Sequence record: PZ871096.1
Source: a phage
Reading direction: 5' to 3' (one strand)
Length of the DNA stretch: 50,355 nucleotides
How positions within the stretch are numbered: position 1 is the first letter of the stretch; each line of letters starts with the position of its first letter. Under the pieces are notes generated by a model. The model worked only from the letters and a program-made list of their open reading frames with translations. It had not been told where the DNA came from and did not search any database. Both the position numbers and the translations under genes were made by a program. Positions 1-50,355 of this stretch are shown here, piece after piece.

Positions 1-528
1 ATGGCTAAAAATGTTGAGCCTGCTGTAAAGGCATTAAATTTCAAAGAGTTATACAATAAAACTTATGGAGATATTGTTACGCTAAACAACCGCCACAAGT
101 ACACGCCGGAACAGGTTTTTGATATGGCGATCCGCTATTTCACTTGGGCCGAAGAGAATCACATCCAGGCGGCTGAAACTGCTTCCTTTCAGGGTGACGT
201 GCACGAAAGCAGAGTTTACAAGCCTCGCGTTTTCACGGTTAACGGATTCAGCTTGTATCTCGGCGTTACTGAGGCGGCTGTAAGCAAATGGCGTAAAGAG
301 CCTGGATTCTGCGATGTGATGGAGTTTGTTGATAAAGTAATTTACGAGCAAAAATTCCAGCTTGCGGCAAATAACATGATTAACGCTGGATTTATCGGTA
401 AAGAGATCGGAGTAGAGAAGCCAGCAACAGTGAGCGTTGAAGCGAGCGCGGCAGCTAATGCAAGCATTGACGCAGTAACTGCCGATGAGGTGAAAGAGGC
501 TGTGATTGATATTCTGGAGCAACTTTAA
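1..528 (+). CDS. terminase small subunit
   Basis: 175-aa ORF immediately upstream of and overlapping (ATGA) the large terminase; position and size typical of TerS; SD AGGAGG lies at the window end (50343-50348) if the sequence is circular. Confidence 0.6.
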   Translation: MAKNVEPAVKALNFKELYNKTYGDIVTLNNRHKYTPEQVFDMAIRYFTWAEENHIQAAETASFQGDVHESRVYKPRVFTVNGFSLYLGVTEAAVSKWRKEPGFCDVMEFVDKVIYEQKFQLAANNMINAGFIGKEIGVEKPATVSVEASAAANASIDAVTADEVKEAVIDILEQL

Positions 529-2096
529 TGATCATATGGGAAGATTTGACGGCGGCGCAAAAGCGAGCCATTAAAGAAATCAGTGAGCATTCATTCGAAA
601 AGATGATTAGAATCTGGTTCCAGTTATTGCAGGGGCAAAAATTCCAGAGCAACTGGCATTTTAGCTTATTGTGCAGAGAGGTAGAGAAGATCATCAATGG
701 AGAGTCGCAGAATGTGATTTTCAACATTACGCCAGGTAGCGGTAAGACTGAGATTTTCTCGATCCACATGTCACCCTACGCGTCATTGAAAAGCCGGAAG
801 GTGAGAAATCTTAACCTTTCGTTTAGTGATGGCCTTGTCCAGCAAAACAGCAACCGGATAAAGGAGATTATTGGTTCTCCTGAGTGGCAAGAGCTATGGC
901 CTGGGAAACTGGCAAAGGCGAGCGCTAAAGATCTGATAGTCACCGAAGGCGGCAAGGTTAAATTGCAAGCTAACTCACGTTCTATTGGCGGCCAGGTAAC
1001 AGGTTTGCGTGGCGGCTATATGGACGATGGTTTTACTGGTATGCTGGTTCTTGACGATCCAGACAAGCCGGATGACATGCTTTCTAAGGTTAAGCGTGAG
1101 GCGATCCACATGCGGTTAAAAAACACAGTGCGATCGCGTCGAATGAAAGACACCACGCCGATTGTTATGGTGCAACAGCGACTACACGTTAATGATTCCA
1201 CCTGGTTTATGCTTAATGGCGGGATGGGTGGTATTGAGTTTAAAGTTGTGAGCATTCCGGCGCTGGTTACGGAAGAATACCGCGAAACGCTTCCTGATTG
1301 GTTGAAGCCTGAATTTGATCGTGATGTGCTGTCAAGTAAGCCAGTTATGATAGATGGCGTTGCTCATTATTCATTCTGGCCTGCGAAGGAAAGCGCGGAG
1401 GAGTTGCTCGCATTGCGCAATGCAGATCCTTACACGTTCGCCAGCCAATACCAACAGCAACCAATCGCGCTGGGCGGGAACGTGTTTAAAACAGAGTGGT
1501 TCCAGTATTACGGCAGCGGCGAAAAATGCGCACTACCAAAACCGGATCGCTTTGAATACACATTTATTACTGGAGATACCGCGCAGAAGGCCGGAGAGCT
1601 TAACGACTATTCAGTTTTTTGTTACTGGGGGATGTATAAGAATCGCGTTTACTTCATTGATGGCATTCGCGGAAAGTGGGAAGCGCCGGATCTTGAATTA
1701 AATTTTATTGCCTTCGTTAATCAGTGCTGGAAGCGCAATAAGGAGTGTGGCAGCTTGCGACGTATCCACATTGAGGATAAGGCCAGCGGCACTGGTTTGA
1801 TTCAGGGGGCCAAAAAGAAGATCCCGATTGATATAAATCCCGTTCAGCGAAGCAATGACAAGGTAACGCGAGCAATGGACGCCGCGCCAGTGATGAGGGC
1901 CGGACGTGTGGCGCTGCCAGAAAATCACCCCATGCTGCCTGAGATACTGGCAGAGGTTGCAGCATTCACTTTTGATGATTCTCATCCCCATGATGATATT
2001 GTCGATAATATAGTTGATGCTGTTAACGTCGAAATGAACTTGGCAGATGATCCGGTGGCAAGGATGAAAAAGCTGGCTGGTCTACGCAATAAATAG
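528..2096 (+). CDS. terL: terminase large subunit
   Basis: 522 aa; ATPase and nuclease-type motifs (e.g. GMLVLDDPDKPDD Walker B-like); first gene pair of the packaging module. Confidence 0.85.
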   Translation: MIIWEDLTAAQKRAIKEISEHSFEKMIRIWFQLLQGQKFQSNWHFSLLCREVEKIINGESQNVIFNITPGSGKTEIFSIHMSPYASLKSRKVRNLNLSFSDGLVQQNSNRIKEIIGSPEWQELWPGKLAKASAKDLIVTEGGKVKLQANSRSIGGQVTGLRGGYMDDGFTGMLVLDDPDKPDDMLSKVKREAIHMRLKNTVRSRRMKDTTPIVMVQQRLHVNDSTWFMLNGGMGGIEFKVVSIPALVTEEYRETLPDWLKPEFDRDVLSSKPVMIDGVAHYSFWPAKESAEELLALRNADPYTFASQYQQQPIALGGNVFKTEWFQYYGSGEKCALPKPDRFEYTFITGDTAQKAGELNDYSVFCYWGMYKNRVYFIDGIRGKWEAPDLELNFIAFVNQCWKRNKECGSLRRIHIEDKASGTGLIQGAKKKIPIDINPVQRSNDKVTRAMDAAPVMRAGRVALPENHPMLPEILAEVAAFTFDDSHPHDDIVDNIVDAVNVEMNLADDPVARMKKLAGLRNK

Positions 2097-2123
2097 CACT
2101 AATTGCTAAAAAGTTATATAATC

Positions 2124-2149
2124 AAGGCTGGATTTTTCCAGCCTTTTTT
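2124..2149 (+). terminator. intrinsic terminator-like hairpin between terL and portal
   Basis: AAGGCTGGA-tttt-TCCAGCCTT 9-bp stem followed by T6. Confidence 0.5.
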
Positions 2150-2166
2150 ATTATGGAGATTTGACG

Positions 2167-3459
2167 ATGAGTGAAAAAACAAGGCTAGTTAAGGCCGATG
2201 GATACAACGAGATTTTCAAGGGCAGCAAGGGCAATGGGCGTGTAGAGTTGCCTTTCTTTATGCAAGGGTTCGAATACACCACGCACGCTGATTTTTACAT
2301 TCGCGACGGACTAGCAAAACGAATTATCGACGTTGTTCCAGAAGAAATGGTGACGCCTGGATTTAATATTGATGGCGTGGAAGATGAGGAAGGTTTTAGA
2401 TCTTTGTGGGATGAGAAGCGACTAAGCGATAAAATCATTGATGCGCTTTGCTGGTCGCGTCTTTTTGGTGGCGCGGCAATCGTGGCAATCGTTCAGGATG
2501 GCAGGTCGTTAAAGTCACCTGTAGCGCCTGGCGCAATCCTTGAAGATGTTCGCGTTTACGATCGCTTTCAGGTTCGCGTAGAAAAGCGCGAAACTAATCC
2601 ACGCAAGGTACGATATGGTGAGCCGTTAATTTACACCATTTCACCTGGTGCGGACTTGCCAGAATATCAGGTTCACTATTCGCGAGTCTGTATTATCGAC
2701 GGTGAGCGGCTACCAAATCAGCGACGTCAGTCAAATGATGGTTGGGGTGAGTCGATCTTGAATAAGCGACTTGTTGAGGCTATTTGTGATTATAACTACT
2801 GCGAAAACTTAGCAACTCAATTGTTGCGACGTAAGCAACAGGCGGTATGGAAAGCCAAAGGTCTTGCCGATCTTTGTGATGATGATGATGGTGTTAACGC
2901 CGCACGTTTGCGCCTTGCTCAAGTTGATGATGAGGGTGGCGTAGGCCGTGCGATCGGCATTGATGCGGAAGATGAGGAATATGATGTTTTAAATTCTGAT
3001 ATTTCCGGCGTCGATTCATTCCTGGAAAAGAAGATGGATCGCATTGTATCTCTTTCCGGCATCCATGAAATCATCCTCAAAAATAAGAACGTTGGCGGTG
3101 TTAGCGCGAGCCAAAACACGGCGCTTGAAACCTTCTACAAGCTGATCGATCGAAAGAGAAAGGAGGAATACAAACCAATCCTTGAATTTCTGATCCCGTT
3201 CCTGATTCAAGAGGAAGAATGGAGCATTCAGTTTGCGCCGTTAAGCGTTCCAAGTGAAAAGGACCAGGCCGAGATCTTGAACAAGAATATTGATTCTTTG
3301 AGCAAGGCTATTGACGGTCAATTCATGGATACAGAGGAGGCGCGCGACACATTGCGAGCCATTGCGCCTAACGTTAAACTAAAAGACGGCAATAACATTA
3401 AATTACCTGAGCAGGACGTAGAGCCGGAGCCAGGAACAACCGAGGGTAACGATCAATGA
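2167..3459 (+). CDS. portal protein
   Basis: ORF-track frame 2161-3459; first ATG at 2167 with GGAG 8 nt upstream; about 430 aa directly after terminase, canonical position. Confidence 0.8.
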   Translation: MSEKTRLVKADGYNEIFKGSKGNGRVELPFFMQGFEYTTHADFYIRDGLAKRIIDVVPEEMVTPGFNIDGVEDEEGFRSLWDEKRLSDKIIDALCWSRLFGGAAIVAIVQDGRSLKSPVAPGAILEDVRVYDRFQVRVEKRETNPRKVRYGEPLIYTISPGADLPEYQVHYSRVCIIDGERLPNQRRQSNDGWGESILNKRLVEAICDYNYCENLATQLLRRKQQAVWKAKGLADLCDDDDGVNAARLRLAQVDDEGGVGRAIGIDAEDEEYDVLNSDISGVDSFLEKKMDRIVSLSGIHEIILKNKNVGGVSASQNTALETFYKLIDRKRKEEYKPILEFLIPFLIQEEEWSIQFAPLSVPSEKDQAEILNKNIDSLSKAIDGQFMDTEEARDTLRAIAPNVKLKDGNNIKLPEQDVEPEPGTTEGNDQ

Positions 3460-4211
3460 TAGTGAAAGGCGTCGTTAAACAATGGCGCTTTCCTGAAGCA
3501 AGCGAGCGGCAATTGCGCCGCTCAATTCAGGAGGCGATAAGGGATCTTGTTGTGCTGATGCGCAGCAAAACAAAGGAAATGAAATTTGACGCGGACACCG
3601 AAGAAATCAACGCCGCAGAGGATGAGATTAGTAGCTTTGCGTTAAAGCTAATAGCTGGCATTGTCGCATCACTTCCGGCTATCGGCCTTGCTGTTTATAA
3701 GTTCAACGCGAAGCAATTTATTAACGTGGCGAAATCAACGGGAGGCAAGTCAAATCCCGCCGTTATCATCCTTATGGCTATTGGGGCCAATGCGAATGAG
3801 AGTTGGTATAGGACGCTATACGGTCAATGGCATGACATGACGATCGCATCGCTTCAAAAACTATTTGGAAACATCGTGTCTGACTGGTCAACCAATATCA
3901 GATCGGCAAACTTTCGCGGAATGAGAGATAGTCAGATTAATGAGTTGGCTGGTAAGAGGTTCGCAGTGTATAGCTCTTGGGGTAAGACTAGGGCTGAAAA
4001 CATCATAGGCGCTTGGAATAGTAGACTCATGCGCCAGCGTCTGTATGATGCAAAAGTAACTCATTATTTTTGGCATGGTATGCTTGATGACAGAGAGCGA
4101 TTGCAGCATGTACAATGGGAAGGTAAGCGCATTGCGCTAGATTCTGAACATGATTTTCCTGGTGAGCCTTTCGGTTGTCGTTGTTGGGCCATACCAGACT
4201 GGAACAGTTAA
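3456..4211 (+). CDS. head morphogenesis / minor capsid protein (SPP1 gp7-like)
   Basis: 251 aa, ATGA overlap with portal stop; conserved position after portal. Confidence 0.65.
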   Translation: MIVKGVVKQWRFPEASERQLRRSIQEAIRDLVVLMRSKTKEMKFDADTEEINAAEDEISSFALKLIAGIVASLPAIGLAVYKFNAKQFINVAKSTGGKSNPAVIILMAIGANANESWYRTLYGQWHDMTIASLQKLFGNIVSDWSTNIRSANFRGMRDSQINELAGKRFAVYSSWGKTRAENIIGAWNSRLMRQRLYDAKVTHYFWHGMLDDRERLQHVQWEGKRIALDSEHDFPGEPFGCRCWAIPDWNS

Positions 4212-4221
4212 GAGGTATTAA

Positions 4222-5337
4222 ATGAAAGCAAAACAAAGATTTGATAGCGCCAAAGTAAAGGCGCACTTTGATGATAACGGGTTTTTAGTTGATCGCCCTA
4301 TCGTGGCGCGAATTGGTTTACAAGTCTATCAGACTCCTTTCGGTGAGCGCCGAGAATTTCGTCCGGCGTCCGAAGTATTCAAGGCCGACTCGCTCGCCAC
4401 CTTCGCAGGGAAGCCAGTCACGGTTGGTCACGTCACGGTAACGCCAGAAAACGCCGAAAAGGTTGTGGTTGGTTCTTGTGCTGGCGCTGGTGTGCCGAAC
4501 GGGATCGGCGTAGAGGTTCCGTTAAGCATTTACTCAAAACGAGCAATCGAAAGCGCGAAGAAGCGAGACACGGCGGAAATTTCAGTTGGTTATACATCGG
4601 TTGATATTGATAAACCAGGCTGGGGCAATAATAAAACTGGTGAGTACGTTTTCGATGAGGACGTTAGCGAAGACTGGAAACCTGATTCTCCTGATTGGGT
4701 TAAGTTTGATGCAATCCAGACTGAAATCAAGGTAAACCACATCGCGTTAGTTTTCCGAGGTCGAGCTGGCATTGCAAAATTAAACCTTGATAGCCAGCAA
4801 GATTTTCCGTATAGTGACGACGTTATTAACAACAAAGAGGATCAAATCATGACTGTAAAAATTAAACTGGATGGCGCTGTAGAGTTTGACGTGCCGAAAG
4901 CAGTTGCGGATCACATTGAATCACTGAAAGCTGATGCCAAAGCACAGAAAGAAAAGGCGGACGGCCTGGAAGCTGAGCGAGACGCACTGCAAACCAAAGT
5001 AGATGGCATTCAGGATCAGATTGATGCCGCAGTCAAGAAGGCCAAAGAAGATGCCGAGCAATATGCTCAATTAGTGGCAGACGCTAAAGAGTTAGGCATC
5101 AAGTGCGACGGTCTGGATGCGAAAGCAATCAAGGTTGCATACATCAAAGAAGTTATGGGTAATGACGTTTCTGATAAAGCTGATGCCTATATCGAAACAG
5201 CTTTCGACATCGCCAAAAACTCTGATAAAATGGCGGCGCAGCGTAAGAGTATTAAAGGTGACTCTTTCGCTAATGAAAAACAGGATGACGCAGGTTGCAA
5301 GCTGAATCCTAACGCTCGTTTTGAGAAACTGAAATAA
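4222..5337 (+). CDS. capsid scaffolding / maturation protein
   Basis: 371 aa; globular N-terminal half plus long Ala/Lys/Glu/Asp-rich coiled-coil C-terminal half; sits between portal and capsid genes. Confidence 0.55.
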   Translation: MKAKQRFDSAKVKAHFDDNGFLVDRPIVARIGLQVYQTPFGERREFRPASEVFKADSLATFAGKPVTVGHVTVTPENAEKVVVGSCAGAGVPNGIGVEVPLSIYSKRAIESAKKRDTAEISVGYTSVDIDKPGWGNNKTGEYVFDEDVSEDWKPDSPDWVKFDAIQTEIKVNHIALVFRGRAGIAKLNLDSQQDFPYSDDVINNKEDQIMTVKIKLDGAVEFDVPKAVADHIESLKADAKAQKEKADGLEAERDALQTKVDGIQDQIDAAVKKAKEDAEQYAQLVADAKELGIKCDGLDAKAIKVAYIKEVMGNDVSDKADAYIETAFDIAKNSDKMAAQRKSIKGDSFANEKQDDAGCKLNPNARFEKLK

Positions 5338-5349
5338 GGAGTAATTAAA

Positions 5350-5859
5350 ATGGCTAAAATTGGAGCAAGTTATTTTGACACTATGGCGCGCGCGCTTCCT
5401 GGTCAGGTATCCGACACGTCTGCATATAACATCGACGGCGCTTGCGTTCTTGACAAGGAAGACGGCATCCCAATCCTGGTTGGCGTGGCTGTTAAGCTAA
5501 AAGGCGTTGACTCAATGGGTAATAAGCTGATCGACGCTATTTCTGGTGATGGTGATGTTCCTTATGGCGTTGGCATCCGCTCGCACTTTCAAACCACGGC
5601 TGATAATGGGCGAATGGTTTATGAGGCTGGAGGCGGAATCAACGTTATGACCGAGGGCCGTGTTTGGATGATTGGCGATGATTCCGACAAGAACAAAAAT
5701 CCATTGTATCGTGAGCCTGTAAAAATTGATGAAAACACTGGCAAGGTGAAAAGTACTGGCACTATCAATACTAACTGGATTTACACTGGTGATAAAACCA
5801 CATTTGGAACTGGCGAAGATGCGTTGACTTTGTTTGAAGTTCAAGTCTTCCCAAGCTAA
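5350..5859 (+). CDS. head decoration-like structural protein (paralog 1)
   Basis: 169 aa; shares YNIDG...INV(M/L)T(E/R)G(R/V)VW motifs with the next ORF; located before major capsid gene. Confidence 0.5.
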   Translation: MAKIGASYFDTMARALPGQVSDTSAYNIDGACVLDKEDGIPILVGVAVKLKGVDSMGNKLIDAISGDGDVPYGVGIRSHFQTTADNGRMVYEAGGGINVMTEGRVWMIGDDSDKNKNPLYREPVKIDENTGKVKSTGTINTNWIYTGDKTTFGTGEDALTLFEVQVFPS

Positions 5860-5864
5860 AATAA

Positions 5865-5890
5865 AGGCGCTCGCTTGAGCGCCTTTTTTA
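5865..5890 (+). terminator. intrinsic terminator
   Basis: AGGCGCTC-gctt-GAGCGCCT 8-bp stem followed by T6. Confidence 0.7.
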
Positions 5891-5909
5891 TTATATAAGG
5901 AGAAATGAA

Positions 5910-6692
5910 ATGGATAAAGATTATTCATCTGTCATGGGTCTTTCTTGCCCTGGTTGTTTGGTTGATTCTACTCGCTACAATATTGATGGTACTGGAGTTT
6001 GTGGTTCTGAATCGATCATTGCTGGTAAGGTTGTTTTCTTTAAGGAGAGAATCGGCGGTTACAACATATTTGTTGACCACAAAGAGGAGGACGCTGTGGT
6101 TGCGGGTGTTGCGCTAAGGAGCAACATAACAACGACAGTTAACGAGGAAGACGGGTATTCCGACTACAAGGAAGGAGACGCCATCAACATTTTGACAAGA
6201 GGTGTTGTATGGTGTGTAACTCAAACAATTGAATCTCCCCCTGAGCATGGGGATCTTGTTTATGTTAACAATGATGGTTTTGTAGCAAAGAGTGATGGCG
6301 ATGAAATCGTCGATGGCTGGATTTTTACTGGTGACTTCTACAAGTTTGATGAAACAATAAACATAGTCGGAGTCAGAATAACGCCGCTTTATCATAGAAA
6401 ATATCTTCTCACTGGTGCGATCATTGAAGCTGAAAATGGATACATAGAGGGGACAGAGACGATCAATAACGTTCAATTAAAGGTAACAGTTGTTCCGACT
6501 TGGGCTGATGACAAAACGGGTCAGTGGACAATTACAAACCCACAAGATCCAAAGGTTGCCAGTGTTAGCCGCACAGGTCTTGTTGTTCCTACTGGTGTAG
6601 GAGGCAGAGTTAACGTCAACTGGACTGCTAATGATGGTTCTGGAGTTGCTGACCAGTTTGATATTGTATTTACGAAAACCGCTGGCGAATAA
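5910..6692 (+). CDS. head decoration-like structural protein with C-terminal Ig-like domain (paralog 2)
   Basis: 260 aa; N-terminal similarity to 5350-5859 product; C-terminal Big_2-like stretch (VNVNWTANDGSGVADQFDIVF); SD AGGAG 7 nt upstream of ATG 5910. Confidence 0.5.
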   Translation: MDKDYSSVMGLSCPGCLVDSTRYNIDGTGVCGSESIIAGKVVFFKERIGGYNIFVDHKEEDAVVAGVALRSNITTTVNEEDGYSDYKEGDAINILTRGVVWCVTQTIESPPEHGDLVYVNNDGFVAKSDGDEIVDGWIFTGDFYKFDETINIVGVRITPLYHRKYLLTGAIIEAENGYIEGTETINNVQLKVTVVPTWADDKTGQWTITNPQDPKVASVSRTGLVVPTGVGGRVNVNWTANDGSGVADQFDIVFTKTAGE

Positions 6693-6741
6693 CTAATAGC
6701 ATAAAAAAACATTGCACGTTTAACAAAAAGTGCTATCATCT

Positions 6742-6768
6742 AGGCCGTTACATTTAACGGCCTTTTTT
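6742..6768 (+). terminator. intrinsic terminator immediately upstream of the capsid gene SD
   Basis: AGGCCGTTA-catt-TAACGGCCT 9-bp stem followed by T6. Confidence 0.65.
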
Positions 6769-6782
6769 ATGGAGGGAGCAAA

Positions 6783-7754
6783 ATGGCTAAAAAATATGAT
6801 GAACTAGATGCTACGATTGTAGCGAATCATTTGCAGATTCAGGGTGTTAAGACCGACGCTTCTGATATGGGTATTTGGACCGCTCAAGAGCTACACAAGA
6901 TCCGCTCTACCGCATACGAGAAAGAGTATCCGGCAGGTTCCGCGCTTCGCGTATTCCCTGTAACAAACGAGCTTTCTGATACTGACAAGACTTTCGAGTA
7001 TCAGACTTTTGATAAGGTTGGCTACGCGAAAATTATCGCCGACTACACCGATGATCTGCCGACTGTTGACGCGTTGATGACTTCTGAGTTTGGCAAAGTG
7101 TTCCGCCTGGGTAACGCTTATCTGATCTCCATTGATGAGATTAAAGCAGGTCAGCGAACTGGCAAGAGCCTGTCAACTCGCAAGGCTAACGCTGCGCAAA
7201 ATGCGCATGATCAGTTGATTAACTTCCTAGTGTTCAAAGGTTCCAAGCCTCATAAGATCGTTTCCGTTTTCGATCATCCTAACCTTACGAAAATTGCATC
7301 CAAAGGCTGGATGAGCAATGACGGCAATACCAAGTTCCCGCAGGTAGCAAGCGATGAACTGGAGGCCGCAATCGAAACGATCGAGGAAGTAACAAAAGGC
7401 CAGCACCGAGCGACTAACATCCTGATCCCGCCGTCCATGCGCAAAGTCCTGACGGTTCGAATGGAAAATACCACTGAAAGTTATCTGGAATACTTCCAGA
7501 AGCAAAACGGCGGTATCACTATCGACTCTATCGCAGAGCTTGAGGATATTGACGGCAAAGGTACGAAAGGTTGCTTGGTTTACGAAAAAGATCCAATGAA
7601 CATGAGCATTGAGATTCCAGAAGCGTTTAACATGCTTCCGGCGCAGCCAAAAGACCTTCATTTCAAGGTTCCTTGCACTTCCAAGTGTACTGGCCTTACG
7701 ATTTATCGTCCGTTTACGATGGTGCTTATTACTGGCTTGAAAAAAGCTGAGTAA
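6783..7754 (+). CDS. major capsid protein
   Basis: 323 aa; strong SD GGAGGG; size and position of a lambda-E/T1-type major head protein. Confidence 0.8.
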   Translation: MAKKYDELDATIVANHLQIQGVKTDASDMGIWTAQELHKIRSTAYEKEYPAGSALRVFPVTNELSDTDKTFEYQTFDKVGYAKIIADYTDDLPTVDALMTSEFGKVFRLGNAYLISIDEIKAGQRTGKSLSTRKANAAQNAHDQLINFLVFKGSKPHKIVSVFDHPNLTKIASKGWMSNDGNTKFPQVASDELEAAIETIEEVTKGQHRATNILIPPSMRKVLTVRMENTTESYLEYFQKQNGGITIDSIAELEDIDGKGTKGCLVYEKDPMNMSIEIPEAFNMLPAQPKDLHFKVPCTSKCTGLTIYRPFTMVLITGLKKAE

Positions 7755-7765
7755 TTAGATAACAT

Positions 7766-7794
7766 GGGGAGCCTTAAGGGTTCCCCTTTTTTTA
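7766..7794 (+). terminator. intrinsic terminator after capsid gene
   Basis: GGGGAGCCTT/AAGGGTTCCCC imperfect hairpin followed by T7. Confidence 0.6.
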
Positions 7795-7811
7795 TTTATG
7801 GAGTACACAAA

Positions 7812-8078
7812 ATGAGCAAGACTTTAAAACTTAAAGTAACTGGCGTTTGCATGATTATTATGGACGGTAAGCGTTATCATCCTGGTGATGAAATTGAAAT
7901 TGAATCCGATCGCATTAATGATTCCGCAGTTGAATACCTGATCGCTCGCGGTGATGTGGAAGTTAAAGACAATTCCGAAATTAACGAGCAAATCAAGGCG
8001 AAAGCGGAGAAGAAGCGCAAAAAAGATCCTACCGAGGGTAAGAGCCGCAAAGAGCTAGAGGATGGCGGCGAATATTAA
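7812..8078 (+). CDS. hypothetical protein (head-tail region)
   Basis: ORF-track frame 7764-8078; first ATG at 7812 after the terminator, SD GGAG; 88 aa. Confidence 0.5.
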
Positions 8079-8124
8079 TAATTGGGGCGCTTATGCGCCC
8101 TTTGTCACATCTGGAGAAAACAAA

Positions 8125-8544
8125 ATGGTAGATGAATTTTACACAGACGCTGAAATCGTTCAGCAAATCGTAAAGTTGGCCCCGCCAATGCAACAGGTTG
8201 ATCCCGATTTAATTGTGGCATGGATTGAGCTTGCTAAAGAGTTTGTTTGCAAAAAACGGTTTAAAAACTCATACCCGAAAGCGGTTGCGCTTTACACTCT
8301 TCACCTTATGACCTTAGACGGGGCAATGAAACAGGAAGGTGAAAGCGTAGAGAGCTACTCCCGCCGCGTTGCCTCGTTCACTCTGACTGGTGAGTTTAGT
8401 CAGACGTTTGATCGAATTTCTTCCGATACAAGCGGAAAGCAGATCCGACAAACGCCGTGGGGCAAAATGTACGAAGTGTTAAACCGTAAGCACGGTGGCG
8501 GCTTTGGCCTTGTGACTGGATTGCGCCGGAGATGCTGCCGATGA
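8125..8544 (+). CDS. head-tail connector protein (position-based)
   Basis: ORF-track frame 8062-8544; start moved to ATG 8125 (SD GGAG) because a GGGCGC/GCGCCC hairpin lies at 8085-8100 inside the longer frame. Confidence 0.5.
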
Positions 8545-8912
8545 ACTACAATGAGATTGCAAGAATGGCTACGGCTGGGATTAACTTTTTCAGCGACGCT
8601 AACGGTATGTTTAAGTGCATCACGCAGCAGGGAGGGGTTGAGATTATCGGAGGAGAGGAAGTTACCAAGCCGGAGATTTCAGTGATGATAAAGGGGCTTG
8701 TTAGATCTCCGAGGACTAGAGAGGTTGACGGTGAAACAATCCGAGTAACCGACAAGCTGGGAATATTCACCAATGAAACTGAGATCAAAAATGGTTATCA
8801 GATTGAAATTGATGGTGAACGTTATGTTGTCGTTGAAGCAAGACCAGTCAGGCAGACTAACATCACGGCGGCTTATCGTCCGATATTAAGGAGGATTGCT
8901 GTGCATGGCTGA
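8532..8912 (+). CDS. head-tail joining / head closure protein (position-based)
   Basis: 126 aa; overlaps previous gene; synteny. Confidence 0.45.
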
Positions 8913-9348
8913 TAATTATAAGATCAGGGAATTTCACGGTGATATAAGCAGGTGGATTGATTCAGTAAGCAGCGGCCTTGTTGATTGCGTTGAAATGTTC
9001 GCGACAAACGTCCACGAGGATCTTGTAAATCGCTCGCCAGTTGATACGGGCCGATATAAAGCCAACTGGCAGATAACAGCAAACAAGCCGCCGCTATATG
9101 CGCTCAACCAATACGATCGCGATGGTGGTAAAACCATTGCAGAAGGTAAGCGAGCAATATATGCAATCATGCGTGGCGGTGGCGCGGTGCGATCAATCTA
9201 TTTTTCAAACATGCTCATTTACGCCAACGCGCTTGAATACGGGCATTCAAAACAAGCGCCGTCCGGCGTACTTGGAATCGTGGCGGTAAAGCTGCGATCT
9301 TATATGGCTAAGGCAATAAAGGATTCGAGGGCAAAAAATGCACTATGA
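8905..9348 (+). CDS. tail-neck component (position-based)
   Basis: ATG 8905 preceded by AAGGAGGA; 147 aa. Confidence 0.45.
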   Translation: MADNYKIREFHGDISRWIDSVSSGLVDCVEMFATNVHEDLVNRSPVDTGRYKANWQITANKPPLYALNQYDRDGGKTIAEGKRAIYAIMRGGGAVRSIYFSNMLIYANALEYGHSKQAPSGVLGIVAVKLRSYMAKAIKDSRAKNAL

Positions 9349-9739
9349 TTTAATGTTGGCGGCAAGAAAGGCGCTGGCGGCTGAATATGAATCACGATTT
9401 AAGATAGCCTATGAAAACGTTGATTTTGTTCCGCCTGGAGATGGTTCTATGTGGTTAAAATTTAACTACATGGAAGCAGACACGGATCGCATATCTCTTG
9501 ATAGAAAATGTGTTTCTTATATCGGTTTGGTTCAGGTTGGGATTGTCATTCCTCCTGGCGGTGGCACTGATAAAGCGCGTTTGCTGGCTAAAGAGATTGC
9601 GAGATTTTTCTATGATGGTAGAATGATTGAAACTGGCTATATTAGCGAGGGGGCAAACGTCCACGCATTACTAAAAAGTGAAACAGGTTGGTTATTGCCG
9701 ATCCGTTTCAGTGTTAGGCTTGATACAAAGGAGGAATAA
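9338..9739 (+). CDS. tail completion / terminator-like protein (position-based)
   Basis: 133 aa immediately upstream of major tail protein gene. Confidence 0.45.
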   Translation: MHYDLMLAARKALAAEYESRFKIAYENVDFVPPGDGSMWLKFNYMEADTDRISLDRKCVSYIGLVQVGIVIPPGGGTDKARLLAKEIARFFYDGRMIETGYISEGANVHALLKSETGWLLPIRFSVRLDTKEE

Positions 9740-9741
9740 TC

Positions 9742-10404
9742 ATGCACTTGCCTAATGGTTCTCAAATTTTCATCGGCGTTAATATGGGTAAGCCAATTCA
9801 AGCTACTGATATTTCAAACGCTAAAGATCCGGTTTTTACTGTTAGTGATTCACAGCAGATCAAGAAGGGTGCTTATGTTCTGATTGAAACATCTCCTTGG
9901 GGTAAACTGGTTAGTCGTGTGTTGCGAGTAAAAGAAGTATCTGATAACGCAAGCGTAACTCTTGAAGGTGTAGACACAACCGATCAAAACGTGTTTCCGG
10001 CTGGTTCTAATACAGCAACCTTCCGAGAAGTAAAATCATGGGTAGAGATTCCTTGCGTACAGGATCTTGCGCAGGACGGCGGCGAGCAACAGTATTACAC
10101 TTATCAGTGTTTGGCTGACGACCAGGAGCAGCAGTTACCGACCTATAAGAGCGCCGTTTCTCTTACCTACACTTTCGCGCATGAATATGATAACCCGATT
10201 TATCCGATCTTGCGCGAGGCTGAGGAATCCGGCGACGTAACCGCTTTGCGTATGTACGTTCCGAAAGCTAAAGAGATGCGTTGCTGGGCTGGCGTATTGT
10301 CCTTTAATGACATTCCGCAAACCACTATGAACGAAATGGAAACTGTTTCCCTTTCCGTATCTCTGAAAGGTCGATTTACGCTCTTATCTTCCGACATCAA
10401 TTAA
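9742..10404 (+). CDS. major tail protein
   Basis: 220 aa; SD AAGGAGG; followed by strong terminator and then chaperone/tape-measure genes. Confidence 0.65.
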   Translation: MHLPNGSQIFIGVNMGKPIQATDISNAKDPVFTVSDSQQIKKGAYVLIETSPWGKLVSRVLRVKEVSDNASVTLEGVDTTDQNVFPAGSNTATFREVKSWVEIPCVQDLAQDGGEQQYYTYQCLADDQEQQLPTYKSAVSLTYTFAHEYDNPIYPILREAEESGDVTALRMYVPKAKEMRCWAGVLSFNDIPQTTMNEMETVSLSVSLKGRFTLLSSDIN

Positions 10405-10409
10405 AACAA

Positions 10410-10430
10410 GGGGCGTTGCGCCCCTTTTTT
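10410..10430 (+). terminator. intrinsic terminator after major tail gene
   Basis: GGGGCG-ttg-CGCCCC followed by T6. Confidence 0.7.
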
Positions 10431-10503
10431 CATTCCTGTAAAATCAATCTATCAAATAAATTAATTCCACTTTTAACAAAAAGTGCTATAAGGAGATCTT
10501 GAG

Positions 10504-10821
10504 ATGGCAAAGATGAAACTAACGTTAGGCCCACTGCCTGATTTTAAGCTGCCTGTTTCTTTCGTGCTTCCAAATGGTGATGAGCAAGTTATTGTTTTTA
10601 CCGTGCGCCACAAGAAGGCAAGCGAGATTCACGAACGATACACGGCAGAAAAGCCGATGAGCGACGTAGAAATGATCACCTTCCTTGCTTCCGGTTGGGA
10701 TCTGGAAGATGAATTTAACGAGGAAAACGTTGCTAAATTGCTGGATTATTACCCTTCTGCGTCATTATCGCTGACTGGTCATTATATGAAAGCACTTGCG
10801 GGGCAGCGGGTAAAAAACTAA
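10504..10821 (+). CDS. tail assembly chaperone (lambda G-like)
   Basis: 105 aa directly upstream of tape measure; ends ...GQRVKN*; contains slippery heptamer near its 3' end. Confidence 0.7.
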   Translation: MAKMKLTLGPLPDFKLPVSFVLPNGDEQVIVFTVRHKKASEIHERYTAEKPMSDVEMITFLASGWDLEDEFNEENVAKLLDYYPSASLSLTGHYMKALAGQRVKN

Positions 10822-11138
10822 AGCGGGCGGTTTACCTGTTTTACCTCAAGCCGCCAACTGACGCACAATTAGAGGCCGTCGGCCTATCCCGTTCAGACTA
10901 CGAAGGGGAGGAGCCGCCGGAGGTAATTTTTGATGAATCAATGTTTCAATCTTGGGATCTGTTTTGCGCTATGCAGACGCAATGGAGATCGACTAGCGGC
11001 AGTGTGTATGGGTTCGACTATAACGTTTTGCCTATGCTTTTTGACATTTACAAGATTGAGGATCGGGAGATGGCGCTAAATGATTTGCGCATCATGGAAC
11101 AAAAGGCGCTAGAAATGATTCATTCAAACAAAACATAA
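10504..11138 (+). CDS. tail assembly chaperone G-T fusion produced by programmed -1 ribosomal frameshift
   Basis: Slippery site A_AAA_AAC at 10812-10818 in the G frame; the -1 frame is open from 10818 to the stop at 11136-11138 (verified codon by codon, no stop), matching ORF 10941-11138. Confidence 0.7.
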
Positions 11139-11158
11139 GCGCCGCAAGGCGCTTTTTT
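11137..11158 (+). terminator. intrinsic terminator between chaperone and tape measure
   Basis: AAGCGCC-gcaa-GGCGCTT followed by T6. Confidence 0.6.
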
Positions 11159-11177
11159 AATATCTGGAGGTTTTAAA

Positions 11178-13859
11178 ATGGCTGAGAAATACGCTGGCCT
11201 AACGCTAGGCGTTGACGTGTCGCAGGTCAACAATGCTGTTAAATCATTGCAGCAATTCAAGAAGGCAAACGACGACGCAAAAAAAAGCGTTAATGAATTT
11301 GTTGATTCTGAGGTTGTGGCGCGACAGCAAGCTAAACAGTTTGCCGAAGAACTGGCGCGCCAGAAAGCAGAATTTAAGAAAATCCAGGAGTCAATTGATC
11401 CCACCGCGTCAAAGATGGATAAGCTGCGAAAAGCAGCGACACAGCTTGATGCGCTATGGAAAAAGGGCGTTGTTCCTGATGAGACTTTTTTTGAGCTTGG
11501 GGCAATTCTTGAGACACAGCAAAACAAGCTGATCGCAACCAAAAAGGCGATGACAGAGGAAGGCCGCGCGGCGCTTGAGGAATCAAAGAACAAGGCGCGT
11601 GCAGCGGAAGAGGCTAAAAAATTCATCCAGGCTTTGCGTGAGCAGGAAGAAGCAGCCGGAAAAAGCAAGTCTGAATTGCTGGAAATGAAAGCGGCACAGC
11701 TTGGAGTTAGCCAGGAGGCGTCGCCTTACATCGCAAGACTGAAAGAGCAGGAAAAGCAGATTCAAAAACTTGGGATTTCTACAGGCCAATACAATCAAGC
11801 AATGAAGCTATTGCCAATGCAGATCACAGACGTGGTGACTTCACTTGCTTCTGGTATGCCTGTTTGGCTGGTCGCAATCCAGCAGGGCGGACAGATTAAG
11901 GATTCTTTTGGTGGCGCATCCAATGCTTTAAAAGCGTTGCTATCTTTCCTGAATCCGGTAAACGTGGCTTTTGGCTTGCTTTCCGGCACGCTGGCAATTG
12001 CTGCATATAATGCCTACAAAACACAGACAGAGTTTGAGGCAATTAAAAAAACCGTTCAGGAAACAACTGGCTTGACTGGTGATTTTGCCGAAAAGATTGC
12101 TACAGGAATCCAGGAGCTTTCCGACAAGACGGGAGAAAGCGCAGAAGATCTGGCAAAGGCTTACATCACCACGAAAGACGGCGCGAGCGAGGCGATTAAA
12201 AAACTGGTTGACGTTGGCATGACTTATGATGATGCAAAAAAGAAAGTCAACGAGTACAAAGGCGCGTCTAGCTTTGTCAGCTTGAATAACGAAATTGCAA
12301 ACCACAAAAACAAAGTCCTTGAGTTGGGCGACTCGTGGTATGAAGTTTTGAAAGCGAAGCGTGATTACGCTTCCCCGTCCGGCGGCCTGTTAGGTAAAGA
12401 GCTTGGCTATGTTAATCCTATGCTTAAGTTTGCACTTAACACTTATGAAGACATTGGAAAGGTCGTAAAAGATGCGAATAAGGACATGGCTGAACGAGCG
12501 GAGCGAATCGACAAAGAAAACCTTGCCTTGAACAGAGTGAGAGCAGCGCAGGAGGCTTTAAACAAAGCCATTGAGGATCAGAAGGGCGTGGCGCGTTCGG
12601 CTGATGAAGAACTGAAAAAGCGTGCGGCTGAAAACGTGGAGTTCAGACGCAAAGAGCTTGAGGAGATCAAGAAGCAGGAGCAGAAAAAGAAAGAGGCTAA
12701 AGGCGGAATAGTTCGCGGCCCAACTGAGCAGCTTGATAAAGAGTTGTACGTTTTAAAAGCGCAACTGGAAACGCTTAAAGAGCATCGCACTGTTAACGAT
12801 GTTATTTCTCGCCAGCGTAAATCTTTATGGAGCATCGAAAAGCAGATCGAGATCCTGGAGGATGCGCAGAGCAAGCGTAAATTGACCGGAGCGGAACAGG
12901 CGCTACTAAATGAGCAAAAATCCGTTTTGGAAATGGCAAGGCAAAAGGCTGAATTAGGGGATCAGATTGTTTTGCAGGAGCGCAAAAACAAGCTGGAGCA
13001 AGATAGCATTAAGTTTATCCGTGAAACGCAGGCGGCTATTGATGTGCTTGGACTTAAGCAACTTGGCTACACTGAAAAGCAGATCGAGCGTGAGCTAGAG
13101 TTACGCAAGCTGCGCACCGACTACGAGGCGCAAGGAGGAAGCGTTAGCGATGAAGTTTTTCAGCAAATGGAGTCGAAACTTAAGCTGTATTACCAGACAC
13201 AAGACGAGGCGCAAAGCAACTGGTTAGCTGGAGCAAAGAACGCATGGGAGCTATTCGCGGAAGATGCAAACAATGCCTATGGTAATGTTCAGCAGATAGC
13301 AAGCGAGGCGTTAAACGGCCTTACAAACCAATTAGCGAATTTTATCGCTACTGGCAAGGCAAACTTTAAAGACTTCTCGACGGCTATCATCAAAATGATT
13401 ATTCAGATGATCACGAAAATGGTTGTCTTTAATGCTTTATCTGGCCTGATGGGCGGTCAAACCTGGACGATAGGGAGCTTGCTTAAGAACATTGGCGGAT
13501 TTGCTGGCGGTGGATACACTGGCGACGGCGGTAAGTATGAGCCAGCCGGAATTGTCCATAAAGGTGAATTTGTCATGACGAAGGAGGCGACGCAGCGTAT
13601 CGGGGTAGGCAACTTGTACCGCATGATGAGAGGCTATGCTAACGGCGGCGTTGTTGGTAGTTCCGGCTATACTGGCGGTGGCGCTGTCACTGGTGGAACA
13701 CCTCAGTTTAACATTGGTGGGATTGATGTTAGCATCAATAACGGCAGCGATCCGAAGGGCATCGAAACTGGCGTTAAGATGATCTTTACTGATATGATTA
13801 AACGTTCCTGTATGCAGGGCGGGGAGGTTTACGAATTTGTTATGAGCAAGCGAGGTTGA
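11178..13859 (+). CDS. tail tape measure protein
   Basis: 893 aa, long coiled-coil-rich protein with glycine-rich C-terminal region, downstream of G/G-T. Confidence 0.85.
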   Translation: MAEKYAGLTLGVDVSQVNNAVKSLQQFKKANDDAKKSVNEFVDSEVVARQQAKQFAEELARQKAEFKKIQESIDPTASKMDKLRKAATQLDALWKKGVVPDETFFELGAILETQQNKLIATKKAMTEEGRAALEESKNKARAAEEAKKFIQALREQEEAAGKSKSELLEMKAAQLGVSQEASPYIARLKEQEKQIQKLGISTGQYNQAMKLLPMQITDVVTSLASGMPVWLVAIQQGGQIKDSFGGASNALKALLSFLNPVNVAFGLLSGTLAIAAYNAYKTQTEFEAIKKTVQETTGLTGDFAEKIATGIQELSDKTGESAEDLAKAYITTKDGASEAIKKLVDVGMTYDDAKKKVNEYKGASSFVSLNNEIANHKNKVLELGDSWYEVLKAKRDYASPSGGLLGKELGYVNPMLKFALNTYEDIGKVVKDANKDMAERAERIDKENLALNRVRAAQEALNKAIEDQKGVARSADEELKKRAAENVEFRRKELEEIKKQEQKKKEAKGGIVRGPTEQLDKELYVLKAQLETLKEHRTVNDVISRQRKSLWSIEKQIEILEDAQSKRKLTGAEQALLNEQKSVLEMARQKAELGDQIVLQERKNKLEQDSIKFIRETQAAIDVLGLKQLGYTEKQIERELELRKLRTDYEAQGGSVSDEVFQQMESKLKLYYQTQDEAQSNWLAGAKNAWELFAEDANNAYGNVQQIASEALNGLTNQLANFIATGKANFKDFSTAIIKMIIQMITKMVVFNALSGLMGGQTWTIGSLLKNIGGFAGGGYTGDGGKYEPAGIVHKGEFVMTKEATQRIGVGNLYRMMRGYANGGVVGSSGYTGGGAVTGGTPQFNIGGIDVSINNGSDPKGIETGVKMIFTDMIKRSCMQGGEVYEFVMSKRG

Positions 13860-13861
13860 TA

Positions 13862-14212
13862 ATGAAGCTGGATCAGTTTAAGTGGTGTACGCAGGTTCAG
13901 AACGGCGGCGGGTCCATGACGTCATCAAATAACGATCGAGAGATTGCATTCGGTAACGGATACACACAGGTAGCATCTGGAGGCTTTAACACAATCCGGC
14001 GAGAGTTTAGCATTGTTTACGCTGGGCTTGATTACAGAGATGTTGTCAAGTTCCTGAATGAGCACAGGCTAAAACCTTTCTTGTGGATCATGCCAGATGG
14101 AAGCCCTGGATTGTTTAGGGTTAAAAGCGGTAGCGTCGGGCTTACCCCATTGTCGCCAACCGTTCAGGAAGTAAAAGCCACTTTTACGGAACAATTTACA
14201 TCAATGCAGTAA
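13862..14212 (+). CDS. minor tail protein (lambda M-like)
   Basis: ORF-track frame 13856-14212; first ATG at 13862; about 116 aa right after tape measure. Confidence 0.6.
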   Translation: MKLDQFKWCTQVQNGGGSMTSSNNDREIAFGNGYTQVASGGFNTIRREFSIVYAGLDYRDVVKFLNEHRLKPFLWIMPDGSPGLFRVKSGSVGLTPLSPTVQEVKATFTEQFTSMQ

Positions 14213-14216
14213 TTTA

Positions 14217-14243
14217 AAGCCGCCTTTGTGCGGCTTTTTTCTT
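14217..14243 (+). terminator. intrinsic terminator
   Basis: AGCCGC-ctttgt-GCGGCT followed by T6. Confidence 0.6.
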
Positions 14244-14274
14244 GATGTTACAATGAGCAAAAAGGAGGTAGAAA

Positions 14275-15036
14275 ATGGCTAATAAAGAATCAGGTAGAGT
14301 TGAATTTGAGAACTGCCTACAAAGTTTGTACCCAGGCGAGATTATAACGCTTGTAGAGATTGACGGGACGAAGTTCGGGGCAAATATTTACCGATTTCAC
14401 AATGAGAACATCTCTTATACTGCAGAAGAATTAATGCAAGCGCAGCAAACCGGAATCTTGCCGCCGAAAGATATTATTTTCCGTGGTGAGGTTTACGGAG
14501 CGCGGCCTTTTGGTGTGAGCGGGATTAACTTCACAAGTAACGGCAGGGCAGATAAGCCTCAGCTTATAGTGTCAAACCTTGACAGCAGGGTTAGCTCCAT
14601 GATCAGAAATTACAATGGCATGATGCAAGCAAGGGTGACTTTCTGGATCACGGCAAGGGAATTTATCGGAGAAGACGGAGCAATCAAAGATGGCGCTTAC
14701 AGAAAATTGGTTTATTACATTGAGCGCCCAAGCCAGTATAATAGAGAGGTGGCGAAATTTGACCTGACATCGCCTTACGATATGGATGGATTAATGATCC
14801 CGCCGCGCATCACTCAAAGCGTTTGCTATTGGGCGCAAAGGGGGTGGTACAGGAGCGGAAAGGGTTGCTCTTATAACGGATCGGCAATGTTCGATAAAGA
14901 CAATAAGCCAGTAACAGATCCATCACAAGACTATTGCGCCGGAACTGTAACGGCTTGCAAATTGAGGTTCGGTCAGCAAAACGAATTGGATTTCGGCGGT
15001 TGCGCGGTTGCGTCACTGCTACGGAGGAATCAATAA
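14275..15036 (+). CDS. minor tail protein (lambda L-like)
   Basis: 253 aa; SD AGGAGG; synteny M-L-K-I-J. Confidence 0.65.
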   Translation: MANKESGRVEFENCLQSLYPGEIITLVEIDGTKFGANIYRFHNENISYTAEELMQAQQTGILPPKDIIFRGEVYGARPFGVSGINFTSNGRADKPQLIVSNLDSRVSSMIRNYNGMMQARVTFWITAREFIGEDGAIKDGAYRKLVYYIERPSQYNREVAKFDLTSPYDMDGLMIPPRITQSVCYWAQRGWYRSGKGCSYNGSAMFDKDNKPVTDPSQDYCAGTVTACKLRFGQQNELDFGGCAVASLLRRNQ

Positions 15037-15767
15037 TGATTAGTGCAAAAATTAAACTTGAAATAATGCAGCACGTTAAAGAGGAATACCCTAAAGAGGC
15101 TTGCGGCGTCATAACTCAAAAGTCACGGGTACAGAAATATCACCGCATAACCAACGTGCATGACGATCCAGAAAATCATTTTGAAATGGACGCCGTAGAA
15201 TACGCTGAATCGCTCGACAAAGGCGAATTAATCGCGGTGGTGCATTCCCATTGCGGGGATGGTGCTAGTACGATACCGAGCGCGCACGACTCATGTATGT
15301 GCGATGAAATGGGTGTGTCGTGGATTATAGTGTCATGGCCCGAAGGTGATATGAGAATTGTCGAGCCGCAGGAGAGGCCGCTTATCGGTCGCCCGTGGTC
15401 GCTTGGGTCGTTCGATTGCTGGGGTCTTATCATGGCGTGGCATAAACAGCACGGAGTAGTATTGAATGACTTCCGAAAGCCTTACGAGTGGTGGAAGTCA
15501 GAATATGGTGAAAATCTTTACCAAGATAATTATTTGAAAGAGGGATTTGTTGAAACTAACGAGCCTCCAAAACCTGGCGATATGGTGATTATGCAGCTAT
15601 CATCGCCAGTCTGGAATCATGCGGGGATTTATTTGGGTAACAACCAGCTATTACATCATGCGTTTGGAAAGTTATCTCGCATCGACTTGTATTCTGGATG
15701 GTATCAGGAGCACACTGTAAAAATTTGCCGACATAAGGATCTGAAATATGACATTGAAAGTAATTAA
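15036..15767 (+). CDS. tail assembly protein (lambda K-like; JAMM/MPN plus NlpC/P60-type C-terminus)
   Basis: ORF-track frame 14934-15767; ATG 15036 overlaps the L stop (TAATG); HSHCGDGASTIPSAHD metal-binding-like motif. Confidence 0.65.
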   Translation: MISAKIKLEIMQHVKEEYPKEACGVITQKSRVQKYHRITNVHDDPENHFEMDAVEYAESLDKGELIAVVHSHCGDGASTIPSAHDSCMCDEMGVSWIIVSWPEGDMRIVEPQERPLIGRPWSLGSFDCWGLIMAWHKQHGVVLNDFRKPYEWWKSEYGENLYQDNYLKEGFVETNEPPKPGDMVIMQLSSPVWNHAGIYLGNNQLLHHAFGKLSRIDLYSGWYQEHTVKICRHKDLKYDIESN

Positions 15768-16347
15768 GTTATCTGGTTCCCTGGGTCGTAGATTTGGCGT
15801 CTTTCACAAAATGGCGGTTGACTCATACCCCGAGGCAATACGCGCGTTATCTTCCCAGGTTGAAGGGTTCAAAGACTACATGCAAAGCGAGGTGGGATCG
15901 CGTATGCGTTACGCTGTTATTGTTGACGGCAAAGAGATTAGCCAGCATGACGAACGCACTTGGAAATGCGCGAAAGAGGTCAGGATAATTCCAATTCCCA
16001 CGGGGTCGAAGTCAGGAGGGCTGTTCCAATCCATACTTGGTGTTACCATCATGGCTGTGGCAGTGATTGCAAGTGGCGGCGTGGCGGCAATGATGGCTAG
16101 TTCGTTTGCGTCTTCTGCTTTCCTCATGGGTGGTGCTATCGCACTTGGCGGTGTCATGCAAATGATCTCGCCGCAGCAGGGCGGAATGAAACTGCAAAGC
16201 CAATCAGCAGAAAACAAGCCTTCTTACGCTTTCGGCGGCGCAGTAAATACCACGGCGGCAGGTTATCCGGTTCCTTTGCCATATGGATATAGGACAGTAG
16301 GCGGCGCGATCTGGTCGGCTGGCAGCTACGCAGAAGATAAAGCATAA
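15748..16347 (+). CDS. tail assembly protein (lambda I-like)
   Basis: 199 aa with Gly/Ala-rich hydrophobic C-terminal part; synteny between K-like and J-like genes. Confidence 0.6.
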   Translation: MTLKVIKLSGSLGRRFGVFHKMAVDSYPEAIRALSSQVEGFKDYMQSEVGSRMRYAVIVDGKEISQHDERTWKCAKEVRIIPIPTGSKSGGLFQSILGVTIMAVAVIASGGVAAMMASSFASSAFLMGGAIALGGVMQMISPQQGGMKLQSQSAENKPSYAFGGAVNTTAAGYPVPLPYGYRTVGGAIWSAGSYAEDKA

Positions 16348-16352
16348 AAAAA

Positions 16353-16377
16353 TACCCGCCTTGCGCGGGTTTTTTTG
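16353..16377 (+). terminator. intrinsic terminator after I-like gene
   Basis: ACCCGC-cttgc-GCGGGT followed by T7. Confidence 0.7.
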
Positions 16378-16389
16378 TGCCTTTATAAT
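16361..16389 (+). promoter_or_regulatory. sigma70-like promoter overlapping the terminator, upstream of J-like gene
   Basis: TTGCGC (16361-16366), 17-nt spacer, TATAAT (16384-16389). Confidence 0.35.
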
Positions 16390-16425
16390 GTGCAAACCAA
16401 GAAACAGCACAAAAGGTTAAAAGTC

Positions 16426-19400
16426 ATGGCTAAATATATGATAAGCGGCAGTAAGGGAGGCGGTCAAAAGCCCTACGTGCCAAAAGAGATGGAAGATAAC
16501 CTGATCTCGATAAACAAGATTAAAGTTTTGCTGGCTGTATCTGATGGCGAGTGCGATCCAGATTTTACGTTGCGTGATCTTTATCTTGATGATGTTCCGG
16601 TTATTGCCAGCGATGGCACTGTTAACTACGAGGGAGTTACGGCTGAATATAGACCAGGTACGCAGACGCAAGATTACATCCAGGGTTTTACTGACACATC
16701 AAGTGAGGTTACAGTTGCCAGAGATATTACCGGAGACAATCCTTATGTTATTTCTGTTACAAATAAAAACCTATCTGCGGTAAGAATAAAGATCCTGATG
16801 CCAGTAGGCATTAAGCAGGAGGATAACGGCGATCTTGTTGGCGTAAGGGTTGAGTATGCCGTAGATATGGCTGTTGATGGCGGTTCTTATAGCGAGGTTA
16901 TGAGAGATGTAATTGACGGCAAGACAAGATCAGGATACGACCGCAGCAGAAGGATTGATCTTCCTAAGTTTGATGAGCGCGTTTTAATCAGGGTTAAGCG
17001 ACTTACCCCAGACAGCACATCTTCAAAGGTGACTGATAAAATCAAACTGCAAAGTTACGCTGAGGTTGTGGATGCAAAATTCCGTTATCCTCTGACTGGC
17101 CTTGTATTTGTAGAATTTGACAGCGAATTGTTTCCTACACAAATCCCTAACATTTCTATAAAAAAGAAATGGAAGATTATTAATGTGCCAAGCAACTATG
17201 ATCCAATATCAAGAGAATATCACGGGTCATGGGATGGGACTTTTAAAAAAGCGTGGTCAAATAATCCTGCATGGGTTCTTTATGATCTGGTGACGAATCA
17301 GCGTTATGGACTTGACCAGCGAGAGTTAGGAATACAGATCGACAAGTGGAGCTTATACGAGGCAGGCGTTTACTGTGATCAGAAAGTTCCAGACGGTAAG
17401 GGCGGTACAGAGCCTCGCTACCTATGCGATGTGGTGATCCAGAATCAGGTTGAGGCTTATCAGCTAATCCGTGACATTTGCTCAATCTTTCGCGGAATGA
17501 GCTTTTGGAATGGAGAGAGCTTATCAATCGTAATTGATAAACCGCGCGATCCATCATACGTGTTTACTAATGAAAACGTCATCAACGGTGATTTTCAGTA
17601 CACAGCAGCAAGCGAAAAAAGCATGTACACGCAATGTAATGTGACGTTTGACGACGAACAAAACATGTATCAGCAGGACGTAGAGGGGGTTTTTGATACT
17701 GAGGCGGCATTACGATTTGGATACAATCCAACAAGCATTACAGCGATCGGGTGTACACGCAGGAGCGAAGCGAATCGTCGCGGTCGGTGGGTTTTGAAAA
17801 CAAACCTTAGAAGCACTACTGTAAACTTTTCTACCGGACTAGAGGGGATGATTCCATCCATAGGTGATGTGATTGCTATCGCTGATAATTTTCAGAGCAG
17901 CAATCTAACGTTAAATCTTTCGGGCCGAGTAATGGAAGTTTCAGGCTTGCAAGTTTTCGTTCCGTTTAAGGTTGATGCGCGTCCTGGTGATTTTATTATC
18001 ATCAACAAGCCGGACGGAAAGCCAGTTAAGCGAACGATCTCAAAGGTGAGCGCAGACGGAAAAACCATTGAGTTAAATATTGGCTTTGGTTTTGATGTTA
18101 AGCCTGATACTGTTTTTGCGATTGACCGTACTGACCTTGCGTTGCAGCAATACGTTGTGACAACTATCAGCAAGGGTGATGACGAAAACGAGTTTACCTT
18201 TTCAATCACGGCTGTGGAGTACGATCCGAACAAATACGACGAGATTGATTATGGCGTAAACATTGATGACAGGCCAACTTCAATTGTTCAGCCTGACGTG
18301 ATGGCAGCGCCTGAGAATGTTCAGATCTCATCTTATTCTCGTGTCGTGCAGGGTGTTAGCGTTGAAACTATGGTTGTTTCATGGGATAAGGTTCCTTACG
18401 CATCGCTTTATGAAATGCAGTGGCGAAAAGGTGATGGTAACTGGCTGAACACGCCGCAGACCGCTAACAAAGAGATAGAGGTAGAAGGAATTTATTCAGG
18501 CAACTACCAAGTAAGGGTTAGATCTGTTTCTGCAAGTGGGAACACCTCCCCGTGGTCAAAGATTGTAACCGCCACCCTGACAGGTAAAGTTGGCGAGCCA
18601 GGAGCGCCGATTAATCTTACAGCTTCTGATAATGAAGTTTTTGGCATTCGTGTCAAATGGGGTATGCCGGAAGGATCAGGAGATACGGCTTACATTGAGC
18701 TTCACCAATCGCCAGATGGAACGGTGGAAAACTCAAGTTTGCTTACGCTGATCCCGTATCCTCAATATGAGTATTGGCATAGTACGTTACCAGCGGGGAA
18801 AGTTGTATGGTATAGAATCCGTAGCGTTGACAGAATAGGCAACGTTTCCGGCTGGACTGACTTTGTTCGTGGCATGGCGTCAGATGATGTTGAATCTGTT
18901 TTAGGCGACATTCTGGACAAGATTTTTGATACCGAAGCTGGTCAAGAAATCAAAGAGAACGCCATAGACAGTGCCAACAAAATCAAAGACCAGGCGCAAT
19001 CAATCATCCAGAACGCTTTGGCAAATGATTCTGATGTTAGAGTTATGAAAAAGGAGAATGGGAAACGGAAAGCTGAATTTAGGCAATCTATACAGATGAT
19101 TGCTGATGAAACAGAGGCAAGGGTAACAGCGTTAACGCAATTAAAAGCAGAATTTGATGAGGAGATAACTAGCGAAGTAACAAGACTTGATCAGGCGATC
19201 GCAACAGAATCAGAAACGCGAGCAACAGCTATAGAGGAATTAAAATCACAGATTGGTGATGATATTCAGGGGCAGTTAACGAGAGTTGAGGAAGCGATTG
19301 CAAGCGAAACAGAGGCGCGCGTTTCTGCCGATACTGCATTAACGGCAAAGTTTGGTGATCTTGAGTCGGCACTTACTGAAAAACTTGATTCATGGGCTGG

Positions 19401-19851
19401 CGTTGATTCCGTTGGTGCTCAATATTCAATGAAGCTGGGCCTAACCTATAATGGTCAGCAGTACAGCGCCGGAATGGTTATGCAGTTAACGCAATCACCG
19501 CAAGGATTAATATCACAGATTCTGTTTGACGCTAACAGATTCGCGATCATGACAAGTTCTAGCGGCGGGGCATATACGCTTCCTTTCGTGGTTGAGAATA
19601 ACCAGGTTTTCATCAATAGCTTACTTGTGAAAGATGGTTCAATAACTAATGCCATGATTGGAAACTTTATTCAGTCAAACAATTTTGTTCAAAATCAGCA
19701 AGGTTGGAGGCTTGATAAAAACGGAACATTTGAAAACTACGGATCAACTCCAGGAGAGGGAGCTACTAAATTCACCAACGAAGGATTGAAGGTAAAAGAT
19801 GCAAACGGAGTATTGAGGGTTGAAGTCGGAAGGATTACCGGAAGCTGGTAA
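16426..19851 (+). CDS. central tail fibre / host specificity protein (lambda J-like)
   Basis: ORF-track frame 16375-19851; first ATG 16426; >1100 aa with fibronectin-III-like repeats and coiled-coil segment; last gene of tail module. Confidence 0.8.
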   Translation: MAKYMISGSKGGGQKPYVPKEMEDNLISINKIKVLLAVSDGECDPDFTLRDLYLDDVPVIASDGTVNYEGVTAEYRPGTQTQDYIQGFTDTSSEVTVARDITGDNPYVISVTNKNLSAVRIKILMPVGIKQEDNGDLVGVRVEYAVDMAVDGGSYSEVMRDVIDGKTRSGYDRSRRIDLPKFDERVLIRVKRLTPDSTSSKVTDKIKLQSYAEVVDAKFRYPLTGLVFVEFDSELFPTQIPNISIKKKWKIINVPSNYDPISREYHGSWDGTFKKAWSNNPAWVLYDLVTNQRYGLDQRELGIQIDKWSLYEAGVYCDQKVPDGKGGTEPRYLCDVVIQNQVEAYQLIRDICSIFRGMSFWNGESLSIVIDKPRDPSYVFTNENVINGDFQYTAASEKSMYTQCNVTFDDEQNMYQQDVEGVFDTEAALRFGYNPTSITAIGCTRRSEANRRGRWVLKTNLRSTTVNFSTGLEGMIPSIGDVIAIADNFQSSNLTLNLSGRVMEVSGLQVFVPFKVDARPGDFIIINKPDGKPVKRTISKVSADGKTIELNIGFGFDVKPDTVFAIDRTDLALQQYVVTTISKGDDENEFTFSITAVEYDPNKYDEIDYGVNIDDRPTSIVQPDVMAAPENVQISSYSRVVQGVSVETMVVSWDKVPYASLYEMQWRKGDGNWLNTPQTANKEIEVEGIYSGNYQVRVRSVSASGNTSPWSKIVTATLTGKVGEPGAPINLTASDNEVFGIRVKWGMPEGSGDTAYIELHQSPDGTVENSSLLTLIPYPQYEYWHSTLPAGKVVWYRIRSVDRIGNVSGWTDFVRGMASDDVESVLGDILDKIFDTEAGQEIKENAIDSANKIKDQAQSIIQNALANDSDVRVMKKENGKRKAEFRQSIQMIADETEARVTALTQLKAEFDEEITSEVTRLDQAIATESETRATAIEELKSQIGDDIQGQLTRVEEAIASETEARVSADTALTAKFGDLESALTEKLDSWAGVDSVGAQYSMKLGLTYNGQQYSAGMVMQLTQSPQGLISQILFDANRFAIMTSSSGGAYTLPFVVENNQVFINSLLVKDGSITNAMIGNFIQSNNFVQNQQGWRLDKNGTFENYGSTPGEGATKFTNEGLKVKDANGVLRVEVGRITGSW

Positions 19852-19880
19852 AAAAAGGGGGCGTAGCCCCCTTTAATTTT
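19851..19880. terminator. bidirectional intrinsic terminator at convergent junction
   Basis: A6-GGGGGC-gta-GCCCCC-TTTAATTTT. Confidence 0.75.
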
Positions 19881-20493
19881 AATCATAGTGTGATGCATTT
19901 ATAACCAAAACAGATGAAGCGGTGTAAATACCAACAGGTCCAGGGGTTTGTGCAACCTGCCTGGAAAAAGAGTAGATCCCGTTACCATACGCGGCAGCTT
20001 GAGACTCAAAAATCATAAATCCACCTAAAGCCGGATTAGGTACAGAGTTTAACGCTGTTAGTGATGGCATTATTGCGCAAGGGTAGCCCAGGTTAACATC
20101 AAACGCGATCCCGCTCACACCAACTTGCTTTGCATCAAGCGGCCTCATTTTTCCATGATAAACCATTTCACCATGAGCGTTATAAAACGCTATGCCGTGA
20201 CTACCTGGAGGAGTCACCATGTTACTAAAAGCATAAACAATAACCTCCCCTTGATTATCAGATCTATAAATTCTTATTGCGTGCCTTCCACCATTGTTAA
20301 ATTGCGTAAATGATATGTATGATTTAGCAGTCAATCTAACAAAGAAAAAACATACCCTATCAACAGGAATTGACGAAGTAAAAACGGTTCCGGTATTAGC
20401 AGATATTACGGCCCGATCAATTAGATTAACTGGAGTGAAATCTGGACTTAACCATAACGATCCGTCTGGTTTTTTTATGCTCATCCCGTACAT
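19879..20493 (-). CDS. hypothetical Gly/Ser/Tyr-rich protein
   Basis: ORF-track frame 19879-20505 (TTG start); first ATG at 20493 with GGGGGTGA SD; third gene of leftward lipoprotein operon. Confidence 0.5.
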   Translation of the reverse strand: MYGMSIKKPDGSLWLSPDFTPVNLIDRAVISANTGTVFTSSIPVDRVCFFFVRLTAKSYISFTQFNNGGRHAIRIYRSDNQGEVIVYAFSNMVTPPGSHGIAFYNAHGEMVYHGKMRPLDAKQVGVSGIAFDVNLGYPCAIMPSLTALNSVPNPALGGFMIFESQAAAYGNGIYSFSRQVAQTPGPVGIYTASSVLVINASHYD

Positions 20494-20495
20494 TA

Positions 20496-20774
20496 TCACC
20501 CCCAAAAAGTATATATATATCTTGAATCAGATCCAGAAAGTCCACTCCATGTAACGGTGTCGCCACTTACCCCTAAGTTTGGTGCGCCAGGGTCGCCACC
20601 ACGCCAGGAATTCATGCCAACATATATTGCTTTCAATGATTTACCTGGCGGCCTGTTTTGGTAAGTCTTGCTACCTGATGGCTGAGTGAATTTATCAAGG
20701 AAGAAAACAGGCGTTAAAAGTCCTGTAACTTCCCTCCCTCGATCGTCATATATTGCATAACCATATTGCGCCAT
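20496..20774 (-). CDS. hypothetical protein
   Basis: 92 aa; ATG overlaps the lipoprotein stop (TAATG), translational coupling. Confidence 0.5.
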   Translation of the reverse strand: MAQYGYAIYDDRGREVTGLLTPVFFLDKFTQPSGSKTYQNRPPGKSLKAIYVGMNSWRGGDPGAPNLGVSGDTVTWSGLSGSDSRYIYTFWG

Positions 20775-21043
20775 TAATTACACCTCAAATCAATAAATTT
20801 ACTTTCATTTTGCCAGCGGTTGATAAATTTAACTTCTTTATTGTCAACGCTCAACCTGTATTGCTTTTGGCTGAATCTGTTTTCGCGGACTGCATTAATT
20901 TTAACCTCATGGAATCCGTTAACAGGGAATGTTTTAACGTTAAATTTTGCCGTGCAATCGATCTCTTTGAAGCCGCCAGTAGGCGACGCTGCGCATCCGG
21001 TCAGAGCGGCTACGGTGGCGATAACTGCGATTAATTTTTTCAT
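20774..21043 (-). CDS. outer-membrane lipoprotein, candidate superinfection-exclusion protein (Cor/Llp-like)
   Basis: ORF-track frame 20774-21049; ATG 21043 with AAGGAG SD; signal peptide plus lipobox MKKLIAVIATVAALTG|C; placed next to the receptor-binding tail gene as cor/llp are in T1/T5-type phages. Confidence 0.5.
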   Translation of the reverse strand: MKKLIAVIATVAALTGCAASPTGGFKEIDCTAKFNVKTFPVNGFHEVKINAVRENRFSQKQYRLSVDNKEVKFINRWQNESKFIDLRCN

Positions 21044-21074
21044 CTTCAATACTCCTTAGTTGTCGTTGCCTGTA

Positions 21075-21117
21075 ACTATACACGATCCGACAAGCGGCGT
21101 TTAGCAAAAAGTGCTAC
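21075..21117 (-). promoter_or_regulatory. conserved-box promoter (variant box GTAGCACTTTTTGCTAAAC, 18-nt spacer, TATAGT)
   Basis: box at 21099-21117, -10-like hexamer at 21075-21080 (minus strand). Confidence 0.5.
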
Positions 21118-21237
21118 TTGTTATTTTTTGTTTTCCGGTGTTATCGGATTTAAGACGGCGTAAATTTAGCGCAAATTTTAGCCAACATAAGAACAATAAA
21201 TAATCAATAAAATAGATATATACATATAAAATCAATA

Positions 21238-21400
21238 GTTTATTTATTTATGTATGTATATTTGTTTTTTCTTGTTATCTGTGTTTCTTGTGGTTTTGGT
21301 TGTTTGTGGTGATTTTTCTTTCTGAGTATCTGTATGTGCCATCATTCATGTGTATGTATATAATCCGGCGTATCTGAGAGAACAGGGGAACAAGAAAAAT
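21238..21400. repeat. AT-rich TG/TA-repeat element, copy A (homologous to 40737-40990)
   Basis: shared blocks TTATTTATTTAT, GTATGTATAT, TTGTTATCT, TTGTGGTTTTGGT, GTATCTGTATGTG, GGGAACAAGAAAAA. Confidence 0.6.
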
Positions 21401-21486
21401 AACACATATTAATCATTAACTTACGCGTCAAATTTGTTTTGTTGCCATCTGAGAACGTTTAGAAAACAGAAAAAACAAAACAACTA

Positions 21487-21514
21487 TTGACTAAATCAAC
21501 CAAATGGCTACAAT
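21487..21514 (+). promoter_or_regulatory. sigma70-type promoter for exonuclease-ERF-SSB operon
   Basis: TTGACT (21487-21492), 16-nt spacer, TACAAT (21509-21514); SD GAGGAG; ATG 21545. Confidence 0.55.
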
Positions 21515-21544
21515 GCACACACAAAGCAACGAGGAGCATTAAAG

Positions 21545-22600
21545 ATGAGTGATTTTAACGCCTATACTAGCGAAGAAATGAGCAATGAGCTTTATCATGA
21601 TCCTAACGCGTGGACGGCTGAATACGTCAGCGGTTCCAGCCTGGCGGAGATTTACAGCACTTGCCCGGCGTACTGGAAGTACAAGCCTCGCCAGGAAACT
21701 AAGGCACTTGTTTTCGGTACGCAGTCGCATACCAATTTTGAAAGCAAGGAGTTATTCGAAAAAACATATCGCCGCGCACCGTCGCAGGATGACTTTAAAG
21801 ATCTGATTACAAGCCAAACGGCGTTAGCTTCAAAGCTGAAATCTTTTGGCCTGAAAGGTACGACGGGTAAGCAATACCCTGAACTGCTGGAAATGCTGTA
21901 CAAGTGCGGTGAGGATCTCAATGTATGGTGGCTTATCGAAATGATGGCAGAATGCCAGGCCGCAGCGGACGGAGTGCAGTTAATCGACGCGAAAGATTAT
22001 GATGCCTGTGTAGCGATGCGGCGCGTACTTGAGGCAATACCTGAGCATAATGCTTGCATGAATAGCCCAACCGCGCAGCGTGAAATGTCAATATTCGGGA
22101 TCATCAATGGCGTAAAAGTTAAAGTGCGTCTTGATCACGTTGACGTAAACAAGGATGTAAAGGCCACAATCATTAACGGTTACGACGAAAAAGGACGACC
22201 GATTTATGAAGAAGTAATCTATCCAGAAGCTGTGATTATCACTGACTATAAAACAACGGTTAGCGCAAATCCGGTTGACTTCCAGCGCCTGGCTTACAAT
22301 CACGGCTATTATCTAAAAATGGCTTTGCAGCATGATTTATTTAAAAAGGCGTATCCAGACGAGGAAAGGCCAGTAATTGTGAGATTGCTTGCTCAGGAGA
22401 AGAAAGAGCCTTACTTGCCGCTCGCATTCCGCATGAACATTGAGCAATTGAAGATCGGGCGTATCCAGTACATGAGCGTGATCAACAAGTTCAACGTTTG
22501 CCAACAGTTAGATGAATGGCCTTCGTATGCAAACGGACAACCAGAAATTGATCTTGATACTCATGATTGGGTTCGTGCTCAATTCAGGCAGTATCTATGA
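21545..22600 (+). CDS. PD-(D/E)XK exonuclease (RecE / exonuclease VIII-like)
   Basis: 351 aa; D...DYKT-type nuclease motif (AVIITDYKTT); followed by an annealing protein gene. Confidence 0.6.
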   Translation: MSDFNAYTSEEMSNELYHDPNAWTAEYVSGSSLAEIYSTCPAYWKYKPRQETKALVFGTQSHTNFESKELFEKTYRRAPSQDDFKDLITSQTALASKLKSFGLKGTTGKQYPELLEMLYKCGEDLNVWWLIEMMAECQAAADGVQLIDAKDYDACVAMRRVLEAIPEHNACMNSPTAQREMSIFGIINGVKVKVRLDHVDVNKDVKATIINGYDEKGRPIYEEVIYPEAVIITDYKTTVSANPVDFQRLAYNHGYYLKMALQHDLFKKAYPDEERPVIVRLLAQEKKEPYLPLAFRMNIEQLKIGRIQYMSVINKFNVCQQLDEWPSYANGQPEIDLDTHDWVRAQFRQYL

Positions 22601-22620
22601 CAAACCAAACAAATAGCTAA

Positions 22621-23328
<708 letters not shown>

Positions 23329-23332
23329 TAAA

Positions 23333-23354
23333 CGGGGCGCTTGCGCCCCTTTTG
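23333..23354 (+). terminator. terminator-like hairpin between erf and ssb
   Basis: GGGGCG-cttg-CGCCCC followed by TTTT. Confidence 0.5.
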
Positions 23355-23371
23355 TCATAGGAGAAAACAAA

Positions 23372-23824
23372 ATGCACGTTATTACAGGTGAGATCCGAAA
23401 AGAGCCAAAAGTAAAGCAAATGCCTAACGGTAGCACGCTATATGTTGTTGAGCTTTCCGAACGATATAAAGACCGTGAAGGCAATTGGCAGTATACAAAC
23501 TATGTATTTTTCTTTAACGCGAAAACAGACGGCCTGAATGGTTGGTATGCTGAGGCGTTCCAGGTAGGCAAGGTTATTTCTGTTTCCTGCGACACCTTGC
23601 GGGTTGAAACGCGAGAATACAACGGAAAGATTTACAGCACCGTGCAGCCTGGCGGATTTGCAAACTTGCTATTTAGCCAGCGTAGGGAAAGCCAGCAACA
23701 ATATCAACAGCGAACGCAAGGAGGCTGGTGGCAACCACAACAGCAACAGCAACAAAATACTCAACAGCAACCACAGCAAAGCAATCAGCCTCCGATTGAC
23801 TTTGACGACGATATACCCTTCTAA
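23372..23824 (+). CDS. ssb: single-stranded DNA-binding protein
   Basis: ORF-track frame 23321-23824; ATG 23372 with AGGAG SD; OB-fold-like N-terminus, Gln-rich linker, acidic tail ...DFDDDIPF. Confidence 0.85.
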   Translation: MHVITGEIRKEPKVKQMPNGSTLYVVELSERYKDREGNWQYTNYVFFFNAKTDGLNGWYAEAFQVGKVISVSCDTLRVETREYNGKIYSTVQPGGFANLLFSQRRESQQQYQQRTQGGWWQPQQQQQQNTQQQPQQSNQPPIDFDDDIPF

Positions 23825-23827
23825 CAA

Positions 23828-23858
23828 TAAAAATCCCCGCTTGTGCGGGGATTTTTTT
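23828..23858. terminator. bidirectional intrinsic terminator at convergent junction
   Basis: A6-TCCCCGC-ttgt-GCGGGGA-T7. Confidence 0.75.
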
Positions 23859-25995
23859 ATTCTGTATCTGTTGGATTGTTTATTAATTTCGCTACCGCTT
23901 TTTTTAGATCCTCTATCTCTTTCTCCATTTTCTCAATTTTGTTTCCCATGTAGACCATAGCGCAAGCCATATCAGCCATGATAACGTTATTGTCAAGAGC
24001 TAGTGTATCATCTGCTTTGTCAACCACAATCTGACGATCCACATATTCTTCACCTTCATCATTAACGCCTATAACATCTGCAAAAATGTCCCCTCCAGGT
24101 ATTAGCTTTACATATTCAGGATCTATTTTTAACAGATCCTGAGCTATCATCCCGAATCGCTGGATGTTGCTTCCATTGTATTTAAACATGGTAGGCAGCC
24201 ACTGCATAACGCGATCATAGCTTTCTTTTCCATCTGTATAAATTATATCGTGCTTTAAATCCCTGTCAGAGTTAGCTGCCTTTTGGAAAATGAAATTTCC
24301 ACTTGATGACCATGTAGTTATATCGTTTGATGCCGGATTAAACTGGAAATTGCAGAAAAAACCACCATCACCACGAAGCCTTAGAGAACAAAGTGGCCAT
24401 GCATTATTACCTTGTGCGATAAGACCCCAAGTTGCACGAATCGGGTATCCACCAGTTGATTGTGTAGCCCAAGATAACCCAGGACACCAGCCGCCATCAT
24501 TATTGGTTATAATTTCACCCCAAACAAGAGCATTACCCCAATAATTTGGATCGTCCCACCCCATTTGTTGAGTTTTTCCGGTGTATTGAGCAGAATGCGT
24601 TCTGCCGTCAGGGTAAAACTTGTGCATATAGGACTGTATCCCTGCTTGATACAATTCTATTCCAAAAGATTCAACGTGTGTATCTCCTCTTCTGATTAAA
24701 CCAGCGATAGCGTAATCGTCATACCAGTTGTAACGACTTACACCAGTCCATGTGTTGATTGGTGGACTTGGAATTGAAAACAATTGCGACGCATTTCGCT
24801 CATTCCCATCTACATAAATACCAGCCCCAGGAGCTAAGGAAATGCTTTTCGCTCCTGAAAAAGCACCATTTTCATTAAACTGATAATACTGTGATGCCCC
24901 ATTATGAAATACGCCTATTGTATGCTTTCCTACGCCTACTTGAGTTTCAAAATAAGACTGAGAAGATCCAATATCTTCACCTTGTGTATTCTTTAGTTTT
25001 GAATGGTATATACCTGCGTTTGCAGTAGTTGCATTTTCCGTTTCGTTTTCAACATTAAGACTCAAAAACTTTGGTGCATGTTTTTCGCCAAGTCCTATAT
25101 TGTTTCTGATGCCATTTGCGTCAATAGCTCCAGTGCCACCAGAAGAAATAGCTAAAGGAACAGTTTCAAATGACCCAGACCCTGATACATCCCTCTGGAA
25201 AACAAGAAGACCATCATTTCTGATAACGAGCCTATATTCTCTATTTCTAGAGTACAAGATAGTATGCACGTAATCCTGAAAAAATGAATCAATGCTAAGA
25301 GTACTGCGAGCTTCATCAATGTCAGAAAGATTTTTAAGGTTCTGATCCTTATGCAATAGATTTTCAGGATTTACCTGTTGCGCCCACTGGCGAGCTTCAT
25401 CACGCGCAGTTTCAGCGCCAGCCTTTGCATTATTTGCATCAACGGCATGATTTCCAGCAGCATCACGCGCCAGTTCAGCCTGATCGCGAGCACCGAAAGC
25501 CTCTTGTTTAATGGCTTCAGTTTCGGTTACAGCTGAATCTTTAATCTGTTGCGTTTGAGTTTTGATCGCGTCAGTGTCTGCTTTAATCTGGTTTGTTTCA
25601 GCAACAGCAGATTCCTTAACTTGATTCACCAGATCCTTTAAGCCATCCAAATCAAAATCTTTAAAAAACTCTATTGCTTCTGCAATTTCTGTTTCCTTGC
25701 TCTGGTAATAACGCAAAGTTTCCGCTACATCCTGCGCAAGCCCGTCAACCGTTAACGAGTCATGAAGCAAGATCAGGTAATTTGTCTTCTGGACTACCGC
25801 GCCGCCAGTAGTAATTGCGCGAATGCTTGTATCGCTAATCACCTCTGTGATCACGGCAGCTTGCAAAGGTTGAGTAAGAAAGAAAATAGTTGCACCTTGG
25901 CGAATCAATGTTAATTGCTCGCGCCATTTTGTGTCGTAACCAGTTACATAACCTTGAGCGTCCATAGACGCTTGGCCTTGTCTGTAAATCGCCAT
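23857..25995 (-). CDS. tail fibre protein with C-terminal intramolecular chaperone (peptidase S74-like) domain
   Basis: ORF-track frame 23857-26019; ATG 25995 with AGGAGG SD; coiled-coil N-terminal part; C-terminal [11 protein letters not shown]...[15 protein letters not shown] matches the autoproteolytic chaperone motif of T5 L-shaped fibre and endosialidases. Confidence 0.7.
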
Positions 25996-26012
25996 TTGTA
26001 AAATCCTCCTAA

Positions 26013-26033
26013 ATAGCACTTTTTGCTAATGAC
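26013..26033 (+). promoter_or_regulatory. conserved box in inverted orientation immediately upstream of tail fibre SD
   Basis: ATAGCACTTTTTGCTAATGAC on + strand; on the minus strand GCAAAAAGTGCTAT is followed directly by AGGAGG and the ATG. Confidence 0.4.
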
Positions 26034-26060
26034 AATGCAGATAATAGCATTTTCAAATGC

Positions 26061-26085
26061 AAAAAAAAACCCCGCATAAGCGGGG
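26061..26085 (-). terminator. intrinsic terminator after primase gene
   Basis: minus strand CCCCGC-ttat-GCGGGG followed by T9. Confidence 0.7.
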
Positions 26086-26101
26086 TAATACTAGCGGAGT
26101 T

Positions 26102-27031
26102 TTATAGCAGTGATTCGGGCTTGTAGAGTTTTCTTTCTACGCCCTGTTTAAAATTATCGTTAACAGGCATCATTATGTCAAGACCTCTTTCCTCTGCCGA
26201 GATTATCACATCACGATCATCTTTCCGGCAGACTACACGCATTCTTCTTTCTCCTTTATATCTATGCGCAACCATTTCAAGATTTGAAGGAGTAAAGCAA
26301 GCCCACACCTCTTGACCAGTTGATAAATGAACATGCTGGGAGTCAACCCAATCAAGGCACAAATAGATCGTCTTATCTGTGCTACCTGTTTTAACAACAG
26401 ATCCGCGCGTGTAGTCGCGAGCTAAAAACCAATCCTTTCCATCCTCATCAATGAAAAGCACGTTACACATTTCATCATCCAGCCCGTCATCATGCACCAG
26501 GTGACAAGGTAGCGCGTGAATGTATCGACCATCCTTGACGCCGCAATCATAATAACAATCTTCCGGCGGATATATCCCCTCATAAACGCTTAAGGGTGTG
26601 CGATCGAATTTTAATGTTTTTGCCATCACTTTTTCGCAGCATTCATGACTTGCCTGTTTCCCGAACGAGTAACCAGAAGAACGCGAAGCGCGCTTGTTTG
26701 CTCTGATCCTGTAATCCTGCGGCACTTTTCCGAGGAAGCGGCCCAAAATGTTGATGGCCTCGCTGTAAGGTTCGCCAGTTAATTTCATTAACCAACCGAT
26801 CCCTGTGTCGTTACCGCATACGTTGCAGATAGCGCCGCCGTCGCCCTCTTCATTTAGCTTATCAGTCCATCTAAAACGATCCTTGCCGCCGCAGTGTGGG
26901 CAAGGCTGATGCTTTTTGTTGAAAACATCGCTATGCAGTCCGCAAATGCTTTGTAGTGCTTCACGCCATAACCCCTTCATATATGGCAAAACGTCTTCTT
27001 TCTGATAGGTCATAAAGTTTTCAGTATTCAT
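26102..27031 (-). CDS. DNA primase (zinc-finger containing)
   Basis: ORF-track frame 26102-27109; start moved to ATG 27031 because a terminator hairpin (27041-27080) lies inside the longer frame; CPHCGG...CNVCG zinc-binding motif. Confidence 0.55.
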   Translation of the reverse strand: MNTENFMTYQKEDVLPYMKGLWREALQSICGLHSDVFNKKHQPCPHCGGKDRFRWTDKLNEEGDGGAICNVCGNDTGIGWLMKLTGEPYSEAINILGRFLGKVPQDYRIRANKRASRSSGYSFGKQASHECCEKVMAKTLKFDRTPLSVYEGIYPPEDCYYDCGVKDGRYIHALPCHLVHDDGLDDEMCNVLFIDEDGKDWFLARDYTRGSVVKTGSTDKTIYLCLDWVDSQHVHLSTGQEVWACFTPSNLEMVAHRYKGERRMRVVCRKDDRDVIISAEERGLDIMMPVNDNFKQGVERKLYKPESLL

Positions 27032-27040
27032 GGCAAACCC

Positions 27041-27080
27041 TAATAAAAAAGCCCAGCAAATATTATCATTTCGCTGGGCC
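27041..27080 (-). terminator. intrinsic terminator between regulator and primase genes
   Basis: minus strand GCCCAGC ... GCTGGGC stem followed by T6. Confidence 0.55.
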
Positions 27081-27086
27081 TTATCA

Positions 27087-27563
27087 TTAGCTATTCGTGC
27101 TGTTATCACCTTTGTAGAATCGTCCGCCTGGTTCGTAGTCTGAATTTTTGACTACGCGCAACATTTCGTATTTGTCGCAACGGGTAGTAAGAGGCTTGCC
27201 GTTAGAATCAAACCGCAGATCTGGACGACAAAACGAGGCGCGGTATCCTTTGCATCCATTATATTTGTAGTCGTTATGCACCTTTTGTGCTCCAGCGGCT
27301 GAAATCATACCACGCTTTCGCCACTGGTTAACGACTTGCTGAGATACGCGCAGACGTCGGGCCATAGCAGGAACACCGCCGTAATACTCGATCAGAATGT
27401 CAAGGCGAGATTTCAGGCTTGCTTTTACCTCATCTCGCAGGATAAGAAATCCGGTTCGGTGTTTTCGTGGCTTTTTGTCTTTACCTCGTCGCGTTCCGTT
27501 GTTACCGTTAATAGTGCGCTTGTCGATCTCACCAGTAGATACTGCAATTCGTGCATCTTTCAT
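27087..27563 (-). CDS. HTH DNA-binding protein (Cro/CI / YdaS-like helix-turn-helix)
   Basis: 158 aa; GGVPAMARRLRVSQQVVNQWRKRGMIS HTH signature; GAGGTGA SD; divergent from helicase gene. Confidence 0.55.
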   Translation of the reverse strand: MKDARIAVSTGEIDKRTINGNNGTRRGKDKKPRKHRTGFLILRDEVKASLKSRLDILIEYYGGVPAMARRLRVSQQVVNQWRKRGMISAAGAQKVHNDYKYNGCKGYRASFCRPDLRFDSNGKPLTTRCDKYEMLRVVKNSDYEPGGRFYKGDNSTNS

Positions 27564-27574
27564 CTAGTCACCTC

Positions 27575-27618
27575 ATAGCATTTTTTGTTAAAACAGTTTA
27601 TTGTAATGAGTCTATTAT
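27575..27618 (+). promoter_or_regulatory. conserved-box promoter for helicase operon; box also abuts the SD of the divergent regulator gene
   Basis: ATAGCATTTTTTGTTAAAAC (27575-27594), 18-nt spacer, TATTAT (27613-27618). Confidence 0.5.
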
Positions 27619-27650
27619 ATACTCCAAATGGCATTTTTTAAAGGTTTAAG

Positions 27651-29648
27651 ATGATTCCAAATATCGAAAAACAAATATCAGCGTTAGGCGAGGCAGTAAT
27701 AAAAAGCATCCAAGAGCGATTCACGGTTGGCAATATAGTGCCTTATCCTTATCAGTGCGTTGCGTATGCCGAGATCGCAAAGCGCATGAAAAACTATGAG
27801 CATCCTTTCTTTGTTAAGGCTTCTGTGTCGGCTGGCAAAACATTGATGTTTGCGATGGTTGCGGCGCAATGCCGCAAAATGGGATTGAAAATGATGGTCC
27901 TTGCTCGCCAGGCTGAAATTGTTGATCAGGATTCTGAAGAGATCAGCAATCTTGGCGTGCCAAACTCAATCTATTGCGCCGGACTGAAAACAAAAAGCGC
28001 ATACTTTCCGATCGTAGTCGGTTCTGAGGGCACTGTAGTAAACGGATTGTTTAAGTCTTTAGGTGATTATGTTCCGCACGTTATCGGTATTGATGAATGT
28101 CACCAGGTGGATTGGGAGGATCTCGCGGACGCGATAGAAAATAATGAATCTTACCAGCAGATGACCACTAAGAAGGATTTGCCTGTACTGATTGGAGAAG
28201 AACAGCAATTTGATTCCAATGGCGATCCAATGTTCGGAACAGGACGCACACAGTACACGGTAATAATCATGGAAATGATGCGCAGGTGTCGCGAGGCATA
28301 CGGGCACGAATTGCGAATATTCGGTATGACTGGATCTGAATTTCGCGGCGTGGTTCCAATACTGGTTGAAGATAAGAACAAAAAGGGATTCTGGCGTGAG
28401 CAGGTGACTAACATAGACACAAACTACTTAATCAAATTCGGTTCTGTAGTGCCAACAAATTTCGGCGACGTAGGCGACCTGGGGTATGACCTTTCAGAGT
28501 TCGAAGCCAGTAGCGAGGATGGCGTTTCAGACTTTGACGCTAAAACATTGCGCAAGATGGAAGAAAAGATCCATCAAGACGCAACAATGACACAGAAAAT
28601 CATGGCTAAAGTCCATGAGATATGCAAAGACAGGAACGGAGTTTTAGTTACATGCGCAGGGGAAAGACACTGCAAGGAGGCCGCCGCCGCACTGCCGCCA
28701 GGCGTTGAATACAGGATCATAACTGGCAAGACTGGAGACAATCAGCGTAAAGAGTGGCTGAGGGAGGCATACGAGGGAAAAGTAAAATACATCTTCCAGG
28801 TACAGGCGCTTACCACTGGCGTTAACGTTCCGTTTTGGGATACTTCTGTAATACTGAGAAAGATAGGATCTCTAACATTGCTTATCCAGCTTTTGGGGCG
28901 CGGTATGCGACTGCTTAAGCAATGGCACATTGAGCAGGGATTCAAGAAAAAAGACCATCTTGTATTGGATTTTGCCGGTACTATGGATGAGTTAGGGGAT
29001 TTGTATTTCGATCCAATCCTTGAGCAAGCGCAATTCCAAAAGAGATTTACAAACGGGAAAGAGCCTAAGACTTGTCCGATATGTGGAACGCTAAACAGCT
29101 TTTACGCTCGCCGATGTATGCACGTAGACGATAACGGGAAGAGATGCGAGCATTTTTGGACTTACAGAATTTGCGAGGACCAAGTAGATCCGAGAACGAA
29201 AAAGATAATCAAGCGCGGTTGCGGAACAAAAAACGACGTAGTGGCGAGAGTATGCCGTTGTTGCGATATTTCTCTTGTCGATCCTAACGAGAAGTTAAGC
29301 GGCAAGCACTACACCAAAAACGATTGGTGCAACGTTAAATCTTTCCGCGTTGATATGACGAAAAACCAGAAAGGAATTGTTTTTTGCTATGAGCTTGAGG
29401 CCAACGGCGACACGTTCAAGGCATACGAAAGATTTTTCCCTGAGTCAGAAAGCAACATTTGCCGGACGATATGGAGAAAAATAGCATTGCAGCACATACC
29501 GGATCGCAAGATTGCTGGTATGGTGGCGAGCTATAGAAATGCGCGTAAAATAATGTCATACGCTCATCACATCATGCCTCCTGTACGCGTAACGCATCGC
29601 AAAAACGGCAAAGGTGAGGATAACATTGCAAAACGGGAGTTTGTTTAA
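27651..29648 (+). CDS. superfamily-2 DNA helicase with C-terminal zinc-ribbon
   Basis: 665 aa; Walker A (VSAGKT), DECH box (GIDECHQ), C-terminal CPICG...C..H cluster. Confidence 0.75.
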   Translation: MIPNIEKQISALGEAVIKSIQERFTVGNIVPYPYQCVAYAEIAKRMKNYEHPFFVKASVSAGKTLMFAMVAAQCRKMGLKMMVLARQAEIVDQDSEEISNLGVPNSIYCAGLKTKSAYFPIVVGSEGTVVNGLFKSLGDYVPHVIGIDECHQVDWEDLADAIENNESYQQMTTKKDLPVLIGEEQQFDSNGDPMFGTGRTQYTVIIMEMMRRCREAYGHELRIFGMTGSEFRGVVPILVEDKNKKGFWREQVTNIDTNYLIKFGSVVPTNFGDVGDLGYDLSEFEASSEDGVSDFDAKTLRKMEEKIHQDATMTQKIMAKVHEICKDRNGVLVTCAGERHCKEAAAALPPGVEYRIITGKTGDNQRKEWLREAYEGKVKYIFQVQALTTGVNVPFWDTSVILRKIGSLTLLIQLLGRGMRLLKQWHIEQGFKKKDHLVLDFAGTMDELGDLYFDPILEQAQFQKRFTNGKEPKTCPICGTLNSFYARRCMHVDDNGKRCEHFWTYRICEDQVDPRTKKIIKRGCGTKNDVVARVCRCCDISLVDPNEKLSGKHYTKNDWCNVKSFRVDMTKNQKGIVFCYELEANGDTFKAYERFFPESESNICRTIWRKIALQHIPDRKIAGMVASYRNARKIMSYAHHIMPPVRVTHRKNGKGEDNIAKREFV

Positions 29649-30067
29649 TGGCTATAACTGATAAAGGCGATTATCTTGAGTTTTACGAAAGGGATCCAAC
29701 CGACACGAGAAGGGAAGTTAATCACCAGATAGATAGTTTTCAGTGGTTGACTTATGCTCATCCTTATTTGCTGGCGTGGCATACGGTAAACGAGAATGAG
29801 AAGTCTAAAGTAACGGCGATGATTGATCAGCAGTCCGGCTTGGTTAAGGGAGTAAGCGATTTCATCATCCTGATTGGTTTAAACGGAAAATACCCCTTTG
29901 CAGCGATTGAGATCAAACGAGTGAATAAATCAGGCAAGGGGAAAGCATCACCAGTCAGCGATGAGCAAAAGGCTTTTTTGCGTCGCGTTCGCAGCTTAGG
30001 AGGATTCGCTGCGGTAGCCTACGGATTCAATCAGTTTAAGTTGGCTATTGAATACATGCTTAAATAG
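29648..30067 (+). CDS. VRR-NUC domain nuclease
   Basis: 139 aa; GVSDFIIL...AAIEIK...SPVSDEQ matches the VRR-NUC PD-(D/E)XK signature. Confidence 0.65.
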   Translation: MAITDKGDYLEFYERDPTDTRREVNHQIDSFQWLTYAHPYLLAWHTVNENEKSKVTAMIDQQSGLVKGVSDFIILIGLNGKYPFAAIEIKRVNKSGKGKASPVSDEQKAFLRRVRSLGGFAAVAYGFNQFKLAIEYMLK

Positions 30068-30107
30068 CACTTTTTGTTAAAACTGGCGCGATGGATTGCG
30101 CCATAAT
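30064..30107 (+). promoter_or_regulatory. conserved-box promoter
   Basis: ATAGCACTTTTTGTTAAAAC, 18-nt inverted-repeat spacer (GGCGC...GCGCC), CATAAT. Confidence 0.5.
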
Positions 30108-30147
30108 TCAATAACACGAGATGGCTTTTAATAGCGGAGAAATGAAA

Positions 30148-30873
30148 ATGGCTAAAGATATTTTAGATAAAGACACACATGACGCATTCGTTAGCTTTGA
30201 GCAGTTGGAGAGAGAAACGTTTATAGGGAATGCCCTTGCAACTGGAGGCCATTACCAGGCAGTAAAGCCAAATCAATATTATAAGGTAAGCGGAAACCGA
30301 TACGCTGGAAGCACTACGCCGGACGTTGTGCGAGATATGTGGAGCACGCCTCAAGAGATCGTGGAGTGGATGGAATCAGAATTTGGTGAATACGATCTCG
30401 ACGCGGCAGCAAGCCAGGAAAACGCAGTTTGCGAGAAGTTCTATAGCAAGGAGACAAACTGCTTAAAGCGTTGGTGGGGTAGCAACAAGCACGTATGGCT
30501 TAACCCGCCGTACAGCAACCCAACTCCATTTATCAAGAAAGCAATTGAGCAAATGGAGCACAACAACCAAATTGATGTTTTGTTGCCAGCCGACAACTCT
30601 ACAGCATGGTTTTATGAGGCGCAGAAAAACGCGGCTGAAATCATCTGGATCACTGGTGAGGTTTACGAAGAGGGTGGGGTAGAATACTCCCGCACCGGAA
30701 GAATTGCCTTTGTGTCTGGATTGACTGGCGAGCCTGTGCAGGGCAACAACAAGGGAAGCGTGATTTTTGTCATGCGCAAACTTAAAGAAGGCGAGGAGCA
30801 GAAAACGCGATACGTTAAGATCAGCGATATTTGCCCTTCTGTAACCGAACGTCGCGCACGCAAACGGAGCTAA
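30148..30873 (+). CDS. dam: DNA N6-adenine methyltransferase (phage Dam family)
   Basis: ORF-track frame 30121-30873; ATG 30148 best placed relative to GGAG; catalytic NPPY motif (WLNPPYS). Confidence 0.75.
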   Translation: MAKDILDKDTHDAFVSFEQLERETFIGNALATGGHYQAVKPNQYYKVSGNRYAGSTTPDVVRDMWSTPQEIVEWMESEFGEYDLDAAASQENAVCEKFYSKETNCLKRWWGSNKHVWLNPPYSNPTPFIKKAIEQMEHNNQIDVLLPADNSTAWFYEAQKNAAEIIWITGEVYEEGGVEYSRTGRIAFVSGLTGEPVQGNNKGSVIFVMRKLKEGEEQKTRYVKISDICPSVTERRARKRS

Positions 30874-30877
30874 CACG

Positions 30878-31135
30878 ATGAAAAAAGAGAGAAGCGTTTA
30901 TTTAAATGAAACTGGCGAGTGGTTGTTATTTCGCGCTATGGTGTGCGATGCACTTGATAAAAACCCTAACGTGAAAAAGATGATTGATTGCGATCCGTGG
31001 GAATTTTCAAGCGCATTAGATATGAGCTTTGAGGAGACAAGAAAACTCCCGCTTGAAAAATGGCACGAACAAATCAGAAATGACATGCAAGAGTTTGTCG
31101 ATTCGTGGAATTTTCAGCACGGAATGATCCACTAA
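30878..31135 (+). CDS. hypothetical protein
   Basis: 85 aa; SD ACGGAG. Confidence 0.5.
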   Translation: MKKERSVYLNETGEWLLFRAMVCDALDKNPNVKKMIDCDPWEFSSALDMSFEETRKLPLEKWHEQIRNDMQEFVDSWNFQHGMIH

Positions 31136-31178
31136 TAGCACTTTTTGTTAAAACGCCCGGCCTAGTGTCGGGCATAAT
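31135..31178 (+). promoter_or_regulatory. conserved-box promoter (inverted duplicate of 34351-34394)
   Basis: ATAGCACTTTTTGTTAAAAC, spacer GCCCGGCCTAGTGTCGGG, CATAAT. Confidence 0.5.
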
Positions 31179-31210
31179 TATTTCAACGAAGCAAACATGA
31201 GGAAATAAAA

Positions 31211-31390
31211 ATGGTGGTATTCGATAAACGCGCTTTTAATCTTGCTCAAGAAGTAGCAAAAGGTTCAGTGGATGGCGGTTCAAAGGAAGGATTCCAGTTT
31301 GATTGGGAGATCGCAATGTTTTTACTGAAAGTTGCATACGGTCACGCACCAATTGAACAAGCGGAGGCATATTATAAGCATGAAGGTTGA
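31211..31390 (+). CDS. small hypothetical protein (59 aa, below ORF-track threshold)
   Basis: ATG 31211 with GAGGA SD 7 nt upstream, downstream of promoter; translated by hand MVVFDKRAFNLAQEVAKGSVDGGSKEGFQFDWEIAMFLLKVAYGHAPIEQAEAYYKHEG. Confidence 0.45.
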   Translation: MVVFDKRAFNLAQEVAKGSVDGGSKEGFQFDWEIAMFLLKVAYGHAPIEQAEAYYKHEG

Positions 31391-31622
31391 GCAAGGAAGA
31401 GATGCGGTATGGAATCACGCTAAAGAATGCGGTATTGCCGACGATATAAAGAAGATCGCGCAATACTTTGATATTGCAGATGTGAGCATAATTAGCGGCA
31501 ACAAGATGACTTTCCTCAAGGAAAGGCCGCGAAAAATGGTAAGAGTTCCAGCAGTTCCAACAAAAATTGATTTCAAAGAGGCAATGGCTAAAATCCGAGA
31601 GCCTCGCAAATATTATAAATGA
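31380..31622 (+). CDS. hypothetical protein
   Basis: ORF-track frame 31332-31622; first ATG 31380 preceded by GGAGG. Confidence 0.45.
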   Translation: MKVEQGRDAVWNHAKECGIADDIKKIAQYFDIADVSIISGNKMTFLKERPRKMVRVPAVPTKIDFKEAMAKIREPRKYYK

Positions 31623-31716
31623 GGATAGTTATCATGTGGCGCTTGTTTGTTCTACCGTTACCCGTTATCATCGCTGTTACAGTTATGTACCATATAGTGA
31701 TGAGATAGGTAGCAGA

Positions 31717-32832
31717 ATGAAAAATGTAAAAATTACAGATGAGCAATTCAAGATCGAACGGGCGGCAGGTAAGACATATAAACAGATCGCTCAAGAGTAC
31801 GGAATGAATGTGAGAAGCGTCGAGCGTCGCGCGGCGCGTCTTGCAAAGCAAGGACAGTTATCGACCATCGGAGCGCCTGGTTTTGGTGTTCATGGTGAGT
31901 CAGTAATGACTGACAAAGAAGGAAATATAATCCTCAAGTGGACCAAAACCAGCAAGGATAAAGAGCAATTAGAGGCACTGATGCGCGCAGCTATGGAGGC
32001 GTTTAGCGAGGAAGTGCCGCGATTAGATCCAGTTCCATTGCAGGAGCGTAATTATAATGAAACGCTTTCATTGTATCCGATCTTTGACATGCACTTAGGC
32101 GCTATGGCCCATAAGCACGAATGCGGCGAAAATTGGGATACTGCGACGGCGGAGCGCGTTATGAATAACTTTATCGACTATGCTTTGATGTGCGCACCGG
32201 ACAGCGAAAAGGCTGTTATCCTGATTGGTGGCGATATGCTGCATAGCGACGGCCTGGAGGCGGTGACACCTGCAAGCGGTCACGTACTTGATCAAGATAG
32301 CCGATATGCAAAATTGGTTTACGTTGCAATACGTGCAATGCGCCGCGCAATTAATAAAATGCTGTTAAAGCATAAACATGTTGAGGTGCAGATCGTAGAG
32401 GGTAATCACGACCAATCAGGAATGATTTGGCTACGCGCAGCAATGGCGGCAGCATATGAGAACGAGCCGCGCGTTTACGTTGATGTTTCTCCTCGCGTTG
32501 TTCACCACACGCAATACGGAAAAACTTTCCTTGCGTACCATCACGGGCACACAGTGCGTAAACCGGAGACTTTGCTAATGATGTGCGCGTCAGATTGGCG
32601 GGAGGACTTCGGAAACTCAAAAACGATGTATGCGCACGTAGGGCACTGGCATCACCAGACCGTGACAGAAACGTCGCTTGGCATCGTGGAGGTGCATAGC
32701 ACCCTGGCGGCAAAAGACGCATACGCCGCGCGAGGTGGCTGGAGATCTCGACGCCGTGCAGCGGTTATCATTTACGACAAAGAGCATGGAGAAGTCGGGC
32801 GATTTGTTCACTATCCAGAAATGATGAATTGA
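31717..32832 (+). CDS. calcineurin-like metallophosphoesterase with N-terminal HTH-like region
   Basis: ORF-track frame 31567-32832; ATG 31717; phosphoesterase motifs DMH, GGDMLHSD, VEGNHDQ, YHHGH, GHWHH; N-terminal KTYKQIAQEYGMNVRSVERRAARL. Confidence 0.6.
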   Translation: MKNVKITDEQFKIERAAGKTYKQIAQEYGMNVRSVERRAARLAKQGQLSTIGAPGFGVHGESVMTDKEGNIILKWTKTSKDKEQLEALMRAAMEAFSEEVPRLDPVPLQERNYNETLSLYPIFDMHLGAMAHKHECGENWDTATAERVMNNFIDYALMCAPDSEKAVILIGGDMLHSDGLEAVTPASGHVLDQDSRYAKLVYVAIRAMRRAINKMLLKHKHVEVQIVEGNHDQSGMIWLRAAMAAAYENEPRVYVDVSPRVVHHTQYGKTFLAYHHGHTVRKPETLLMMCASDWREDFGNSKTMYAHVGHWHHQTVTETSLGIVEVHSTLAAKDAYAARGGWRSRRRAAVIIYDKEHGEVGRFVHYPEMMN

Positions 32833-32881
32833 TGAATTTTTATTTAAATCAATGACAAATTAAATCAAAAACTTGCAAAGG

Positions 32882-32906
32882 GGCGGCGTTTGTCGCCTCT
32901 TTTTTT
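32882..32906 (+). terminator. weak terminator-like hairpin followed by T7
   Basis: GGCG...CGCC short stem followed by T7. Confidence 0.35.
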
Positions 32907-32976
32907 GTTTAATTTTTTACCATGTGCGTTTATCATGCGGTCAATATATTGACTTTAATTAATATGGAGAATAAAA

Positions 32977-33192
32977 ATGAAAGATTTTATTAACGCAGCT
33001 ACCGCCGGATCTGGCGGTTCATCTATCGCAAGCGCCGCTACAGGGCAGTTAACCATTGCTATTGCCAGTTTTGTTTTAATGGCTGCATTCGGTGCGTGGG
33101 GCGCTTACCTTCGCTGGCGTGATAGTAAAAAATTCCACGAGGCGATCGAAAAAGGTGATATTCAAAAAGCTATTGAGATCAGGGGCAAGTAA
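32977..33192 (+). CDS. holin (single-TMD class)
   Basis: 71 aa; one hydrophobic helix ([21 protein letters not shown]) and charged C-terminus; immediately upstream of endolysin. Confidence 0.65.
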
Positions 33193-33683
33193 TGAGCATA
33201 AAGAACAGGGTAGCGGCTGCGGCCTTTGGCGTTGCGGTTGCCTTGACTTCTCCACTTCTTGAAGAGATCGAAGGGGTAAGATACAAGCCATACAAAGATA
33301 TTGCGGGGGTATGGACGGTTTGCGCAGGAATCACCGGACCAGATGTTATCCTGGGGAAAACGTACACTAAAAAAGAGTGTGATGCTTTGTTGGCTAAACA
33401 TATCCAGGTTGCTAAAAAAGAAGTTGACAAGCAGGTTAAGGTTGACATTCCTGATAGTATGCGTGCAGCAATGTACTCATTCACTTATAATGCAGGCGTG
33501 GGAGCTTTCAGAAATTCAACAATGCTGAAACTCATCAATCAGGGGAAATTAAAAGATGCTTGCGATCAGCTTTATCGTTGGACGTATTACCATAACCCCA
33601 AAACAGGAAAGCGCGAGAAGTCTAAAGGCTTACTTAACAGGCGCAAGGTCGAACACAAATATTGCACAATGGATCTGAAATGA
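33192..33683 (+). CDS. SAR endolysin (T4-lysozyme-like glycoside hydrolase)
   Basis: 163 aa; N-terminal signal-anchor-release stretch ([17 protein letters not shown]) followed by E-x8-D-x5-T catalytic triad ([16 protein letters not shown]). Confidence 0.75.
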
Positions 33684-34075
33684 TGAAGAAATTTTTACTT
33701 ACACCAATCGCAATGGCTGTGATCTTGTCTGGATGTTCAAGCGTTACGCCACTGACCGGATTAATCGGCAGTAAGCCGGAAATCACAGCACAGGCTGGCG
33801 CGGAGAACGTGAGGCAGACAGTTGGCATTACAGCAAAGCAGGACGCCAGCACAAAACAGGAAACCACAATAAAGGAATCTGCGGTTGACAAGGTGGACAC
33901 GTCCAGCAAGAAGGATTTCACAACATCAACCATTCAGGCCAATACCATCAAGGCAGACAAAATTCAGGTCGTGCAGGGTAATAACGGCAGATGGTACGAT
34001 CCAATAATCATATGCGTGGTTGTGTTAATTGTGCTGATTTGTCTTTACTGGAGAGAAAAGAAAAAGGAGGCTTAA
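33680..34075 (+). CDS. unimolecular spanin (T1 gp11-type)
   Basis: ORF-track frame 33662-34075; ATG 33680 overlapping endolysin stop; N-terminal lipoprotein signal (AMAVILSG|C) and C-terminal TMD ([16 protein letters not shown]). Confidence 0.7.
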
Positions 34076-34090
34076 TGCCTCCTTTATTTT
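34057..34090. terminator. bidirectional intrinsic terminator at convergent junction
   Basis: A-rich run, AGGAGGC-ttaat-GCCTCCT, T-rich run; spanin stop codon lies in the loop. Confidence 0.7.
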
Positions 34091-34314
34091 TATGCGTCGG
34101 GCCACATATGAGTTTCGTTTGTTGGCTTGTTCGATTCGTCGTACTGCCTTACTTCAATTCTGCAAGTGTCGCCGTACATTTCTGCAATCTTGCGCTCATT
34201 TTCAACCGCCGATTGCTCACTCCATCCAAAATCCCTGTCGTAAATTGTCGGGATTTCAGCAGAAGATCCGTTGTCATGATTATATACGCGAACTACTAAA
34301 AACTTGCTGGACAT
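34090..34314 (-). CDS. hypothetical protein
   Basis: 74 aa; first gene downstream of promoter 34351-34394. Confidence 0.45.
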   Translation of the reverse strand: MSSKFLVVRVYNHDNGSSAEIPTIYDRDFGWSEQSAVENERKIAEMYGDTCRIEVRQYDESNKPTNETHMWPDA

Positions 34315-34350
34315 AATTTTACCTTTTGGTTGTTTCGTTTCGATGAAACA

Positions 34351-34394
34351 AATATACCCGACACTAGGCCGGGCGTTTTAACAAAAAATGCTAT
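34351..34394 (-). promoter_or_regulatory. conserved-box promoter (inverted duplicate of 31135-31178)
   Basis: minus strand ATAGCATTTTTTGTTAAAAC, spacer GCCCGGCCTAGTGTCGGG, TATATT. Confidence 0.5.
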
Positions 34395-34511
34395 TCCATA
34401 CGCTTTACCGTAACCAGTAATACACCATCATCATTGCATAAAACATGTTCAGTGGTGCTAAAAGCGCGCATATCTGAATAAAGTAGCGTAAGTAAAGCAT
34501 GAATAAAATCC

Positions 34512-34907
34512 TCATGTGATATTGAATTTACGGCGCAGTGCTTCAAGATCTTGTCTATTAGCTTTTGCCTGGAACAATTCATCATCTCCCATCTCCCCTA
34601 TTCTAGCCATATCCCTGATCCAGTCGTTGCGCATACCATCCAGGCTATACAATTCGAATCCGAAAGGCCGCTTTGACGATCCTTTGGACCAGTATTTTCC
34701 GCAGACCCCATCTATATAACCAGCCGTCATCATTCTTGCGCAAAATTCCTTAGATGCAAGGCTGGCGAACATTCGCGGCGTAAGTCCGGCGGCCCGTGCG
34801 AGCCGCTCACATTCTCTATGCTGATAGATAAATTTGGCTATGTGCTGCCTGTTAAACCAGTCGTATGACTCACACCATTTATACAGATCAAGCAAAAACA
34901 TAATCAT
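34512..34907 (-). CDS. hypothetical protein
   Basis: 131 aa, overlaps stop of upstream ATPase gene. Confidence 0.45.
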   Translation of the reverse strand: MIMFLLDLYKWCESYDWFNRQHIAKFIYQHRECERLARAAGLTPRMFASLASKEFCARMMTAGYIDGVCGKYWSKGSSKRPFGFELYSLDGMRNDWIRDMARIGEMGDDELFQAKANRQDLEALRRKFNIT

Positions 34908-36484
34908 CCCAGCAGTATTGGATTGACAAAAATAACACCATTAATCACACAAACATAATTTCTTTCTTCCAGCATTGGCAGCAAGTGCCCCTCTATCCTC
35001 TTCATTACGCCAGCCTGACCAACGAAAGGTTTTACCTTTCTCGCTGATTCGTACAGGGCGCGAATATTCAGGATCCCTTTGTTAGCCTTGCCGTGCCTCG
35101 TGATCAATTCAATCAATTTACCCATTTCAGCATCATCACCAGCATAACCAGAAGCATTGGCGGCGCTAATGTATGTTTTGCTCAATTCCTGAAACATGAT
35201 CAACGCCTCTTGCATTGTTTCCACGTCGATCTCTTTCGACTTCTGCGGGTATCCGGCAGGATTAAACCAGTTACGGATAACATGCAGGACGGAAGCAAGC
35301 CTGATCACCTGTTTATCCATTTTACCCAGCGCACCGCGTAACATTGTATGAGAATACTTTCCGCCGTCTGCAAGATGCGGTTCCATATCCTGGCGAGCAA
35401 TGTTGAGCACTCGCATAGCTGAACGGCTTATTTTCAGCGATATATTTGATTCGCTCATGATGTTATGCACCAATTGATAATATTGGGCCTTCAATTCAGG
35501 ATCCACCGCCTCATAGGTAGAATCACCATTTTCATCAATGAATGAGCGACGGCCTAAGAATGATTCCTCACGGACCAACAAAAAGCGCTCACTCACACCG
35601 ATACCGCGCGATCCAGCGTCCATGATTCCGCTTATCGTTTCATCCTGTGCTATAACGCTCATACATCCAAGCGCGCGAAAACTCATGTTATTGTCAGCAT
35701 TAGCACGGGCAATTGATACGTGACCATTATCCCACGCCTTAAGCACTAGCTCACTGTTAGTCTTCCTTTCGCTATTTGCATAGGTCAAGCCTAACAGACT
35801 GTTAATACTTGTTGCTTCGTCAGATATTACGGCAAAGTTACCTTGCTTGTTGTTGATTTTCGCCAAGCCTTCTGGAGTTGTATCTGAAACAGGGAAAGTT
35901 ATATCACACATCTTTTCCAGCTTCTCTTCCAGATCCTCTTTTTCCTGGTATAGAGATTCCATATCAGCGCCTGATCTTTCGCTTTTCATCTCTTTTGCAA
36001 GACCTGCCAACTTTGCCTGTATTTTCTTTCTTTCCTTGCGGCGTTGCTCGTTGATCTTCTCAACTTCCGCAATCATCGGAGAAATAGCCATACTGTTGAT
36101 CGCAGATTTACCAGTTGACGGCGGCTGGCTTGTAACGACGTAAAGCGCAGTCGGCTGATCGGTCCCGTGATAGTCAACCGTAAAGCGTCCAAGCATGGCG
36201 GCAGAAATGCAGCCGATAAAGTGCATGTAAGCCGATGATTCAGGGAATTGAACTGATCGCGCAATACTGCGTGATAACTTTCCTACAACATCAATATCAT
36301 TACCAAGAGAAATTACGGGGTAGCGATCGTGACCGCTATTTACATCCTTCACGTCGCCCCAAAAGCTGGACGACTGGCGATAGCCGTTAGCCTGAATTGA
36401 TACGCGAACTGGTGAAAGGTTCTGGCTTTCAGCCATGGCGATTATTTGCTGTGGAGTTAATTTGTTCGTTTCTAATGAAAACAT
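34904..36484 (-). CDS. P-loop NTPase-like protein (degenerate Walker A SQPPSTGKS, Walker B FAVISDE); possible replication-associated ATPase
   Basis: 526 aa; motif spacing typical of P-loop ATPases; AAGGAG SD; first gene after promoter 36513-36556. Confidence 0.4.
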   Translation of the reverse strand: MFSLETNKLTPQQIIAMAESQNLSPVRVSIQANGYRQSSSFWGDVKDVNSGHDRYPVISLGNDIDVVGKLSRSIARSVQFPESSAYMHFIGCISAAMLGRFTVDYHGTDQPTALYVVTSQPPSTGKSAINSMAISPMIAEVEKINEQRRKERKKIQAKLAGLAKEMKSERSGADMESLYQEKEDLEEKLEKMCDITFPVSDTTPEGLAKINNKQGNFAVISDEATSINSLLGLTYANSERKTNSELVLKAWDNGHVSIARANADNNMSFRALGCMSVIAQDETISGIMDAGSRGIGVSERFLLVREESFLGRRSFIDENGDSTYEAVDPELKAQYYQLVHNIMSESNISLKISRSAMRVLNIARQDMEPHLADGGKYSHTMLRGALGKMDKQVIRLASVLHVIRNWFNPAGYPQKSKEIDVETMQEALIMFQELSKTYISAANASGYAGDDAEMGKLIELITRHGKANKGILNIRALYESARKVKPFVGQAGVMKRIEGHLLPMLEERNYVCVINGVIFVNPILLG

Positions 36485-36512
36485 TCGTTAGCTTCTCCTT
36501 TGTGGGCCATAA

Positions 36513-36556
36513 ATTTTAACGGCCCAATACTACCCCGTTTTGTCAAAAAGTGCTAT
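36513..36556 (-). promoter_or_regulatory. conserved-box promoter (box variant ATAGCACTTTTTGACAAAAC)
   Basis: 18-nt spacer then TAAAAT lying in the loop of hairpin GGGCC...GGCCC. Confidence 0.5.
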
Positions 36557-36774
36557 TTGATCCGCTCTATTGCAACCAGAAGTCGATCAGGCTGGCGGTC
36601 GCTGTAGCATTCTCCTGTAATCCCATCCTTAAACGTAAAGTAAAGCGCCTTATGATATGAAAAACCAATCAGCCAACCTACCGCCGTTTTTTTGATGGGC
36701 CTGACTATATCGCCAGGCTTGAAAGTCTTTGTGGTAGAATGCGTTACTTTGTAACGGTTTTCACTGTTTATCAC
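36553..36774 (-). CDS. hypothetical protein
   Basis: 73 aa ORF, operon context. Confidence 0.4.
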   Translation of the reverse strand: MINSENRYKVTHSTTKTFKPGDIVRPIKKTAVGWLIGFSYHKALYFTFKDGITGECYSDRQPDRLLVAIERIK

Positions 36775-37157
36775 AGATATTTACCCTCAAAAAGATAACA
36801 GCCGCCAGCAGAGAATCCGACCTCTTCACGGTACAGGTTCCAGCGGTCGCCGCACTCATCAAAAACATAACCCGCAACGCTTCCAAGCGGTCGCCCTTTC
36901 TCGATCTGGTATCGCTTGCCCTGCTTAAAGTGCTTTTTGCACGGCATGTTATGATCTACAAACGTGCAAAGAACGGTTTTTGTGTTAATGGCGCGGTAAT
37001 CATCTCGTTTTGCTGGAAGCCAGCGGCTACCCTTAACAAGCGTCTTAACCTGGAATTCTTCCACCTCGATCACATCATCACTTCCTGCAATCTTCTGATA
37101 AACCGTTTTAAAACGGCCTTTCATCAATACGTTGGTTTCATTACAGATAACATTCAT
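36771..37157 (-). CDS. hypothetical protein
   Basis: 128 aa ORF, operon context. Confidence 0.45.
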   Translation of the reverse strand: MNVICNETNVLMKGRFKTVYQKIAGSDDVIEVEEFQVKTLVKGSRWLPAKRDDYRAINTKTVLCTFVDHNMPCKKHFKQGKRYQIEKGRPLGSVAGYVFDECGDRWNLYREEVGFSAGGCYLFEGKYL

Positions 37158-37186
37158 GATCAGATCTCCTTTGTTTGTTCGATGTG

Positions 37187-37230
37187 ATTATGCCAGGTTT
37201 TTACACCTGGCTTTTAACAAAAAGTGCTAT
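37187..37230 (-). promoter_or_regulatory. conserved-box promoter
   Basis: minus strand ATAGCACTTTTTGTTAAAAG, hairpin spacer GCCAGG...CCTGGC, CATAAT. Confidence 0.5.
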
Positions 37231-37937
37231 TTTGAGTTTGACTCAAAGACGGCGCGAGCAAATCCGCGCGGAGTGAGGGAGCGGATCATCTTTGTGCGCG
37301 ATGACTTCCCGCCAGTTTTGGCCCAGCCTGGATTATCTTTGTCTTCCTCTTTCGGCAGGATTAAAGCGCGCGGAGGAATAACAAAGCCGTTGCCAGTCCA
37401 GAGGCACGTTTTCTTAAAATAGCGATCCCGTGCCGGAATAATATCAGGGAAGTCGGGATGTTTATCATCTTCCGGCAGATAGCCAGCGTAATCGCACGGA
37501 TGGAACGTATAATCAGGCTTTCGCCATAACGTTGACAACTTGCCAACCGGATTTTCGATCATGTAAGGAACACCGAAATAATCAGCTATATCAGCCGCGA
37601 TTCTGCAAGTGTCGGCGGCCTCATCCTGGAATGATGGATTCTCAAGGCGTTTTTTGGCCCAATGGCGAGATCCGCTATTTGCAAGGTCGGTGCATGGTGG
37701 GAAGGCCATAATAAAATCAGGATTGCCCAACTCATTATTGATTGCCTTAACATAAAAAGCATCATCAATCCAGACGTTAACGTATTCGATATTCTCATGC
37801 TGTATGCGCACTGACTGGTAATCACCGTGATCGCCACCGTCAGCATTAAAGCAAATGCACTTATAGCCATTATCAGCCCAATCTTTAACGGCTTTACCAG
37901 ATCCATCAAATAGGGAGAATATTAAACCTTTATACAT
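37227..37937 (-). CDS. DNA (cytosine-5)-methyltransferase
   Basis: ORF-track frame 37227-38006; ATG 37937 with GAGGT SD; motif I LFDGSG, motif IV FPPC(T), motif VI ENPVG in canonical order. Confidence 0.6.
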   Translation of the reverse strand: MYKGLIFSLFDGSGKAVKDWADNGYKCICFNADGGDHGDYQSVRIQHENIEYVNVWIDDAFYVKAINNELGNPDFIMAFPPCTDLANSGSRHWAKKRLENPSFQDEAADTCRIAADIADYFGVPYMIENPVGKLSTLWRKPDYTFHPCDYAGYLPEDDKHPDFPDIIPARDRYFKKTCLWTGNGFVIPPRALILPKEEDKDNPGWAKTGGKSSRTKMIRSLTPRGFARAVFESNSK

Positions 37938-37947
37938 CGTCATTACC

Positions 37948-38172
37948 TCAAAACGGAAAACAGCGCGCACAACCAGGATCGAAATCGCATCCACAATCAT
38001 TAACAATCATAGTGGGATCTGCAAATATTGCGCTTGATTCAAGATCCATATCCATATCACCTAAAGCCTCATCAAGAGTCTTAATTTTATATGCCACTTC
38101 AAGCGCCGCCTCTTTATTTAGTCCGGCATCTTCTGCCATTTGAAGGCGCTCAAAAAAGCCGTCTTGACTCAT
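37948..38172 (-). CDS. hypothetical acidic protein
   Basis: 74 aa ORF. Confidence 0.4.
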   Translation of the reverse strand: MSQDGFFERLQMAEDAGLNKEAALEVAYKIKTLDEALGDMDMDLESSAIFADPTMIVNDCGCDFDPGCARCFPF

Positions 38173-38285
38173 CGCATAATCCCCTTAATAACAGCCAAGA
38201 TAATAGCCAGGCCAGCAGCAGTAACCAAAAATCCAACCGCGCCAATAATCGAATAAAAAAAGAAATCAATAGCTTTATCTATCAT
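38169..38285 (-). CDS. small membrane peptide (38 aa, below ORF-track threshold)
   Basis: hand translation MIDKAIDFFFYSIIGAVGFLVTAAGLAIILAVIKGIMR; GAGGT SD 5 nt upstream; stop overlaps the next start (ATGA). Confidence 0.45.
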   Translation of the reverse strand: MIDKAIDFFFYSIIGAVGFLVTAAGLAIILAVIKGIMR

Positions 38286-38298
38286 TTTCTACCTCATT

Positions 38299-38320
38299 TA
38301 AAAGGCGGCAAAACGCCGCC
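38299..38320 (-). terminator. terminator-like hairpin
   Basis: minus strand GGCGGC-gtttt-GCCGCC followed by TTTT. Confidence 0.5.
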
Positions 38321-38327
38321 AGATTAA

Positions 38328-38555
38328 TTAAAGAGCGCGCCAACTTTGAATATAGAAAGCGTTTTCTTCCAGTAATTCTTTTACCTGATCTTTATTGTAT
38401 TTGCGCACCTTACCGCCTGGATGGATACCAATAAGATAGCCGCCTTTGCCCTCGGTGATAGTGATTTGGCTAATTCCGCAGGACTTATCAAGTTTTACAG
38501 CCACGCGGTGATGAGCGTCAATAGTTGCCATAATGTTTAAAACTTTTGCTTTCAT
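38328..38555 (-). CDS. hypothetical protein
   Basis: 75 aa ORF. Confidence 0.4.
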   Translation of the reverse strand: MKAKVLNIMATIDAHHRVAVKLDKSCGISQITITEGKGGYLIGIHPGGKVRKYNKDQVKELLEENAFYIQSWRAL

Positions 38556-38663
38556 TTAAATATCCTCAATTGAAATATGAATGACGTGGCGCTCTTTTTC
38601 CGTCGCCGCCGTAATGGTCATTTGCAACCGCCACCATCCAGGCGTTTTTGAAAATAAATAGCC

Positions 38664-38876
38664 TCACTTCTTATTTTTCATCTTAAATTTATGGCCTGGA
38701 ACACCAGAACCAATATAGCCATCGTTGTATTCCATTAAATAAAGGTGAAGGCCATTATCTGAAATTACATGAGGATCTTCTTTGAGATTTCCCATTAGCG
38801 GGTATTCTTTTCCGCGCGTAAATCTCCAAGTTGAGTCATAAGTTTCTACGCATTTAAGTTTTAATTGCTTTGCCAT
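38664..38876 (-). CDS. hypothetical protein
   Basis: 70 aa ORF. Confidence 0.4.
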   Translation of the reverse strand: MAKQLKLKCVETYDSTWRFTRGKEYPLMGNLKEDPHVISDNGLHLYLMEYNDGYIGSGVPGHKFKMKNKK

Positions 38877-39073
38877 TAGATGATCTCCATGTATGTTTCA
38901 AAGCCATTTAACTTGAACAGGCCGTTTTCACATTTGCGAACGTTCCAAGTTAGCCCTGAGTGGTACGCCTCCATATCATCAAGGTCAATGGTGATTTCAG
39001 CACCTTTCTTAAACAAACCTTTTTCGTGAGACTTGTCGCGCTTAACAACTTTAACATCAACCTGATTTTCCAT
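38876..39073 (-). CDS. hypothetical protein
   Basis: 65 aa ORF; SD GAGGA; downstream of promoter 39105-39148. Confidence 0.45.
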   Translation of the reverse strand: MENQVDVKVVKRDKSHEKGLFKKGAEITIDLDDMEAYHSGLTWNVRKCENGLFKLNGFETYMEII

Positions 39074-39104
39074 CTTTAAATCCTCGTTTGTTGTCGATGC
39101 GCTT

Positions 39105-39148
39105 ACTATACCAATCAGCAGCGCATCGTTTTTAACAAAAAGTGCTAT
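39105..39148 (-). promoter_or_regulatory. conserved-box promoter
   Basis: minus strand box, hairpin spacer CGATGCGC...GCGCATCG with TATAGT at fixed 18-nt offset. Confidence 0.5.
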
Positions 39149-39412
39149 TTAGTCCAGGAATTCGATTTCACGCTCTCCAGTTAACGGATCCACAAGCCAG
39201 AATCCGAGCGGTTCGCCGTGAGCACCGCCATAGAATCCAAGAGCCGTCAGATCTTCACCTTTAACGAATACCAGATTTCCGCTACGGCTTACGTGAGACA
39301 CGTTAACGATAACCGGAAATGTGCGATCCTTAAATGCAGGCCGCAGGGCGTAACATCCGTTATTGAGCAAGCGTGCTTTGCGCTTAACTGGAATAGGTGC
39401 ATTAATTTTCAT
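39149..39412 (-). CDS. hypothetical protein
   Basis: 87 aa ORF. Confidence 0.45.
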   Translation of the reverse strand: MKINAPIPVKRKARLLNNGCYALRPAFKDRTFPVIVNVSHVSRSGNLVFVKGEDLTALGFYGGAHGEPLGFWLVDPLTGEREIEFLD

Positions 39413-39424
39413 GGTTATTACTCC

Positions 39425-39637
39425 TTATCGTAAAGATTTAAAGACGTATAGTTTATTGCGGTAACTATATATCCGCATTGTTATTTCTCGCAGTGCAATA
39501 TATTCCTTCCTGTTTTCCGGCAGACTGGCGAGCAACAACAGACAGTATTTATAAGCGCGGTCAAGATTTCTTTCCGTGCCCCTGCAATATCCCTTGTTGC
39601 GCCTGGAACGGTACAGCCATAACAATTTCTTGAACAT
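39425..39637 (-). CDS. hypothetical basic Cys-rich protein
   Basis: ORF-track frame 39425-39727; start uncertain, ATG 39637 chosen because it directly follows the upstream stop. Confidence 0.3.
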   Translation of the reverse strand: MFKKLLWLYRSRRNKGYCRGTERNLDRAYKYCLLLLASLPENRKEYIALREITMRIYSYRNKLYVFKSLR

Positions 39638-39638
39638 T

Positions 39639-39848
39639 TCAGATACGCCCATACAGATCGCAAACTTCATTGATAAAACAGCGTTGAGACTCTTTATCCT
39701 GCTTCTCAAAAATTGCGCGGCATTCAAACTTAAGATTATGCACGATGACTACAACCATATTTTCAGGCATTGAGCGGTTATAGCGTCGCGCGTCAGTGAT
39801 TAAAACATCCATACCCATCTCACGGGCTTTCTTGATCACATCCAACAT
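39639..39848 (-). CDS. hypothetical protein
   Basis: ORF-track frame 39639-39872; ATG 39848 with AGGAG SD. Confidence 0.4.
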   Translation of the reverse strand: MLDVIKKAREMGMDVLITDARRYNRSMPENMVVVIVHNLKFECRAIFEKQDKESQRCFINEVCDLYGRI

Positions 39849-40102
39849 TTTTTCTTCTCCTGCAATAAGCAAACATCATTGATAAAATCAGCACGGCCCT
39901 TAATGTTGCTGATGTGGAACGTCTTTTCAGCGTACAGGCCATCACCTTCAATCACGATCATTACGCGAGTCGGTTTATTCACGGGCGCACACGAAAAGAG
40001 TGGTCGCGCCGGAAGAAATTTAGTGGTCACATCCAGGTTAGCCCTGGCGGCCCTGCAAAACGCCTCCGCCAGATCCAAATCATTTTCGGTAATCACCGCC
40101 AT
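39836..40102 (-). CDS. hypothetical protein
   Basis: 88 aa; TAATG overlap with upstream gene. Confidence 0.4.
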   Translation of the reverse strand: MAVITENDLDLAEAFCRAARANLDVTTKFLPARPLFSCAPVNKPTRVMIVIEGDGLYAEKTFHISNIKGRADFINDVCLLQEKKKCWM

Positions 40103-40374
40103 TACTTTTTGATCTCCTTACTGATAAATTTCAGCACCTGGCGCAAGAAAACTTCGTTGTTGATAGTCGCTGGCAATTCTTCTTTCACTTCTTGCGGCAG
40201 ATAGATATTGCCGTGCCAGGTCAAGCAATCGTAGTTGATACGATAAGAGCAAAGCCACTCGCAATCGTTATCTGCTTCCCAAATGCAGAGTTGCAGAACA
40301 TCGCCAAAATCTTCAACAGTCAGATCCAGACCGTGACGCTTAGCGAAATTGAAAGTGGTTTTGCTGATGTTCAT
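40102..40374 (-). CDS. hypothetical protein (first gene of leftward early operon)
   Basis: 90 aa; AGGAGA SD 6 nt upstream. Confidence 0.45.
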   Translation of the reverse strand: MNISKTTFNFAKRHGLDLTVEDFGDVLQLCIWEADNDCEWLCSYRINYDCLTWHGNIYLPQEVKEELPATINNEVFLRQVLKFISKEIKK

Positions 40375-40409
40375 TTAATATCTCCTGAGCGGTTCGTTTC
40401 GATGTGTGT

Positions 40410-40453
40410 AATGTACCCGATCAGGTGGCCTGAGTTTTAACAAAAAGTGCTAT
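40410..40453 (-). promoter_or_regulatory. conserved-box promoter heading the leftward operon
   Basis: minus strand ATAGCACTTTTTGTTAAAAC, 18-nt spacer, TACATT. Confidence 0.45.
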
Positions 40454-40460
40454 TTGACGG

Positions 40461-40575
40461 TTATCGCCAGGATTGCGATAGAAATAATCAAAAGTAATCA
40501 TTCGTAATCAAATCACGTCAAAATGATGATTGCCTTTGCAAATTTGATGAGAAAAGTAATCACGTTTAATCATTG
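40461..40575. repeat. palindrome TATCGC-N7-GCGATA plus five TAATCA repeats (iteron/operator-like)
   Basis: TAATCA at 40486, 40495, 40505, 40558, 40567; AATCACG twice. Confidence 0.5.
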
Positions 40576-40736
40576 GTTGCAGGGGAGATAGTGAAACCTT
40601 CCCCTCTTGCCTCACTTTTCCGCCTGGCTGTCAGTGGTTGTTATGTTCCGTTCCCGCCTGTTCTTTTGTTGACCTTCCGCAAAATACGATAACAAAAAAT
40701 AACAAACAGTACCTATATAATACATTGAAAAATAAG

Positions 40737-40990
40737 GATTATTTATTTATATGTATCTATATATTCTCTTTTGTTATCTTGGTTATTGTGGTATTTGGTG
40801 GGGGTATATAGTTTTTGTGTATCTGTATGTGTGTGTGGGTATGTATGGGCATATATATCTATATGGCACTTTCCGCGAGAAAACTTCGATAACAGGCAAT
40901 GATAACATTGATTTATAAGGAAAAATAACGCCCATATTGTTATTGTGCCACCATATAAAATTGATAAAACACGCGGGAACAAGAAAAAAC
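40737..40990. repeat. AT-rich TG/TA-repeat element, copy B (homologous to 21238-21400)
   Basis: same blocks as copy A in the same order, same strand. Confidence 0.6.
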
Positions 40991-40992
40991 AG

Positions 40993-41021
40993 TTGACACA
41001 TTAAATAGCATTATTGATAAT
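40993..41021 (+). promoter_or_regulatory. strong sigma70-type promoter for rightward operon
   Basis: TTGACA (40993-40998), 17-nt spacer, GATAAT (41016-41021); spacer contains a degenerate copy of the conserved box (ATAGCATTATTGATAATG). Confidence 0.6.
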
Positions 41022-41050
41022 GCCCACACCTAACAACCAGGAGGTAGAAA

Positions 41051-41515
41051 ATGAGCGAGCAATCATTCACTGACACGCTGCGCCGTGCCGCTATTATGCT
41101 GGCTAATGGCGAGGAAGAGACGATCAAGATTCCTGACGCGTATTTGCAGGTCCACATGTTCGGCAAGAAGTCGGCAAGCAATCCTGCGGCCTACATTCGC
41201 CAGATCATGAGTCGAGTGCCAGAAGTCGCCGAGCGGGGGCGCGTATCCGTTACCCGTGGCGTTTACGGGCCGGAAGATGAAAACTTCGGTAGCACTTTCT
41301 ACGAGGTGCGGATTGTTGAAGGCCGTCGCAAGGTTTACAACAAAGAAGCACTGGAAAGGGCAGTGCGCCAGGCTAAGCGCAAGGTTGCAGAGGCGATCAT
41401 TGATATGTCACCAAACCTGGCAAACTATGCGCCGGAAGAGTACGAAACATTATCAAAGGCCGTCGCTGACTTTCACGCGATGATCAAAAAAACTTTCCTG
41501 GATGATGAGCAATGA
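41051..41515 (+). CDS. hypothetical protein
   Basis: 154 aa; SD AGGAGG. Confidence 0.5.
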   Translation: MSEQSFTDTLRRAAIMLANGEEETIKIPDAYLQVHMFGKKSASNPAAYIRQIMSRVPEVAERGRVSVTRGVYGPEDENFGSTFYEVRIVEGRRKVYNKEALERAVRQAKRKVAEAIIDMSPNLANYAPEEYETLSKAVADFHAMIKKTFLDDEQ

Positions 41516-41784
41516 AAAAGGCATTAATCAGCGTTTTGGCGGCAATGGCATTCCTGACCGGATGCAAAGAAGATGGCGCGCATGTTGGCAATGTGCAGAT
41601 GGCTAACCCTGGCGATGACTACAGCGTAAGGGAGCTATTCACCGCTGACGGTTGCACCGTTTACCGATTCTATGACGATCGCACTGTTTACTTCACCAAC
41701 TGCAAGGGCGCTACTAGCTGGGAAGTGTCGAAAAGCAATGGCAAAGGCACGAAGACAGAACATATGACCGTCGAGACAAAATAG
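41512..41784 (+). CDS. lipoprotein (second lipobox protein in genome)
   Basis: 90 aa; signal peptide and lipobox MKKALISVLAAMAFLTG|C. Confidence 0.55.
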   Translation: MKKALISVLAAMAFLTGCKEDGAHVGNVQMANPGDDYSVRELFTADGCTVYRFYDDRTVYFTNCKGATSWEVSKSNGKGTKTEHMTVETK

Positions 41785-41824
41785 CACTTTTTGTTAAAAC
41801 GCCAGGCGCGAAGCCTGGCATAAT
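41781..41824 (+). promoter_or_regulatory. conserved-box promoter
   Basis: ATAGCACTTTTTGTTAAAAC, spacer hairpin GCCAGGC-gcgaa-GCCTGGC, CATAAT. Confidence 0.5.
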
Positions 41825-41856
41825 AGCCTCATCGAAACGAGATTGAGGAAACAAAA

Positions 41857-42042
41857 ATGGCACGTCGCATCACCAAAGACCTTAAAGTCCTGAACAAAGA
41901 AAACGTAGTTAAAATCCTGGTTATCTGGGGCTACAACGAAGAAACAGCAAAGCAGAAGGTAGAGGCAGGTTATGACCTGGCTGTAAAAGCAATGCCAAAC
42001 GACGACGCCAAAGGCATTGCAAACTATGTAGCGTTCTTTTAA
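41857..42042 (+). CDS. hypothetical small protein
   Basis: 61 aa; SD GAGGA. Confidence 0.45.
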   Translation: MARRITKDLKVLNKENVVKILVIWGYNEETAKQKVEAGYDLAVKAMPNDDAKGIANYVAFF

Positions 42043-42057
42043 TTAGCGGGTGAATAA

Positions 42058-42243
42058 ATGAAAACGAAATTAGTCCATAAATCAGAAATCAAGATCGGCG
42101 ATACTGTGATTCACAACGGCGAGCTTAGAACGGTTGGCAAAGAGTCAATAAGCCACGATGAATTTATGGGGATCTTGTTGTTCGGTGACTCTTATCGTCT
42201 TGGTTACAAGATGGTTGAGCTTGTGGAAGAGGTAAAATTCTAA
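42058..42243 (+). CDS. hypothetical small protein
   Basis: 61 aa ORF. Confidence 0.45.
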   Translation: MKTKLVHKSEIKIGDTVIHNGELRTVGKESISHDEFMGILLFGDSYRLGYKMVELVEEVKF

Positions 42244-42287
42244 ATAGCACTTTTTGTTAAAACTCAAAAACGATAACCAGGCATAAT
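42244..42287 (+). promoter_or_regulatory. conserved-box promoter driving a long GC-rich leader
   Basis: ATAGCACTTTTTGTTAAAAC, 18-nt spacer, CATAAT (42282-42287). Confidence 0.5.
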
Positions 42288-42293
42288 ACACAC

Positions 42294-42489
42294 ATAGACG
42301 GGCGGCAAGGATTGCTGCGGGAGAGGAGCGACGCAGGGGCTTGATCGAAGTGTCAGGATTCCCAACCGTGAGGCCAGAACTATCACACTCGCCACCAGGC
42401 AGAACGCTAGATAGGTCACTGAGCTGAGGCTGCCGACGAAGTGAAGCCCGTCACCAAAGATTAAACGGTTATTTATGTGAAAGGGGTTA
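42294..42489 (+). other. GC-rich ~195-nt untranslated leader, candidate structured RNA element
   Basis: no ORF with SD in any + frame; long-range complementarity GACGGGC (42297-42303) / GCCCGTC (42446-42452); local stem CTGCG/CGCAG. Confidence 0.35.
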
Positions 42490-42672
42490 ATGATGGATAA
42501 GATCATCAAAATGAGCGAAGTCAAGCCGGGAATGATGGTTAAGTTTGCTGGCAAATATCGCCTAGTGCTGGATAACTGCCGCAAAGAGAACATTCTTACA
42601 ATTCGTGTAAATGGCAAGGCGCAGCTATTCGCCCCTAACGCAGATATTGACGTTGAAGTTAGAATTAAGTAA
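42490..42672 (+). CDS. hypothetical small protein
   Basis: 60 aa ORF. Confidence 0.45.
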   Translation: MMDKIIKMSEVKPGMMVKFAGKYRLVLDNCRKENILTIRVNGKAQLFAPNADIDVEVRIK

Positions 42673-42687
42673 TTAGGAGAAATCACC

Positions 42688-43581
42688 ATGTTAAAACTTG
42701 CTGACATTAAATTCCCGATCACCTTCGAATCTCGCGGCATTGGTCATTACATTTTTACCGATGAAAAAACATGCCATAAGGTTGATATGAATAGCGACAA
42801 ACTAAGCCCATCAGACATGGAGATTGAACACTTTATTGATGCGCACAATACGCAGTACAACGCACTTAAAGACTATGGCTATGCAATGCCAGGATATACC
42901 AGCTTCCACTACAAGCCATATAAAGGCCAGGTGTTGCCAGTGCGCTCACCGGAACGCGCAGAGATTCCGATGGTCGAGATGAAAACATGCGACTATAAAA
43001 AGCTGTGGTGCTTAAGTGTTGACAATATCAAGTATCCGATCACGTTCTACACGGTTGGTAATTCAACGATTCGCTTCACATCGCGCGACAATGGCGTTTA
43101 TAGCGATGGTCAGAAATCAGAGTTGAAAGTTGATTTCTTTGTCAACGGTCACAATAGATACAATCCGCACAACGAAAAAGATAAAGTGTATTACGTGGAA
43201 GATATTACAAAACACTTGTTTGGAGAAACTCCATTCGGCGGCGGTAAGACGTCAATTCAAAAAATCATTGGCGATGAGATCCACAAAGCGGCTGCCGAAA
43301 TGAAAGCGCCTGGAGGCTGGCGCATTGACAAGAGCGCATTTGCAAATCAAGAAATCGTAACGCAGGGCGCAATTGAAGATATGCCAGTTGCAGCCACTCT
43401 AAAAGGAGTCCGGCTTGATGACGGCACCTGGTATGAAGTAACGGCTACGCCAAAGACGATCGAGATTCATGATGACGTTGTTATCCTTCTGCTTCACTAC
43501 GGCGGCTATAAAAACCGGACGATTGCAGGTGAGATCAGCATTAAGCGCGGAACGATGGTTAAGTGGAAGGTCAAAGTGTAA
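42688..43581 (+). CDS. hypothetical protein with internal repeat
   Basis: 297 aa; SD AGGAG; repeated segment IKFPITFESRG / IKYPITFYTVG. Confidence 0.5.
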   Translation: MLKLADIKFPITFESRGIGHYIFTDEKTCHKVDMNSDKLSPSDMEIEHFIDAHNTQYNALKDYGYAMPGYTSFHYKPYKGQVLPVRSPERAEIPMVEMKTCDYKKLWCLSVDNIKYPITFYTVGNSTIRFTSRDNGVYSDGQKSELKVDFFVNGHNRYNPHNEKDKVYYVEDITKHLFGETPFGGGKTSIQKIIGDEIHKAAAEMKAPGGWRIDKSAFANQEIVTQGAIEDMPVAATLKGVRLDDGTWYEVTATPKTIEIHDDVVILLLHYGGYKNRTIAGEISIKRGTMVKWKVKV

Positions 43582-43625
43582 ATAGCACGAATTGTTAAAA
43601 CTCAAATGTGGGGCCAGGTATAATG
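43582..43625 (+). promoter_or_regulatory. conserved-box promoter (box variant ATAGCACGAATTGTTAAAAC)
   Basis: TATAAT in loop of hairpin GGGCC...GGCCC. Confidence 0.5.
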
Positions 43626-43654
43626 GCCCTACTTTCAACGAAGGAGATAAAACG

Positions 43655-43876
43655 ATGTACATTAAAAAGAAGATGAAATGCGTTTCCGTTAACTATGCTT
43701 GCTCTGGTATGTTCAAGCCTGGCGAAATCTATACGGCGCAAAAACTGAAATCATCAACCGGATCTTTTTACGTGAGCAATAGCAAGGGGCATCGCATGTT
43801 CCTGAACGGCGGCGAAGGCACTAAGGTTATGGCGCACGCTATGGTAATGGCTGAATTTGAGGAAGTGAAACAATGA
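43655..43876 (+). CDS. hypothetical small protein (tandem paralog 1)
   Basis: ORF-track frame 43592-43876; ATG 43655 with AAGGAG SD; similar to next ORF (F-PG-Y...FLNGG-GT...AEFE). Confidence 0.5.
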   Translation: MYIKKKMKCVSVNYACSGMFKPGEIYTAQKLKSSTGSFYVSNSKGHRMFLNGGEGTKVMAHAMVMAEFEEVKQ

Positions 43877-44118
43877 TCATTGAAAACAATTTTCTTTGCG
43901 TTAAGAGCAATAGACCATTCTTCACGCCTGGCAAGGTGTACCAGGGCAAGAAGGACACAAGAGATGGTCACTCTTATTATGTTCACTGCAACAACGGATA
44001 CAAGTTTTACCTTAACGGCGAGAATGGAACAGAGATCGTTGCGTTTGAAAATGTAGTTGCCGAGTTTGAGCAGATTACAGACGCGGAATTTGAGGAAGTG
44101 AAAGATGAAAACAAATAA
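43873..44118 (+). CDS. hypothetical small protein (tandem paralog 2)
   Basis: 81 aa; ATGA overlap. Confidence 0.5.
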   Translation: MIIENNFLCVKSNRPFFTPGKVYQGKKDTRDGHSYYVHCNNGYKFYLNGENGTEIVAFENVVAEFEQITDAEFEEVKDENK

Positions 44119-44326
44119 GCGCGTCAAGCACAGGTTTACTGATAACCACGGCGACGCGATTGATGTATACAAGTTTGGCGATCGAGTTTTTATTGATGGC
44201 ACGTTTGAAGGTGGGCGTAGGCCGGATTTTAGGTCGATACTTACCGTTGACCAAGTGCGCAAGCTGGCAGATAAGTTAAATGATCTGGCAGATGAAATAG
44301 AATACAAGCAAATCCATTTTAATTGA
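44105..44326 (+). CDS. hypothetical protein
   Basis: 73 aa ORF. Confidence 0.45.
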   Translation: MKTNKRVKHRFTDNHGDAIDVYKFGDRVFIDGTFEGGRRPDFRSILTVDQVRKLADKLNDLADEIEYKQIHFN

Positions 44327-44337
44327 TAGGTTTTATA

Positions 44338-44874
44338 ATGAAAAAATACACTTTCGAACTATGGGGCAAGAAGTACGAATTAATGACCAGCAAGCCGATT
44401 GTTATCGTTGATCTCGACGGCACACTATCGGACGGATCGCATCGCTTGCACTTGCTGCCAACTGAAAACTTGCACCTTACGGAATCGTGGCGCGAGTTTA
44501 ACAGGGCCGCCGCCGGAGATTCACCGATTAAAAGCACGATCGCGGTTATTAACGGTTTATGGGTGTCGGGATTTGCCATCGTCATCTTGACCGGACGCAG
44601 CGACGAGGTTCGCTATGAAACCTTCAAATGGTTGAATGAGAACGGCGTGAAGTTTGACGAAATCATCATGCGCCGCCAGGAGGACAATCGAAAGGATACG
44701 GTTATTAAAGAAGAAGCCTTGCGCGCTATTGGCCTGGACAACATTGTTTGCGCCTTTGACGATTCGCCTAACGTGGTTAAGCACTTCCGCAGCTTGGGGA
44801 TCACAACCTATCAGGTCACGGAATACGACAAGCCACACGCTCACATACAATCTCACGGCGTGGAGAAATTATAG
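44338..44874 (+). CDS. HAD-superfamily phosphatase (polynucleotide 3'-phosphatase-like)
   Basis: ORF-track frame 44323-44874; ATG 44338; motif I IVIVDLDGTLSDG, C-terminal AFDDSPN. Confidence 0.6.
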   Translation: MKKYTFELWGKKYELMTSKPIVIVDLDGTLSDGSHRLHLLPTENLHLTESWREFNRAAAGDSPIKSTIAVINGLWVSGFAIVILTGRSDEVRYETFKWLNENGVKFDEIIMRRQEDNRKDTVIKEEALRAIGLDNIVCAFDDSPNVVKHFRSLGITTYQVTEYDKPHAHIQSHGVEKL

Positions 44875-45066
44875 ATGGCTGACTTTATGCATCAAATGAT
44901 TGTTGTATTTAAGGGCAGTGAAGATGAAGAGGTTCGCGAATGCTTCACCATTGAGAAATCATACAGCGCATCTTTAACCAGTTTTGGCAACATATCTATG
45001 ATTGATGATAATGGCGATCCGTGGATTTTTGAAGATGATACGGATTGCTTTGAGATTAAAGAATAG
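44875..45066 (+). CDS. hypothetical acidic small protein
   Basis: 63 aa; SD GGAG. Confidence 0.45.
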   Translation: MADFMHQMIVVFKGSEDEEVRECFTIEKSYSASLTSFGNISMIDDNGDPWIFEDDTDCFEIKE

Positions 45067-45106
45067 CACTTTTTGCAAAAACAGATTATCGGGCTTGCGG
45101 TATAGT
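45063..45106 (+). promoter_or_regulatory. conserved-box promoter
   Basis: ATAGCACTTTTTGCAAAAAC, hairpin GGGCTT...AAGCCC with TATAGT in loop. Confidence 0.5.
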
Positions 45107-45137
45107 AAGCCCATCGACAACGAAAGAGGAAACGGCG

Positions 45138-45437
45138 ATGTTAGTACGCAATGCGATTTATAAATTCACAAACGAGATGGGGGTTCACCTTTACCACGTA
45201 AACCATCAAGGCAACACCTCAATCGCGATGTATCGCGACGCTCGCGGGAAGTGTAGGCCTTCTCTGCGTGGCAGAATTTCTCCTGCGTTCTTCATGTTTA
45301 GATGGCATGCAACAGAACAAAGCAACCATAACCATTGGAATAAAGTATTGATTGCAGGAGGCCGAATTGTTGCCAGTCACGTAGTCGATCCGCGCAAACT
45401 AACCAGCCGCCAGCTTCGCAAAATGGCGCGCAAATAG
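45138..45437 (+). CDS. hypothetical basic protein
   Basis: 99 aa ORF. Confidence 0.45.
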   Translation: MLVRNAIYKFTNEMGVHLYHVNHQGNTSIAMYRDARGKCRPSLRGRISPAFFMFRWHATEQSNHNHWNKVLIAGGRIVASHVVDPRKLTSRQLRKMARK

Positions 45438-45477
45438 CACTTTTTGTTAAAATCAACTTTACGGCCTGCGGTATAGT
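45434..45477 (+). promoter_or_regulatory. conserved-box promoter
   Basis: ATAGCACTTTTTGTTAAAAT, hairpin GGCCT...AGGCC with TATAGT in loop. Confidence 0.5.
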
Positions 45478-45508
45478 AGGCCCATCAACAATAAACGAGG
45501 ATTAAATC

Positions 45509-45772
45509 ATGGCTAACAAGATCGAATTTTTTAAAGCGGTAGACATTATCGACGGCGCGCCTAGCTTCTTCGCTATCCATTCTATTGACGGCAAGGATAT
45601 TGGGTACAACGTTATCCGTCGAGATGGAATCTCAAAACTTAGTGACCTGGTAGGCCATATTGTGTCAATCGGGAAATGCGCATGGCCCGATTCGCCACGA
45701 GAGCCGCGCCGCCGCGACATGATTAATCCTGAATTGCTTTACACGCTGGTAGTAGAGGGAGAAAATAAATGA
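45509..45772 (+). CDS. hypothetical protein
   Basis: 87 aa; SD GAGGA. Confidence 0.45.
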   Translation: MANKIEFFKAVDIIDGAPSFFAIHSIDGKDIGYNVIRRDGISKLSDLVGHIVSIGKCAWPDSPREPRRRDMINPELLYTLVVEGENK

Positions 45773-45954
45773 TTTGGTTACTTGCTTTTTTGGTTGTTTT
45801 TCTTTACATTTCAGGCTTGTTTACGTTTCGCGCGTTGGTGAAATATTCTGACGCGACAGACAAAGACGATAAAATCGTTCTCGCTTTCTGGTTTGTTTGG
45901 GTGTGGTTAGCAATTTACGAGATCATCAGAGACAAACAGAAATTTGAGTGGTGA
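45769..45954 (+). CDS. small membrane protein (two predicted TM helices)
   Basis: 61 aa; hydrophobic segments LLAFLVVFLYISGLF and IVLAFWFVWVWLAIY. Confidence 0.45.
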   Translation: MIWLLAFLVVFLYISGLFTFRALVKYSDATDKDDKIVLAFWFVWVWLAIYEIIRDKQKFEW

Positions 45955-46013
45955 TTCTTGCTATGGCGCATTCATGCAGTGCGCCATGTTGAGAAAACCT
46001 AAAGGGGGAAATG

Positions 46014-46154
46014 ATGCGTAACTTTGAAAAAATCATTACCAAAAAGAAGCGTCGCGGATACGATGAGCATGTAGAGTTTGTGAACAAGCAACGCAAGAAG
46101 CGCCATAGACGCGAAATGCTGCATAATATCAACTCACGCTATGGAGAAAAATAA
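46014..46154 (+). CDS. small basic protein (46 aa, below ORF-track threshold)
   Basis: hand translation MRNFEKIITKKKRRGYDEHVEFVNKQRKKRHRREMLHNINSRYGEK; SD AAGGGGG 5 nt upstream; stop abuts next start. Confidence 0.4.
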   Translation: MRNFEKIITKKKRRGYDEHVEFVNKQRKKRHRREMLHNINSRYGEK

Positions 46155-46346
46155 ATGCAATTGCCACCATTTAACGAAAAAAGCGAAGAGATTGCAAAAA
46201 CTGCAAGTCACCTTCGAGAGCTTGCCGATATGATAGAGCGCGGTCAGGTTATGATTGTCAATATGACGATTAAAAGCGAGAATAGAAATTTCAAGGTTTT
46301 AAGCGAGACAACAGAAATTACTGTGTTGAAAGCAAGGGGAGAATAA
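46155..46346 (+). CDS. hypothetical protein
   Basis: 63 aa ORF. Confidence 0.4.
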   Translation: MQLPPFNEKSEEIAKTASHLRELADMIERGQVMIVNMTIKSENRNFKVLSETTEITVLKARGE

Positions 46347-46348
46347 TC

Positions 46349-46939
46349 ATGAAACGAGACATTATTATCCTTAATGGGCCGCCTGGTTGTGGAAAGGACA
46401 CTATTGCAGCTTACCTAACGGGCCATCGTTACCCAGCGGTTAAGGCATCATTCAAGCAACCTATGTTCGACATTGCTTTTTCTATGCTTGGCCCGACTCG
46501 ATACGATGAATTTATGGACCTGTACAACGACCGAGAGCAAAAAGAAAAGCCTCAAGTTATCTTAGGCGGCAAGTCACCTCGACAATTCATGATCTGGATT
46601 AGCGAGGATGTAATGAAGCCAGTTTTTGGGGATCACTATTTCGGGCGTCGAATGGTTGAAGAGATTCACGAGATGTACCGAGATTTGGCGGTTGTGATCA
46701 GTGATGGCGGATTCCCCGAAGAAATCAAGCCGCTCGTTAAGGCGGGGCATGAGGTGCATATTTGCCGATTGCATCGCGACGGCTTCACGTTTGCTGGCGA
46801 TTCGAGAGACTATATTGACCTGAGCGGTTATCACTATCGAATCCACCACTATGATTTCCACTTGCAGGACGGCAAGCCGGAACTGGCTGTAAGCGAGATC
46901 GTCAATGCAGTCAAATGGAAGCACACACAGATTAAATAG
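46349..46939 (+). CDS. P-loop nucleotide kinase (T4 dNMP-kinase-like)
   Basis: 196 aa; N-terminal Walker A ILNGPPGCGKDT resembling the SGKDT loop of phage dNMP kinases. Confidence 0.5.
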   Translation: MKRDIIILNGPPGCGKDTIAAYLTGHRYPAVKASFKQPMFDIAFSMLGPTRYDEFMDLYNDREQKEKPQVILGGKSPRQFMIWISEDVMKPVFGDHYFGRRMVEEIHEMYRDLAVVISDGGFPEEIKPLVKAGHEVHICRLHRDGFTFAGDSRDYIDLSGYHYRIHHYDFHLQDGKPELAVSEIVNAVKWKHTQIK

Positions 46940-46979
46940 CACGAATTGCTAAACGCGGGGTTATCGGCCCCGCTATAAT
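46936..46979 (+). promoter_or_regulatory. conserved-box promoter (box variant ATAGCACGAATTGCTAAAC)
   Basis: hairpin GCGGGG...CCCCGC then TATAAT. Confidence 0.5.
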
Positions 46980-47009
46980 GCTCACATCAACAATCAAGAG
47001 GAAATCACA

Positions 47010-47390
47010 ATGGTTAACATCAGAAAAATTCGCGTCGGCACTAAATTCTTAGTTACTTACGCAATTCCAGATAGCGGAATGAAGAAGGGCCAGATTGTTA
47101 AGGTTGATAGCAAAAGATTCGGAATCCCTGGTATCAATGGCTATCTAATCAATAGAGATCTTGGATTCGACGGATTCGCTATCCGTGCGCTTGAGGGTAT
47201 TGTTGCCACGCTTAAACGAATCACTAATCATCGCGGCTGCCCAATCAAGACGATTAAAGCGCCAATAAATTACGGCAAACTGGATAATCGTCGAATCCGC
47301 CGCCTGGCGCGTAACGCGTTAAAATTCCGTGGCGTAGGCGATGATTTCTACTATGGATACAAGAGGATTGCGCGCAATGCTGGGAAATAA
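47010..47390 (+). CDS. hypothetical protein
   Basis: 126 aa ORF. Confidence 0.45.
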   Translation: MVNIRKIRVGTKFLVTYAIPDSGMKKGQIVKVDSKRFGIPGINGYLINRDLGFDGFAIRALEGIVATLKRITNHRGCPIKTIKAPINYGKLDNRRIRRLARNALKFRGVGDDFYYGYKRIARNAGK

Positions 47391-47489
47391 CAATAACGCA
47401 ACGAATCCTAAGCCACCTTTTGATTTTCATTCCGCAATGATTGCGGTATTATCAATGCTACTTTTTCTTTATAGCATGAGGGCGCTACT

Positions 47490-47738
47490 ATGGTTTTTAA
47501 CGCATTGAAACGACTGTTTAAGCCGGAATACCGGATCGTATTTTGCCGCGACTGTTCTACTTATCATGTGCAGCGACGCAGCTTAGGCGGCAATTGGCAC
47601 TATGTTACAGATGACTTTTTCGGCATCATTGCCACTGAATTTAAGTATTACAGTGATGCTTATATGTACGTGAAGAAGCGCCACCGCTTACGCAAGTGTC
47701 GTTTTTCCGTGCTGATTCACGTTAATGATTGTTACTGA
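47490..47738 (+). CDS. hypothetical Cys-containing protein
   Basis: 82 aa; SD GAGGG. Confidence 0.45.
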   Translation: MVFNALKRLFKPEYRIVFCRDCSTYHVQRRSLGGNWHYVTDDFFGIIATEFKYYSDAYMYVKKRHRLRKCRFSVLIHVNDCY

Positions 47739-47745
47739 GGTGAAA

Positions 47746-47928
47746 ATGAAAACTGGTATTATTATTCTTTTCCTGATCCTTTTCGGTAGCCATTTAACCA
47801 TTAACTATGAGGGCATTATGGCCTTTTGGGGCAACTTGATGATTTTTGCCGCTGGTTCAATTACTGGCTACTCTGACGGGAAAAAGGACGGCGTTCGCAA
47901 GATGCTGATGGGACTTAAACAAAAATAA
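47746..47928 (+). CDS. small membrane protein
   Basis: ORF-track frame 47725-47928; ATG 47746 with GAGG SD; hydrophobic N-terminal half. Confidence 0.45.
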   Translation: MKTGIIILFLILFGSHLTINYEGIMAFWGNLMIFAAGSITGYSDGKKDGVRKMLMGLKQK

Positions 47929-47939
47929 GGGGATCTGAA

Positions 47940-48230
47940 ATGGCAAACAAAACTTACCGCAAACTACTGGTTAACGCTTTTGAAAACATTGCGCAGTGTA
48001 ACAAGTGGAACGACTCTAAACACTCGCCAGTCACAATGAAGCGCGCCGGATTCAAAAATGCTCGTTCATGGGCGCGAGCTTTCGCAGCTTGCTATATGCC
48101 GGATGGTGGACTAGGAGTGATGAACGATTTCTTGATCAACATGATAGAGGAAGCGGCGCGAGAGGATCGACCGCTGACACAGCGAGATTTTGACGACTTC
48201 GCGCGCGATGAGCTTTACTATCTGAGCTAA
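47940..48230 (+). CDS. hypothetical protein
   Basis: 96 aa ORF. Confidence 0.45.
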   Translation: MANKTYRKLLVNAFENIAQCNKWNDSKHSPVTMKRAGFKNARSWARAFAACYMPDGGLGVMNDFLINMIEEAAREDRPLTQRDFDDFARDELYYLS

Positions 48231-48273
48231 TAGCACTTTTTGTTAAAACTTCCGCAAGGGCATTTGATAAAGT
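48230..48273 (+). promoter_or_regulatory. conserved-box promoter
   Basis: ATAGCACTTTTTGTTAAAAC, hairpin AAGGGCA...TGCCCTT, TAAAGT at fixed offset. Confidence 0.45.
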
Positions 48274-48305
48274 GCCCTTATTGAAGCGAAACAGAGGAAA
48301 GCGCA

Positions 48306-48518
48306 ATGAAAATCAAAATCACCAAAATCGACACTATCAACGGCGACGGATCAATCACTCTTGAGCAATGTGGTTTGGTTGTTGGTGATGTGCTGGAAGT
48401 TGACGGCCATTTCAGCGACGGATCTTATTGTGTTATTGCGCCGCGTAACAGCGAGTTTATCAAGGCTGGCGACAATATTAGTGTTAACCATGACGAATGC
48501 GAGGTAGTAGAAGAATGA
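48306..48518 (+). CDS. hypothetical small acidic protein
   Basis: 70 aa ORF. Confidence 0.45.
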   Translation: MKIKITKIDTINGDGSITLEQCGLVVGDVLEVDGHFSDGSYCVIAPRNSEFIKAGDNISVNHDECEVVEE

Positions 48519-48778
48519 TCACGATTAACCTGTCAGAGCAGCAAGCGCGCATTATGTTAGCGGCCTTTGGTTGGCGAGATGATGACGGCATCAAGGCAAC
48601 TGTTAAAATTCCTGAGACGGTAGCGCGTGAAGTTTTTAACCAGCTTGAACACGCATTTGTTCCTGTTGGCACTGATCAGGCAGAAACAGCGGCTTGGTTC
48701 GGTGAGAACGGATACAGAGATCAGCAAGTCGAAAACTGGAAGCGCATAAACGAGACTATGGAGGAATCAGGTTTATGA
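48515..48778 (+). CDS. hypothetical protein
   Basis: ORF-track frame 48497-48778; ATG 48515 overlapping previous stop (ATGA). Confidence 0.45.
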   Translation: MITINLSEQQARIMLAAFGWRDDDGIKATVKIPETVAREVFNQLEHAFVPVGTDQAETAAWFGENGYRDQQVENWKRINETMEESGL

Positions 48779-49089
48779 TTTATATTCACTACTACCAAAT
48801 CGGAACTAACGAGAACAAGAAAGAGCATCGTTTCATCCATGATGATTTGGACAAGGCAAAGGCCCAGCAACAGGTTTTAGGCGGTGTCATTCAGGCTTTT
48901 GAGCCTGTAGAAAATATTGAGTACCGCGAGCATTTAAAAGATGTTGTTATTGATGAGATCTCTTGCTTGATTGATGATATGACAAATCACGGCCCTGGTT
49001 CCCCGTGGGAAGACGCAGGATCTGTAACGTGGGACAAGGCCAAAGTTAAGACGCTAAACAACTTTCGAGAGATTCTCGACGGTTTTTAA
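48775..49089 (+). CDS. hypothetical protein
   Basis: 104 aa ORF. Confidence 0.45.
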   Translation: MIYIHYYQIGTNENKKEHRFIHDDLDKAKAQQQVLGGVIQAFEPVENIEYREHLKDVVIDEISCLIDDMTNHGPGSPWEDAGSVTWDKAKVKTLNNFREILDGF

Positions 49090-49102
49090 TTAAAAACGCA
49101 TA

Positions 49103-49140
49103 GCCGTTAGAGCGCCTCAATCGCATTCTAACGAGCTATT
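49103..49140 (+). terminator. terminator-like hairpin
   Basis: CGTTAGA...TCTAACG stem followed by T-rich tract. Confidence 0.35.
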
Positions 49141-49159
49141 TTTCTGGTAAGGTGATTTA

Positions 49160-49288
49160 ATGGATGAGTACAAACAACCTTCGCAGTGGTGCAAAGAGAA
49201 GCAAGAAGAGGCACTGGAGCGCGGAGATGTAGAAGAAGCTATGAACTATTTCAAACTTGCGGAAGAATGGAAGGGGAGAGGGTACTGA
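49160..49288 (+). CDS. small acidic protein (42 aa, below ORF-track threshold)
   Basis: hand translation MDEYKQPSQWCKEKQEEALERGDVEEAMNYFKLAEEWKGRGY; stop TGA overlaps next ATG (TGATG). Confidence 0.4.
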   Translation: MDEYKQPSQWCKEKQEEALERGDVEEAMNYFKLAEEWKGRGY

Positions 49289-49518
49289 TGTTCGGCATGA
49301 ATGAGGCGCAATTCAACGCAGCTAAACGCCAGGCTAAAAAGTGCGGCGAGGCGATGAAAGCGGATGTGGAAAAGCGCGGGAAGTATGTTGATGAAGTAAT
49401 GAAGGGCATCATTGCAGAACACTACCAGCCAATCGCGCCAATGTTGACGATCACTCAATTCATTTGGCTATGTGGTTACTTGCGCGGACGTTGGGGGAAC
49501 GCTTTCGACAGGGAATGA
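49288..49518 (+). CDS. hypothetical protein
   Basis: ORF-track frame 49186-49518; ATG 49288 with GGGGAGAGGG SD. Confidence 0.45.
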   Translation: MFGMNEAQFNAAKRQAKKCGEAMKADVEKRGKYVDEVMKGIIAEHYQPIAPMLTITQFIWLCGYLRGRWGNAFDRE

Positions 49519-49547
49519 TTGACAACTCTTTCCTGATTGGTTAGCAT
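49519..49547 (+). promoter_or_regulatory. sigma70-like promoter
   Basis: TTGACA (49519-49524), 17-nt spacer, TAGCAT (49542-49547). Confidence 0.4.
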
Positions 49548-49607
49548 GGCGTCGTTTACATAAGAGCGGCTTAGTCCGAACGCGTGACGCGATAGTCACA
49601 CAACAAC

Positions 49608-49666
49608 GGCGATATGCAGGAGGTTTTTGCAATGCAAGATAATCCGTAAGACGTATCGCCTTTTTT
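49608..49666 (+). promoter_or_regulatory. candidate leader-peptide attenuator (mini-ORF inside terminator-like stem)
   Basis: stem GGCGATA (49608-49614) / TATCGCC (49654-49660) followed by T6; between them SD AGGAGG and mini-ORF ATG CAA GAT AAT CCG TAA (49632-49649). Confidence 0.3.
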
Positions 49667-49680
49667 AATGGAGATTCAAA

Positions 49681-49914
49681 ATGATTAAATACAAATTAAC
49701 CGTTTCTTTCCGTGATACCGTTATTCATCCTTTCTACAATAGCTTTGTTAACAGCTTTACAGTAGAAGCTACAGAGGATCAGCTAGACGGTGACGAAACT
49801 TGCATTTCTATCGGTAATGTTGCTTACCCGATTCACAACATTACCAGCATTAAGCGTGAGGTTGTCGCTGATGAATTACAAAGTGAAGATGACGATCCGG
49901 CGAATGGGGCGTAA
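49681..49914 (+). CDS. hypothetical protein
   Basis: 77 aa; SD GGAG. Confidence 0.45.
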   Translation: MIKYKLTVSFRDTVIHPFYNSFVNSFTVEATEDQLDGDETCISIGNVAYPIHNITSIKREVVADELQSEDDDPANGA

Positions 49915-50056
49915 TTGCCAATCATGCAAACAGGAATATGAATGCGTAGTTGATGCTCTTGATGAACTGGAGGCAGTAGCAAAAGCAAAAGAGCAATCGG
50001 GCGCTAATCCTGAAACACATCAATTTTCAATTAACCTTGTGAGGGCTTTACAATGA
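49871..50056 (+). CDS. hypothetical protein with CxxC pair
   Basis: ORF-track frame 49790-50056; first ATG 49871; CQSCKQEYEC. Confidence 0.35.
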   Translation: MNYKVKMTIRRMGRNCQSCKQEYECVVDALDELEAVAKAKEQSGANPETHQFSINLVRALQ

Positions 50057-50277
50057 TCGCATTATCTTTCTGCATTGGTTTTATCATGGCTATCATTATC
50101 TTTTCCGTTGTCATGCGCTTTGCTTATAAGTTCGTGATTAATAAAGGTTGGTACGCTTCTGCCATCTGGAGCGAAAAACAAAAGAAATGGCTTGTACGTG
50201 GTCAATACCTGATGATCGGCAGCAAGATCCTAAATTCCATTCGAGCCAAAGATGGAAAAGTAAAATATACAGCTTAA
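50053..50277 (+). CDS. small membrane protein
   Basis: 74 aa; N-terminal TM helix FCIGFIMAIIIFSVVM. Confidence 0.45.
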   Translation: MIALSFCIGFIMAIIIFSVVMRFAYKFVINKGWYASAIWSEKQKKWLVRGQYLMIGSKILNSIRAKDGKVKYTA

Positions 50278-50282
50278 AAATT

Positions 50283-50305
50283 ACCCGCCGCACGGCGGGT
50301 TTTTT
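50283..50305 (+). terminator. intrinsic terminator
   Basis: CCCGCC-gcac-GGCGGG followed by T5. Confidence 0.7.
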
Positions 50306-50318
50306 ATTGCCCGTTGTC

Positions 50319-50327
50319 TGGTATAAT
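50319..50327 (+). promoter_or_regulatory. extended -10 promoter element feeding the gene at position 1 across the window junction
   Basis: TGGTATAAT; followed by AGGAGG at 50343-50348, 7 nt before the window end. Confidence 0.4.
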
Positions 50328-50355
50328 CAGGCATCTAACAAAAGGAGGATTAACA

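Follow-up and report, generated by a model that had tools for sequence, protein, structure and literature searches.

A repeated box lies reversed in or just past conserved promoters of a T1-like phage, suggesting that one DNA site may turn early genes on and restrain late ones

Features of the locus

The window (the whole stretch of DNA analysed, 50,355 nucleotides) is a near-complete genome of a Warwickvirus, a T1-like coliphage of the Drexlerviridae. It contains a 17-base box, TTAACAAAAAGTGCTAT, with 19 matches at up to three mismatches across the whole window against 0.32 expected, a number reached by none of 100 shuffled windows. Three more copies, at 46936, 27087 and 16404, are picked up with a degenerate consensus. 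Boxes are found at the portal, major capsid protein (MCP), tail assembly chaperone (TAC), J tail-tip and lateral tail-fibre genes, and between the divergent helicase and regulator genes (Table 1). The copies that are inverted relative to the adjacent gene are found at matching junctions between genes in T1, TLS, Rtp and dozens more Drexlerviridae. The box is best explained as an asymmetric cis-regulatory site common to the whole phage family. The start sites near 6746 (+), 10451 (+), 10439 (-), 26034 (-) and 27607 (-) are all predicted from hexamers.

Table 1. Box copies, associated promoter elements and the candidate regulator gene
Feature	Position	Strand	Details
Portal site	2093-2145	+	direct box 2093-2109, 7 nt, TATAAT 2117-2122, 1 nt, hairpin 2124-2145
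Predicted major-capsid promoter	6712-6739	+	TTGCAC-16 nt-TGcTATCAT, from sequence and relatives
Inverted box, capsid	6720-6736	+	0 mismatches
Terminator-like hairpin and T-run	6742-6763	+	between capsid promoter and SD
Predicted sense promoter, chaperone and tape measure	10416-10444	+	TTGCGC-17-TAAAAT
Antisense extended -10, chaperone	10446-10454	-	TGaTAGATT, exactly 21 nt from box 10473
Inverted box, chaperone	10473-10489	- when read as box	0 mismatches as a plus-strand match; ATAGCACTTTTTGTTAA on the minus strand, pointing leftward
J tail-tip site	16384-16420	+	TATAAT 16384-16389, 14 nt, degenerate direct box 16404-16420
Inverted box, lateral tail-fibre gene	26013-26029	-	1 mismatch
Sense extended -10, tail fibre	26041-26049	-	TGcTATTAT, 11 nt upstream of box
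Cro-like HTH regulator	27087-27563	-	158 aa, T1 gp23 family; candidate box binder
Box, helicase promoter orientation	27575-27591	+	1 mismatch as a minus-strand match; inverted relative to regulator gene (-)
Box promoter of helicase gene	27575-27618	+	box, 21-nt gap, -10 TATTAT 27613-27618
Regulator sigma70 promoter	27614-27642	-	TTTAAA (27642-27637), 17 nt, TATAAT (27619-27614)

Early promoters

About 15 early genes per genome have the box exactly 21 nt 5' of a -10 element that is often extended, as seen in the sequence and by comparison. The box of these promoters is at -50 to -34, and they lack a usable -35 at normal spacing. Among 84 box promoters in five genomes the offset is 21 nt in 76, 20 nt in five and 22 nt in three, and the TGn of an extended -10 is present in 36. 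Matches to a -35 at 16-18 nt spacing are no better in these 84 promoters than at random positions. Half of the boxes contain TTGCTAA. Stem-loops are strongly enriched, often with the -10 within the loop, and the early units are modular, with a box, a stem-loop, a -10 and a conserved start region. All real boxes that lack a -10 at this offset belong to late genes (portal, TerS, MCP, J and tail fibre), and among these both orientations are represented.

Late and regulator promoters

The predicted MCP promoter, close to the sigma70 consensus, has its -35 (TTGCAC) at 6712-6717, TG at 6731-6732 and its -10 (TATCAT) at 6734-6739, downstream of an A-tract at 6703-6709. Of the box, 14 nt fall in the spacer and the other 3 begin the -10 hexamer. 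About 54 distinct sequences, with MCPs as little as 54% identical, share this layout; the -35 TTG, the spacing of exactly 16 nt, TG(c/a) and TAT..T are invariant, and the flanks and hairpin sequences diverge around them. Column information is highest at the TTG, the box and the last T of the hexamer. The hairpin has a 9-bp stem followed by TTTTTATGGA (fold of 6700-6800, -23.4 kcal/mol, z = -3.4), and in most relatives it starts 2-4 nt past the -10. The predicted +1 near 6746 is inside its 5' arm. No antisense -10 was found at the MCP copies in the relatives' loci compared.

At TAC, the GCTAT of the box directly abuts AAGGAG at 10490, and the box is kept with 0-1 mismatch in Tempevirinae and Tunavirinae. 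The sense -35 (10416-10421) lies within the major-tail terminator, and the -10 (10439-10444) is back-to-back with the antisense -10, 1 nt apart, placing the box at about +23 to +39 of the predicted sense transcript. Among relatives, the sense TAnAAT has the information pattern 6,8,1,7,8,7. About 22 distinct relatives were compared; all have TAnnnT as the antisense hexamer at offset 21, and almost all have TGn before it (pattern of the antisense -10, 8,8,3,9,7,2,3,2,8). A box-type promoter is predicted to fire leftward from a +1 near 10439 into a bidirectional terminator at 10408-10426, and the antisense RNA of about 40 nt that would result has a predicted fold of -15.8 kcal/mol. The Rtp junction has a direct box promoter for an inserted gene.

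The tail-fibre gene (minus strand) begins at ATG 25995, not at GTG 26019 of the ORF list, with its SD at 26005-26009, and the junction reads GCTAT-tt-AGGAGG. The box has 0 mismatches in most lineages and is at about +5 to +21 of the predicted transcript. The sense -10 is just downstream of the primase terminator (26069-26086), and every lineage has a strong sense -10 here, 5-11 nt before the box, in the forms TGcTATAAT, TGcTAGAAT, TGcTAAAAT, TGcTACAAT, TATAAT or TGaTAAAAT, the last with TTGCAA at 17 nt. None of the tail-fibre copies in the lineages compared has TAnnnT at antisense offset 21. TLS has lost the box both here and at TAC but keeps the sense elements (CATAAT and TTGCGT-17-TAATAT, respectively); the promoters are therefore the primary feature, to which the box adds regulation.

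The box at 27575 is the helicase promoter copy in a compact divergent region, and its contact with the regulator SD is explained by this arrangement. The helicase ATG (27651) is 76 nt downstream of the box, and the box promoter is kept in nearly all of 66 loci. On the regulator side GCTAT abuts GAGGTGA, with the box at about +16 to +32 of the predicted regulator mRNA and next to the SD (27574-27568). The regulator promoter has 10 of 12 consensus positions, and its -10 overlaps that of the helicase on the opposite strand. Equivalent promoters in relatives are TTGACT-17-TATCAT (TLS group), TTGAAT-17-TATAAT (T1 group) and TTAACC-16-TATAAT; the TLS annotation is P57 (PMC11447400).

Other late genes carry direct boxes without a -10 at the offset. 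At the portal gene the box covers the -35 region of the promoter and the hairpin is terminator-like; Tempevirinae loci have a direct box at the equivalent position. The J box, ACAGCACAAAAGGTTAA, includes the SD of the gene (ATG 16426), and the arrangement is the same in T1 (25021) and TLS (24908, listed as DR8). In T1, TerS has a direct box of this kind at 8362.

The first-pass annotation had described inverted boxes next to ribosome-binding sites at the capsid, chaperone, tail-fibre and regulator genes. All four copies are present where claimed, with 0-1 mismatch, and the box is 0-2 nt from the SD at all but the capsid gene, where a hairpin intervenes. It had also noted that, reading toward the gene, the copies lack a -10 at the fixed offset; this holds as worded and is uninformative. 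Boxes 10473 and 27575 do have a -10 at that offset in their own direction. Its view of the copies as promoter-less elements of the ribosome-binding site did not hold up, as all four sites carry sense-direction promoter elements. The boxes lie within, or 5-30 nt 3' of, conserved sense sigma70-type promoters, and their distance to the SD differs between lineages, from none to about 10 nt. Read this way, the "inverted" copies are parts of predicted late-gene and regulator promoters and not RBS elements.

The candidate regulator

The protein encoded at 27087-27563 has a relative in 825 phage records and is a core gene product of the family. It matches PHROG 2856 (1.6e-72), and its Pfam matches to YdaS/P22_Cro are under the curated cut-off. 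The AlphaFold2 model (pLDDT 85) has its best PDB matches to the Xfaso1 and N15 Cro proteins. Its Cro-like fold, core status and own canonical promoter make it a plausible box-binding factor. Against this role, its predicted recognition helix differs markedly among the window, T1, TLS and Vibrio phage Vc1, in which the box is identical, and Vc1 has no box at the regulator site. The invariant residues are in a disordered N-terminal arm, not in the predicted recognition helix.

A dual role for the box

We favor, at roughly even odds (about 0.5), a model in which one box-binding factor activates early promoters and represses the late and regulator promoters. A single trans-acting factor, most likely the Cro-like regulator, would recognize the box and would itself be expressed from a canonical host promoter. 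Bound at about -42, it would recruit RNA polymerase to early and middle promoters. The strong late promoters and the regulator's own would be held down by the factor sitting in the spacer or over +1, or by its committing polymerase to an opposing promoter. At the chaperone and regulator genes the leader box would also drive a second, divergent box promoter, with a -10 that adjoins or overlaps that of the sense promoter, giving an orphan antisense transcript at the former and the helicase mRNA at the latter. The earlier proposal of one site with two roles survives in spirit: the box is placed like an activating element at early genes and like an operator at late genes and the regulator. Orientation is not what separates the roles, since late genes bear direct boxes too (portal 2093, J 16404 and its T1 and TLS counterparts, T1 TerS 8362). 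Two further points weigh against the model: late expression would need a separate release mechanism, and the 43% of early promoters with an extended -10 might work alone.

It is also conceivable, if unlikely, that no dedicated factor exists and host RNA polymerase itself reads the box, using TTGnTA as a -35-like element out of its normal place and contacting ATAGCAC upstream of it. Late copies would then act solely by polymerase competition, through divergent or antisense promoters or through non-productive binding that damps the overlapping sense promoter. Phages of E. coli, Klebsiella, Salmonella and Vibrio share an invariant box, which fits a highly conserved reader (RNA polymerase, for instance) better than it fits a regulator with a variable recognition helix. 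In our reading TTG is the best-conserved part of a -35 and ATAGCAC is at the position that a proximal UP subsite would take relative to it; the GC-containing ATAGCAC is, however, unlike the A/T-rich UP consensus. The spacing from TTGnTA to the -10 is 22 nt in 76 of the 84 promoters, which exceeds the range that sigma70 holoenzyme can span. The TAC and regulator sites are true overlapping pairs of opposed promoters, as competition would have it, whereas the MCP and tail-fibre copies lack an antisense -10, making competition alone weak there.

An action of the inverted copies as RNA is improbable. An A-rich box by the SD would modulate translation or mRNA stability, or the leader box would pair with complementary direct-box sequence in read-through early transcripts. 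The predicted mRNA leaders of the tail fibre, TAC, J and the regulator do contain the box, at 0-10 nt from the SD, and a direct and an inverted box could pair perfectly along 17 nt. The capsid box, however, is upstream of the predicted +1, late leaders have both orientations (J is direct), and the distance to the SD is variable. Leaders are no more stably folded than shuffled sequence (z -0.03 and -0.78), and an Rfam search found no family.

We give as little weight to the first-pass suggestion that the box is an orientation-specific, stoperator-like roadblock or antitermination site at structural genes. The TLS authors proposed a stoperator as well (PMC11447400). Boxes adjoin terminators at the portal, MCP, TAC and tail-fibre genes, and read-through control is plausible given the intrinsic terminators abutting SDs throughout the late operon. 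Yet the box precedes the hairpin at MCP and follows the terminator at TAC and the tail fibre, late copies are mixed in orientation relative to transcription, and conserved sense promoters account for the positions without read-through. In our reading, likeness to boxA is confined to UUUAACAA. The presence of both orientations, together with the Rfam result, leaves an antitermination or RNA reading unsupported. Finally, the late copies are very improbable as functionless relics of a mobile, PeSL-like promoter cassette inserted either way by recombination: the modular early units and the Rtp TAC junction fit this, but subfamilies with diverged flanks still carry copies, at 0-1 mismatch, at matching junctions, and the antisense -10 has been retained selectively at TAC and is just as selectively missing from MCP and the tail fibre.

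Comparison with known systems

Lambda CII, a small early HTH protein, activates promoters without a good -35 (pRE, pI and paQ), and paQ fires antisense, delaying late gene expression. By analogy, early activation at the -35 region by a small HTH protein resembles the dual-role model, and paQ would be the counterpart of the chaperone antisense promoter. The CII site (TTGC-N6-TTGC) straddles the -35, whereas the box (ATAGCAC-N3-TTGnTAA) is centred near -42. The present phage is, unlike lambda, virulent, and the Pfam and PDB comparisons revealed no sequence relationship between the regulator and CII.

T4 middle promoters, which depend on sigma appropriation by AsiA and MotA, likewise combine a host sigma70 -10 with a phage-specific upstream box replacing the -35. 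TTGCTAA calls to mind TGCTT, the core of the MotA box; MotA boxes have their centre at -30, and the present box, near -42, is roughly one helical turn farther upstream. The annotation of this genome includes no homologue of MotA or AsiA. PeSL cassettes of T4-type phages are also repeated intergenic modules of an early promoter and a stem-loop, but differ in sequence and part order, the -10 here often being within the loop.

Intergenic direct repeats of 21 nt, aaATAGCACnnnTTGnTAAAA, have been published for TLS and other T1-like phages, with early copies about 76 nt upstream of start codons (PMC11447400). They are the same sequence element as the box, in the same phage family. TLS DR7, DR8 and DR11 correspond to the MCP, J and helicase/regulator copies of this genome, and DR7 is given on the opposite strand without comment (PMC11447400). 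The fixed 21-nt link to a -10, the late promoters that overlap boxes and the chaperone antisense promoter are not described there. The TLS authors suggested a comparison with the L5 stoperators (PMC11447400). In mycobacteriophage L5 these are sites bound by one phage regulator, gp71, and are likewise asymmetric, multicopy and spread genome-wide in short intergenic regions. L5 stoperators, however, all face one way relative to transcription, and the phage in which they block elongation is temperate. The box occurs in both orientations and is, in most copies, linked to a -10 at a set distance. The annotation of this genome includes neither an integrase nor an immunity repressor. The reversed boxes in or just past conserved promoters suggest that one DNA site may turn early genes on and restrain late ones.

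Genome context

The window covers nearly the whole genome of a Warwickvirus (Drexlerviridae, Tempevirinae, T1-like). It shares ~97% identity with the Escherichia phages atuna and FritzSarasin, and its start and orientation match those of FritzSarasin. Members of the Drexlerviridae, the T1-like phages, rank with the most common coliphages and Klebsiella phages; they have a use in therapy, and laboratories fear them as contaminants. To our knowledge they have no RNA polymerase or sigma factor of their own. Two arms of small early genes lie downstream of the helicase gene.

Genes of the window and the σ70 promoters predicted for two of them
Feature	Position	Strand	Remarks
TerS	1		
TerL			after TerS, before portal
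Portal	2167		
Predicted major capsid (MCP) promoter	TTGCAC 6712-6717, 16 nt, TGc, TATCAT 6734-6739	+	conserved layout
Major capsid	6783-7754		
Major tail	9742-10404		
Tape-measure chaperone	10504		
J-like tip	16426		
Lateral tail fibre	23857-25995	-	
Primase		-	between tail fibre and regulator
Transcriptional regulator	27087-27563	-	
Predicted canonical promoter of the regulator	27642-27614	-	TTTAAA-17-TATAAT
Helicase	27651	+	

The box is a published element

The box, a 17-base asymmetric repeat, is already in the literature with its function left open. It appears in the 2024 re-annotation of phage TLS under the name of a 21-nt direct repeat, aaATAGCACnnnTTGnTAAAA. That paper counts 18 intergenic copies, placed 'in the direction of transcription' some 76 nt before start codons, and reports the repeat from T1, Rtp and Rogue1 as well (PMC11447400). 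Stoperators, enhancer-binding sites and UP elements are discussed there, and the function is named an open question. The supplementary table places DR7, which is the capsid copy, on the opposite strand without comment, and gives only three canonical σ70 promoters, one of which, P57, is that of the regulator gene (PMC11447400). Our literature search found no transcript mapping for Drexlerviridae and no discussion of the repeat outside the TLS paper. What is new here is the promoter grammar, the presence of the box inside conserved late promoters, and an antisense promoter.

With up to three mismatches allowed, TTAACAAAAAGTGCTAT occurs 19 times in the window against 0.32 expected, and a degenerate consensus adds three further copies. 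The published consensus also recovers box elements in T1, TLS, Rtp and the Vibrio phage Vc1. The first-pass annotation had singled out four inverted copies, at 6720 (capsid), 10473 (tail-assembly chaperone, TAC), 26013 (tail fibre) and 27575 (regulator), and these are indeed present with 0-1 mismatch to the consensus, which makes them members of the Drexlerviridae repeat, and are conserved across the family. It had also rightly described an SD 0-2 nt after the box at the chaperone, tail-fibre and regulator genes, and a hairpin with a T-run (6742-6763) between box and SD at the capsid gene. The box-to-SD distance is short and varies from 0 to 10 nt across lineages, which looks like a consequence of short leaders. 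The placement published for the repeat is seen only for 27575, which points toward the helicase gene at exactly 76 nt, while 6720, 10473 and 26013 are opposed to the adjacent gene, with its ATG 14-46 nt away.

Promoters of the early genes

Boxes oriented as ATAGCACnnnTTGnTAA were scanned in the window, T1, TLS, Rtp and Vc1, and a box promoter was defined by a TAnnnT, CATAAT or GATAAT hexamer at 21 (+/-1) nt from the box, read in the box's own direction. Across the five genomes, 84 boxes have such a -10-like hexamer, at an offset of 21 in 76, of 20 in five and of 22 in three. The commonest hexamers are TATAGT, CATAAT, TATAAT and TATTAT, and 36 of the 84 promoters have an extended TGn motif. Matches to TTGACA at 16-18 nt spacing are no better in these 84 promoters than at random positions, and the TTGTTA of the box was rejected as a canonical -35, the spacer to the -10 being 22 nt in 76 of the 84, which is too long. 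Since the -10 lies at a fixed offset, the box occupies -50 to -34, and the fact that a Vibrio phage and three subfamilies all keep this distance points to a contact with RNA polymerase that is stereospecific. From this we infer an activating role for the box in the early promoters, where its centre lies near -42.

Between the box and about +14, inverted repeats are strongly enriched (mean best perfect stem 5.96 bp, vs 4.02 +/- 0.105 in shuffles). A GC-rich inverted repeat of this kind is found in box promoters at, for example, 31135-31185, 41781-41830 and 45063-45110 of the window, and also in T1, TLS, Rtp and Vc1; of the 61 promoters whose stem reaches 5 bp or more, 26 have the -10 hexamer in the loop. 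What is conserved is the dyad rather than its sequence, since the stems of different copies are not alike. Downstream of the -10, most early box promoters of every genome examined share a conserved start region, CATCGAAAC(G)A, with the consensus cCtcAt.gAAA..AAa at about +1 to +15 (e.g. 41833-41845).

The primase box promoter (27029-27103, minus strand) has a degenerate box, ACAGCACGAATAGCTAA, that overlaps the stop codon of the regulator. Its -10, TAATAT, is at offset 21 in the loop of the terminator hairpin of the regulator gene, which a T-run follows. The promoter is thus built into the terminator, with the new start expected in the 3' arm. Another copy, at 21101-21117 (GTAGCACTTTTTGCTAA, leftward), has TATAGT at offset 22 and serves three small minus-strand genes (21049-19879) between the tail and recombination genes.

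Copies at the late genes

Where a genuine box of the window, T1, TLS or Rtp has no -10 at the fixed offset, the gene that follows is portal, TerS, capsid, J or tail fibre; the sole other exception is the left-end copy of T1, at position 104. The capsid and tail-fibre copies are inverted, and those of portal (2093), J (16404; also in T1 and TLS) and the TerS gene of T1 are direct, so orientation is not the variable that separates early from late use. The earlier proposal of an orientation-specific action of one site at the RBS finds no support on this point, and its other part, dual use of one site, is plausible. Among the four copies singled out, a box-type -10 is present at 27575 (TATTAT) and, antisense, at 10473 (TGaTAGATT); the hexamers at 6720 (TATTAG) and 26013 (TTTCAA) fall outside the definition.

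Sense σ70 promoters were sought as a TTGnnn -35-like hexamer and/or a TGn together with a TAnnnT -10, at 16-18 nt spacing and kept in relatives. Predicted promoters of this form are found for the MCP (TTGCAC-16-TGcTATCAT), tail-fibre (TGcTATTAT), TAC (TTGCGC-17-TAAAAT) and regulator (TTTAAA-17-TATAAT) genes. The first-pass annotation had taken the inverted boxes for promoter-less elements linked to the RBS; judged from the comparison of relatives, they are parts of conserved, predicted promoters instead.

The capsid copy was compared in 80 loci, with capsid protein identity down to 54%. The inverted box stands 60-80 nt before the capsid ATG in nearly all of them, and about 54 distinct sequences have one layout of A-tract, TTG -35, exactly 16 nt, TG(c/a) and TAT..T. 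The -35 varies (TTGACG, TTGACC, TTGCAC, TTGAAC and others), as does the -10 (TATCAT, TATTAT, TATATT, TATGAT, TATTCT), and column information peaks at the A-tract, the TTG, the box and the last T of the hexamer, with variable flanks and hairpin sequence. The inverted box here appears to be the spacer and first three -10 bases of a near-consensus σ70 promoter. The hairpin starts only 2-4 nt after the hexamer, which places the predicted start (~6746) within its 5' arm, and it would be a full terminator for transcripts from upstream and not for those begun at the MCP promoter. No antisense promoter is present at this copy, because the offset-21 hexamer is never TAnnnT in any lineage.

The chaperone copy has an antisense hexamer at the exact 21-nt offset that is always TAnnnT in the relatives compared, nearly always with TGn before it (TGaTAGATT, TGgTAGAGT, TGaTAGCAT, TGaTAGGAT, TGaTACGAT, TGaTAAGAT and others), and its column information has the pattern expected for an extended -10. 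This copy appears to be a genuine box promoter that fires leftward, away from the chaperone gene. In the window the leftward transcript meets a bidirectional terminator at 10408-10426, and the RNA would be ~40 nt; the leftward T-run of T1 is poor, so that there the transcript would run on antisense into the major-tail gene. A conserved sense hexamer, TA(A/C/G)AAT, lies 1 nt from the antisense -10 and is preceded at 17 nt by TTGCGC or TTGCAC, inside the terminator hairpin. The two form the predicted promoter of the chaperone and tape-measure genes, with the box at about +23 to +39 of the predicted leader. The sense and antisense promoters are back-to-back and cannot be occupied simultaneously. 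TLS keeps the sense promoter and has no box, and Rtp has at this junction a direct box promoter that serves an inserted gene. A sense promoter made from the end of the box (TGcTATAAG) was rejected, since the final T is absent, the sequence is not conserved (TATCAA in T1) and the start would come after the SD.

The tail-fibre copy was compared in 66 loci fetched around the regulator gene. Most lineages have a 0-mismatch inverted box between primase and tail fibre, and every one of these has the primase terminator followed by a strong sense -10 (TGcTATAAT, TGcTATTAT, TGcTAGAAT, TGcTAAAAT, TGcTACAAT or TATAAT; the variant TGaTAAAAT has TTGCAA 17 nt upstream). The order is -10, 5-11 nt, box, 2-10 nt, SD. 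On the predicted transcript the box thus spans about +1 to +20, a position like that of lacO1, the classical operator placement. An antisense promoter was rejected here too, the offset-21 hexamer never being TAnnnT in any lineage. TLS has lost the box and kept CATAAT. The tail-fibre gene does not use the first start codon of its longest ORF (23857-26019, minus strand), a GTG at 26019 that falls within the box; as in relatives, it begins with the ATG at 25995, which stands 9 nt beyond GGAGG.

The boxes of late sites are dispensable in some lineages: TLS is without them at the chaperone and tail-fibre genes (TLS 18700-18790, 34070-34245), and Vc1 has none before the chaperone or tail-fibre gene or at the regulator site. 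Nearly every genome examined has the capsid copy. At the right end of the window, after a terminator and running on to TerS at 1, an extended -10 (TGgTATAAT, 50319-50327) is followed by TCTAACAAAAGGAGG (region to 50349). The match of this sequence to an inverted box, here fused with the SD of TerS, is confined to the TTAACAAAAAG half; in T1 the equivalent place is taken by a full direct box (8362). Within 1-20000 an intrinsic terminator precedes almost every late gene block, its T-run leading straight into the next SD (e.g. 5863-5886, 7766-7786, 11137-11154, 14216-14237, 16354-16370). Late expression must therefore use read-through, antitermination or small post-terminator promoters, for which TACAAT at ~14241 is a candidate.

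The regulator site and the candidate protein

The 27575 copy, with TATTAT at 27613-27618, the exact offset, and 76 nt between box and ATG, is an ordinary helicase promoter. The -10 of the regulator's predicted promoter overlaps the helicase -10 on the other strand, and the regulator leader has the box directly before its SD. This geometry is conserved, as TTGACT-17-TATCAT in the TLS group and TTGAAT-17-TATAAT in the T1 group. The site is the same module as that of the chaperone gene, but the box-driven transcript here encodes a protein.

The regulator, of the T1 gp23 family, has 158 aa, matches PHROG 2856, and has YdaS and P22_Cro Pfam matches below the curated cut-off. It is found only on contigs of Drexlerviridae genome size, and 825 phage records encode a relative. 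The AlphaFold2 model (pLDDT 85) has an all-alpha Cro-like domain and an extra C-terminal part, and helices 64-71 and 75-84 are predicted to form a helix-turn-helix; the closest structures are Xfaso1 Cro (TM-score to target 0.73) and N15 Cro. The C-terminal part has three conserved cysteines and an FD.NGK motif, and no structural match. The most conserved part of the protein is the N-terminal arm, not the HTH. Invariant residues (D14, R16, N19-N22, R26, D29, R33 and a few more) lie within this predicted-disordered, basic arm, DKRxxNGNNGTRRGxDKKxR (residues 1-35).

On circumstantial evidence the regulator is a plausible binder of the box, perhaps through its N-terminal arm. The putative recognition helix differs among the window, T1, TLS and Vc1 although the boxes are identical, which casts indirect doubt on specific binding by this protein; co-variation of regulator and box is not visible, because the box is invariant while the helix varies. 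Alternatively, the box may be read by host polymerase alone, or by another early protein.

Comparison with known systems

An explanation of the late copies as functionless relics was set aside. An RNA-level role was set aside as well, since an Rfam scan of the window gave no family and the leaders of the TAC and tail-fibre genes fold no better than shuffled sequence. BoxA, the RNA element of Nus-dependent antitermination, is GCUCUUUAACAA-like and has one orientation, whereas the box shares only UUUAACAA with it, lacks the GCUC and occurs in both orientations. All copies of an L5-type stoperator have one orientation, and the late copies of the box run both ways, direct at portal and J and inverted at MCP, TAC and tail fibre. 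The lambda CII site is TTGC-N6-TTGC flanking the -35, and the box is TAGC-N5-TTG(C/T) centred near -42. Compared with a σ54 promoter (TGGCAC-N5-TTGC, GG at -24, GC at -12), the box (TAGCAC-N3-TTG(C/T)) has no GG and a spacer 2 nt short, and it is followed at 21 nt by a σ70-type -10. Resemblance to a MotA box fails, on reading of the sequence, on spacing or core bases. A host-regulon scan with ATAGCACNNNTTGNTAAAA gave, among the matches listed, scattered single matches in unrelated taxa, as chance predicts.

Proposed mechanism and significance

We propose, with a probability of about 0.35, that T1-like phages time their gene expression through the 17-bp box as a single master switch. One family-specific factor, probably the gp23-family regulator with its invariant N-terminal arm, would recognise the box and activate -35-less early and middle promoters from about -42. 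The same factor would silence the near-consensus, host-type promoters of the capsid, tail-fibre, chaperone/tape-measure, J and portal genes; in the most economical model it would occlude promoters when the box falls within the spacer, over the -35 (portal) or at +1 to +30. It may also repress by committing polymerase to an opposing promoter, as with the orphan antisense promoter against the tail genes, and the regulator would silence its own promoter and so autoregulate. The step from sequence to mechanism is one that we infer, and the model leaves out how the late promoters are released.

The analysis makes the question of repeat function specific: it predicts start sites, five late promoters with the box in operator positions and an antisense promoter, proposes that box, 21 nt and -10 form a promoter grammar, and names a candidate protein. 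If the model holds, the elements would be compact, portable on/off promoter parts for E. coli. If true, it would answer the published question on the function of the 21-nt repeat, and would explain the timing from early to late expression in a phage family that lacks its own RNA polymerase and sigma factor.

What the first reader, a model, noticed from the sequence alone, without database searches (positions are those of the whole stretch)
10812..11138. Programmed -1 frameshift site for the G/G-T tail assembly chaperone, verified by hand
Seen directly: the G-like ORF (10504-10821) contains A_AAA_AAC at 10812-10818 three codons before its stop, and the -1 frame is open from 10818 through ORF 10941-11138 (45 sense codons checked, no stop). 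Established knowledge: lambda-like siphoviruses produce G and a G-T fusion by -1 frameshifting at such heptamers upstream of the tape measure gene. A possible stimulatory stem (GGCGG 10825-10829 / CCGCC 10851-10855) follows. The ORF track shows the T part as an orphan 65-aa ORF.
Basis: partly seen in the sequence, partly recalled or inferred. Interest (0 to 1): 0.45.

Follow-up and report, generated by a model that had tools for sequence, protein, structure and literature searches.

The report
T1-type phage tail chaperone frameshift
This is the usual programmed -1 ribosomal frameshift by which a T1-like E. coli phage makes a short and a long tail-assembly chaperone from one mRNA; comparative evidence for it is strong, but it is already known and annotated in related phages, so it is ordinary.

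Summary
ORF 10504-10821 (105 aa, Pfam Phage_TAC_4) ends ...GTA AAA AAC TAA. The heptamer A_AAA_AAC (10812-10818) is in X_XXY_YYZ register and directly abuts the stop. The -1 frame is open from 10818 to 11138 and has no ATG/GTG/TTG before 10941.

The heptamer alone is not significant (25 copies in the window, about 22 expected). The comparative evidence is decisive:
- The heptamer-plus-stop is invariant in 57 unique Drexlerviridae sequences, including T1 and Rtp. Neighbouring synonymous sites vary freely.
- Distant prophage relatives keep it, or have G_GGA_AAC at the same place.
- The 41 start-less codons after the shift site evolve as protein in the -1 frame only (pN/pS 0.23, against 1.6 and 1.9).
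- DUF1799 homology starts 19 residues upstream of the annotated ATG.

The predicted product is a 211-aa G-T fusion. The window is a Warwickvirus-like T1-type phage. Its closest GenBank records list two separate genes, but Citrobacter phage Stevie carries a joined CDS at the homologous site, and several genome papers mention this frameshift.

It is a weakened copy of a hairpin that is strong in T1, absent in other clades, and without covariation. Verdict: supported, already known, low interest.

The parts
9742..10404 (+). Major tail (tube) protein gene, upstream neighbour that fixes the synteny
   Evidence: PF08813 Phage_tail_3, E=1e-63. Annotated as major tail protein in the relatives.
10408..10433 (+). 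Intrinsic-terminator-like hairpin plus T-run between the tail tube gene and G
   Evidence: 8-bp stem, 6 GC pairs, T-run. The same element is annotated as a terminator in T1, Sip, Stevie and Motto.
10490..10495 (+). Shine-Dalgarno AAGGAG, 8 nt upstream of the G start codon
   Evidence: Read directly from the sequence.
10504..10821 (+). G-like tail assembly chaperone ORF (105 aa), the zero-frame product
   Evidence: PF08748 Phage_TAC_4, E=5e-31, full length. phrog_17368/569.
10812..10818 (+). Slippery heptamer A_AAA_AAC in X_XXY_YYZ register of G
   Evidence: Invariant in 57/57 unique Drexlerviridae sequences. Of 102 unique wider relatives, 94 have it abutting the stop and 2 have G_GGA_AAC there.
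10819..10821 (+). G stop codon TAA, directly abutting the heptamer
   Evidence: A stop occupies this exact position in 96/102 unique relatives, as TAA, TGA or TAG.
10818..10940 (+). -1 frame linker of 41 codons (LKRAVYLFYLKPPTDAQLEAVGLSRSDYEGEEPPEVIFDES) with no ATG/GTG/TTG. It can be reached only by shifting from G.
   Evidence: Variable third positions 40/41 against 20/41 and 17/41. pN/pS 0.23 in this frame against 1.58 and 1.90 in the others. No canonical start codon.
10826..10855 (+). Hairpin 7 nt after the heptamer: GGCGGUUU (10826-10833) pairs with AAGCCGCC (10848-10855), 14-nt loop. Candidate stimulator, unproven.
   Evidence: MFE -13.2 kcal/mol, z=-1.3. Homologous to a stronger two-part hairpin in T1 and most Tempevirinae, z -3 to -5.7. 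Broken in Rtp, L023 and L026/L028, with no compensatory change.
10884..11120 (+). DUF1799 (T-like) domain in the -1 frame. It starts 19 codons upstream of the annotated ATG at 10941.
   Evidence: PF08809, E=7e-12, fusion residues 128-206. phrog_17368 positions 109-211 and phrog_680.
10941..11138 (+). 'Orphan' 65-aa ORF as listed mechanically, which is the C-terminal part of the T segment. The stop is at 11136-11138.
   Evidence: pN/pS 0.22 in this frame.
11137..11160 (+). Intrinsic-terminator-like hairpin plus T-run between T and the tape measure gene
   Evidence: Annotated as a terminator in T1, Sip, Stevie and Motto.
11178..13859 (+). Tape measure protein gene (893 aa), downstream neighbour
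   Evidence: PF06791 TMP_2, E=2e-36, and PF09718 Tape_meas_lam_C, E=4e-22.

Best explanation
The window is a T1-type siphophage (Warwickvirus-like, Drexlerviridae). Most ribosomes translating the chaperone gene 10504-10821 terminate at TAA 10819 and make the 105-aa G-like chaperone. A small fraction slip back one nucleotide on A_AAA_AAC: tRNA-Lys moves from AAA to AAA and tRNA-Asn from AAC to AAA. They then read CUA at 10818 and continue for 106 codons to 11138. The result is a 211-aa G-T fusion (...GQRVKN-LKRAVYLFY...) whose C-terminal part is a DUF1799 domain.

By analogy with lambda G/GT, many G copies plus a few GT copies coat the tape measure protein, and the T part recruits the tail tube protein. 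The low-efficiency heptamer would set a low GT:G ratio.

Shown here: the signal, its conservation, and translation of the start-less linker in the -1 frame. Inferred: the slippage mechanism, its efficiency, the chaperone roles, and any contribution of the downstream hairpin or the abutting stop codon.
For: Identity and domains
- 97% DNA identity to Warwickvirus phages.
- Gene order is tail terminator, tail tube, G, T, tape measure.
- G is PF08748 and the -1 part is PF08809, starting 19 residues before the ATG.
- PHROG 17368 is a 213-position profile that matches G at positions 1-107 and linker plus T at 109-211.

Conservation of the signal
- AAAAAAC plus stop, with T always in the -1 frame, occurs in all clean Drexlerviridae loci, including T1 and Rtp, with G identity down to 56%.
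- In 57 unique sequences the heptamer is invariant. The third position of the preceding codon has 0.00 bits although the residue is V or A. The 19 preceding third positions have 1.1-2.0 bits.
- Of 102 unique wider relatives, including enterobacterial, Pseudomonas and Opitutaceae prophages, 96 have A_AAA_AAC or G_GGA_AAC in register abutting a stop. G_GGA_AAC has no long homopolymer, which favours ribosomal over transcriptional slippage.

Coding signature
- The 41-codon linker has pN/pS 0.23 in the -1 frame against 1.6 and 1.9, with Arg CGG/AGG/CGA/CGC synonymous swaps immediately after the site.
- There is no canonical start codon before 10941.

Prior knowledge
- Stevie (same subfamily, same heptamer) carries a joined CDS.
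- PMC4319613, PMC8104045 and PMC8407766 mention the frameshift in T1-like phages.
[quoted passage not shown] PMC4066793 lists the A_AAA_AAC IS cluster as a proven frameshift and names IS1 as an element that relies on a low-efficiency motif.
Against: - There is no direct protein or reporter evidence for this phage or, as far as I found, for any T1-like phage.
- A_AAA_AAC is a poor shift site in E. coli.
- The downstream hairpin is weak here (z=-1.3) and not conserved across the family. No conserved upstream SD-like element exists (contexts). No stimulator is therefore established.
- A Met at 10941 is conserved in the Drexlerviridae relatives, so some independent initiation of a truncated T cannot be excluded.
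- G and T share no detectable sequence similarity with lambda G and T, so the functional analogy rests on synteny and Pfam family names.
Confidence: 0.9

Rival explanations
1. Two independent genes, as in most GenBank records: G ends at 10821 and a separate 65-aa protein starts at ATG 10941. The interval 10822-10940 is non-coding.
For: The closest records annotate it this way: Sip, vB_EcoS-95, T1 RefSeq, Henu8 and Motto. The Met at 10941 is conserved among the Drexlerviridae relatives.
Against: - The 41 codons upstream of the ATG show a clear protein-coding substitution pattern in that frame (pN/pS 0.23; 40/41 third positions variable) and a near-invariant peptide LKRAVYL...PPT.
- Pfam DUF1799 and PHROG homology extend upstream of the ATG.
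- The only SD-like GGAGG (10919-10923) lies 17 nt from the ATG.
- The invariant in-register heptamer would be left unexplained.
Confidence: 0.04
2. The fusion is made by transcriptional slippage. RNA polymerase inserts one extra A in the A6 run, giving an mRNA in which G and T are in frame (junction ...VKKLKR...).
For: The site contains a run of six A. Homopolymer length errors at this run appear in several public assemblies, which shows that polymerases used in sequencing slip there.
Against: - Six A is shorter than the runs of about nine known to give efficient slippage by bacterial RNA polymerase (my own knowledge of Baranov et al. 2005, which I did not read; one search shows only its reference-list entry).
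- The motif is always in the X_XXY_YYZ register and always ends in C, which transcriptional slippage does not require.
- Three distant relatives have G_GGA_AAC, with only three A, at the same place.
Confidence: 0.04
3. The shift is a single-tRNA P-site slip at the stop codon ('shifty stop'). With tRNA-Asn on AAC in the P site and TAA in the A site, the tRNA re-pairs on AAA before release factor acts. The protein is the same as in tandem slippage, but the abutting stop codon becomes an essential part of the signal.
For: A zero-frame stop (TAA, TGA or TAG) directly follows the heptamer in 96 of 102 unique relatives. In lambda, five codons separate the heptamer from the G stop. In E. coli the codon after a slippery heptamer can occupy the A site before the shift, and release factor level then changes the efficiency (Horsfield 1995 as summarised in PMC4373837).
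Against: - In that E. coli system a stop codon lowered frameshifting rather than raising it.
- The full heptamer, including its first base, is conserved, which a single-tRNA slip does not need.
- L055 has one sense codon between the heptamer and the stop.
- The adjacency could simply minimise the dual-coding overlap.
Confidence: 0.15

Closest known systems
Phage lambda G / G-T tail assembly chaperones (Levin et al. 1993; Xu, Hendrix and Duda 2004, 2013, 2014; cited through review PMC5009743)
   Same: Two overlapping ORFs lie between the major tail gene and the tape measure gene. The second is in the -1 frame and has no start of its own. An in-register slippery heptamer sits at the 3' end of the first ORF. 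The expected outcome is a low ratio of long to short product.
   Different: - Different Pfam families: PF08748 plus PF08809 here, PF06894 plus PF06223 in lambda, with no BLAST similarity.
- Heptamer A_AAA_AAC instead of G_GGA_AAG.
- The stop abuts the heptamer here, whereas lambda has five intervening codons.
- The frameshift is shown experimentally in lambda, not here.
Tape measure chaperone frameshift annotated in T1-like phages (Citrobacter phage Stevie KM236241, PMC4319613; E. coli phage U136B, PMC8104045; Klebsiella phage Solomon, PMC8407766)
   Same: Homologous genes in the same family (Drexlerviridae). Stevie has the identical AAAAAAC|TAA site (locus L018) and a joined CDS 10144..10775 next to the short CDS. 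G is 70% identical to the window's G.
   Different: There is no mechanistic difference. The closest relatives of this window (Warwickvirus records, T1 RefSeq) simply lack the joined annotation.
IS1 -1 frameshift
   Same: My recollection, not read here, is that IS1 shifts at A_AAA_AAC between insA and insB'. PMC4066793 lists the A_AAA_AAC IS cluster as a proven frameshift without an established stimulator, and names IS1 as an element that uses a low-efficiency motif to make a small amount of fusion protein.
   Different: A transposase rather than a phage chaperone, and the proteins are unrelated.
-1 frameshift sites with a stop codon directly 3' of the heptamer (Rous sarcoma virus gag-pol, barley yellow dwarf virus; PMC4373837)
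   Same: The zero-frame stop immediately follows the slippery heptamer.
   Different: These are eukaryotic viruses with strong downstream structures. The role of the stop here is untested.

Membership tests
G/G-T type programmed -1 frameshift of tailed-phage tail assembly chaperones (as defined by Xu, Hendrix and Duda 2004) | Two ORFs located between the major tail protein gene and the tape measure protein gene | tested here: met
   PF08813 at 9742-10404, G at 10504-10821, T segment to 11138, and PF06791/PF09718 at 11178-13859.
G/G-T type programmed -1 frameshift of tailed-phage tail assembly chaperones (as defined by Xu, Hendrix and Duda 2004) | The second ORF overlaps the first in the -1 frame and lacks its own start near the overlap | tested here: met
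   The -1 frame is open from 10737 to 11138, and the first ATG/GTG/TTG is at 10941. T is in the -1 frame in all clean relatives.
G/G-T type programmed -1 frameshift of tailed-phage tail assembly chaperones (as defined by Xu, Hendrix and Duda 2004) | [quoted passage not shown] | tested here: met
   A_AAA_AAC at 10812-10818. Invariant in 57/57 unique Drexlerviridae sequences. A_AAA_AAC or G_GGA_AAC abuts the stop in 96/102 wider unique relatives.
G/G-T type programmed -1 frameshift of tailed-phage tail assembly chaperones (as defined by Xu, Hendrix and Duda 2004) | Sequence downstream of the shift site is translated in the new frame | tested here: met
   Comparative evidence only: pN/pS 0.23 in the -1 frame for the 41 start-less codons, and Pfam/PHROG homology crossing the annotated ATG.
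G/G-T type programmed -1 frameshift of tailed-phage tail assembly chaperones (as defined by Xu, Hendrix and Duda 2004) | Fusion protein actually produced at a low, fixed ratio and required for tail assembly | not testable with these tools
   Needs western blot or MS of infected cells, reporter assays and phage genetics.
Lambda G (PF06894) / lambda T (PF06223) sequence families | Significant match to the lambda G and T profiles or proteins | tested here: not met
   The window proteins hit PF08748 and PF08809 only. Lambda G and T hit PF06894 and PF06223. BLASTP gives no alignment for G and E=0.97 for T. It works like lambda G/GT but is not a member of those sequence families.
Pfam Phage_TAC_4 (PF08748) plus DUF1799 (PF08809) chaperone pair of T1-like phages | Scores above the curated Pfam thresholds on both parts | tested here: met
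   107.9 bits against a 21.1 cut-off, and 45.8 bits against a 26 cut-off.
-1 frameshift sites with a 3' RNA stimulator (hairpin or pseudoknot 5-9 nt downstream) | Stable downstream structure at the right spacing, supported by conservation or covariation | tested here: inconclusive
   An 8-bp hairpin lies 7 nt downstream at -13.2 kcal/mol, but z=-1.3. It is strong in T1 and most Tempevirinae, with reduced synonymous variability in the arms. It is broken without compensation in Rtp, L023 and L026/L028, absent in the prophage relatives, and has no real covariation.

The most novel reading that the evidence does not exclude
Across the whole PF08748/PF08809 chaperone family, the zero-frame stop codon that directly abuts the low-efficiency heptamer (A_AAA_AAC or G_GGA_AAC followed by TAA, TGA or TAG) would be a functional part of the recoding signal. 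Competition between release factor and slippage, rather than an RNA structure, would then set the G:GT ratio. This would explain why clades without any downstream hairpin keep the same heptamer-stop junction.
Probability: 0.2. Interest if true: 0.3.

Novelty: already known. Interest (0 to 1): 0.12.

Why it matters
The practical value is in annotation. Most GenBank and RefSeq records of T1-like phages, including T1 itself and all the closest relatives of this window that I inspected, list G and a truncated 'T' as two separate genes and omit the 211-aa fusion. The survey done here gives a simple rule for annotating the whole family: A_AAA_AAC or G_GGA_AAC in register, directly followed by the stop. 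It also flags several public genomes with a homopolymer error at exactly this site. It adds nothing new to the biology of tail assembly chaperones or of frameshifting, apart from the minor and untested observation that the stop codon always abuts the heptamer.

Tried and rejected
- AlphaFold2 on the 211-aa fusion as a single sequence gave mean pLDDT 37. That is unusable, so no fold search was run.
- A PDB sequence search found nothing relevant. NCBIfam has no model for it.
- The search for homologous proteins with the fusion returned only three T-side ORFs of 123-136 aa and no annotated fusion. The evidence for prior annotation came from the Stevie record and from PHROG 17368 instead.
- Upstream Shine-Dalgarno-like stimulator: the GGGG at 10800-10803 falls in a Gly codon whose third base varies (GGG/GGT/GGA/GGC) among relatives. 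Rejected as a conserved element.
- Loci with an A5 run (L014/L116, L030, L096 = HCF1, L097) were considered as possible natural +1 variants and rejected. Three have neighbouring genes broken across frames. Genomes 98.5-99% identical to L014, L030 and L097 carry A6; for HCF1 (L096) the nearest A6 relatives are only about 80% identical, so only the broken-gene evidence applies there.
- ORF 10930-11079 (G frame, preceded by GGAGG and ATG 10933) was considered and rejected. Its pN/pS is 1.23 and the frame is open in only 5 of 44 relatives.
- The heptamer count in the window is not above chance, so motif frequency was dropped as an argument.

Full report
**What the window is**

The region 9700-11200 is 97% identical to Escherichia phages vB_EcoS-95, tonn, swan01 and Sip (Drexlerviridae, Tempevirinae, Warwickvirus), which are T1-type siphophages. 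Gene order around the finding is:
- tail terminator (9338-9739, PF13554);
- major tail tube protein (9742-10404, PF08813);
- the ORF 10504-10821;
- a 65-aa ORF 10941-11138;
- the tape measure protein (11178-13859, PF06791 and PF09718).

**Checking the observation**

The ORF 10504-10821 translates to 105 aa and ends ...GQRVKN*, with codons GTA AAA AAC TAA. The heptamer A_AAA_AAC therefore occupies 10812-10818 in the X_XXY_YYZ register. AAC is the last sense codon and the TAA abuts the heptamer.

The -1 frame is open from 10737 to the stop at 11136-11138. Its only canonical start codon is the ATG at 10941. A shift at the heptamer gives a 211-aa protein, 105 residues from G plus 106 from the -1 frame.

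GGCGG is at 10826-10830, not 10825-10829.

The heptamer is not informative on its own. AAAAAAC occurs 25 times in the window against 21.8 +/- 4.2 expected.

**What the two parts are**

G matches Pfam Phage_TAC_4 (PF08748) over its whole length (E=5e-31). In the conceptual fusion, DUF1799 (PF08809, E=7e-12) covers residues 128-206, so it starts 19 residues upstream of the Met encoded at 10941.

PHROG 17368 is a 213-position profile. G matches its positions 1-107 and the -1 frame segment matches positions 109-211, so the profile spans both parts, as a fused G-T protein would.

**Comparative test of the signal**

In 30 related loci from GenBank and IMG/VR, with G identity down to 56% and including T1 and Rtp, every clean sequence has AAAAAAC followed by TAA. 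T is always in the -1 frame and open across the G stop. A 41%-identical relative has G_GGA_AAC followed by TAA at the same place.

A second survey used a T-domain alignment and added 108 loci, 102 of them unique. They come from IMG/VR and from prophages in Enterobacteriaceae, Erwinia, Pantoea, Providencia, Pseudomonas and an Opitutaceae MAG.
- 96 have A_AAA_AAC or G_GGA_AAC in register directly followed by a stop: TAA in 66, TGA in 29 and TAG in 1.
- One (L055) has a single extra codon before the stop.
- One Nitrotoga prophage (L048) has no canonical heptamer.
- One (L060) is cut at the contig start.
- Three have an A5 run.

The A5 cases, and two more from the first survey, are homopolymer errors. 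Neighbouring genes are broken across frames in three of the four distinct genomes. Genomes 98.5-99% identical to L014, L030 and L097 carry A6; for HCF1 (L096) the nearest A6 relatives are only about 80% identical, so only the broken-gene evidence applies there.

In 57 unique Drexlerviridae sequences, third-codon positions in the 19 G codons before the site have 1.1-2.0 bits of entropy. The third position of the codon that supplies heptamer base 1 has 0.00 bits, even though that residue is Val in 45 sequences and Ala in 12. This is selection on the nucleotide sequence, not on the protein.

**Test that the start-less linker is translated**

The 41 codons from 10818 to 10940 align without gaps among 21 unique relatives.
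- Third positions vary in 40 of 41 codons, first positions in 20 and second positions in 17.
- pN/pS is 0.23 in the -1 frame, against 1.58 and 1.90 in the other two frames.
- The peptide LKRAVYL is invariant from the very first codon after the shift site.
- Its Arg codon is CGG, AGG, CGA or CGC in different phages.

No ATG, GTG or TTG lies in that frame before 10941, so these codons can only be reached from G.

The rest of T behaves the same way (pN/pS 0.22). The overlapping ORF 10930-11079 does not (pN/pS 1.23, open in 5 of 44 relatives).

**Mechanism**

The best-supported reading is ribosomal -1 slippage on A_AAA_AAC. Three observations argue against transcriptional slippage:
- the strict register of the motif;
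- the constant final C;
- the replacement by G_GGA_AAC, which has only three A, in distant relatives.

Both heptamers are described as low-efficiency shift sites in E. coli that are nevertheless used by IS elements when only a small amount of fusion protein is wanted (PMC4066793). A low efficiency fits the lambda paradigm, in which a G:GT ratio of about 30:1 is needed for tail assembly and neither protein is in the virion (PMC5009743). The chaperone roles are inferred from synteny and Pfam family names.

**The proposed stem**

GGCGGUUU (10826-10833) pairs with AAGCCGCC (10848-10855). That makes 8 bp with a 14-nt loop, 7 nt after the heptamer, at -13.2 kcal/mol. This is not better than dinucleotide shuffles (z=-1.3).

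At the homologous place, T1 and most Tempevirinae have a stronger two-part hairpin: outer GGGCGGUUU/AAACCGCCC plus inner CUG/CAG, at -15 to -20 kcal/mol with z -3 to -5.7. In the window the inner stem is lost through a Gln-to-Leu change.

The informative third positions in the arms are less variable than average (0.55-0.73 bits for three of the four, 0.82 on average over all four, against a mean of 1.22). However, the helix is broken without compensation in Rtp-like phages, in L023 and in L026/L028. It is absent in the prophage relatives, and there is no real covariation. It may be a lineage-specific modulator, but it is not a family-wide requirement.

No conserved upstream SD-like element exists.

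**The abutting stop codon**

In lambda the G_GGA_AAG heptamer (record positions 10109-10115) is followed by five codons before the G stop. In this family the stop directly follows the heptamer in nearly all sequences, and all three stop codons are used.

The arrangement is known elsewhere, in RSV and BYDV. In an E. coli test system, a stop at this position lowered frameshifting in a release-factor-dependent way (PMC4373837 summarising Horsfield 1995). Whether the stop tunes the ratio here or merely minimises the dual-coding overlap is untested.

**Comparison with what is known, and novelty**

Functionally this is the lambda G/GT arrangement. By sequence it is not a member of the lambda G (PF06894) or T (PF06223) families.

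The homologous frameshift is already annotated as a joined CDS in Citrobacter phage Stevie, in the same subfamily and with an identical site. It is also mentioned for Stevie, U136B and Solomon.

The closest relatives of this window, T1 RefSeq and several others list two separate genes. The finding is therefore a correct annotation improvement for this genome, not a new biological feature.

**Verdict**

- Observation: confirmed.
- Interpretation: supported. The stem is only partly supported.
- Novelty: already known.
- Interest: low (0.12).
- Confidence that a G-T fusion is made by -1 frameshifting at 10812-10818: about 0.9.

Noticed in passing
window 10408-10433 and 11137-11160: The G-T cassette is bracketed by two intrinsic-terminator-like hairpins with T-runs, one after the tail tube gene and one before the tape measure gene. 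No sigma-70-like promoter lies between them. The same two terminators are annotated in T1, Sip, Stevie and Motto. They may attenuate read-through transcription and so help set the tube > chaperone > tape measure stoichiometry.
   Followed up: partly
L014/L116 (1801-1815), L030 (1801-1812), L096 = Citrobacter phage HCF1 MN545971 (about 1490-1500), L097 (about 1490-1500): Several public T1-like genomes have A5 instead of A6 at the shift site, which puts T in the wrong frame. Three of them also have frame breaks in neighbouring genes. Near-identical genomes carry A6 for L014, L030 and L097, but not for HCF1, whose nearest A6 relatives are about 80% identical. These look like homopolymer sequencing errors at exactly the recoding site.
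   Followed up: yes
L048 (Candidatus Nitrotoga sp. M5 prophage), about 1440-1460: A distant relative has G ending AAG GGG AAA ATC TAG, with T in the -1 frame but no canonical X_XXY_YYZ heptamer. A single-tRNA slip on G_GGG is possible. Not analysed further.
   Followed up: no
L055 (Enterobacter quasihormaechei prophage), about 1380-1395: This is the only relative in which a sense codon separates the heptamer from the stop (A_AAA_AAC TCA TAG). It is a natural test case for whether the abutting stop matters.
   Followed up: no
window 10930-11079: A 49-aa ORF in the G frame, overlapping T, is preceded by GGAGG (10919-10923) and has an ATG at 10933. It shows no coding signature (pN/pS 1.23) and is open in only 5 of 44 relatives. 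It is spurious.
   Followed up: yes
window 10842-10850 compared with relatives (alignment A1, columns 37-45): Warwickvirus-type sequences carry Leu (CTC) where other T1-like phages have Gln (CAG). This removes the inner CUG/CAG stem of the hairpin downstream of the shift site. If the hairpin stimulates shifting, this genus should shift less efficiently than T1.
   Followed up: partly

What the first reader, a model, noticed from the sequence alone, without database searches (positions are those of the whole stretch)
19879..21117. Three-gene leftward operon (lipoprotein and two Gly/Ser/Tyr-rich proteins) convergent with the J-like gene
Seen directly: box promoter (21075-21117), lipoprotein with canonical lipobox (20774-21043), and two translationally coupled downstream ORFs (overlaps TAATG, and TGA-2nt-ATG), ending at a bidirectional terminator shared with J. 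Established knowledge: T1/phi80 cor and T5 llp encode lipoproteins that inactivate the phage receptor and sit next to receptor-binding genes. The two co-transcribed partners are not part of the known single-gene cor/llp arrangement.
Basis: partly seen in the sequence, partly recalled or inferred. Interest (0 to 1): 0.45.

Follow-up and report, generated by a model that had tools for sequence, protein, structure and literature searches.

The report
BtuB receptor-recognition cassette of T1-like phage
This is the already described three-gene cassette next to the tail-tip gene of a T1-like coliphage that most likely encodes the two-part protein the phage uses to grip the BtuB outer-membrane receptor, plus a small lipoprotein that probably masks that receptor once the cell is infected; it is ordinary for this phage group.

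Summary
Three translationally coupled minus-strand genes (lipoprotein 89 aa, then 92 aa, then 204 aa) run from a repeated "box" promoter to a bidirectional terminator shared with the J-like gene.

The locus is 99% identical to phage FritzSarasin (Bas04), whose terminal receptor is BtuB. It is the published "receptor-specificity (RBP) locus" downstream of gpJ.

The two partner genes are not new additions to a single-gene cor arrangement. They fall in the same two PHROG families as T1 ST32/ST31, N15 gp22/gp23 and phi80 gp22/gp23, which sit beside cor in those phages.

- The 92-aa and 204-aa families occur fused in one polypeptide elsewhere, so they probably act as one two-part adhesin.
- The lipoprotein sits exactly in the cor slot. 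It shares promoter, leader and signal peptide with cor of a FhuA-using sister phage; only the mature part differs. Sequence similarity of the mature part to Cor is weak.

Verdict: already known locus; gene-level functions are inferred, not shown.

The parts
16426..19851 (+). J-like central tail fibre / tail-tip gene. Its C-terminal tip is the presumed docking site for the RBP.
   Evidence: ORF; annotated as a J-like tail tip protein in FritzSarasin. Identity to the FhuA-type sister phage drops from 91% to 74% over 19336-19864. The last 60 aa are alike in FhuA and BtuB types and different in the LptD type.
19854..19874 (.). Bidirectional intrinsic terminator shared by J (+) and the leftward operon (-).
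   Evidence: GC hairpin with T7 on the minus strand and a T-rich tail on the plus strand.
19879..20493 (-). 204-aa protein, the probable BtuB-binding receptor-binding protein (phrog_425).
20496..20774 (-). 92-aa protein, partner or adaptor subunit of the RBP (phrog_557).
20774..21043 (-). 89-aa outer-membrane lipoprotein in the cor slot, a probable superinfection-exclusion factor for BtuB.
   Evidence: Lipobox. Promoter, leader and signal peptide are shared with cor of PeterMerian, and the mature part is swapped. Mature family vs Cor family by hhalign: E = 0.002, 0 of 150 column shuffles reach the score. The phage-database homologues with a determined or predicted receptor are in BtuB-type phages (Bas04, Bas06; PTXU06/Zar3M group predicted).
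21075..21117 (-). Box-type promoter: box at 21100-21116, -10-like TATAGT at 21080-21075.
   Evidence: 17 exact copies of the box in the window vs 0.04 expected. Same architecture as other copies upstream of genes. A near-identical promoter lies upstream of cor in PeterMerian.

Best explanation
The region is the BtuB allele of the receptor-specificity cassette that small siphoviruses carry directly downstream of their J-like tail-tip gene.

Proposed mechanism:
1. The 204-aa protein is the receptor-binding protein. It recognises the extracellular face of the TonB-dependent vitamin B12 transporter BtuB.
2. The 92-aa protein is its obligatory partner, most likely a virion subunit linking the RBP to the C-terminal tip of J.
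3. The 89-aa lipoprotein is exported, lipidated and sent to the inner leaflet of the outer membrane. There it binds BtuB from the periplasmic side and makes it unusable for this RBP. This gives superinfection exclusion and protects progeny from adsorbing to debris, as Llp does for FhuA and Rtp45 does for LptD.
4. All three genes are made from one box-type promoter as a translationally coupled operon that ends at the terminator shared with J.

Shown here: gene structure; identity with the locus of a BtuB-dependent phage; family membership of the two partners; fold similarity of the 204-aa protein to a solved RBP; fusion of the two partner families elsewhere; and replacement of the mature cor domain in an otherwise conserved cor slot.

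Inferred: BtuB binding by the 204-aa protein; virion location of the 92-aa protein; and the exclusion activity and binding site of the lipoprotein.
For: Locus identity:
- 99.1% nucleotide identity to FritzSarasin/Bas04 over 19700-21300. Bas04's terminal receptor is BtuB (PMC8594841 S5 table).
- KarlJaspers/Bas06 (BtuB) and Dhillonvirus Zar3M have the same three-gene leftward layout.
- The literature describes this position as the RBP plus exclusion-factor locus.

204-aa protein:
- High-confidence model.
- Weak cross-hits to the Oekolampad family: phrog_1265 E = 0.013 for the window protein and 4e-5 for the BRET homologue.
- A local profile match with an offset of 117, which makes the two C-termini coincide.

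Layout precedent: in Oekolampad the order is exclusion lipoprotein, then RBP, on the strand opposite J. Rtp45 is shown to be an exclusion lipoprotein binding LptD at the periplasmic interface of the outer membrane (10.1101/2025.07.07.663478).

Partner protein:
- phrog_557 plus phrog_425 fusions of 309-322 aa, found downstream of a J-like C-terminus and next to a Cor-like lipoprotein.
- The pair is conserved in T1, N15, phi80, SSL-2009a, PeterMerian, BRET and 933W.

Lipoprotein:
- Sits in the cor slot, with the recombination junction just after the lipobox.
- The signal peptide follows the phage genus and the mature part follows the receptor.
- Collinear Cys...Cys/YR/W architecture shared with Cor.
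- Stand-alone homologues in Grimontviridae show that it can act without the pair.
Against: - No experiment on this allele. BtuB binding by the 204-aa protein and exclusion by the lipoprotein are untested.
- Foldseek against the PDB did not list 9rpt among its first 50 matches and gave no hit at E <= 0.001. Profile-profile similarity to the Oekolampad RBP is only local (E = 0.004; E = 0.2).
- The PHROG Cor hit of the lipoprotein (E = 1e-7) vanishes when the signal peptide is removed. hhalign probability is only about 5%.
- The 92-aa model is of middling confidence and has no significant structural neighbour. No similarity to the N-terminus of the single-chain RBP was found.
- Structural genes behind the cor promoter, rather than in the J operon as in T1, is an unusual regulatory arrangement. 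The timing of the box promoters is unknown.
Confidence: 0.72

Rival explanations
1. All three proteins form one superinfection-exclusion or membrane system. On this view the 92- and 204-aa proteins are envelope-associated helpers of the Cor-like lipoprotein. This is the first reader's leaning and the assumption made for the T1 homologues in PMC13164509.
For: - Co-transcription and translational coupling with the lipoprotein gene.
- The KanT1 paper found no structural hits and assumed a role in exclusion.
Against: - Neither protein has a signal peptide or a hydrophobic segment.
- In T1, N15, phi80, SSL-2009a and PeterMerian the homologous pair is co-directional with J, and in T1-type phages it is on the opposite strand from cor.
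- The 204-aa model matches a solved receptor-binding protein.
- The pair occurs without any lipoprotein in BRET and 933W, and the lipoprotein occurs without the pair.
Confidence: 0.08
2. The 204-aa protein is the RBP, but the 92-aa protein is a non-structural assembly chaperone, like tail-fibre assembly proteins, rather than an adaptor subunit in the virion.
For: - Small size, and a position immediately upstream of the RBP gene with translational coupling.
- The solved Oekolampad RBP binds its receptor as a single chain.
- The 2026 preprint calls such neighbours 'accessory proteins'.
Against: - Covalent fusions of the two families in 309-322-aa proteins argue for a permanent complex.
- The last 60 aa of J are conserved between FhuA and BtuB types, which share the small-protein family, but differ in the single-chain LptD type.
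- The small and large proteins share an N-terminal YG-x-x-I-x-D-x-x-G motif.
Confidence: 0.18
3. The lipoprotein is an unrelated moron or lysis-type lipoprotein (for example spanin-like) and does not act on BtuB.
For: - The mature domain has no significant Pfam, PHROG or PDB sequence match.
- Homologues in Grimontviridae lie among early genes far from tail genes.
Against: - It occupies the cor slot with a shared promoter and signal peptide.
- Among E. coli siphoviruses it co-occurs with the BtuB-type pair in the three loci inspected, from three genera. The two of those phages with a measured receptor use BtuB.
- The Cys pattern and collinear similarity to Cor exceed shuffled controls.
- The equivalent genes at FhuA- and LptD-type loci are proven exclusion factors.
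Confidence: 0.05

Closest known systems
BtuB-type 'bona fide RBP locus' of Drexlerviridae and Dhillonvirus (Bas04 FritzSarasin, Bas06 KarlJaspers, PTXU06/Zar3M), from Maffei et al. 2021 (PMC8594841) and the 2026 receptor-prediction preprint
   Same: Same position, same three genes, same order and strand. 99% nucleotide identity to Bas04. The proteins are 53-65% identical to those of Bas06 and Zar3M.
   Different: Nothing substantive. The window is another isolate of the same species-level group.
cor cassette of T1 (ST32-ST31 plus cor ST30), N15 (gp22-gp23-cor), phi80, HK022, ES18 (FhuA type)
   Same: The same two partner families (phrog_557, phrog_425) and a lipoprotein in the same slot, downstream of J. 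The same promoter and signal peptide as cor of PeterMerian.
   Different: The receptor is FhuA rather than BtuB. Pairwise identity of the partner proteins is only about 24-31%. In T1-type phages the pair is co-directional with J and cor stands alone on the opposite strand. In N15 and phi80 all three are co-directional with J. Here all three are convergent with J. The mature lipoprotein is only marginally similar to Cor.
Oekolampad (Bas18) / Rtp LptD-type locus: RBP bas18_0025/Rtp44 plus exclusion lipoprotein bas18_0026/Rtp45 (PDB 9rpt)
   Different: The Oekolampad RBP is a single 321-aa chain (phrog_1265), not a 92 + 204 pair. There is no significant sequence similarity. The J tip differs. The receptor is LptD, which is not a TonB-dependent transporter. 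The exclusion lipoprotein belongs to a different family (phrog_4281).
T5 pb5 / Llp (FhuA), and the Cor-like lipoproteins that PMC13164509 reports in BtuB-using Markadamsvirinae (T5 relatives)
   Same: Functional logic: a dedicated RBP gene lies next to a small lipoprotein that inactivates the same TonB-dependent transporter from the periplasmic side.
   Different: No sequence relationship was found. tblastn with the lipoprotein returned no record named as a T5 relative, and there was no PDB sequence match. The genomic location and RBP fold family are different.

Membership tests
Receptor-specificity (RBP) locus of small siphoviruses, BtuB allele | Located directly downstream of the gpJ homologue | tested here: met
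   The operon ends 27 nt from the J stop, at a shared terminator.
Receptor-specificity (RBP) locus of small siphoviruses, BtuB allele | Sequence identity with loci of phages whose BtuB dependence was determined experimentally | tested here: met
   99.1% nucleotide identity to Bas04. Bas04 and Bas06 are BtuB-dependent. Same gene set in Bas06.
Receptor-specificity (RBP) locus of small siphoviruses, BtuB allele | The phage actually uses BtuB; the 204-aa protein binds BtuB | not testable with these tools
   Requires plating on a btuB mutant and binding assays.
phrog_425 / phrog_557 pair (T1 ST31/ST32, N15 gp23/gp22) | Profile match over the full length of both proteins, adjacent genes in small-then-large order | tested here: met
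   E = 4e-49 and 4e-20. T1, 933W and BRET homologues hit the same profiles.
Oekolampad-type RBP fold (PDB 9rpt chain C, phrog_1265) | Shared three-dimensional fold | tested here: inconclusive
Cor superinfection-exclusion lipoproteins (phrog_1119) | Sec/SPII signal peptide with lipobox; small mature domain | tested here: met
   MKKLIAVIATVAALTG|C, with a mature part of 73 aa.
Cor superinfection-exclusion lipoproteins (phrog_1119) | Sequence homology of the mature domain | tested here: inconclusive
   The full-length hit (E = 1e-7) is lost without the signal peptide. Family-vs-family hhalign gives E = 0.002, probability 6%, with 0 of 150 column shuffles reaching the score. The two Cys, a YR motif and a W align.
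Cor superinfection-exclusion lipoproteins (phrog_1119) | Same genomic slot as cor | tested here: met
   Promoter, leader and signal-peptide codons are shared with cor of PeterMerian. Homology resumes at window 20990.
Cor superinfection-exclusion lipoproteins (phrog_1119) | Excludes phages by inactivating their outer-membrane receptor | not testable with these tools
   Needs an expression and plating experiment.
T5 Llp | Sequence or fold similarity to Llp (PDB 8A60) | tested here: not met
   No Llp chain was recovered by phmmer against PDB sequences at E <= 10.

The most novel reading that the evidence does not exclude
The 92-aa and 204-aa proteins are the two chains of a split adhesin.
- The small chain docks on a J tip that is conserved between FhuA- and BtuB-type phages.
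- The large chain is the equivalent of residues ~118-321 of the single-chain LptD-binding RBP.
- Both chains use the same N-terminal YG-x-x-I-x-D-x-x-G hairpin for assembly.

The FhuA, BtuB and LptD RBP families have been called unrelated. On this reading they would be one ancient fold family that exists in split and fused forms. The same split module in 933W-type Stx podophages (L0126/L0127, 44-50% identical) would then be an unrecognised receptor-binding device of those phages.
Probability: 0.3. Interest if true: 0.45.

Novelty: already known. Interest (0 to 1): 0.2.

Why it matters
The locus decides which outer-membrane protein the phage uses, and the literature describes frequent horizontal exchange of these RBP loci; here, sister phages differ within boundaries that run from the 3' end of J to just past the lipobox codon. 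Knowing which gene is the adhesin, which is its partner and which is the matching receptor mask helps in predicting receptor use from genomes and in engineering receptor switches. For this window, however, the cassette is a near-identical copy of one already mapped to BtuB. The value here lies in correcting the reading: the partner genes are the adhesin, not additions to cor. A few gene-level inferences are also added, namely the fold link to the solved LptD-binding RBP, the fused homologues, and the junction after the lipobox.

Tried and rejected
- Pfam scan of all three proteins: nothing above threshold.
- PDB sequence searches with the lipoprotein, the 204-aa family profile and T1 Cor: no meaningful hits.
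- Foldseek of the 204-aa model against the PDB: only weak PCSK9 C-terminal-domain matches with TM about 0.27, and 9rpt not listed.
- hhalign of the 92-aa family against the full Oekolampad RBP or its N-terminal 130 residues: not significant, E 0.12-0.41. The idea that the small protein equals the N-terminal domain of the single-chain RBP is therefore not supported by sequence.
- PHROG scan of the mature lipoprotein: no Cor hit. I do not file it as a Cor family member.
- The search for related loci in viral contigs with single proteins returned only close relatives.
- Literature searches for a description of the box promoter and for virion proteomics of the partner proteins gave nothing usable.
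- Rfam: no RNA family in 19500-21600.
- I considered using the box promoter to infer early timing and rejected it. A box copy also stands at 2094, the only plus-strand copy upstream of the J gene, so the motif gives no basis for assigning timing.

Full report
**What is there**

- An 89-aa ORF (20774-21043) starts MKKLIAVIATVAALTGC. This is a textbook lipoprotein signal peptide with lipobox L-T-G-C and Ala at +2. It is preceded by AAGGAG at an 8-nt spacing.
- Its TAA overlaps the ATG of a 92-aa ORF (20496-20774; TAATG).
- The TGA of the 92-aa ORF is followed after 2 nt by the ATG of a 204-aa ORF (19879-20493).
- Five nt past that stop lies the hairpin AAAGGGGGC-TAC-GCCCCCTTT (19854-19874), with a T7 run on the minus strand. 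On the plus strand it sits 2 nt after the stop of the 1141-aa J-like gene (16426-19851).
- Upstream of the lipoprotein gene, TAGCACTTTTTGCTAAA (21100-21116) is one of 17 exact copies of TAGCACnnnTTGnnAAA in the window, against 0.04 expected.
- Most copies share an architecture: box, about 18 nt that is often a GC hairpin, a cATAAT/TATAGT hexamer, a conserved leader, SD and ATG.
- The spacing between the TTGnTA of the box and the -10-like hexamer is 21-22 nt, and the sigma-70 scan does not call these sites. They are therefore a phage-specific promoter class by inference, not by demonstration.
- No Rfam family lies in the region.

**Which phage and which locus**

The 1.6-kb stretch is 99.1% identical to Escherichia phage FritzSarasin (Bas04; Drexlerviridae, Tempevirinae, Warwickvirus) and 95-99% identical to some 45 other records.
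- In the BASEL study, the genes directly downstream of the gpJ homologue were defined as the 'bona fide RBP locus'. [quoted passage not shown]
- Bas04's terminal receptor is BtuB.
- KarlJaspers (Bas06, another genus, BtuB) and the Dhillonvirus Zar3M carry the same three genes in the same order and orientation.
- A 2026 preprint confirms the correlation in 101 siphoviruses. [quoted passage not shown]

The finding is thus a copy of a described locus.

**The two 'partner' genes are the known neighbours of cor**

The 92-aa protein matches phrog_557 (E = 4e-20) and the 204-aa protein matches phrog_425 (E = 4e-49).
- T1 ST32/ST31, 933W L0126/L0127 and BRET_22/21 hit the same two profiles.
- N15 gp22/gp23, phi80 gp22/gp23 and SSL-2009a gp25/gp26 sit in the same position beside cor; the phi80 and SSL-2009a pairs carry the two PHROG product names.
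- The three-gene cor cassette of T1, HK022, N15, ES18 and phi80 is described in PMC13164509.
- What differs is the layout. In N15 and phi80 all three genes follow J on the same strand. In T1, SSL-2009a and PeterMerian the pair follows J and cor is convergent. In the BtuB allele the pair is inverted and lies behind the lipoprotein gene.
- That last layout is the same as in the LptD-type locus of Oekolampad, where the order is exclusion lipoprotein bas18_0026 then RBP bas18_0025, convergent with J.

**What the 204-aa protein is**

It has no signal peptide and no hydrophobic segment, which does not fit the PHROG label 'membrane associated'.
- With a 28-sequence alignment, AlphaFold2 gives an all-beta model with pLDDT 89.7 and pTM 0.85. 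Only residues 1-20 are uncertain.
- Sequence signals are faint but point the same way. Cross-hits to the Oekolampad family phrog_1265 have E = 0.013 for the window protein and 4e-5 for the BRET homologue. A local profile-profile match has E = 0.004, and its offset of 117 residues makes the C-termini of the 204-aa and 321-aa proteins coincide.
- Against this, Foldseek did not return 9rpt.

I take the 204-aa protein to be the receptor-binding protein. Because the allele tracks BtuB, I take it to be the BtuB binder. The binding itself is inferred.

**What the 92-aa protein is**

Its model is a small beta-sandwich of middling confidence (pLDDT 70) without a significant structural neighbour.
- The informative result came from the exhaustive profile search with the 204-aa family. 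Among 125 hits, about a dozen are proteins of 309-325 aa in which the match starts near residue 95-110.
- Three of the four tested carry phrog_557 at the N-terminus and phrog_425 behind it; the fourth (P0082) hit phrog_425 only.
- One such fused gene lies right after a J-like C-terminus and before a convergent Cor-like lipoprotein gene.
- Gene fusion of the two families argues that they work as one physical unit.
- Both proteins, and the Oekolampad RBP, begin with a similar YG-x-x-I-x-D-x-x-G motif, which recurs inside the large protein.
- The last 60 residues of J are alike in FhuA- and BtuB-type phages (55-83% identity) but unrelated in the LptD type (28-32%). This holds even within one genus whose upstream J sequence is 88% identical.
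- The simplest reading is J tip, then small subunit, then large receptor-binding subunit. A chaperone role for the small protein remains possible.
- I could not show that the small protein corresponds to the N-terminal third of the single-chain RBP.

**What the lipoprotein is**

The PHROG Cor hit (E = 1e-7) is carried by the signal peptide and disappears for the mature 73 residues. BLASTP against T1 Cor aligns only residues 1-34.

Three other lines support an exclusion role.
1. Slot. Against PeterMerian (same genus, FhuA), DNA homology runs through J, weakens over its last 500 nt, is lost at the J stop and resumes at window 20990. That is right after the Cys17-Ala18 codons, and homology continues through the leader and the box promoter. 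In PeterMerian that promoter drives a typical Cor.
2. Signal peptides. In Dhillonvirus, the BtuB-type (Zar3M), FhuA-type (SSL-2009a Cor) and LptD-type (Oekolampad) lipoproteins all begin MKTLIMICAVLLSGC. In T1-like phages, T1 Cor and LptD-type exclusion proteins all begin MKKLITIIAAAFILTGC. These are alleles of one gene position.
3. Architecture. The mature BtuB-type family and the Cor family share a collinear pattern: lipid Cys, 7-13 residues, Cys, a beta-rich stretch with YR and W[VQI], and a Cys 1-3 residues from the end. hhalign of mature parts gives E = 0.002, with a score of 18.0 against 4.0 +/- 2.5 for column shuffles (0 of 150), although the probability is only about 6%.

Two further observations bear on this.
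- Homologues at 29-30% identity stand alone in Grimontviridae phages of Proteus and Cronobacter, so the protein does not need the pair.
- The counterparts at the other alleles are established exclusion lipoproteins that bind the receptor from the periplasmic side. Llp acts on FhuA by allostery, and Rtp45 acts on LptD by displacing loops (10.1101/2025.07.07.663478). BtuB is a TonB-dependent transporter like FhuA.

[quoted passage not shown] This is inference. I do not file the protein as a Cor family member.

**Comparison, novelty, verdict**

The cassette is the BtuB allele of a known, horizontally exchanged host-recognition module, in a phage nearly identical to published isolates, so it is already known.

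Points that go slightly beyond the papers I read:
- the fold link between the BtuB/FhuA-type large protein and the solved LptD-binding RBP, families that the preprint calls unrelated;
- the existence of fused small-plus-large proteins;
- the recombination junction placed just after the lipobox.

None of these is surprising to a specialist, and all need experiments.

Noticed in passing
window, 17 sites, e.g. 2094-2110(+), 30065-30081(+), 37213-37229(-), 45435-45451(+), 48231-48247(+): A 'box' motif TAGCACnnnTTGnnAAA occurs 17 times exactly, against 0.04 expected. It is usually followed by about 18 nt that often form a GC hairpin, a cATAAT/TATAGT hexamer and a conserved leader (CATCGAcAAC...AGGA). 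The spacing from the TTGTTA of the box to the -10 is 21-22 nt, so it is not a canonical sigma-70 promoter. What recognises the box is unknown. Two copies (6719, 10472) point against the local gene direction.
   Followed up: partly
window 21240-21319 and 40739-40799 (also 45777-45812): AT-rich, T/G-skewed repeats (TTATTTATTTAT...TTGTTATCT...GTGGT) lie in the 430-nt divergent intergenic region between the lipoprotein operon and the exonuclease gene. A related copy lies about 19.5 kb away (families D6 and D11). Function unknown.
   Followed up: no
L002 (phage 933W) 5768-6618; Short-tailed Stx-converting phages (933W L0126/L0127, VT2-Sakai and others) carry the small-plus-large pair at 44-50% identity to the window pair. 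This is closer than the T1 pair (about 24-31%). They have no J-like gene and no adjacent lipoprotein. The pair lies between large tail-region ORFs and lom.
   Followed up: partly
L021 4001-4276 (Proteus phage J3S), L022 4001-4276 (Cronobacter phage vB_CsaP_009): Homologues of the BtuB-type lipoprotein (29-30% identity, same Cys pattern) stand alone among small early genes of ~90-kb Grimontviridae phages, far from tail genes.
   Followed up: partly
L027 276-1226, L028 1228-2196 (metagenomic contigs): Single polypeptides of 316-322 aa fuse the phrog_557 and phrog_425 families. In L027 the fused gene follows a J-like C-terminus and is followed by a convergent Cor-like lipoprotein gene, then a tail fibre gene and a Caudo_TAP gene.
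   Followed up: yes
L018, L020, L025, L004, L015-L017 (lipoprotein genes): The signal peptides of the exclusion-slot lipoproteins are identical within a phage genus regardless of receptor type (MKTLIMICAVLLSGC in Dhillonvirus; MKKLITIIAAAFILTGC in T1-like phages). The mature parts are unrelated between receptor types. This implies recombination junctions at the lipobox.
   Followed up: yes
GenBank records MG065643, MG065649, MG065657, MG065680, MG065681: Records named 'Campylobacter phage' (all 49,946 bp, host given as C. jejuni) carry this coliphage BtuB-type cassette at 53-72% protein identity. They look like T1-like coliphages with a doubtful host label.
   Followed up: no
window 19227-19864 (3' end of J): Identity to the FhuA-type sister phage PeterMerian falls from 91% to 74% over the last ~500 nt of J, with a gap at 19227-19335. 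The left boundary of the exchangeable module therefore lies inside J.
   Followed up: partly

What the first reader, a model, noticed from the sequence alone, without database searches (positions are those of the whole stretch)
21181..21544. TG/TA-rich repeat element (copy A) upstream of the recombination-operon promoter; a diverged second copy lies at 40737-40990
Seen directly: 21238-21400 and 40737-40990 share, in the same order and strand, the blocks TTATTTATTTAT, GTAT(G/C)TATAT, TTGTTATCT, TTGTGGT(T/A)TTGGT, GTATCTGTATGTG, GTATGTAT and GGGAACAAGAAAAA (about 70 percent identity over about 130 bp by eye). Each copy sits in a large non-coding divergent region and ends at a canonical sigma70 promoter (TTGACT-16-TACAAT at 21487-21514 here). 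The alternating purine-pyrimidine and phased T-tract composition suggests bent or easily melted DNA. Inference: duplicated UP-element or enhancer-like regions for the two strongest early promoters, or replication-origin or pac-associated DNA.
Basis: partly seen in the sequence, partly recalled or inferred. Interest (0 to 1): 0.6.

Follow-up and report, generated by a model that had tools for sequence, protein, structure and literature searches.

The report
Paired origin-like DNA modules in T1-like phage
The repeat is real: it is the core of a roughly 420-bp non-coding module present twice in every T1-like phage genome examined, built like a replication origin (short oriented repeats around the most easily melted DNA in the genome), so it gives testable candidates for the still-unmapped origin of this phage family.

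Summary
The window is a complete Warwickvirus (Drexlerviridae, T1-like) genome. The A/B similarity is confirmed: local alignment score 85, against 23±3 for dinucleotide shuffles. It is only the core of a larger module, A at 21094-21535 and B at about 40612-41049. A profile built without this phage finds exactly these two sites. Nine Drexlerviridae genomes from seven genera each carry two copies.

Each module has a TA-rich block flanked by short repeats in opposite orientation, about 10 bp apart. Next come a G+T-rich spacer, more repeats and a promoter. The two TA blocks are the two least stable 80-bp duplex segments in all nine genomes.

The repeat word differs by lineage but is shared by both copies of a genome. 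This implies a phage-encoded binding protein.

The phage encodes an MCM-fold helicase with a C-terminal winged helix, as in self-loading SaPI Rep helicases. SaPI origins have the same iteron / AT-rich / iteron layout.

Best reading: paired replication origins coupled to promoters (confidence 0.45). The main rival is operator arrays for early transcription (0.25). An UP-element role and a pac role are not supported. The pac-type repeats form a separate block left of copy B.

No function has been shown experimentally.

The parts
21094..21535 (+). Module A, the whole paralogous unit upstream of the exoVIII-Erf-SSB operon.
   Evidence: nhmmer hit with a profile built from other phages, E 4e-58. 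Aligns collinearly with 13 other modules.
21099..21124 (-). Leftward 21-nt ATAGCAC-type repeat (promoter-associated) at the left edge of module A, pointing away from it towards the Cor-like gene.
   Evidence: Repeat family D5. This family is described in TLS (PMC11447400).
21118..21146 (+). Left TGTT array of A. TGTT starts at 21119, 21129 and 21139, with 10-bp phasing.
   Evidence: In the corresponding alignment columns TGTT outnumbers AACA 63:1 across 14 modules.
21156..21165 (+). Box 1, CGGCGTAAAT, followed by AAATTT-AGCGC-AAATTT. The box is also recognisable in KP36 (ACGTAAATTTCGCGCAAAATTT).
   Evidence: Conserved columns. KP36 sequence.
21184..21197 (+). AACA pair (21184, 21192) on the left flank of the TA-rich block, in the opposite orientation to the TGTT sites on the right flank.
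   Evidence: AACA to TGTT 23:1 in these columns.
21187..21266 (.). TA-rich block of A, the candidate DNA unwinding element. It is the least stable 80-bp window of the genome.
   Evidence: Nearest-neighbour dG -78.4 against a genome mean of -109.2±6.1, z 5.1, rank 1.
21230..21242 (+). AATCAATAGTTTA, an exact match to the IHF consensus WATCAANNNNTTR, inside the TA block.
   Evidence: Five genome matches against 4 expected, so the match alone means little. What matters is that the box AAATCAATAGTTTA or a close variant sits in the same alignment columns in 9 of the 14 modules.
21263..21305 (+). Central TGTT array (21263, 21273, 21282, 21301), on the right flank of the TA block.
   Evidence: TGTT to AACA 49:2.
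21238..21340 (+).
   Evidence: The 100-nt window starting at 21238-21239 is 83% G+T, rank 1 in the genome (mean 0.50±0.06). In all 14 modules the central 89-149 nt are 59-80% G+T on the promoter-sense strand.
21347..21362 (.). Second TA/TG block, CATGTGTATGTATATA. It is the longest alternating purine-pyrimidine run in the genome.
21365..21374 (+). Box 2, CCGGCGTATC.
   Evidence: Conserved columns CC..CG.AA.
21378..21405 (+). Right AACA array: GAGAACA, GGGAACA, AATAACA at 21381, 21389 and 21401.
   Evidence: AACA to TGTT 35:2.
21411..21424 (+). Conserved box AATCATTAACTTAC (one mismatch to the IHF core).
   Evidence: Conserved columns AATCA...ACTT.
21461..21483 (+). A-tract/AACA block directly upstream of the -35 hexamer. 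This is the real UP-element-like position.
21487..21514 (+). Promoter P_A, TTGACT-16-TACAAT. It is conserved from T1 to the Tempevirinae.
   Evidence: TLS P51.
40612..41049 (+). Module B, the whole paralogous unit upstream of the rightward cluster of small genes (first gene DUF7174, 41051-41515).
   Evidence: nhmmer hit at 40639-41049, E 2e-34. The left edge is set by the first TGTT site at 40639; 40612 is an approximate boundary.
40639..40672 (+). Left TGTT array of B (40639, 40644, 40659, 40667).
40688..40709 (+). AACA array (GATAACA, AATAACA, AACA) on the left flank of the TA block of B.
40689..40768 (.). TA-rich block of B, the second least stable 80-bp window of the genome.
   Evidence: dG -82.0, z 4.5, rank 2.
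40771..40848 (+). TTGTTATC site followed by the G+T-rich spacer of B. A mosaic breakpoint lies at about 40801-40805.
   Evidence: 80% G+T, rank 2. Most relatives match only bases 1 to 427-431 of the intergenic region.
40888..40910 (+). Two GATAACA sites 13 bp apart.
40968..40992 (+). AACA array in 10-bp phase (40968, 40978, 40988). It includes GGGAACAAGAAAAA and abuts the -35 hexamer.
40993..41021 (+). Promoter P_B, TTGACA-17-GATAAT.
   Evidence: TLS P01.
34904..36484 (-). DUF3987 helicase: MCM-fold AAA+ core plus a C-terminal winged helix (residues about 450-520). It is the candidate trans-acting protein that binds the repeats; this is an inference.

Best explanation
The TG/TA-rich repeat is the centre of a roughly 420-bp cis-acting module present twice per genome in Drexlerviridae. 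I propose that the two modules are the phage's replication origins, or an origin plus a second cis-replication site.

Proposed mechanism:
1. A phage-encoded sequence-specific protein binds the short repeats. In this phage the repeat is RWAACA, spaced about 10 bp apart, and the sites face each other across the TA-rich block. The most likely binder is the MCM-like DUF3987 helicase, through its C-terminal winged helix, acting as a self-loading initiator-helicase like SaPI Rep.
2. The IHF-type box inside the TA block may help bend the DNA.
3. Transcription leaving the module may add negative supercoiling. In copy A and copy B of this phage that transcription runs outwards on both sides.
4. The TA block, the least stable duplex in the genome, melts. 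Helicase is loaded in both directions, the phage primase (26102-27109) primes, and host DNA polymerase III extends.
5. The promoter at the right end couples the module to the timing of expression.

Shown: the anatomy, the conservation, the duplex instability, the lineage-specific repeats and the fold of the helicase.
Inferred: binding, melting and initiation.
For: 1. Two and only two copies in the window. Seven genomes give 14 collinear modules. Rtp and KP36 also have an A/B pair. That makes nine genomes from seven genera.
2. The TA blocks of A and B rank first and second among the least stable 80-bp windows in all nine genomes. Their z values are 4.4-6.3. The third window has z of 3.6 or less in eight genomes and 4.4 in KP36.
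3. Repeat orientation alternates in six blocks across the 14 modules: 63:1, 23:1, 49:2, 35:2, 17:0, 22:1. Spacing is about 10 bp, and sites of opposite orientation flank the TA block.
4. The repeat word is lineage-specific and shared by both copies. GATAACA: 6 of 17 genome copies lie in the 2.3% of the window covered by the two regions. KP36 GTAAGAT: 13 of 19 copies in the two modules. T1 GTGTAACA: 4 of 4. T1 GATTAACAC: 3 of 3.
5. KP36 copies A and B are about 87% identical over 130 nt, yet the E. coli-phage profile does not detect them. Both copies therefore changed together, which points to one phage-encoded binder.
6. The phage encodes an MCM-fold helicase with a C-terminal winged helix and a zinc-ribbon primase. 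No initiator or DNA polymerase appears among the annotated genes of close relatives. DUF3987 proteins are regarded as replicative SF6 helicases with a C-terminal wHTH (PMC4889955).
7. SaPI origins have this same layout: 5-6-nt iterons bound by the winged helix of Rep, an AT-rich centre, and at least two iterons on each side pointing in opposite directions (PMC9371898).
8. No origin is known for T1-like phages (PMC11447400; PMC7718038).
9. The third sigma-70 promoter has no module, and KP36 copy A is not followed by a sigma-70 consensus promoter. The module is therefore not simply an accessory of such promoters.
Against: - There are no experimental data on initiation sites.
- In this phage the repeat word is short and degenerate (core AACA). 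Within a single sequence the inverted arms are not significant: 24 against 17.6±2.4, and the best shuffle reached 28.
- The modules lie 4.2 kb and 13 kb from the helicase gene. A SaPI origin lies immediately downstream of rep.
- Every module examined sits directly upstream of an operon's promoter. In KP36 copy A lies upstream of the recombination operon although that operon is inverted. That is what a transcriptional control region would do.
- A Cro-like HTH protein (27087-27563) is an equally available binder.
- A winged helix on an MCM-type helicase does not prove origin recognition.
- GC skew follows transcription direction and is uninformative.
Confidence: 0.45

Rival explanations
1. Operator or enhancer arrays for transcription. 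A phage regulator binds the oriented repeats in both modules to switch the two operons on or off together. The Cro/YdaS-like 158-aa HTH protein made from the third sigma-70 promoter is one candidate. This would resemble OL/OR in lambdoid phages, possibly with looping between arrays, and the TA block would serve only as a flexible hinge.
For: - Every module is fused to the promoter of an operon.
- In TLS, P_A and P_B are two of only three predicted sigma-70 promoters.
- A Cro-like HTH protein is encoded.
- KP36 has perfect palindromic pairs, GTAAGAT-GA-ATCTTAC, typical of dimeric HTH operators.
- Lineage-specific repeats shared by both copies fit any phage-encoded binder.
- In KP36 module A lies upstream of the recombination operon although that operon is inverted.
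Against: - An operator does not need the most unstable DNA of the genome. Yet that property holds in 9 of 9 genomes even where the sequence has diverged beyond recognition.
- Most sites lie 85-380 bp upstream of the -35 hexamer rather than over the promoter.
- The third sigma-70 promoter lacks the module.
- The partly palindromic ATAGCAC 21-mers (about 20 copies) are a more obvious target for the HTH protein.
Confidence: 0.25
2. A purely structural upstream region. Flexible or curved TA/TG DNA and host nucleoid proteins (IHF, Fis) wrap RNA polymerase, or absorb the supercoiling made by divergent transcription, and so make the two promoters very strong. No phage-specific binder is involved.
For: - Extreme TA and TG content and alternating purine-pyrimidine runs.
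- An exact IHF consensus in A.
- A-tracts next to the -35 hexamer.
- In this phage the modules lie between divergent transcription units.
Against: - The repeat words differ between phages that infect the same E. coli K-12 host (T1, TLS, Rtp, Warwickvirus), but the two copies of one genome share the same word. That argues against a host factor.
- KP36 copy A is not in a divergent region.
- The distance to the promoter varies from about 60 to about 250 bp.
- The IHF consensus is not enriched in the genome.
Confidence: 0.1
3. A packaging (pac) accessory site, or a recombination hotspot or linker used to exchange gene cassettes.
For: - Copy B lies next to the region where the T1, TLS, Rtp and haarsle records start, which the papers call the pac region.
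- A mosaic breakpoint lies inside module B.
- Copy A precedes the recombination genes.
Against: - The pac-type TGATT/AATCA arrays form a separate block (40480-40580) that is absent from copy A.
- A second pac site 19 kb away would conflict with the single ordered headful series described for T1 and TLS.
- Breakpoints in conserved non-coding DNA are an expected by-product of homology.
Confidence: 0.05

Closest known systems
SaPI replication origins bound by self-loading Rep helicases (Staphylococcus aureus pathogenicity islands; PMC9371898)
Bacillus phage SPP1 oriL and oriR (PMC3485210)
   Same: A pac-type virulent siphovirus with two separated sites bound by one origin-binding protein. According to that paper's abstract, oriL fires theta replication, and protein bound at oriR may stall the fork and lead to recombination-dependent replication.
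   Different: SPP1 uses G38P with a loader and a DnaB-type helicase, and I recall that oriL lies inside gene 38. No homology was tested. Here both copies are intergenic and fused to promoters.
Satellite phage P4 ori and crr, bound by the C-terminal domain of the alpha primase-helicase (from memory, not checked in a paper)
   Same: Two cis sites several kb apart carrying the same short repeats. The P4 type I repeat TGTTCACC resembles the TGTTCAC/GTGAACA words of TLS. The T1 primase record is annotated as similar to P4-type alpha proteins.
   Different: PDB sequence searches with the helicase (alone and as a profile), the primase and the HTH protein returned no P4 alpha hit. The helicase is MCM-like, not the D5-type SF3 helicase of alpha. 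The resemblance is an analogy only.
The 21-nt ATAGCACnnnTTGnTAAAA repeats of TLS, T1 and Rtp (PMC11447400)
   Same: They occur in the same genomes, are intergenic and promoter-associated, and their function is unknown. One copy sits at the left edge of each intergenic region (21099-21124 and 40435-40460, both on the minus strand).
   Different: They are a different sequence family, with about 20 copies, each directly upstream of a gene. The module described here is 420 bp, has two copies, and is not mentioned in that paper.
UP elements and upstream IHF/Fis activation of strong promoters (rrn P1, lambda pL)
   Same: A-tracts directly upstream of the -35 hexamers of P_A and P_B, and an IHF-type box further upstream.
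   Different: The shared TG/TA core lies 150-250 bp upstream, the module extends to about -380, and its repeats are phage-lineage-specific.

Membership tests
Iteron/AT-rich origin of a self-loading helicase (SaPI type) | AT-rich, easily melted centre | tested here: met
   Ranks 1 and 2 among the least stable 80-bp windows in 9 of 9 genomes.
Iteron/AT-rich origin of a self-loading helicase (SaPI type) | [quoted passage not shown] | tested here: met
   Window A has 2 AACA sites left and 3-4 TGTT sites right. Window B has 3 left and 1 clear site right. Column counts over 14 modules are 23:1 against 49:2. KP36 and Rtp copy A have inverted sites flanking the block. The word is degenerate in this phage.
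Iteron/AT-rich origin of a self-loading helicase (SaPI type) | The element encodes an AAA+ helicase with a C-terminal winged-helix domain | tested here: met
   AlphaFold2 model, pLDDT 87.9, with an H-S-H-H-S-S pattern at residues 450-520. Fold matches. PMC4889955.
Iteron/AT-rich origin of a self-loading helicase (SaPI type) | Origin immediately downstream of the rep gene | tested here: not met
   The helicase gene is at 34904-36484. The modules are at 40612 and 21094, 4.2 kb and 13 kb away.
Iteron/AT-rich origin of a self-loading helicase (SaPI type) | The helicase binds the iterons, melts the centre, and the site supports replication | not testable with these tools
   Needs EMSA or footprinting, permanganate probing, plasmid amplification or marker-frequency data.
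UP element | A/T-rich element at -40 to -60, contacted by the alpha C-terminal domain | tested here: not met
   The shared core is at 21238-21340, and the -35 hexamer is at 21487. Separate A-tracts at 21461-21483 and 40968-40992 occupy the UP position.
pac site of T1-like phages | Lies where packaged-genome records and mapped ends start, and is a single site per genome | tested here: not met
   The T1, TLS and Rtp records start in the TGATT/AATCA block left of module B, and the haarsle record starts just to its right. The block has a 10-bp tandem period at 40485-40512 and is absent from A.
P4 ori/crr system | Repeats bound by a homologue of the alpha C-terminal origin-binding domain | tested here: inconclusive
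   PDB sequence searches found no alpha hit. A winged helix exists, but its closest fold matches are Orc/Cdc6, Stn1 and kleisin winged helices.
TLS-type 21-nt ATAGCAC repeat | Match to aaATAGCACnnnTTGnTAAAA, about 76 nt upstream of a start codon | tested here: not met
   Only the copies at the left edges (21099-21124 and 40435-40460, minus strand) match. The shared core does not.
IHF binding site | WATCAANNNNTTR with AT-rich flank | tested here: inconclusive
   Exact match at 21230-21242, and the box or a close variant is present in 9 of 14 modules. Genome-wide the count equals chance (5 against 4.0), and copy B of this phage lacks it.
Known RNA families (Rfam 15) | A match reaching the family's gathering score | tested here: not met
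   The best hits score 12-24 bits against thresholds of 50-376.

The most novel reading that the evidence does not exclude
The two modules are not redundant origins but divide the work. One fires early theta replication. The other, still bound by the initiator, acts as a programmed fork barrier or second start that hands replication over to the adjacent exoVIII-Erf-SSB recombination system (copy A), or feeds concatemers to the adjacent pac site (copy B). Initiation, recombination-dependent concatemer synthesis and packaging would then be wired together in cis. The extreme G+T/C+A strand asymmetry of the spacer would set the direction of helicase loading or priming.
Probability: 0.12. Interest if true: 0.75.

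Novelty: new member of a known kind. Interest (0 to 1): 0.55.

Why it matters
T1 is one of the seven classical T phages, and Drexlerviridae are common laboratory and fermentation contaminants and candidates for phage therapy. Even so, two recent genome papers state that no replication origin has been found for them (PMC11447400, PMC7718038).

The paired modules give two precise, conserved and experimentally addressable candidates, together with a candidate initiator (an MCM-like helicase with a winged helix). If confirmed, they would:
- extend the self-loading-helicase type of origin, known from SaPIs and SCCmec, to a large family of virulent enterobacterial phages;
- explain two large 'empty' intergenic regions that several GenBank records currently fill with doubtful small ORFs;
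- provide parts for engineering these phages, such as origin-bearing plasmids amplified on infection and safe sites for insertion.

If instead they are operators, they define the early regulatory circuit of the family. Either way the element is real and has not been described in the papers I could search.

Tried and rejected
1. GC skew to locate an origin. The skew simply follows transcription direction, so it is uninformative.
2. Homology to P4 alpha. PDB sequence searches with the helicase, primase and HTH protein, and with a helicase profile, gave nothing relevant. P4 is kept only as an analogy.
3. Internal repeat structure within one module. The direct half-against-half alignment scores below the shuffles (17 against 19.8). 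The inverted one is only weakly above them (24 against 17.6±2.4, maximum 28). The oriented arrays are supported by conservation across genomes, not by self-similarity.
4. Cruciform or hairpin potential of the TA blocks as single-stranded DNA. z is -1.2 for A and -2.9 for B, and the other segments are not significant. This is weak and is not used as evidence.
5. Known RNA families: none. Terminator-like sites: none.
6. Homologues in E. coli chromosomes and their plasmids: none.
7. IHF consensus enrichment across the genome: none.
8. Covariation between the helicase winged helix, or the regulator HTH, and the repeat word, using six phages. There are too few sequences and overall divergence confounds the comparison.
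9. An internal sigma-70 promoter firing into the TA block. Only a non-conserved GTGCCA-17-TATAAT at 21336-21364 was found. The conserved TATAAT-like box at the start of the TA block has no -35 partner.
10. The Rtp genome paper could not be retrieved, and the T1 genome paper is not held. I therefore cannot exclude that one of them remarks on these regions.
11. PHROG and Pfam give no function for the first gene after P_B (DUF7174).
Full report
**Identity of the window.** The 50,355-bp window is a complete genome of a T1-like siphovirus. It is 97.6% identical over the test region to Escherichia phages tonnikala and FritzSarasin (Drexlerviridae, Tempevirinae, Warwickvirus). It starts at the small terminase gene.

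Copy A lies in the 495-bp gap between a leftward Cor-like lipoprotein gene (20774-21049) and the rightward exoVIII-Erf-SSB operon (from 21545). Copy B lies in the 676-bp gap between a leftward block of small genes (ending at 40374) and the rightward cluster of small genes that starts with a DUF7174 protein at 41051.

The best local alignment runs 21183-21339 against 40680-40832 and scores 85.
- Dinucleotide-preserving shuffles give 22.8±2.6, maximum 34.
- Shuffles that keep composition within 30-nt blocks give 29.3±5.6, maximum 52.
- For the core alone, none of 2000 shuffles reached the observed score.

**The repeat is part of a larger, ancient, two-copy module.** In FritzSarasin, copies A and B align over about 270 nt, right up to the promoter.

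I took the corresponding gaps from six further phages: haarsle (Hanrivervirus), TLS (Tlsvirus), JohannLBurckhardt and AS5 (Henuseptimavirus), T1 (Tunavirus) and Rtp (Rtpvirus). For seven of the eight phages, all 14 sequences align collinearly over about 420-470 nt.

A profile built from the ten sequences that exclude the window and FritzSarasin finds exactly two significant sites in the window: 21094-21535 (E 4e-58) and 40639-41049 (E 2e-34). It also finds two per genome in the others.

Orthologues are slightly more alike than paralogues. Window A against TLS A is 0.60, and window A against window B is 0.56. The duplication therefore predates these genera.

Rtp has a shorter copy A, but its A and B share 123 gapless nt at about 82% identity. 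Klebsiella phage KP36 (Webervirus) has an A/B pair that is about 87% identical over 130 nt (score 162 against 23±3). The E. coli-phage profile does not detect it at all.

**Anatomy.** Across the 14 modules, the words TGTT and AACA occupy six alternating column blocks with almost no exceptions: 63:1, 23:1, 49:2, 35:2, 17:0 and 22:1. These form three TGTT...AACA inverted pairs.

In window copy A the TGTT sites are at 21119/21129/21139, 21263/21273/21282/21301 and 21435/21440. The AACA sites are at 21184/21192, 21381/21389/21401 and 21465/21474/21479. Most are 8-12 bp apart.

Between the first AACA pair and the central TGTT array lies a TA-rich block. In copy A it contains an exact IHF consensus, AATCAATAGTTTA, at 21230-21242. 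The match alone has no statistical weight (5 genome matches against 4 expected). However, the box or a close variant holds the same position in 9 of 14 modules.

After the central array comes a spacer of variable length and sequence. It is 59-80% G+T on the promoter-sense strand in all 14 modules. In the window these are the two most G+T-rich 100-nt stretches of the genome (0.83 and 0.80; genome 0.50±0.06).

Then follow a second TA/TG block, a CCGGCGTA-type box (also present once further left), the right AACA array, an AATCA...ACTT box, A-tracts and the promoter.

**The TA blocks are the most meltable DNA in every genome.** With nearest-neighbour stacking energies, the A and B blocks rank first and second among the least stable 80-bp windows in all nine genomes. 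These are the window, FritzSarasin and haarsle, T1, TLS, Rtp, JohannLBurckhardt and AS5, and KP36. Their z values are 4.4-6.3. The third-ranked window has z of 3.6 or less in eight genomes and 4.4 in KP36.

The property holds even in KP36, where the primary sequence is unrelated to the E. coli-phage modules.

**The repeat word is lineage-specific but shared by both copies.**
- Window: GATAACA has 6 of its 17 genome copies in the two gaps, which make up 2.3% of the genome.
- KP36: the word is GTAAGAT, with 13 of 19 genome copies in the two modules, ten of them in A. Some form perfect GTAAGAT-GA-ATCTTAC palindromes.
- T1: GTGTAACA has 4 of 4 copies in the modules, and GATTAACAC has 3 of 3.
- TLS favours GTGAACA.

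T1, TLS, Rtp and the Warwickviruses all grow on E. coli K-12. A host protein is therefore an unlikely reader of these words. The two copies of each genome have changed together, as expected if one phage-encoded protein reads both.

**What the module is not.**

It is not an UP element.
- The shared core is 150-250 bp upstream of the -35 hexamer.
- The third sigma-70-type promoter of the family, upstream of the regulator/primase operon (TLS P57), has no module. Its gap in the window is only 87 bp.
- In Rtp copy A the TA block is only about 60 bp from the promoter.
- KP36 copy A is followed by an ATAGCAC-type promoter and lies between the 3' end of the primase gene and the inverted recombination operon, not in a divergent gap.

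It is not pac. The T1, TLS and Rtp records begin inside a distinct block of TGATT/GATTTGA/AATCA repeats left of module B, and the haarsle record begins just to the right of that block. In the window the block is at about 40480-40580, with AATCA at 10-bp intervals and a tandem period of 10 at 40485-40512. Copy A has no such array. The TLS and SU57 papers place pac in that untranslated region.

It is not a known RNA. It has no homologue in E. coli genomes.

**Candidate trans-acting proteins.** The phage encodes the following:
- a zinc-ribbon primase (26102-27109);
- an SF2 helicase with a VRR-NUC partner;
- an SSB;
- a DUF3987 helicase (34904-36484).

Kazlauskas et al. classed DUF3987 proteins as MCM-like SF6 replicative helicases with a C-terminal wHTH (PMC4889955).

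A 158-aa Cro/YdaS-like HTH protein (27087-27563) is the other obvious DNA binder.

**Best explanation.** The layout is that of the origins used by self-loading initiator-helicases: short oriented repeats in helical phase on both sides of the least stable DNA, plus a winged-helix helicase and a primase encoded by the same genome. For SaPIs, Qiao et al. describe the following (PMC9371898):
- 5-6-nt iterons read by the winged helix of Rep;
- six to twelve iterons per origin;
- an AT-rich centre;
- at least two iterons on each side pointing in opposite directions.

I therefore propose that modules A and B are the replication origins, or an origin plus a second cis-replication site, of this phage and of Drexlerviridae in general. 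The adjoining promoters would supply timing and, in the divergent arrangement, negative supercoiling. Two recent papers state that no origin has been found in T1-like phages.

I put this at 0.45. Binding, melting and initiation are all inferred. The repeat word in this particular phage is short and degenerate, and the modules are not next to the helicase gene.

**Rivals.**
- Operator arrays (0.25). The repeats may be operators through which a phage regulator co-controls the two operons. Every module is fused to a promoter, and KP36 has palindromic sites. This reading does not explain why the most unstable DNA of the genome must be kept there.
- Purely structural, host-factor-based enhancement (0.10). 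The lineage-specific words argue against it.
- Packaging or recombination role (0.05). It is disfavoured by the separate pac block and by the presence of two copies.

The readings are not mutually exclusive. Many replicons overlap origin and promoter control.

**Novelty and limits.** The 21-nt ATAGCAC repeats of these phages are published. I found no description of the paired 420-bp modules in the papers I could search.

If the origin reading is right, this is a new member of a known kind (iteron/AT-rich origin of a self-loading helicase). Its unusual features are two copies and fusion to a promoter, with precedents in SPP1 oriL/oriR (PMC3485210) and, from memory, P4 ori/crr.

Noticed in passing
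window 2090-2111, 26010-26031, 27572-27594, 30061-30083, 31132-31154, 41778-41800, 42241-42263, 43579-43600, 45060-45082, 45431-45453, 46933-46954, 48227-48249 (+); 6715-6736, 10467-10489, 21099-21124, 34376-34401, 36538-36563, 37212-37237, 39130-39155, 40435-40460 (-): There are about 20 copies of the 21-nt repeat aaATAGCACtttTTGtTAAAA, always pointing in the direction of the downstream gene. Most of those shown with flanking sequence are followed about 20 nt later by a -10-like cATAAT or TATAgT. In some copies the core is a palindrome, TAGCA-N5-TGCTA. The family is published for TLS with unknown function (PMC11447400). The spacing suggests a class II-type activator site replacing the -35 hexamer, possibly read by the Cro-like HTH protein (27087-27563).
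   Followed up: partly
window 40480-40580: A block of AATCA/TAATCA words at 10-bp intervals (40485-40512; two more at 40558 and 40568) surrounds TGATGATTG and TTTGATGAG. The T1, TLS and Rtp GenBank records start inside the equivalent TGATT/GATTTGA block, and the haarsle record starts just to its right. This is probably the pac and small-terminase recognition region. It is followed by a conserved GC hairpin, AGGGGA-N13-TCCCCT, at about 40581-40605.
   Followed up: partly
window about 40801-40805 (inside module B): A mosaic breakpoint. Most Warwickviruses, including tonnikala, match only the left 427-431 nt of this intergenic region, at about 85%. Only 28 of 158 records cover at least 80% of it. 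The right part of module B in this phage resembles the Hanrivervirus haarsle version (0.64) more than the FritzSarasin version (0.59).
   Followed up: partly
[not shown]
   Followed up: yes
window 40743-40982 (-), 40783-41001 (-); GenBank records OR896823, OR896819, OR525699, PP925846 and others over the A and B regions: Mechanical ORFs of 72-79 aa lie inside module B, and several public records annotate up to three 'hypothetical proteins' across the modules. The cross-genus alignment has many indels and the composition is extreme, so these are probably over-calls. Coding potential was not tested formally.
   Followed up: no
L012 (Klebsiella phage KP36) 34514-35008 and 49709-49797 plus 1-575: In KP36 the exoVIII-Erf-SSB operon is inverted and sits next to the primase gene, and module A lies upstream of it. 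The module carries ten GTAAGAT/ATCTTAC words, some as perfect palindromes. The centre of its TA block is itself a palindrome (AATAATAATATTATTATT).
   Followed up: partly
window 21487-21514; L003 (T1) about 30318-30346; TLS P57 (35881-35909 of NC_009540): The promoter upstream of exoVIII is almost invariant from T1 to the Tempevirinae (TTGACTAAA...AATGGCTAYAAT). It shares TTGACTAAAT with the TLS promoter of the regulator/primase operon, so the sigma-70 promoters themselves may form a small conserved family.
   Followed up: no
window 41051-41515 (+): The first gene after P_B is a conserved DUF7174 protein (phrog_4841) of unknown function. A first gene of similar size follows P_B in T1, TLS, Rtp, haarsle and KP36. 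Because it sits next to module B, it is another candidate module-binding protein. Its homology in the other phages and its structure were not examined.
   Followed up: no
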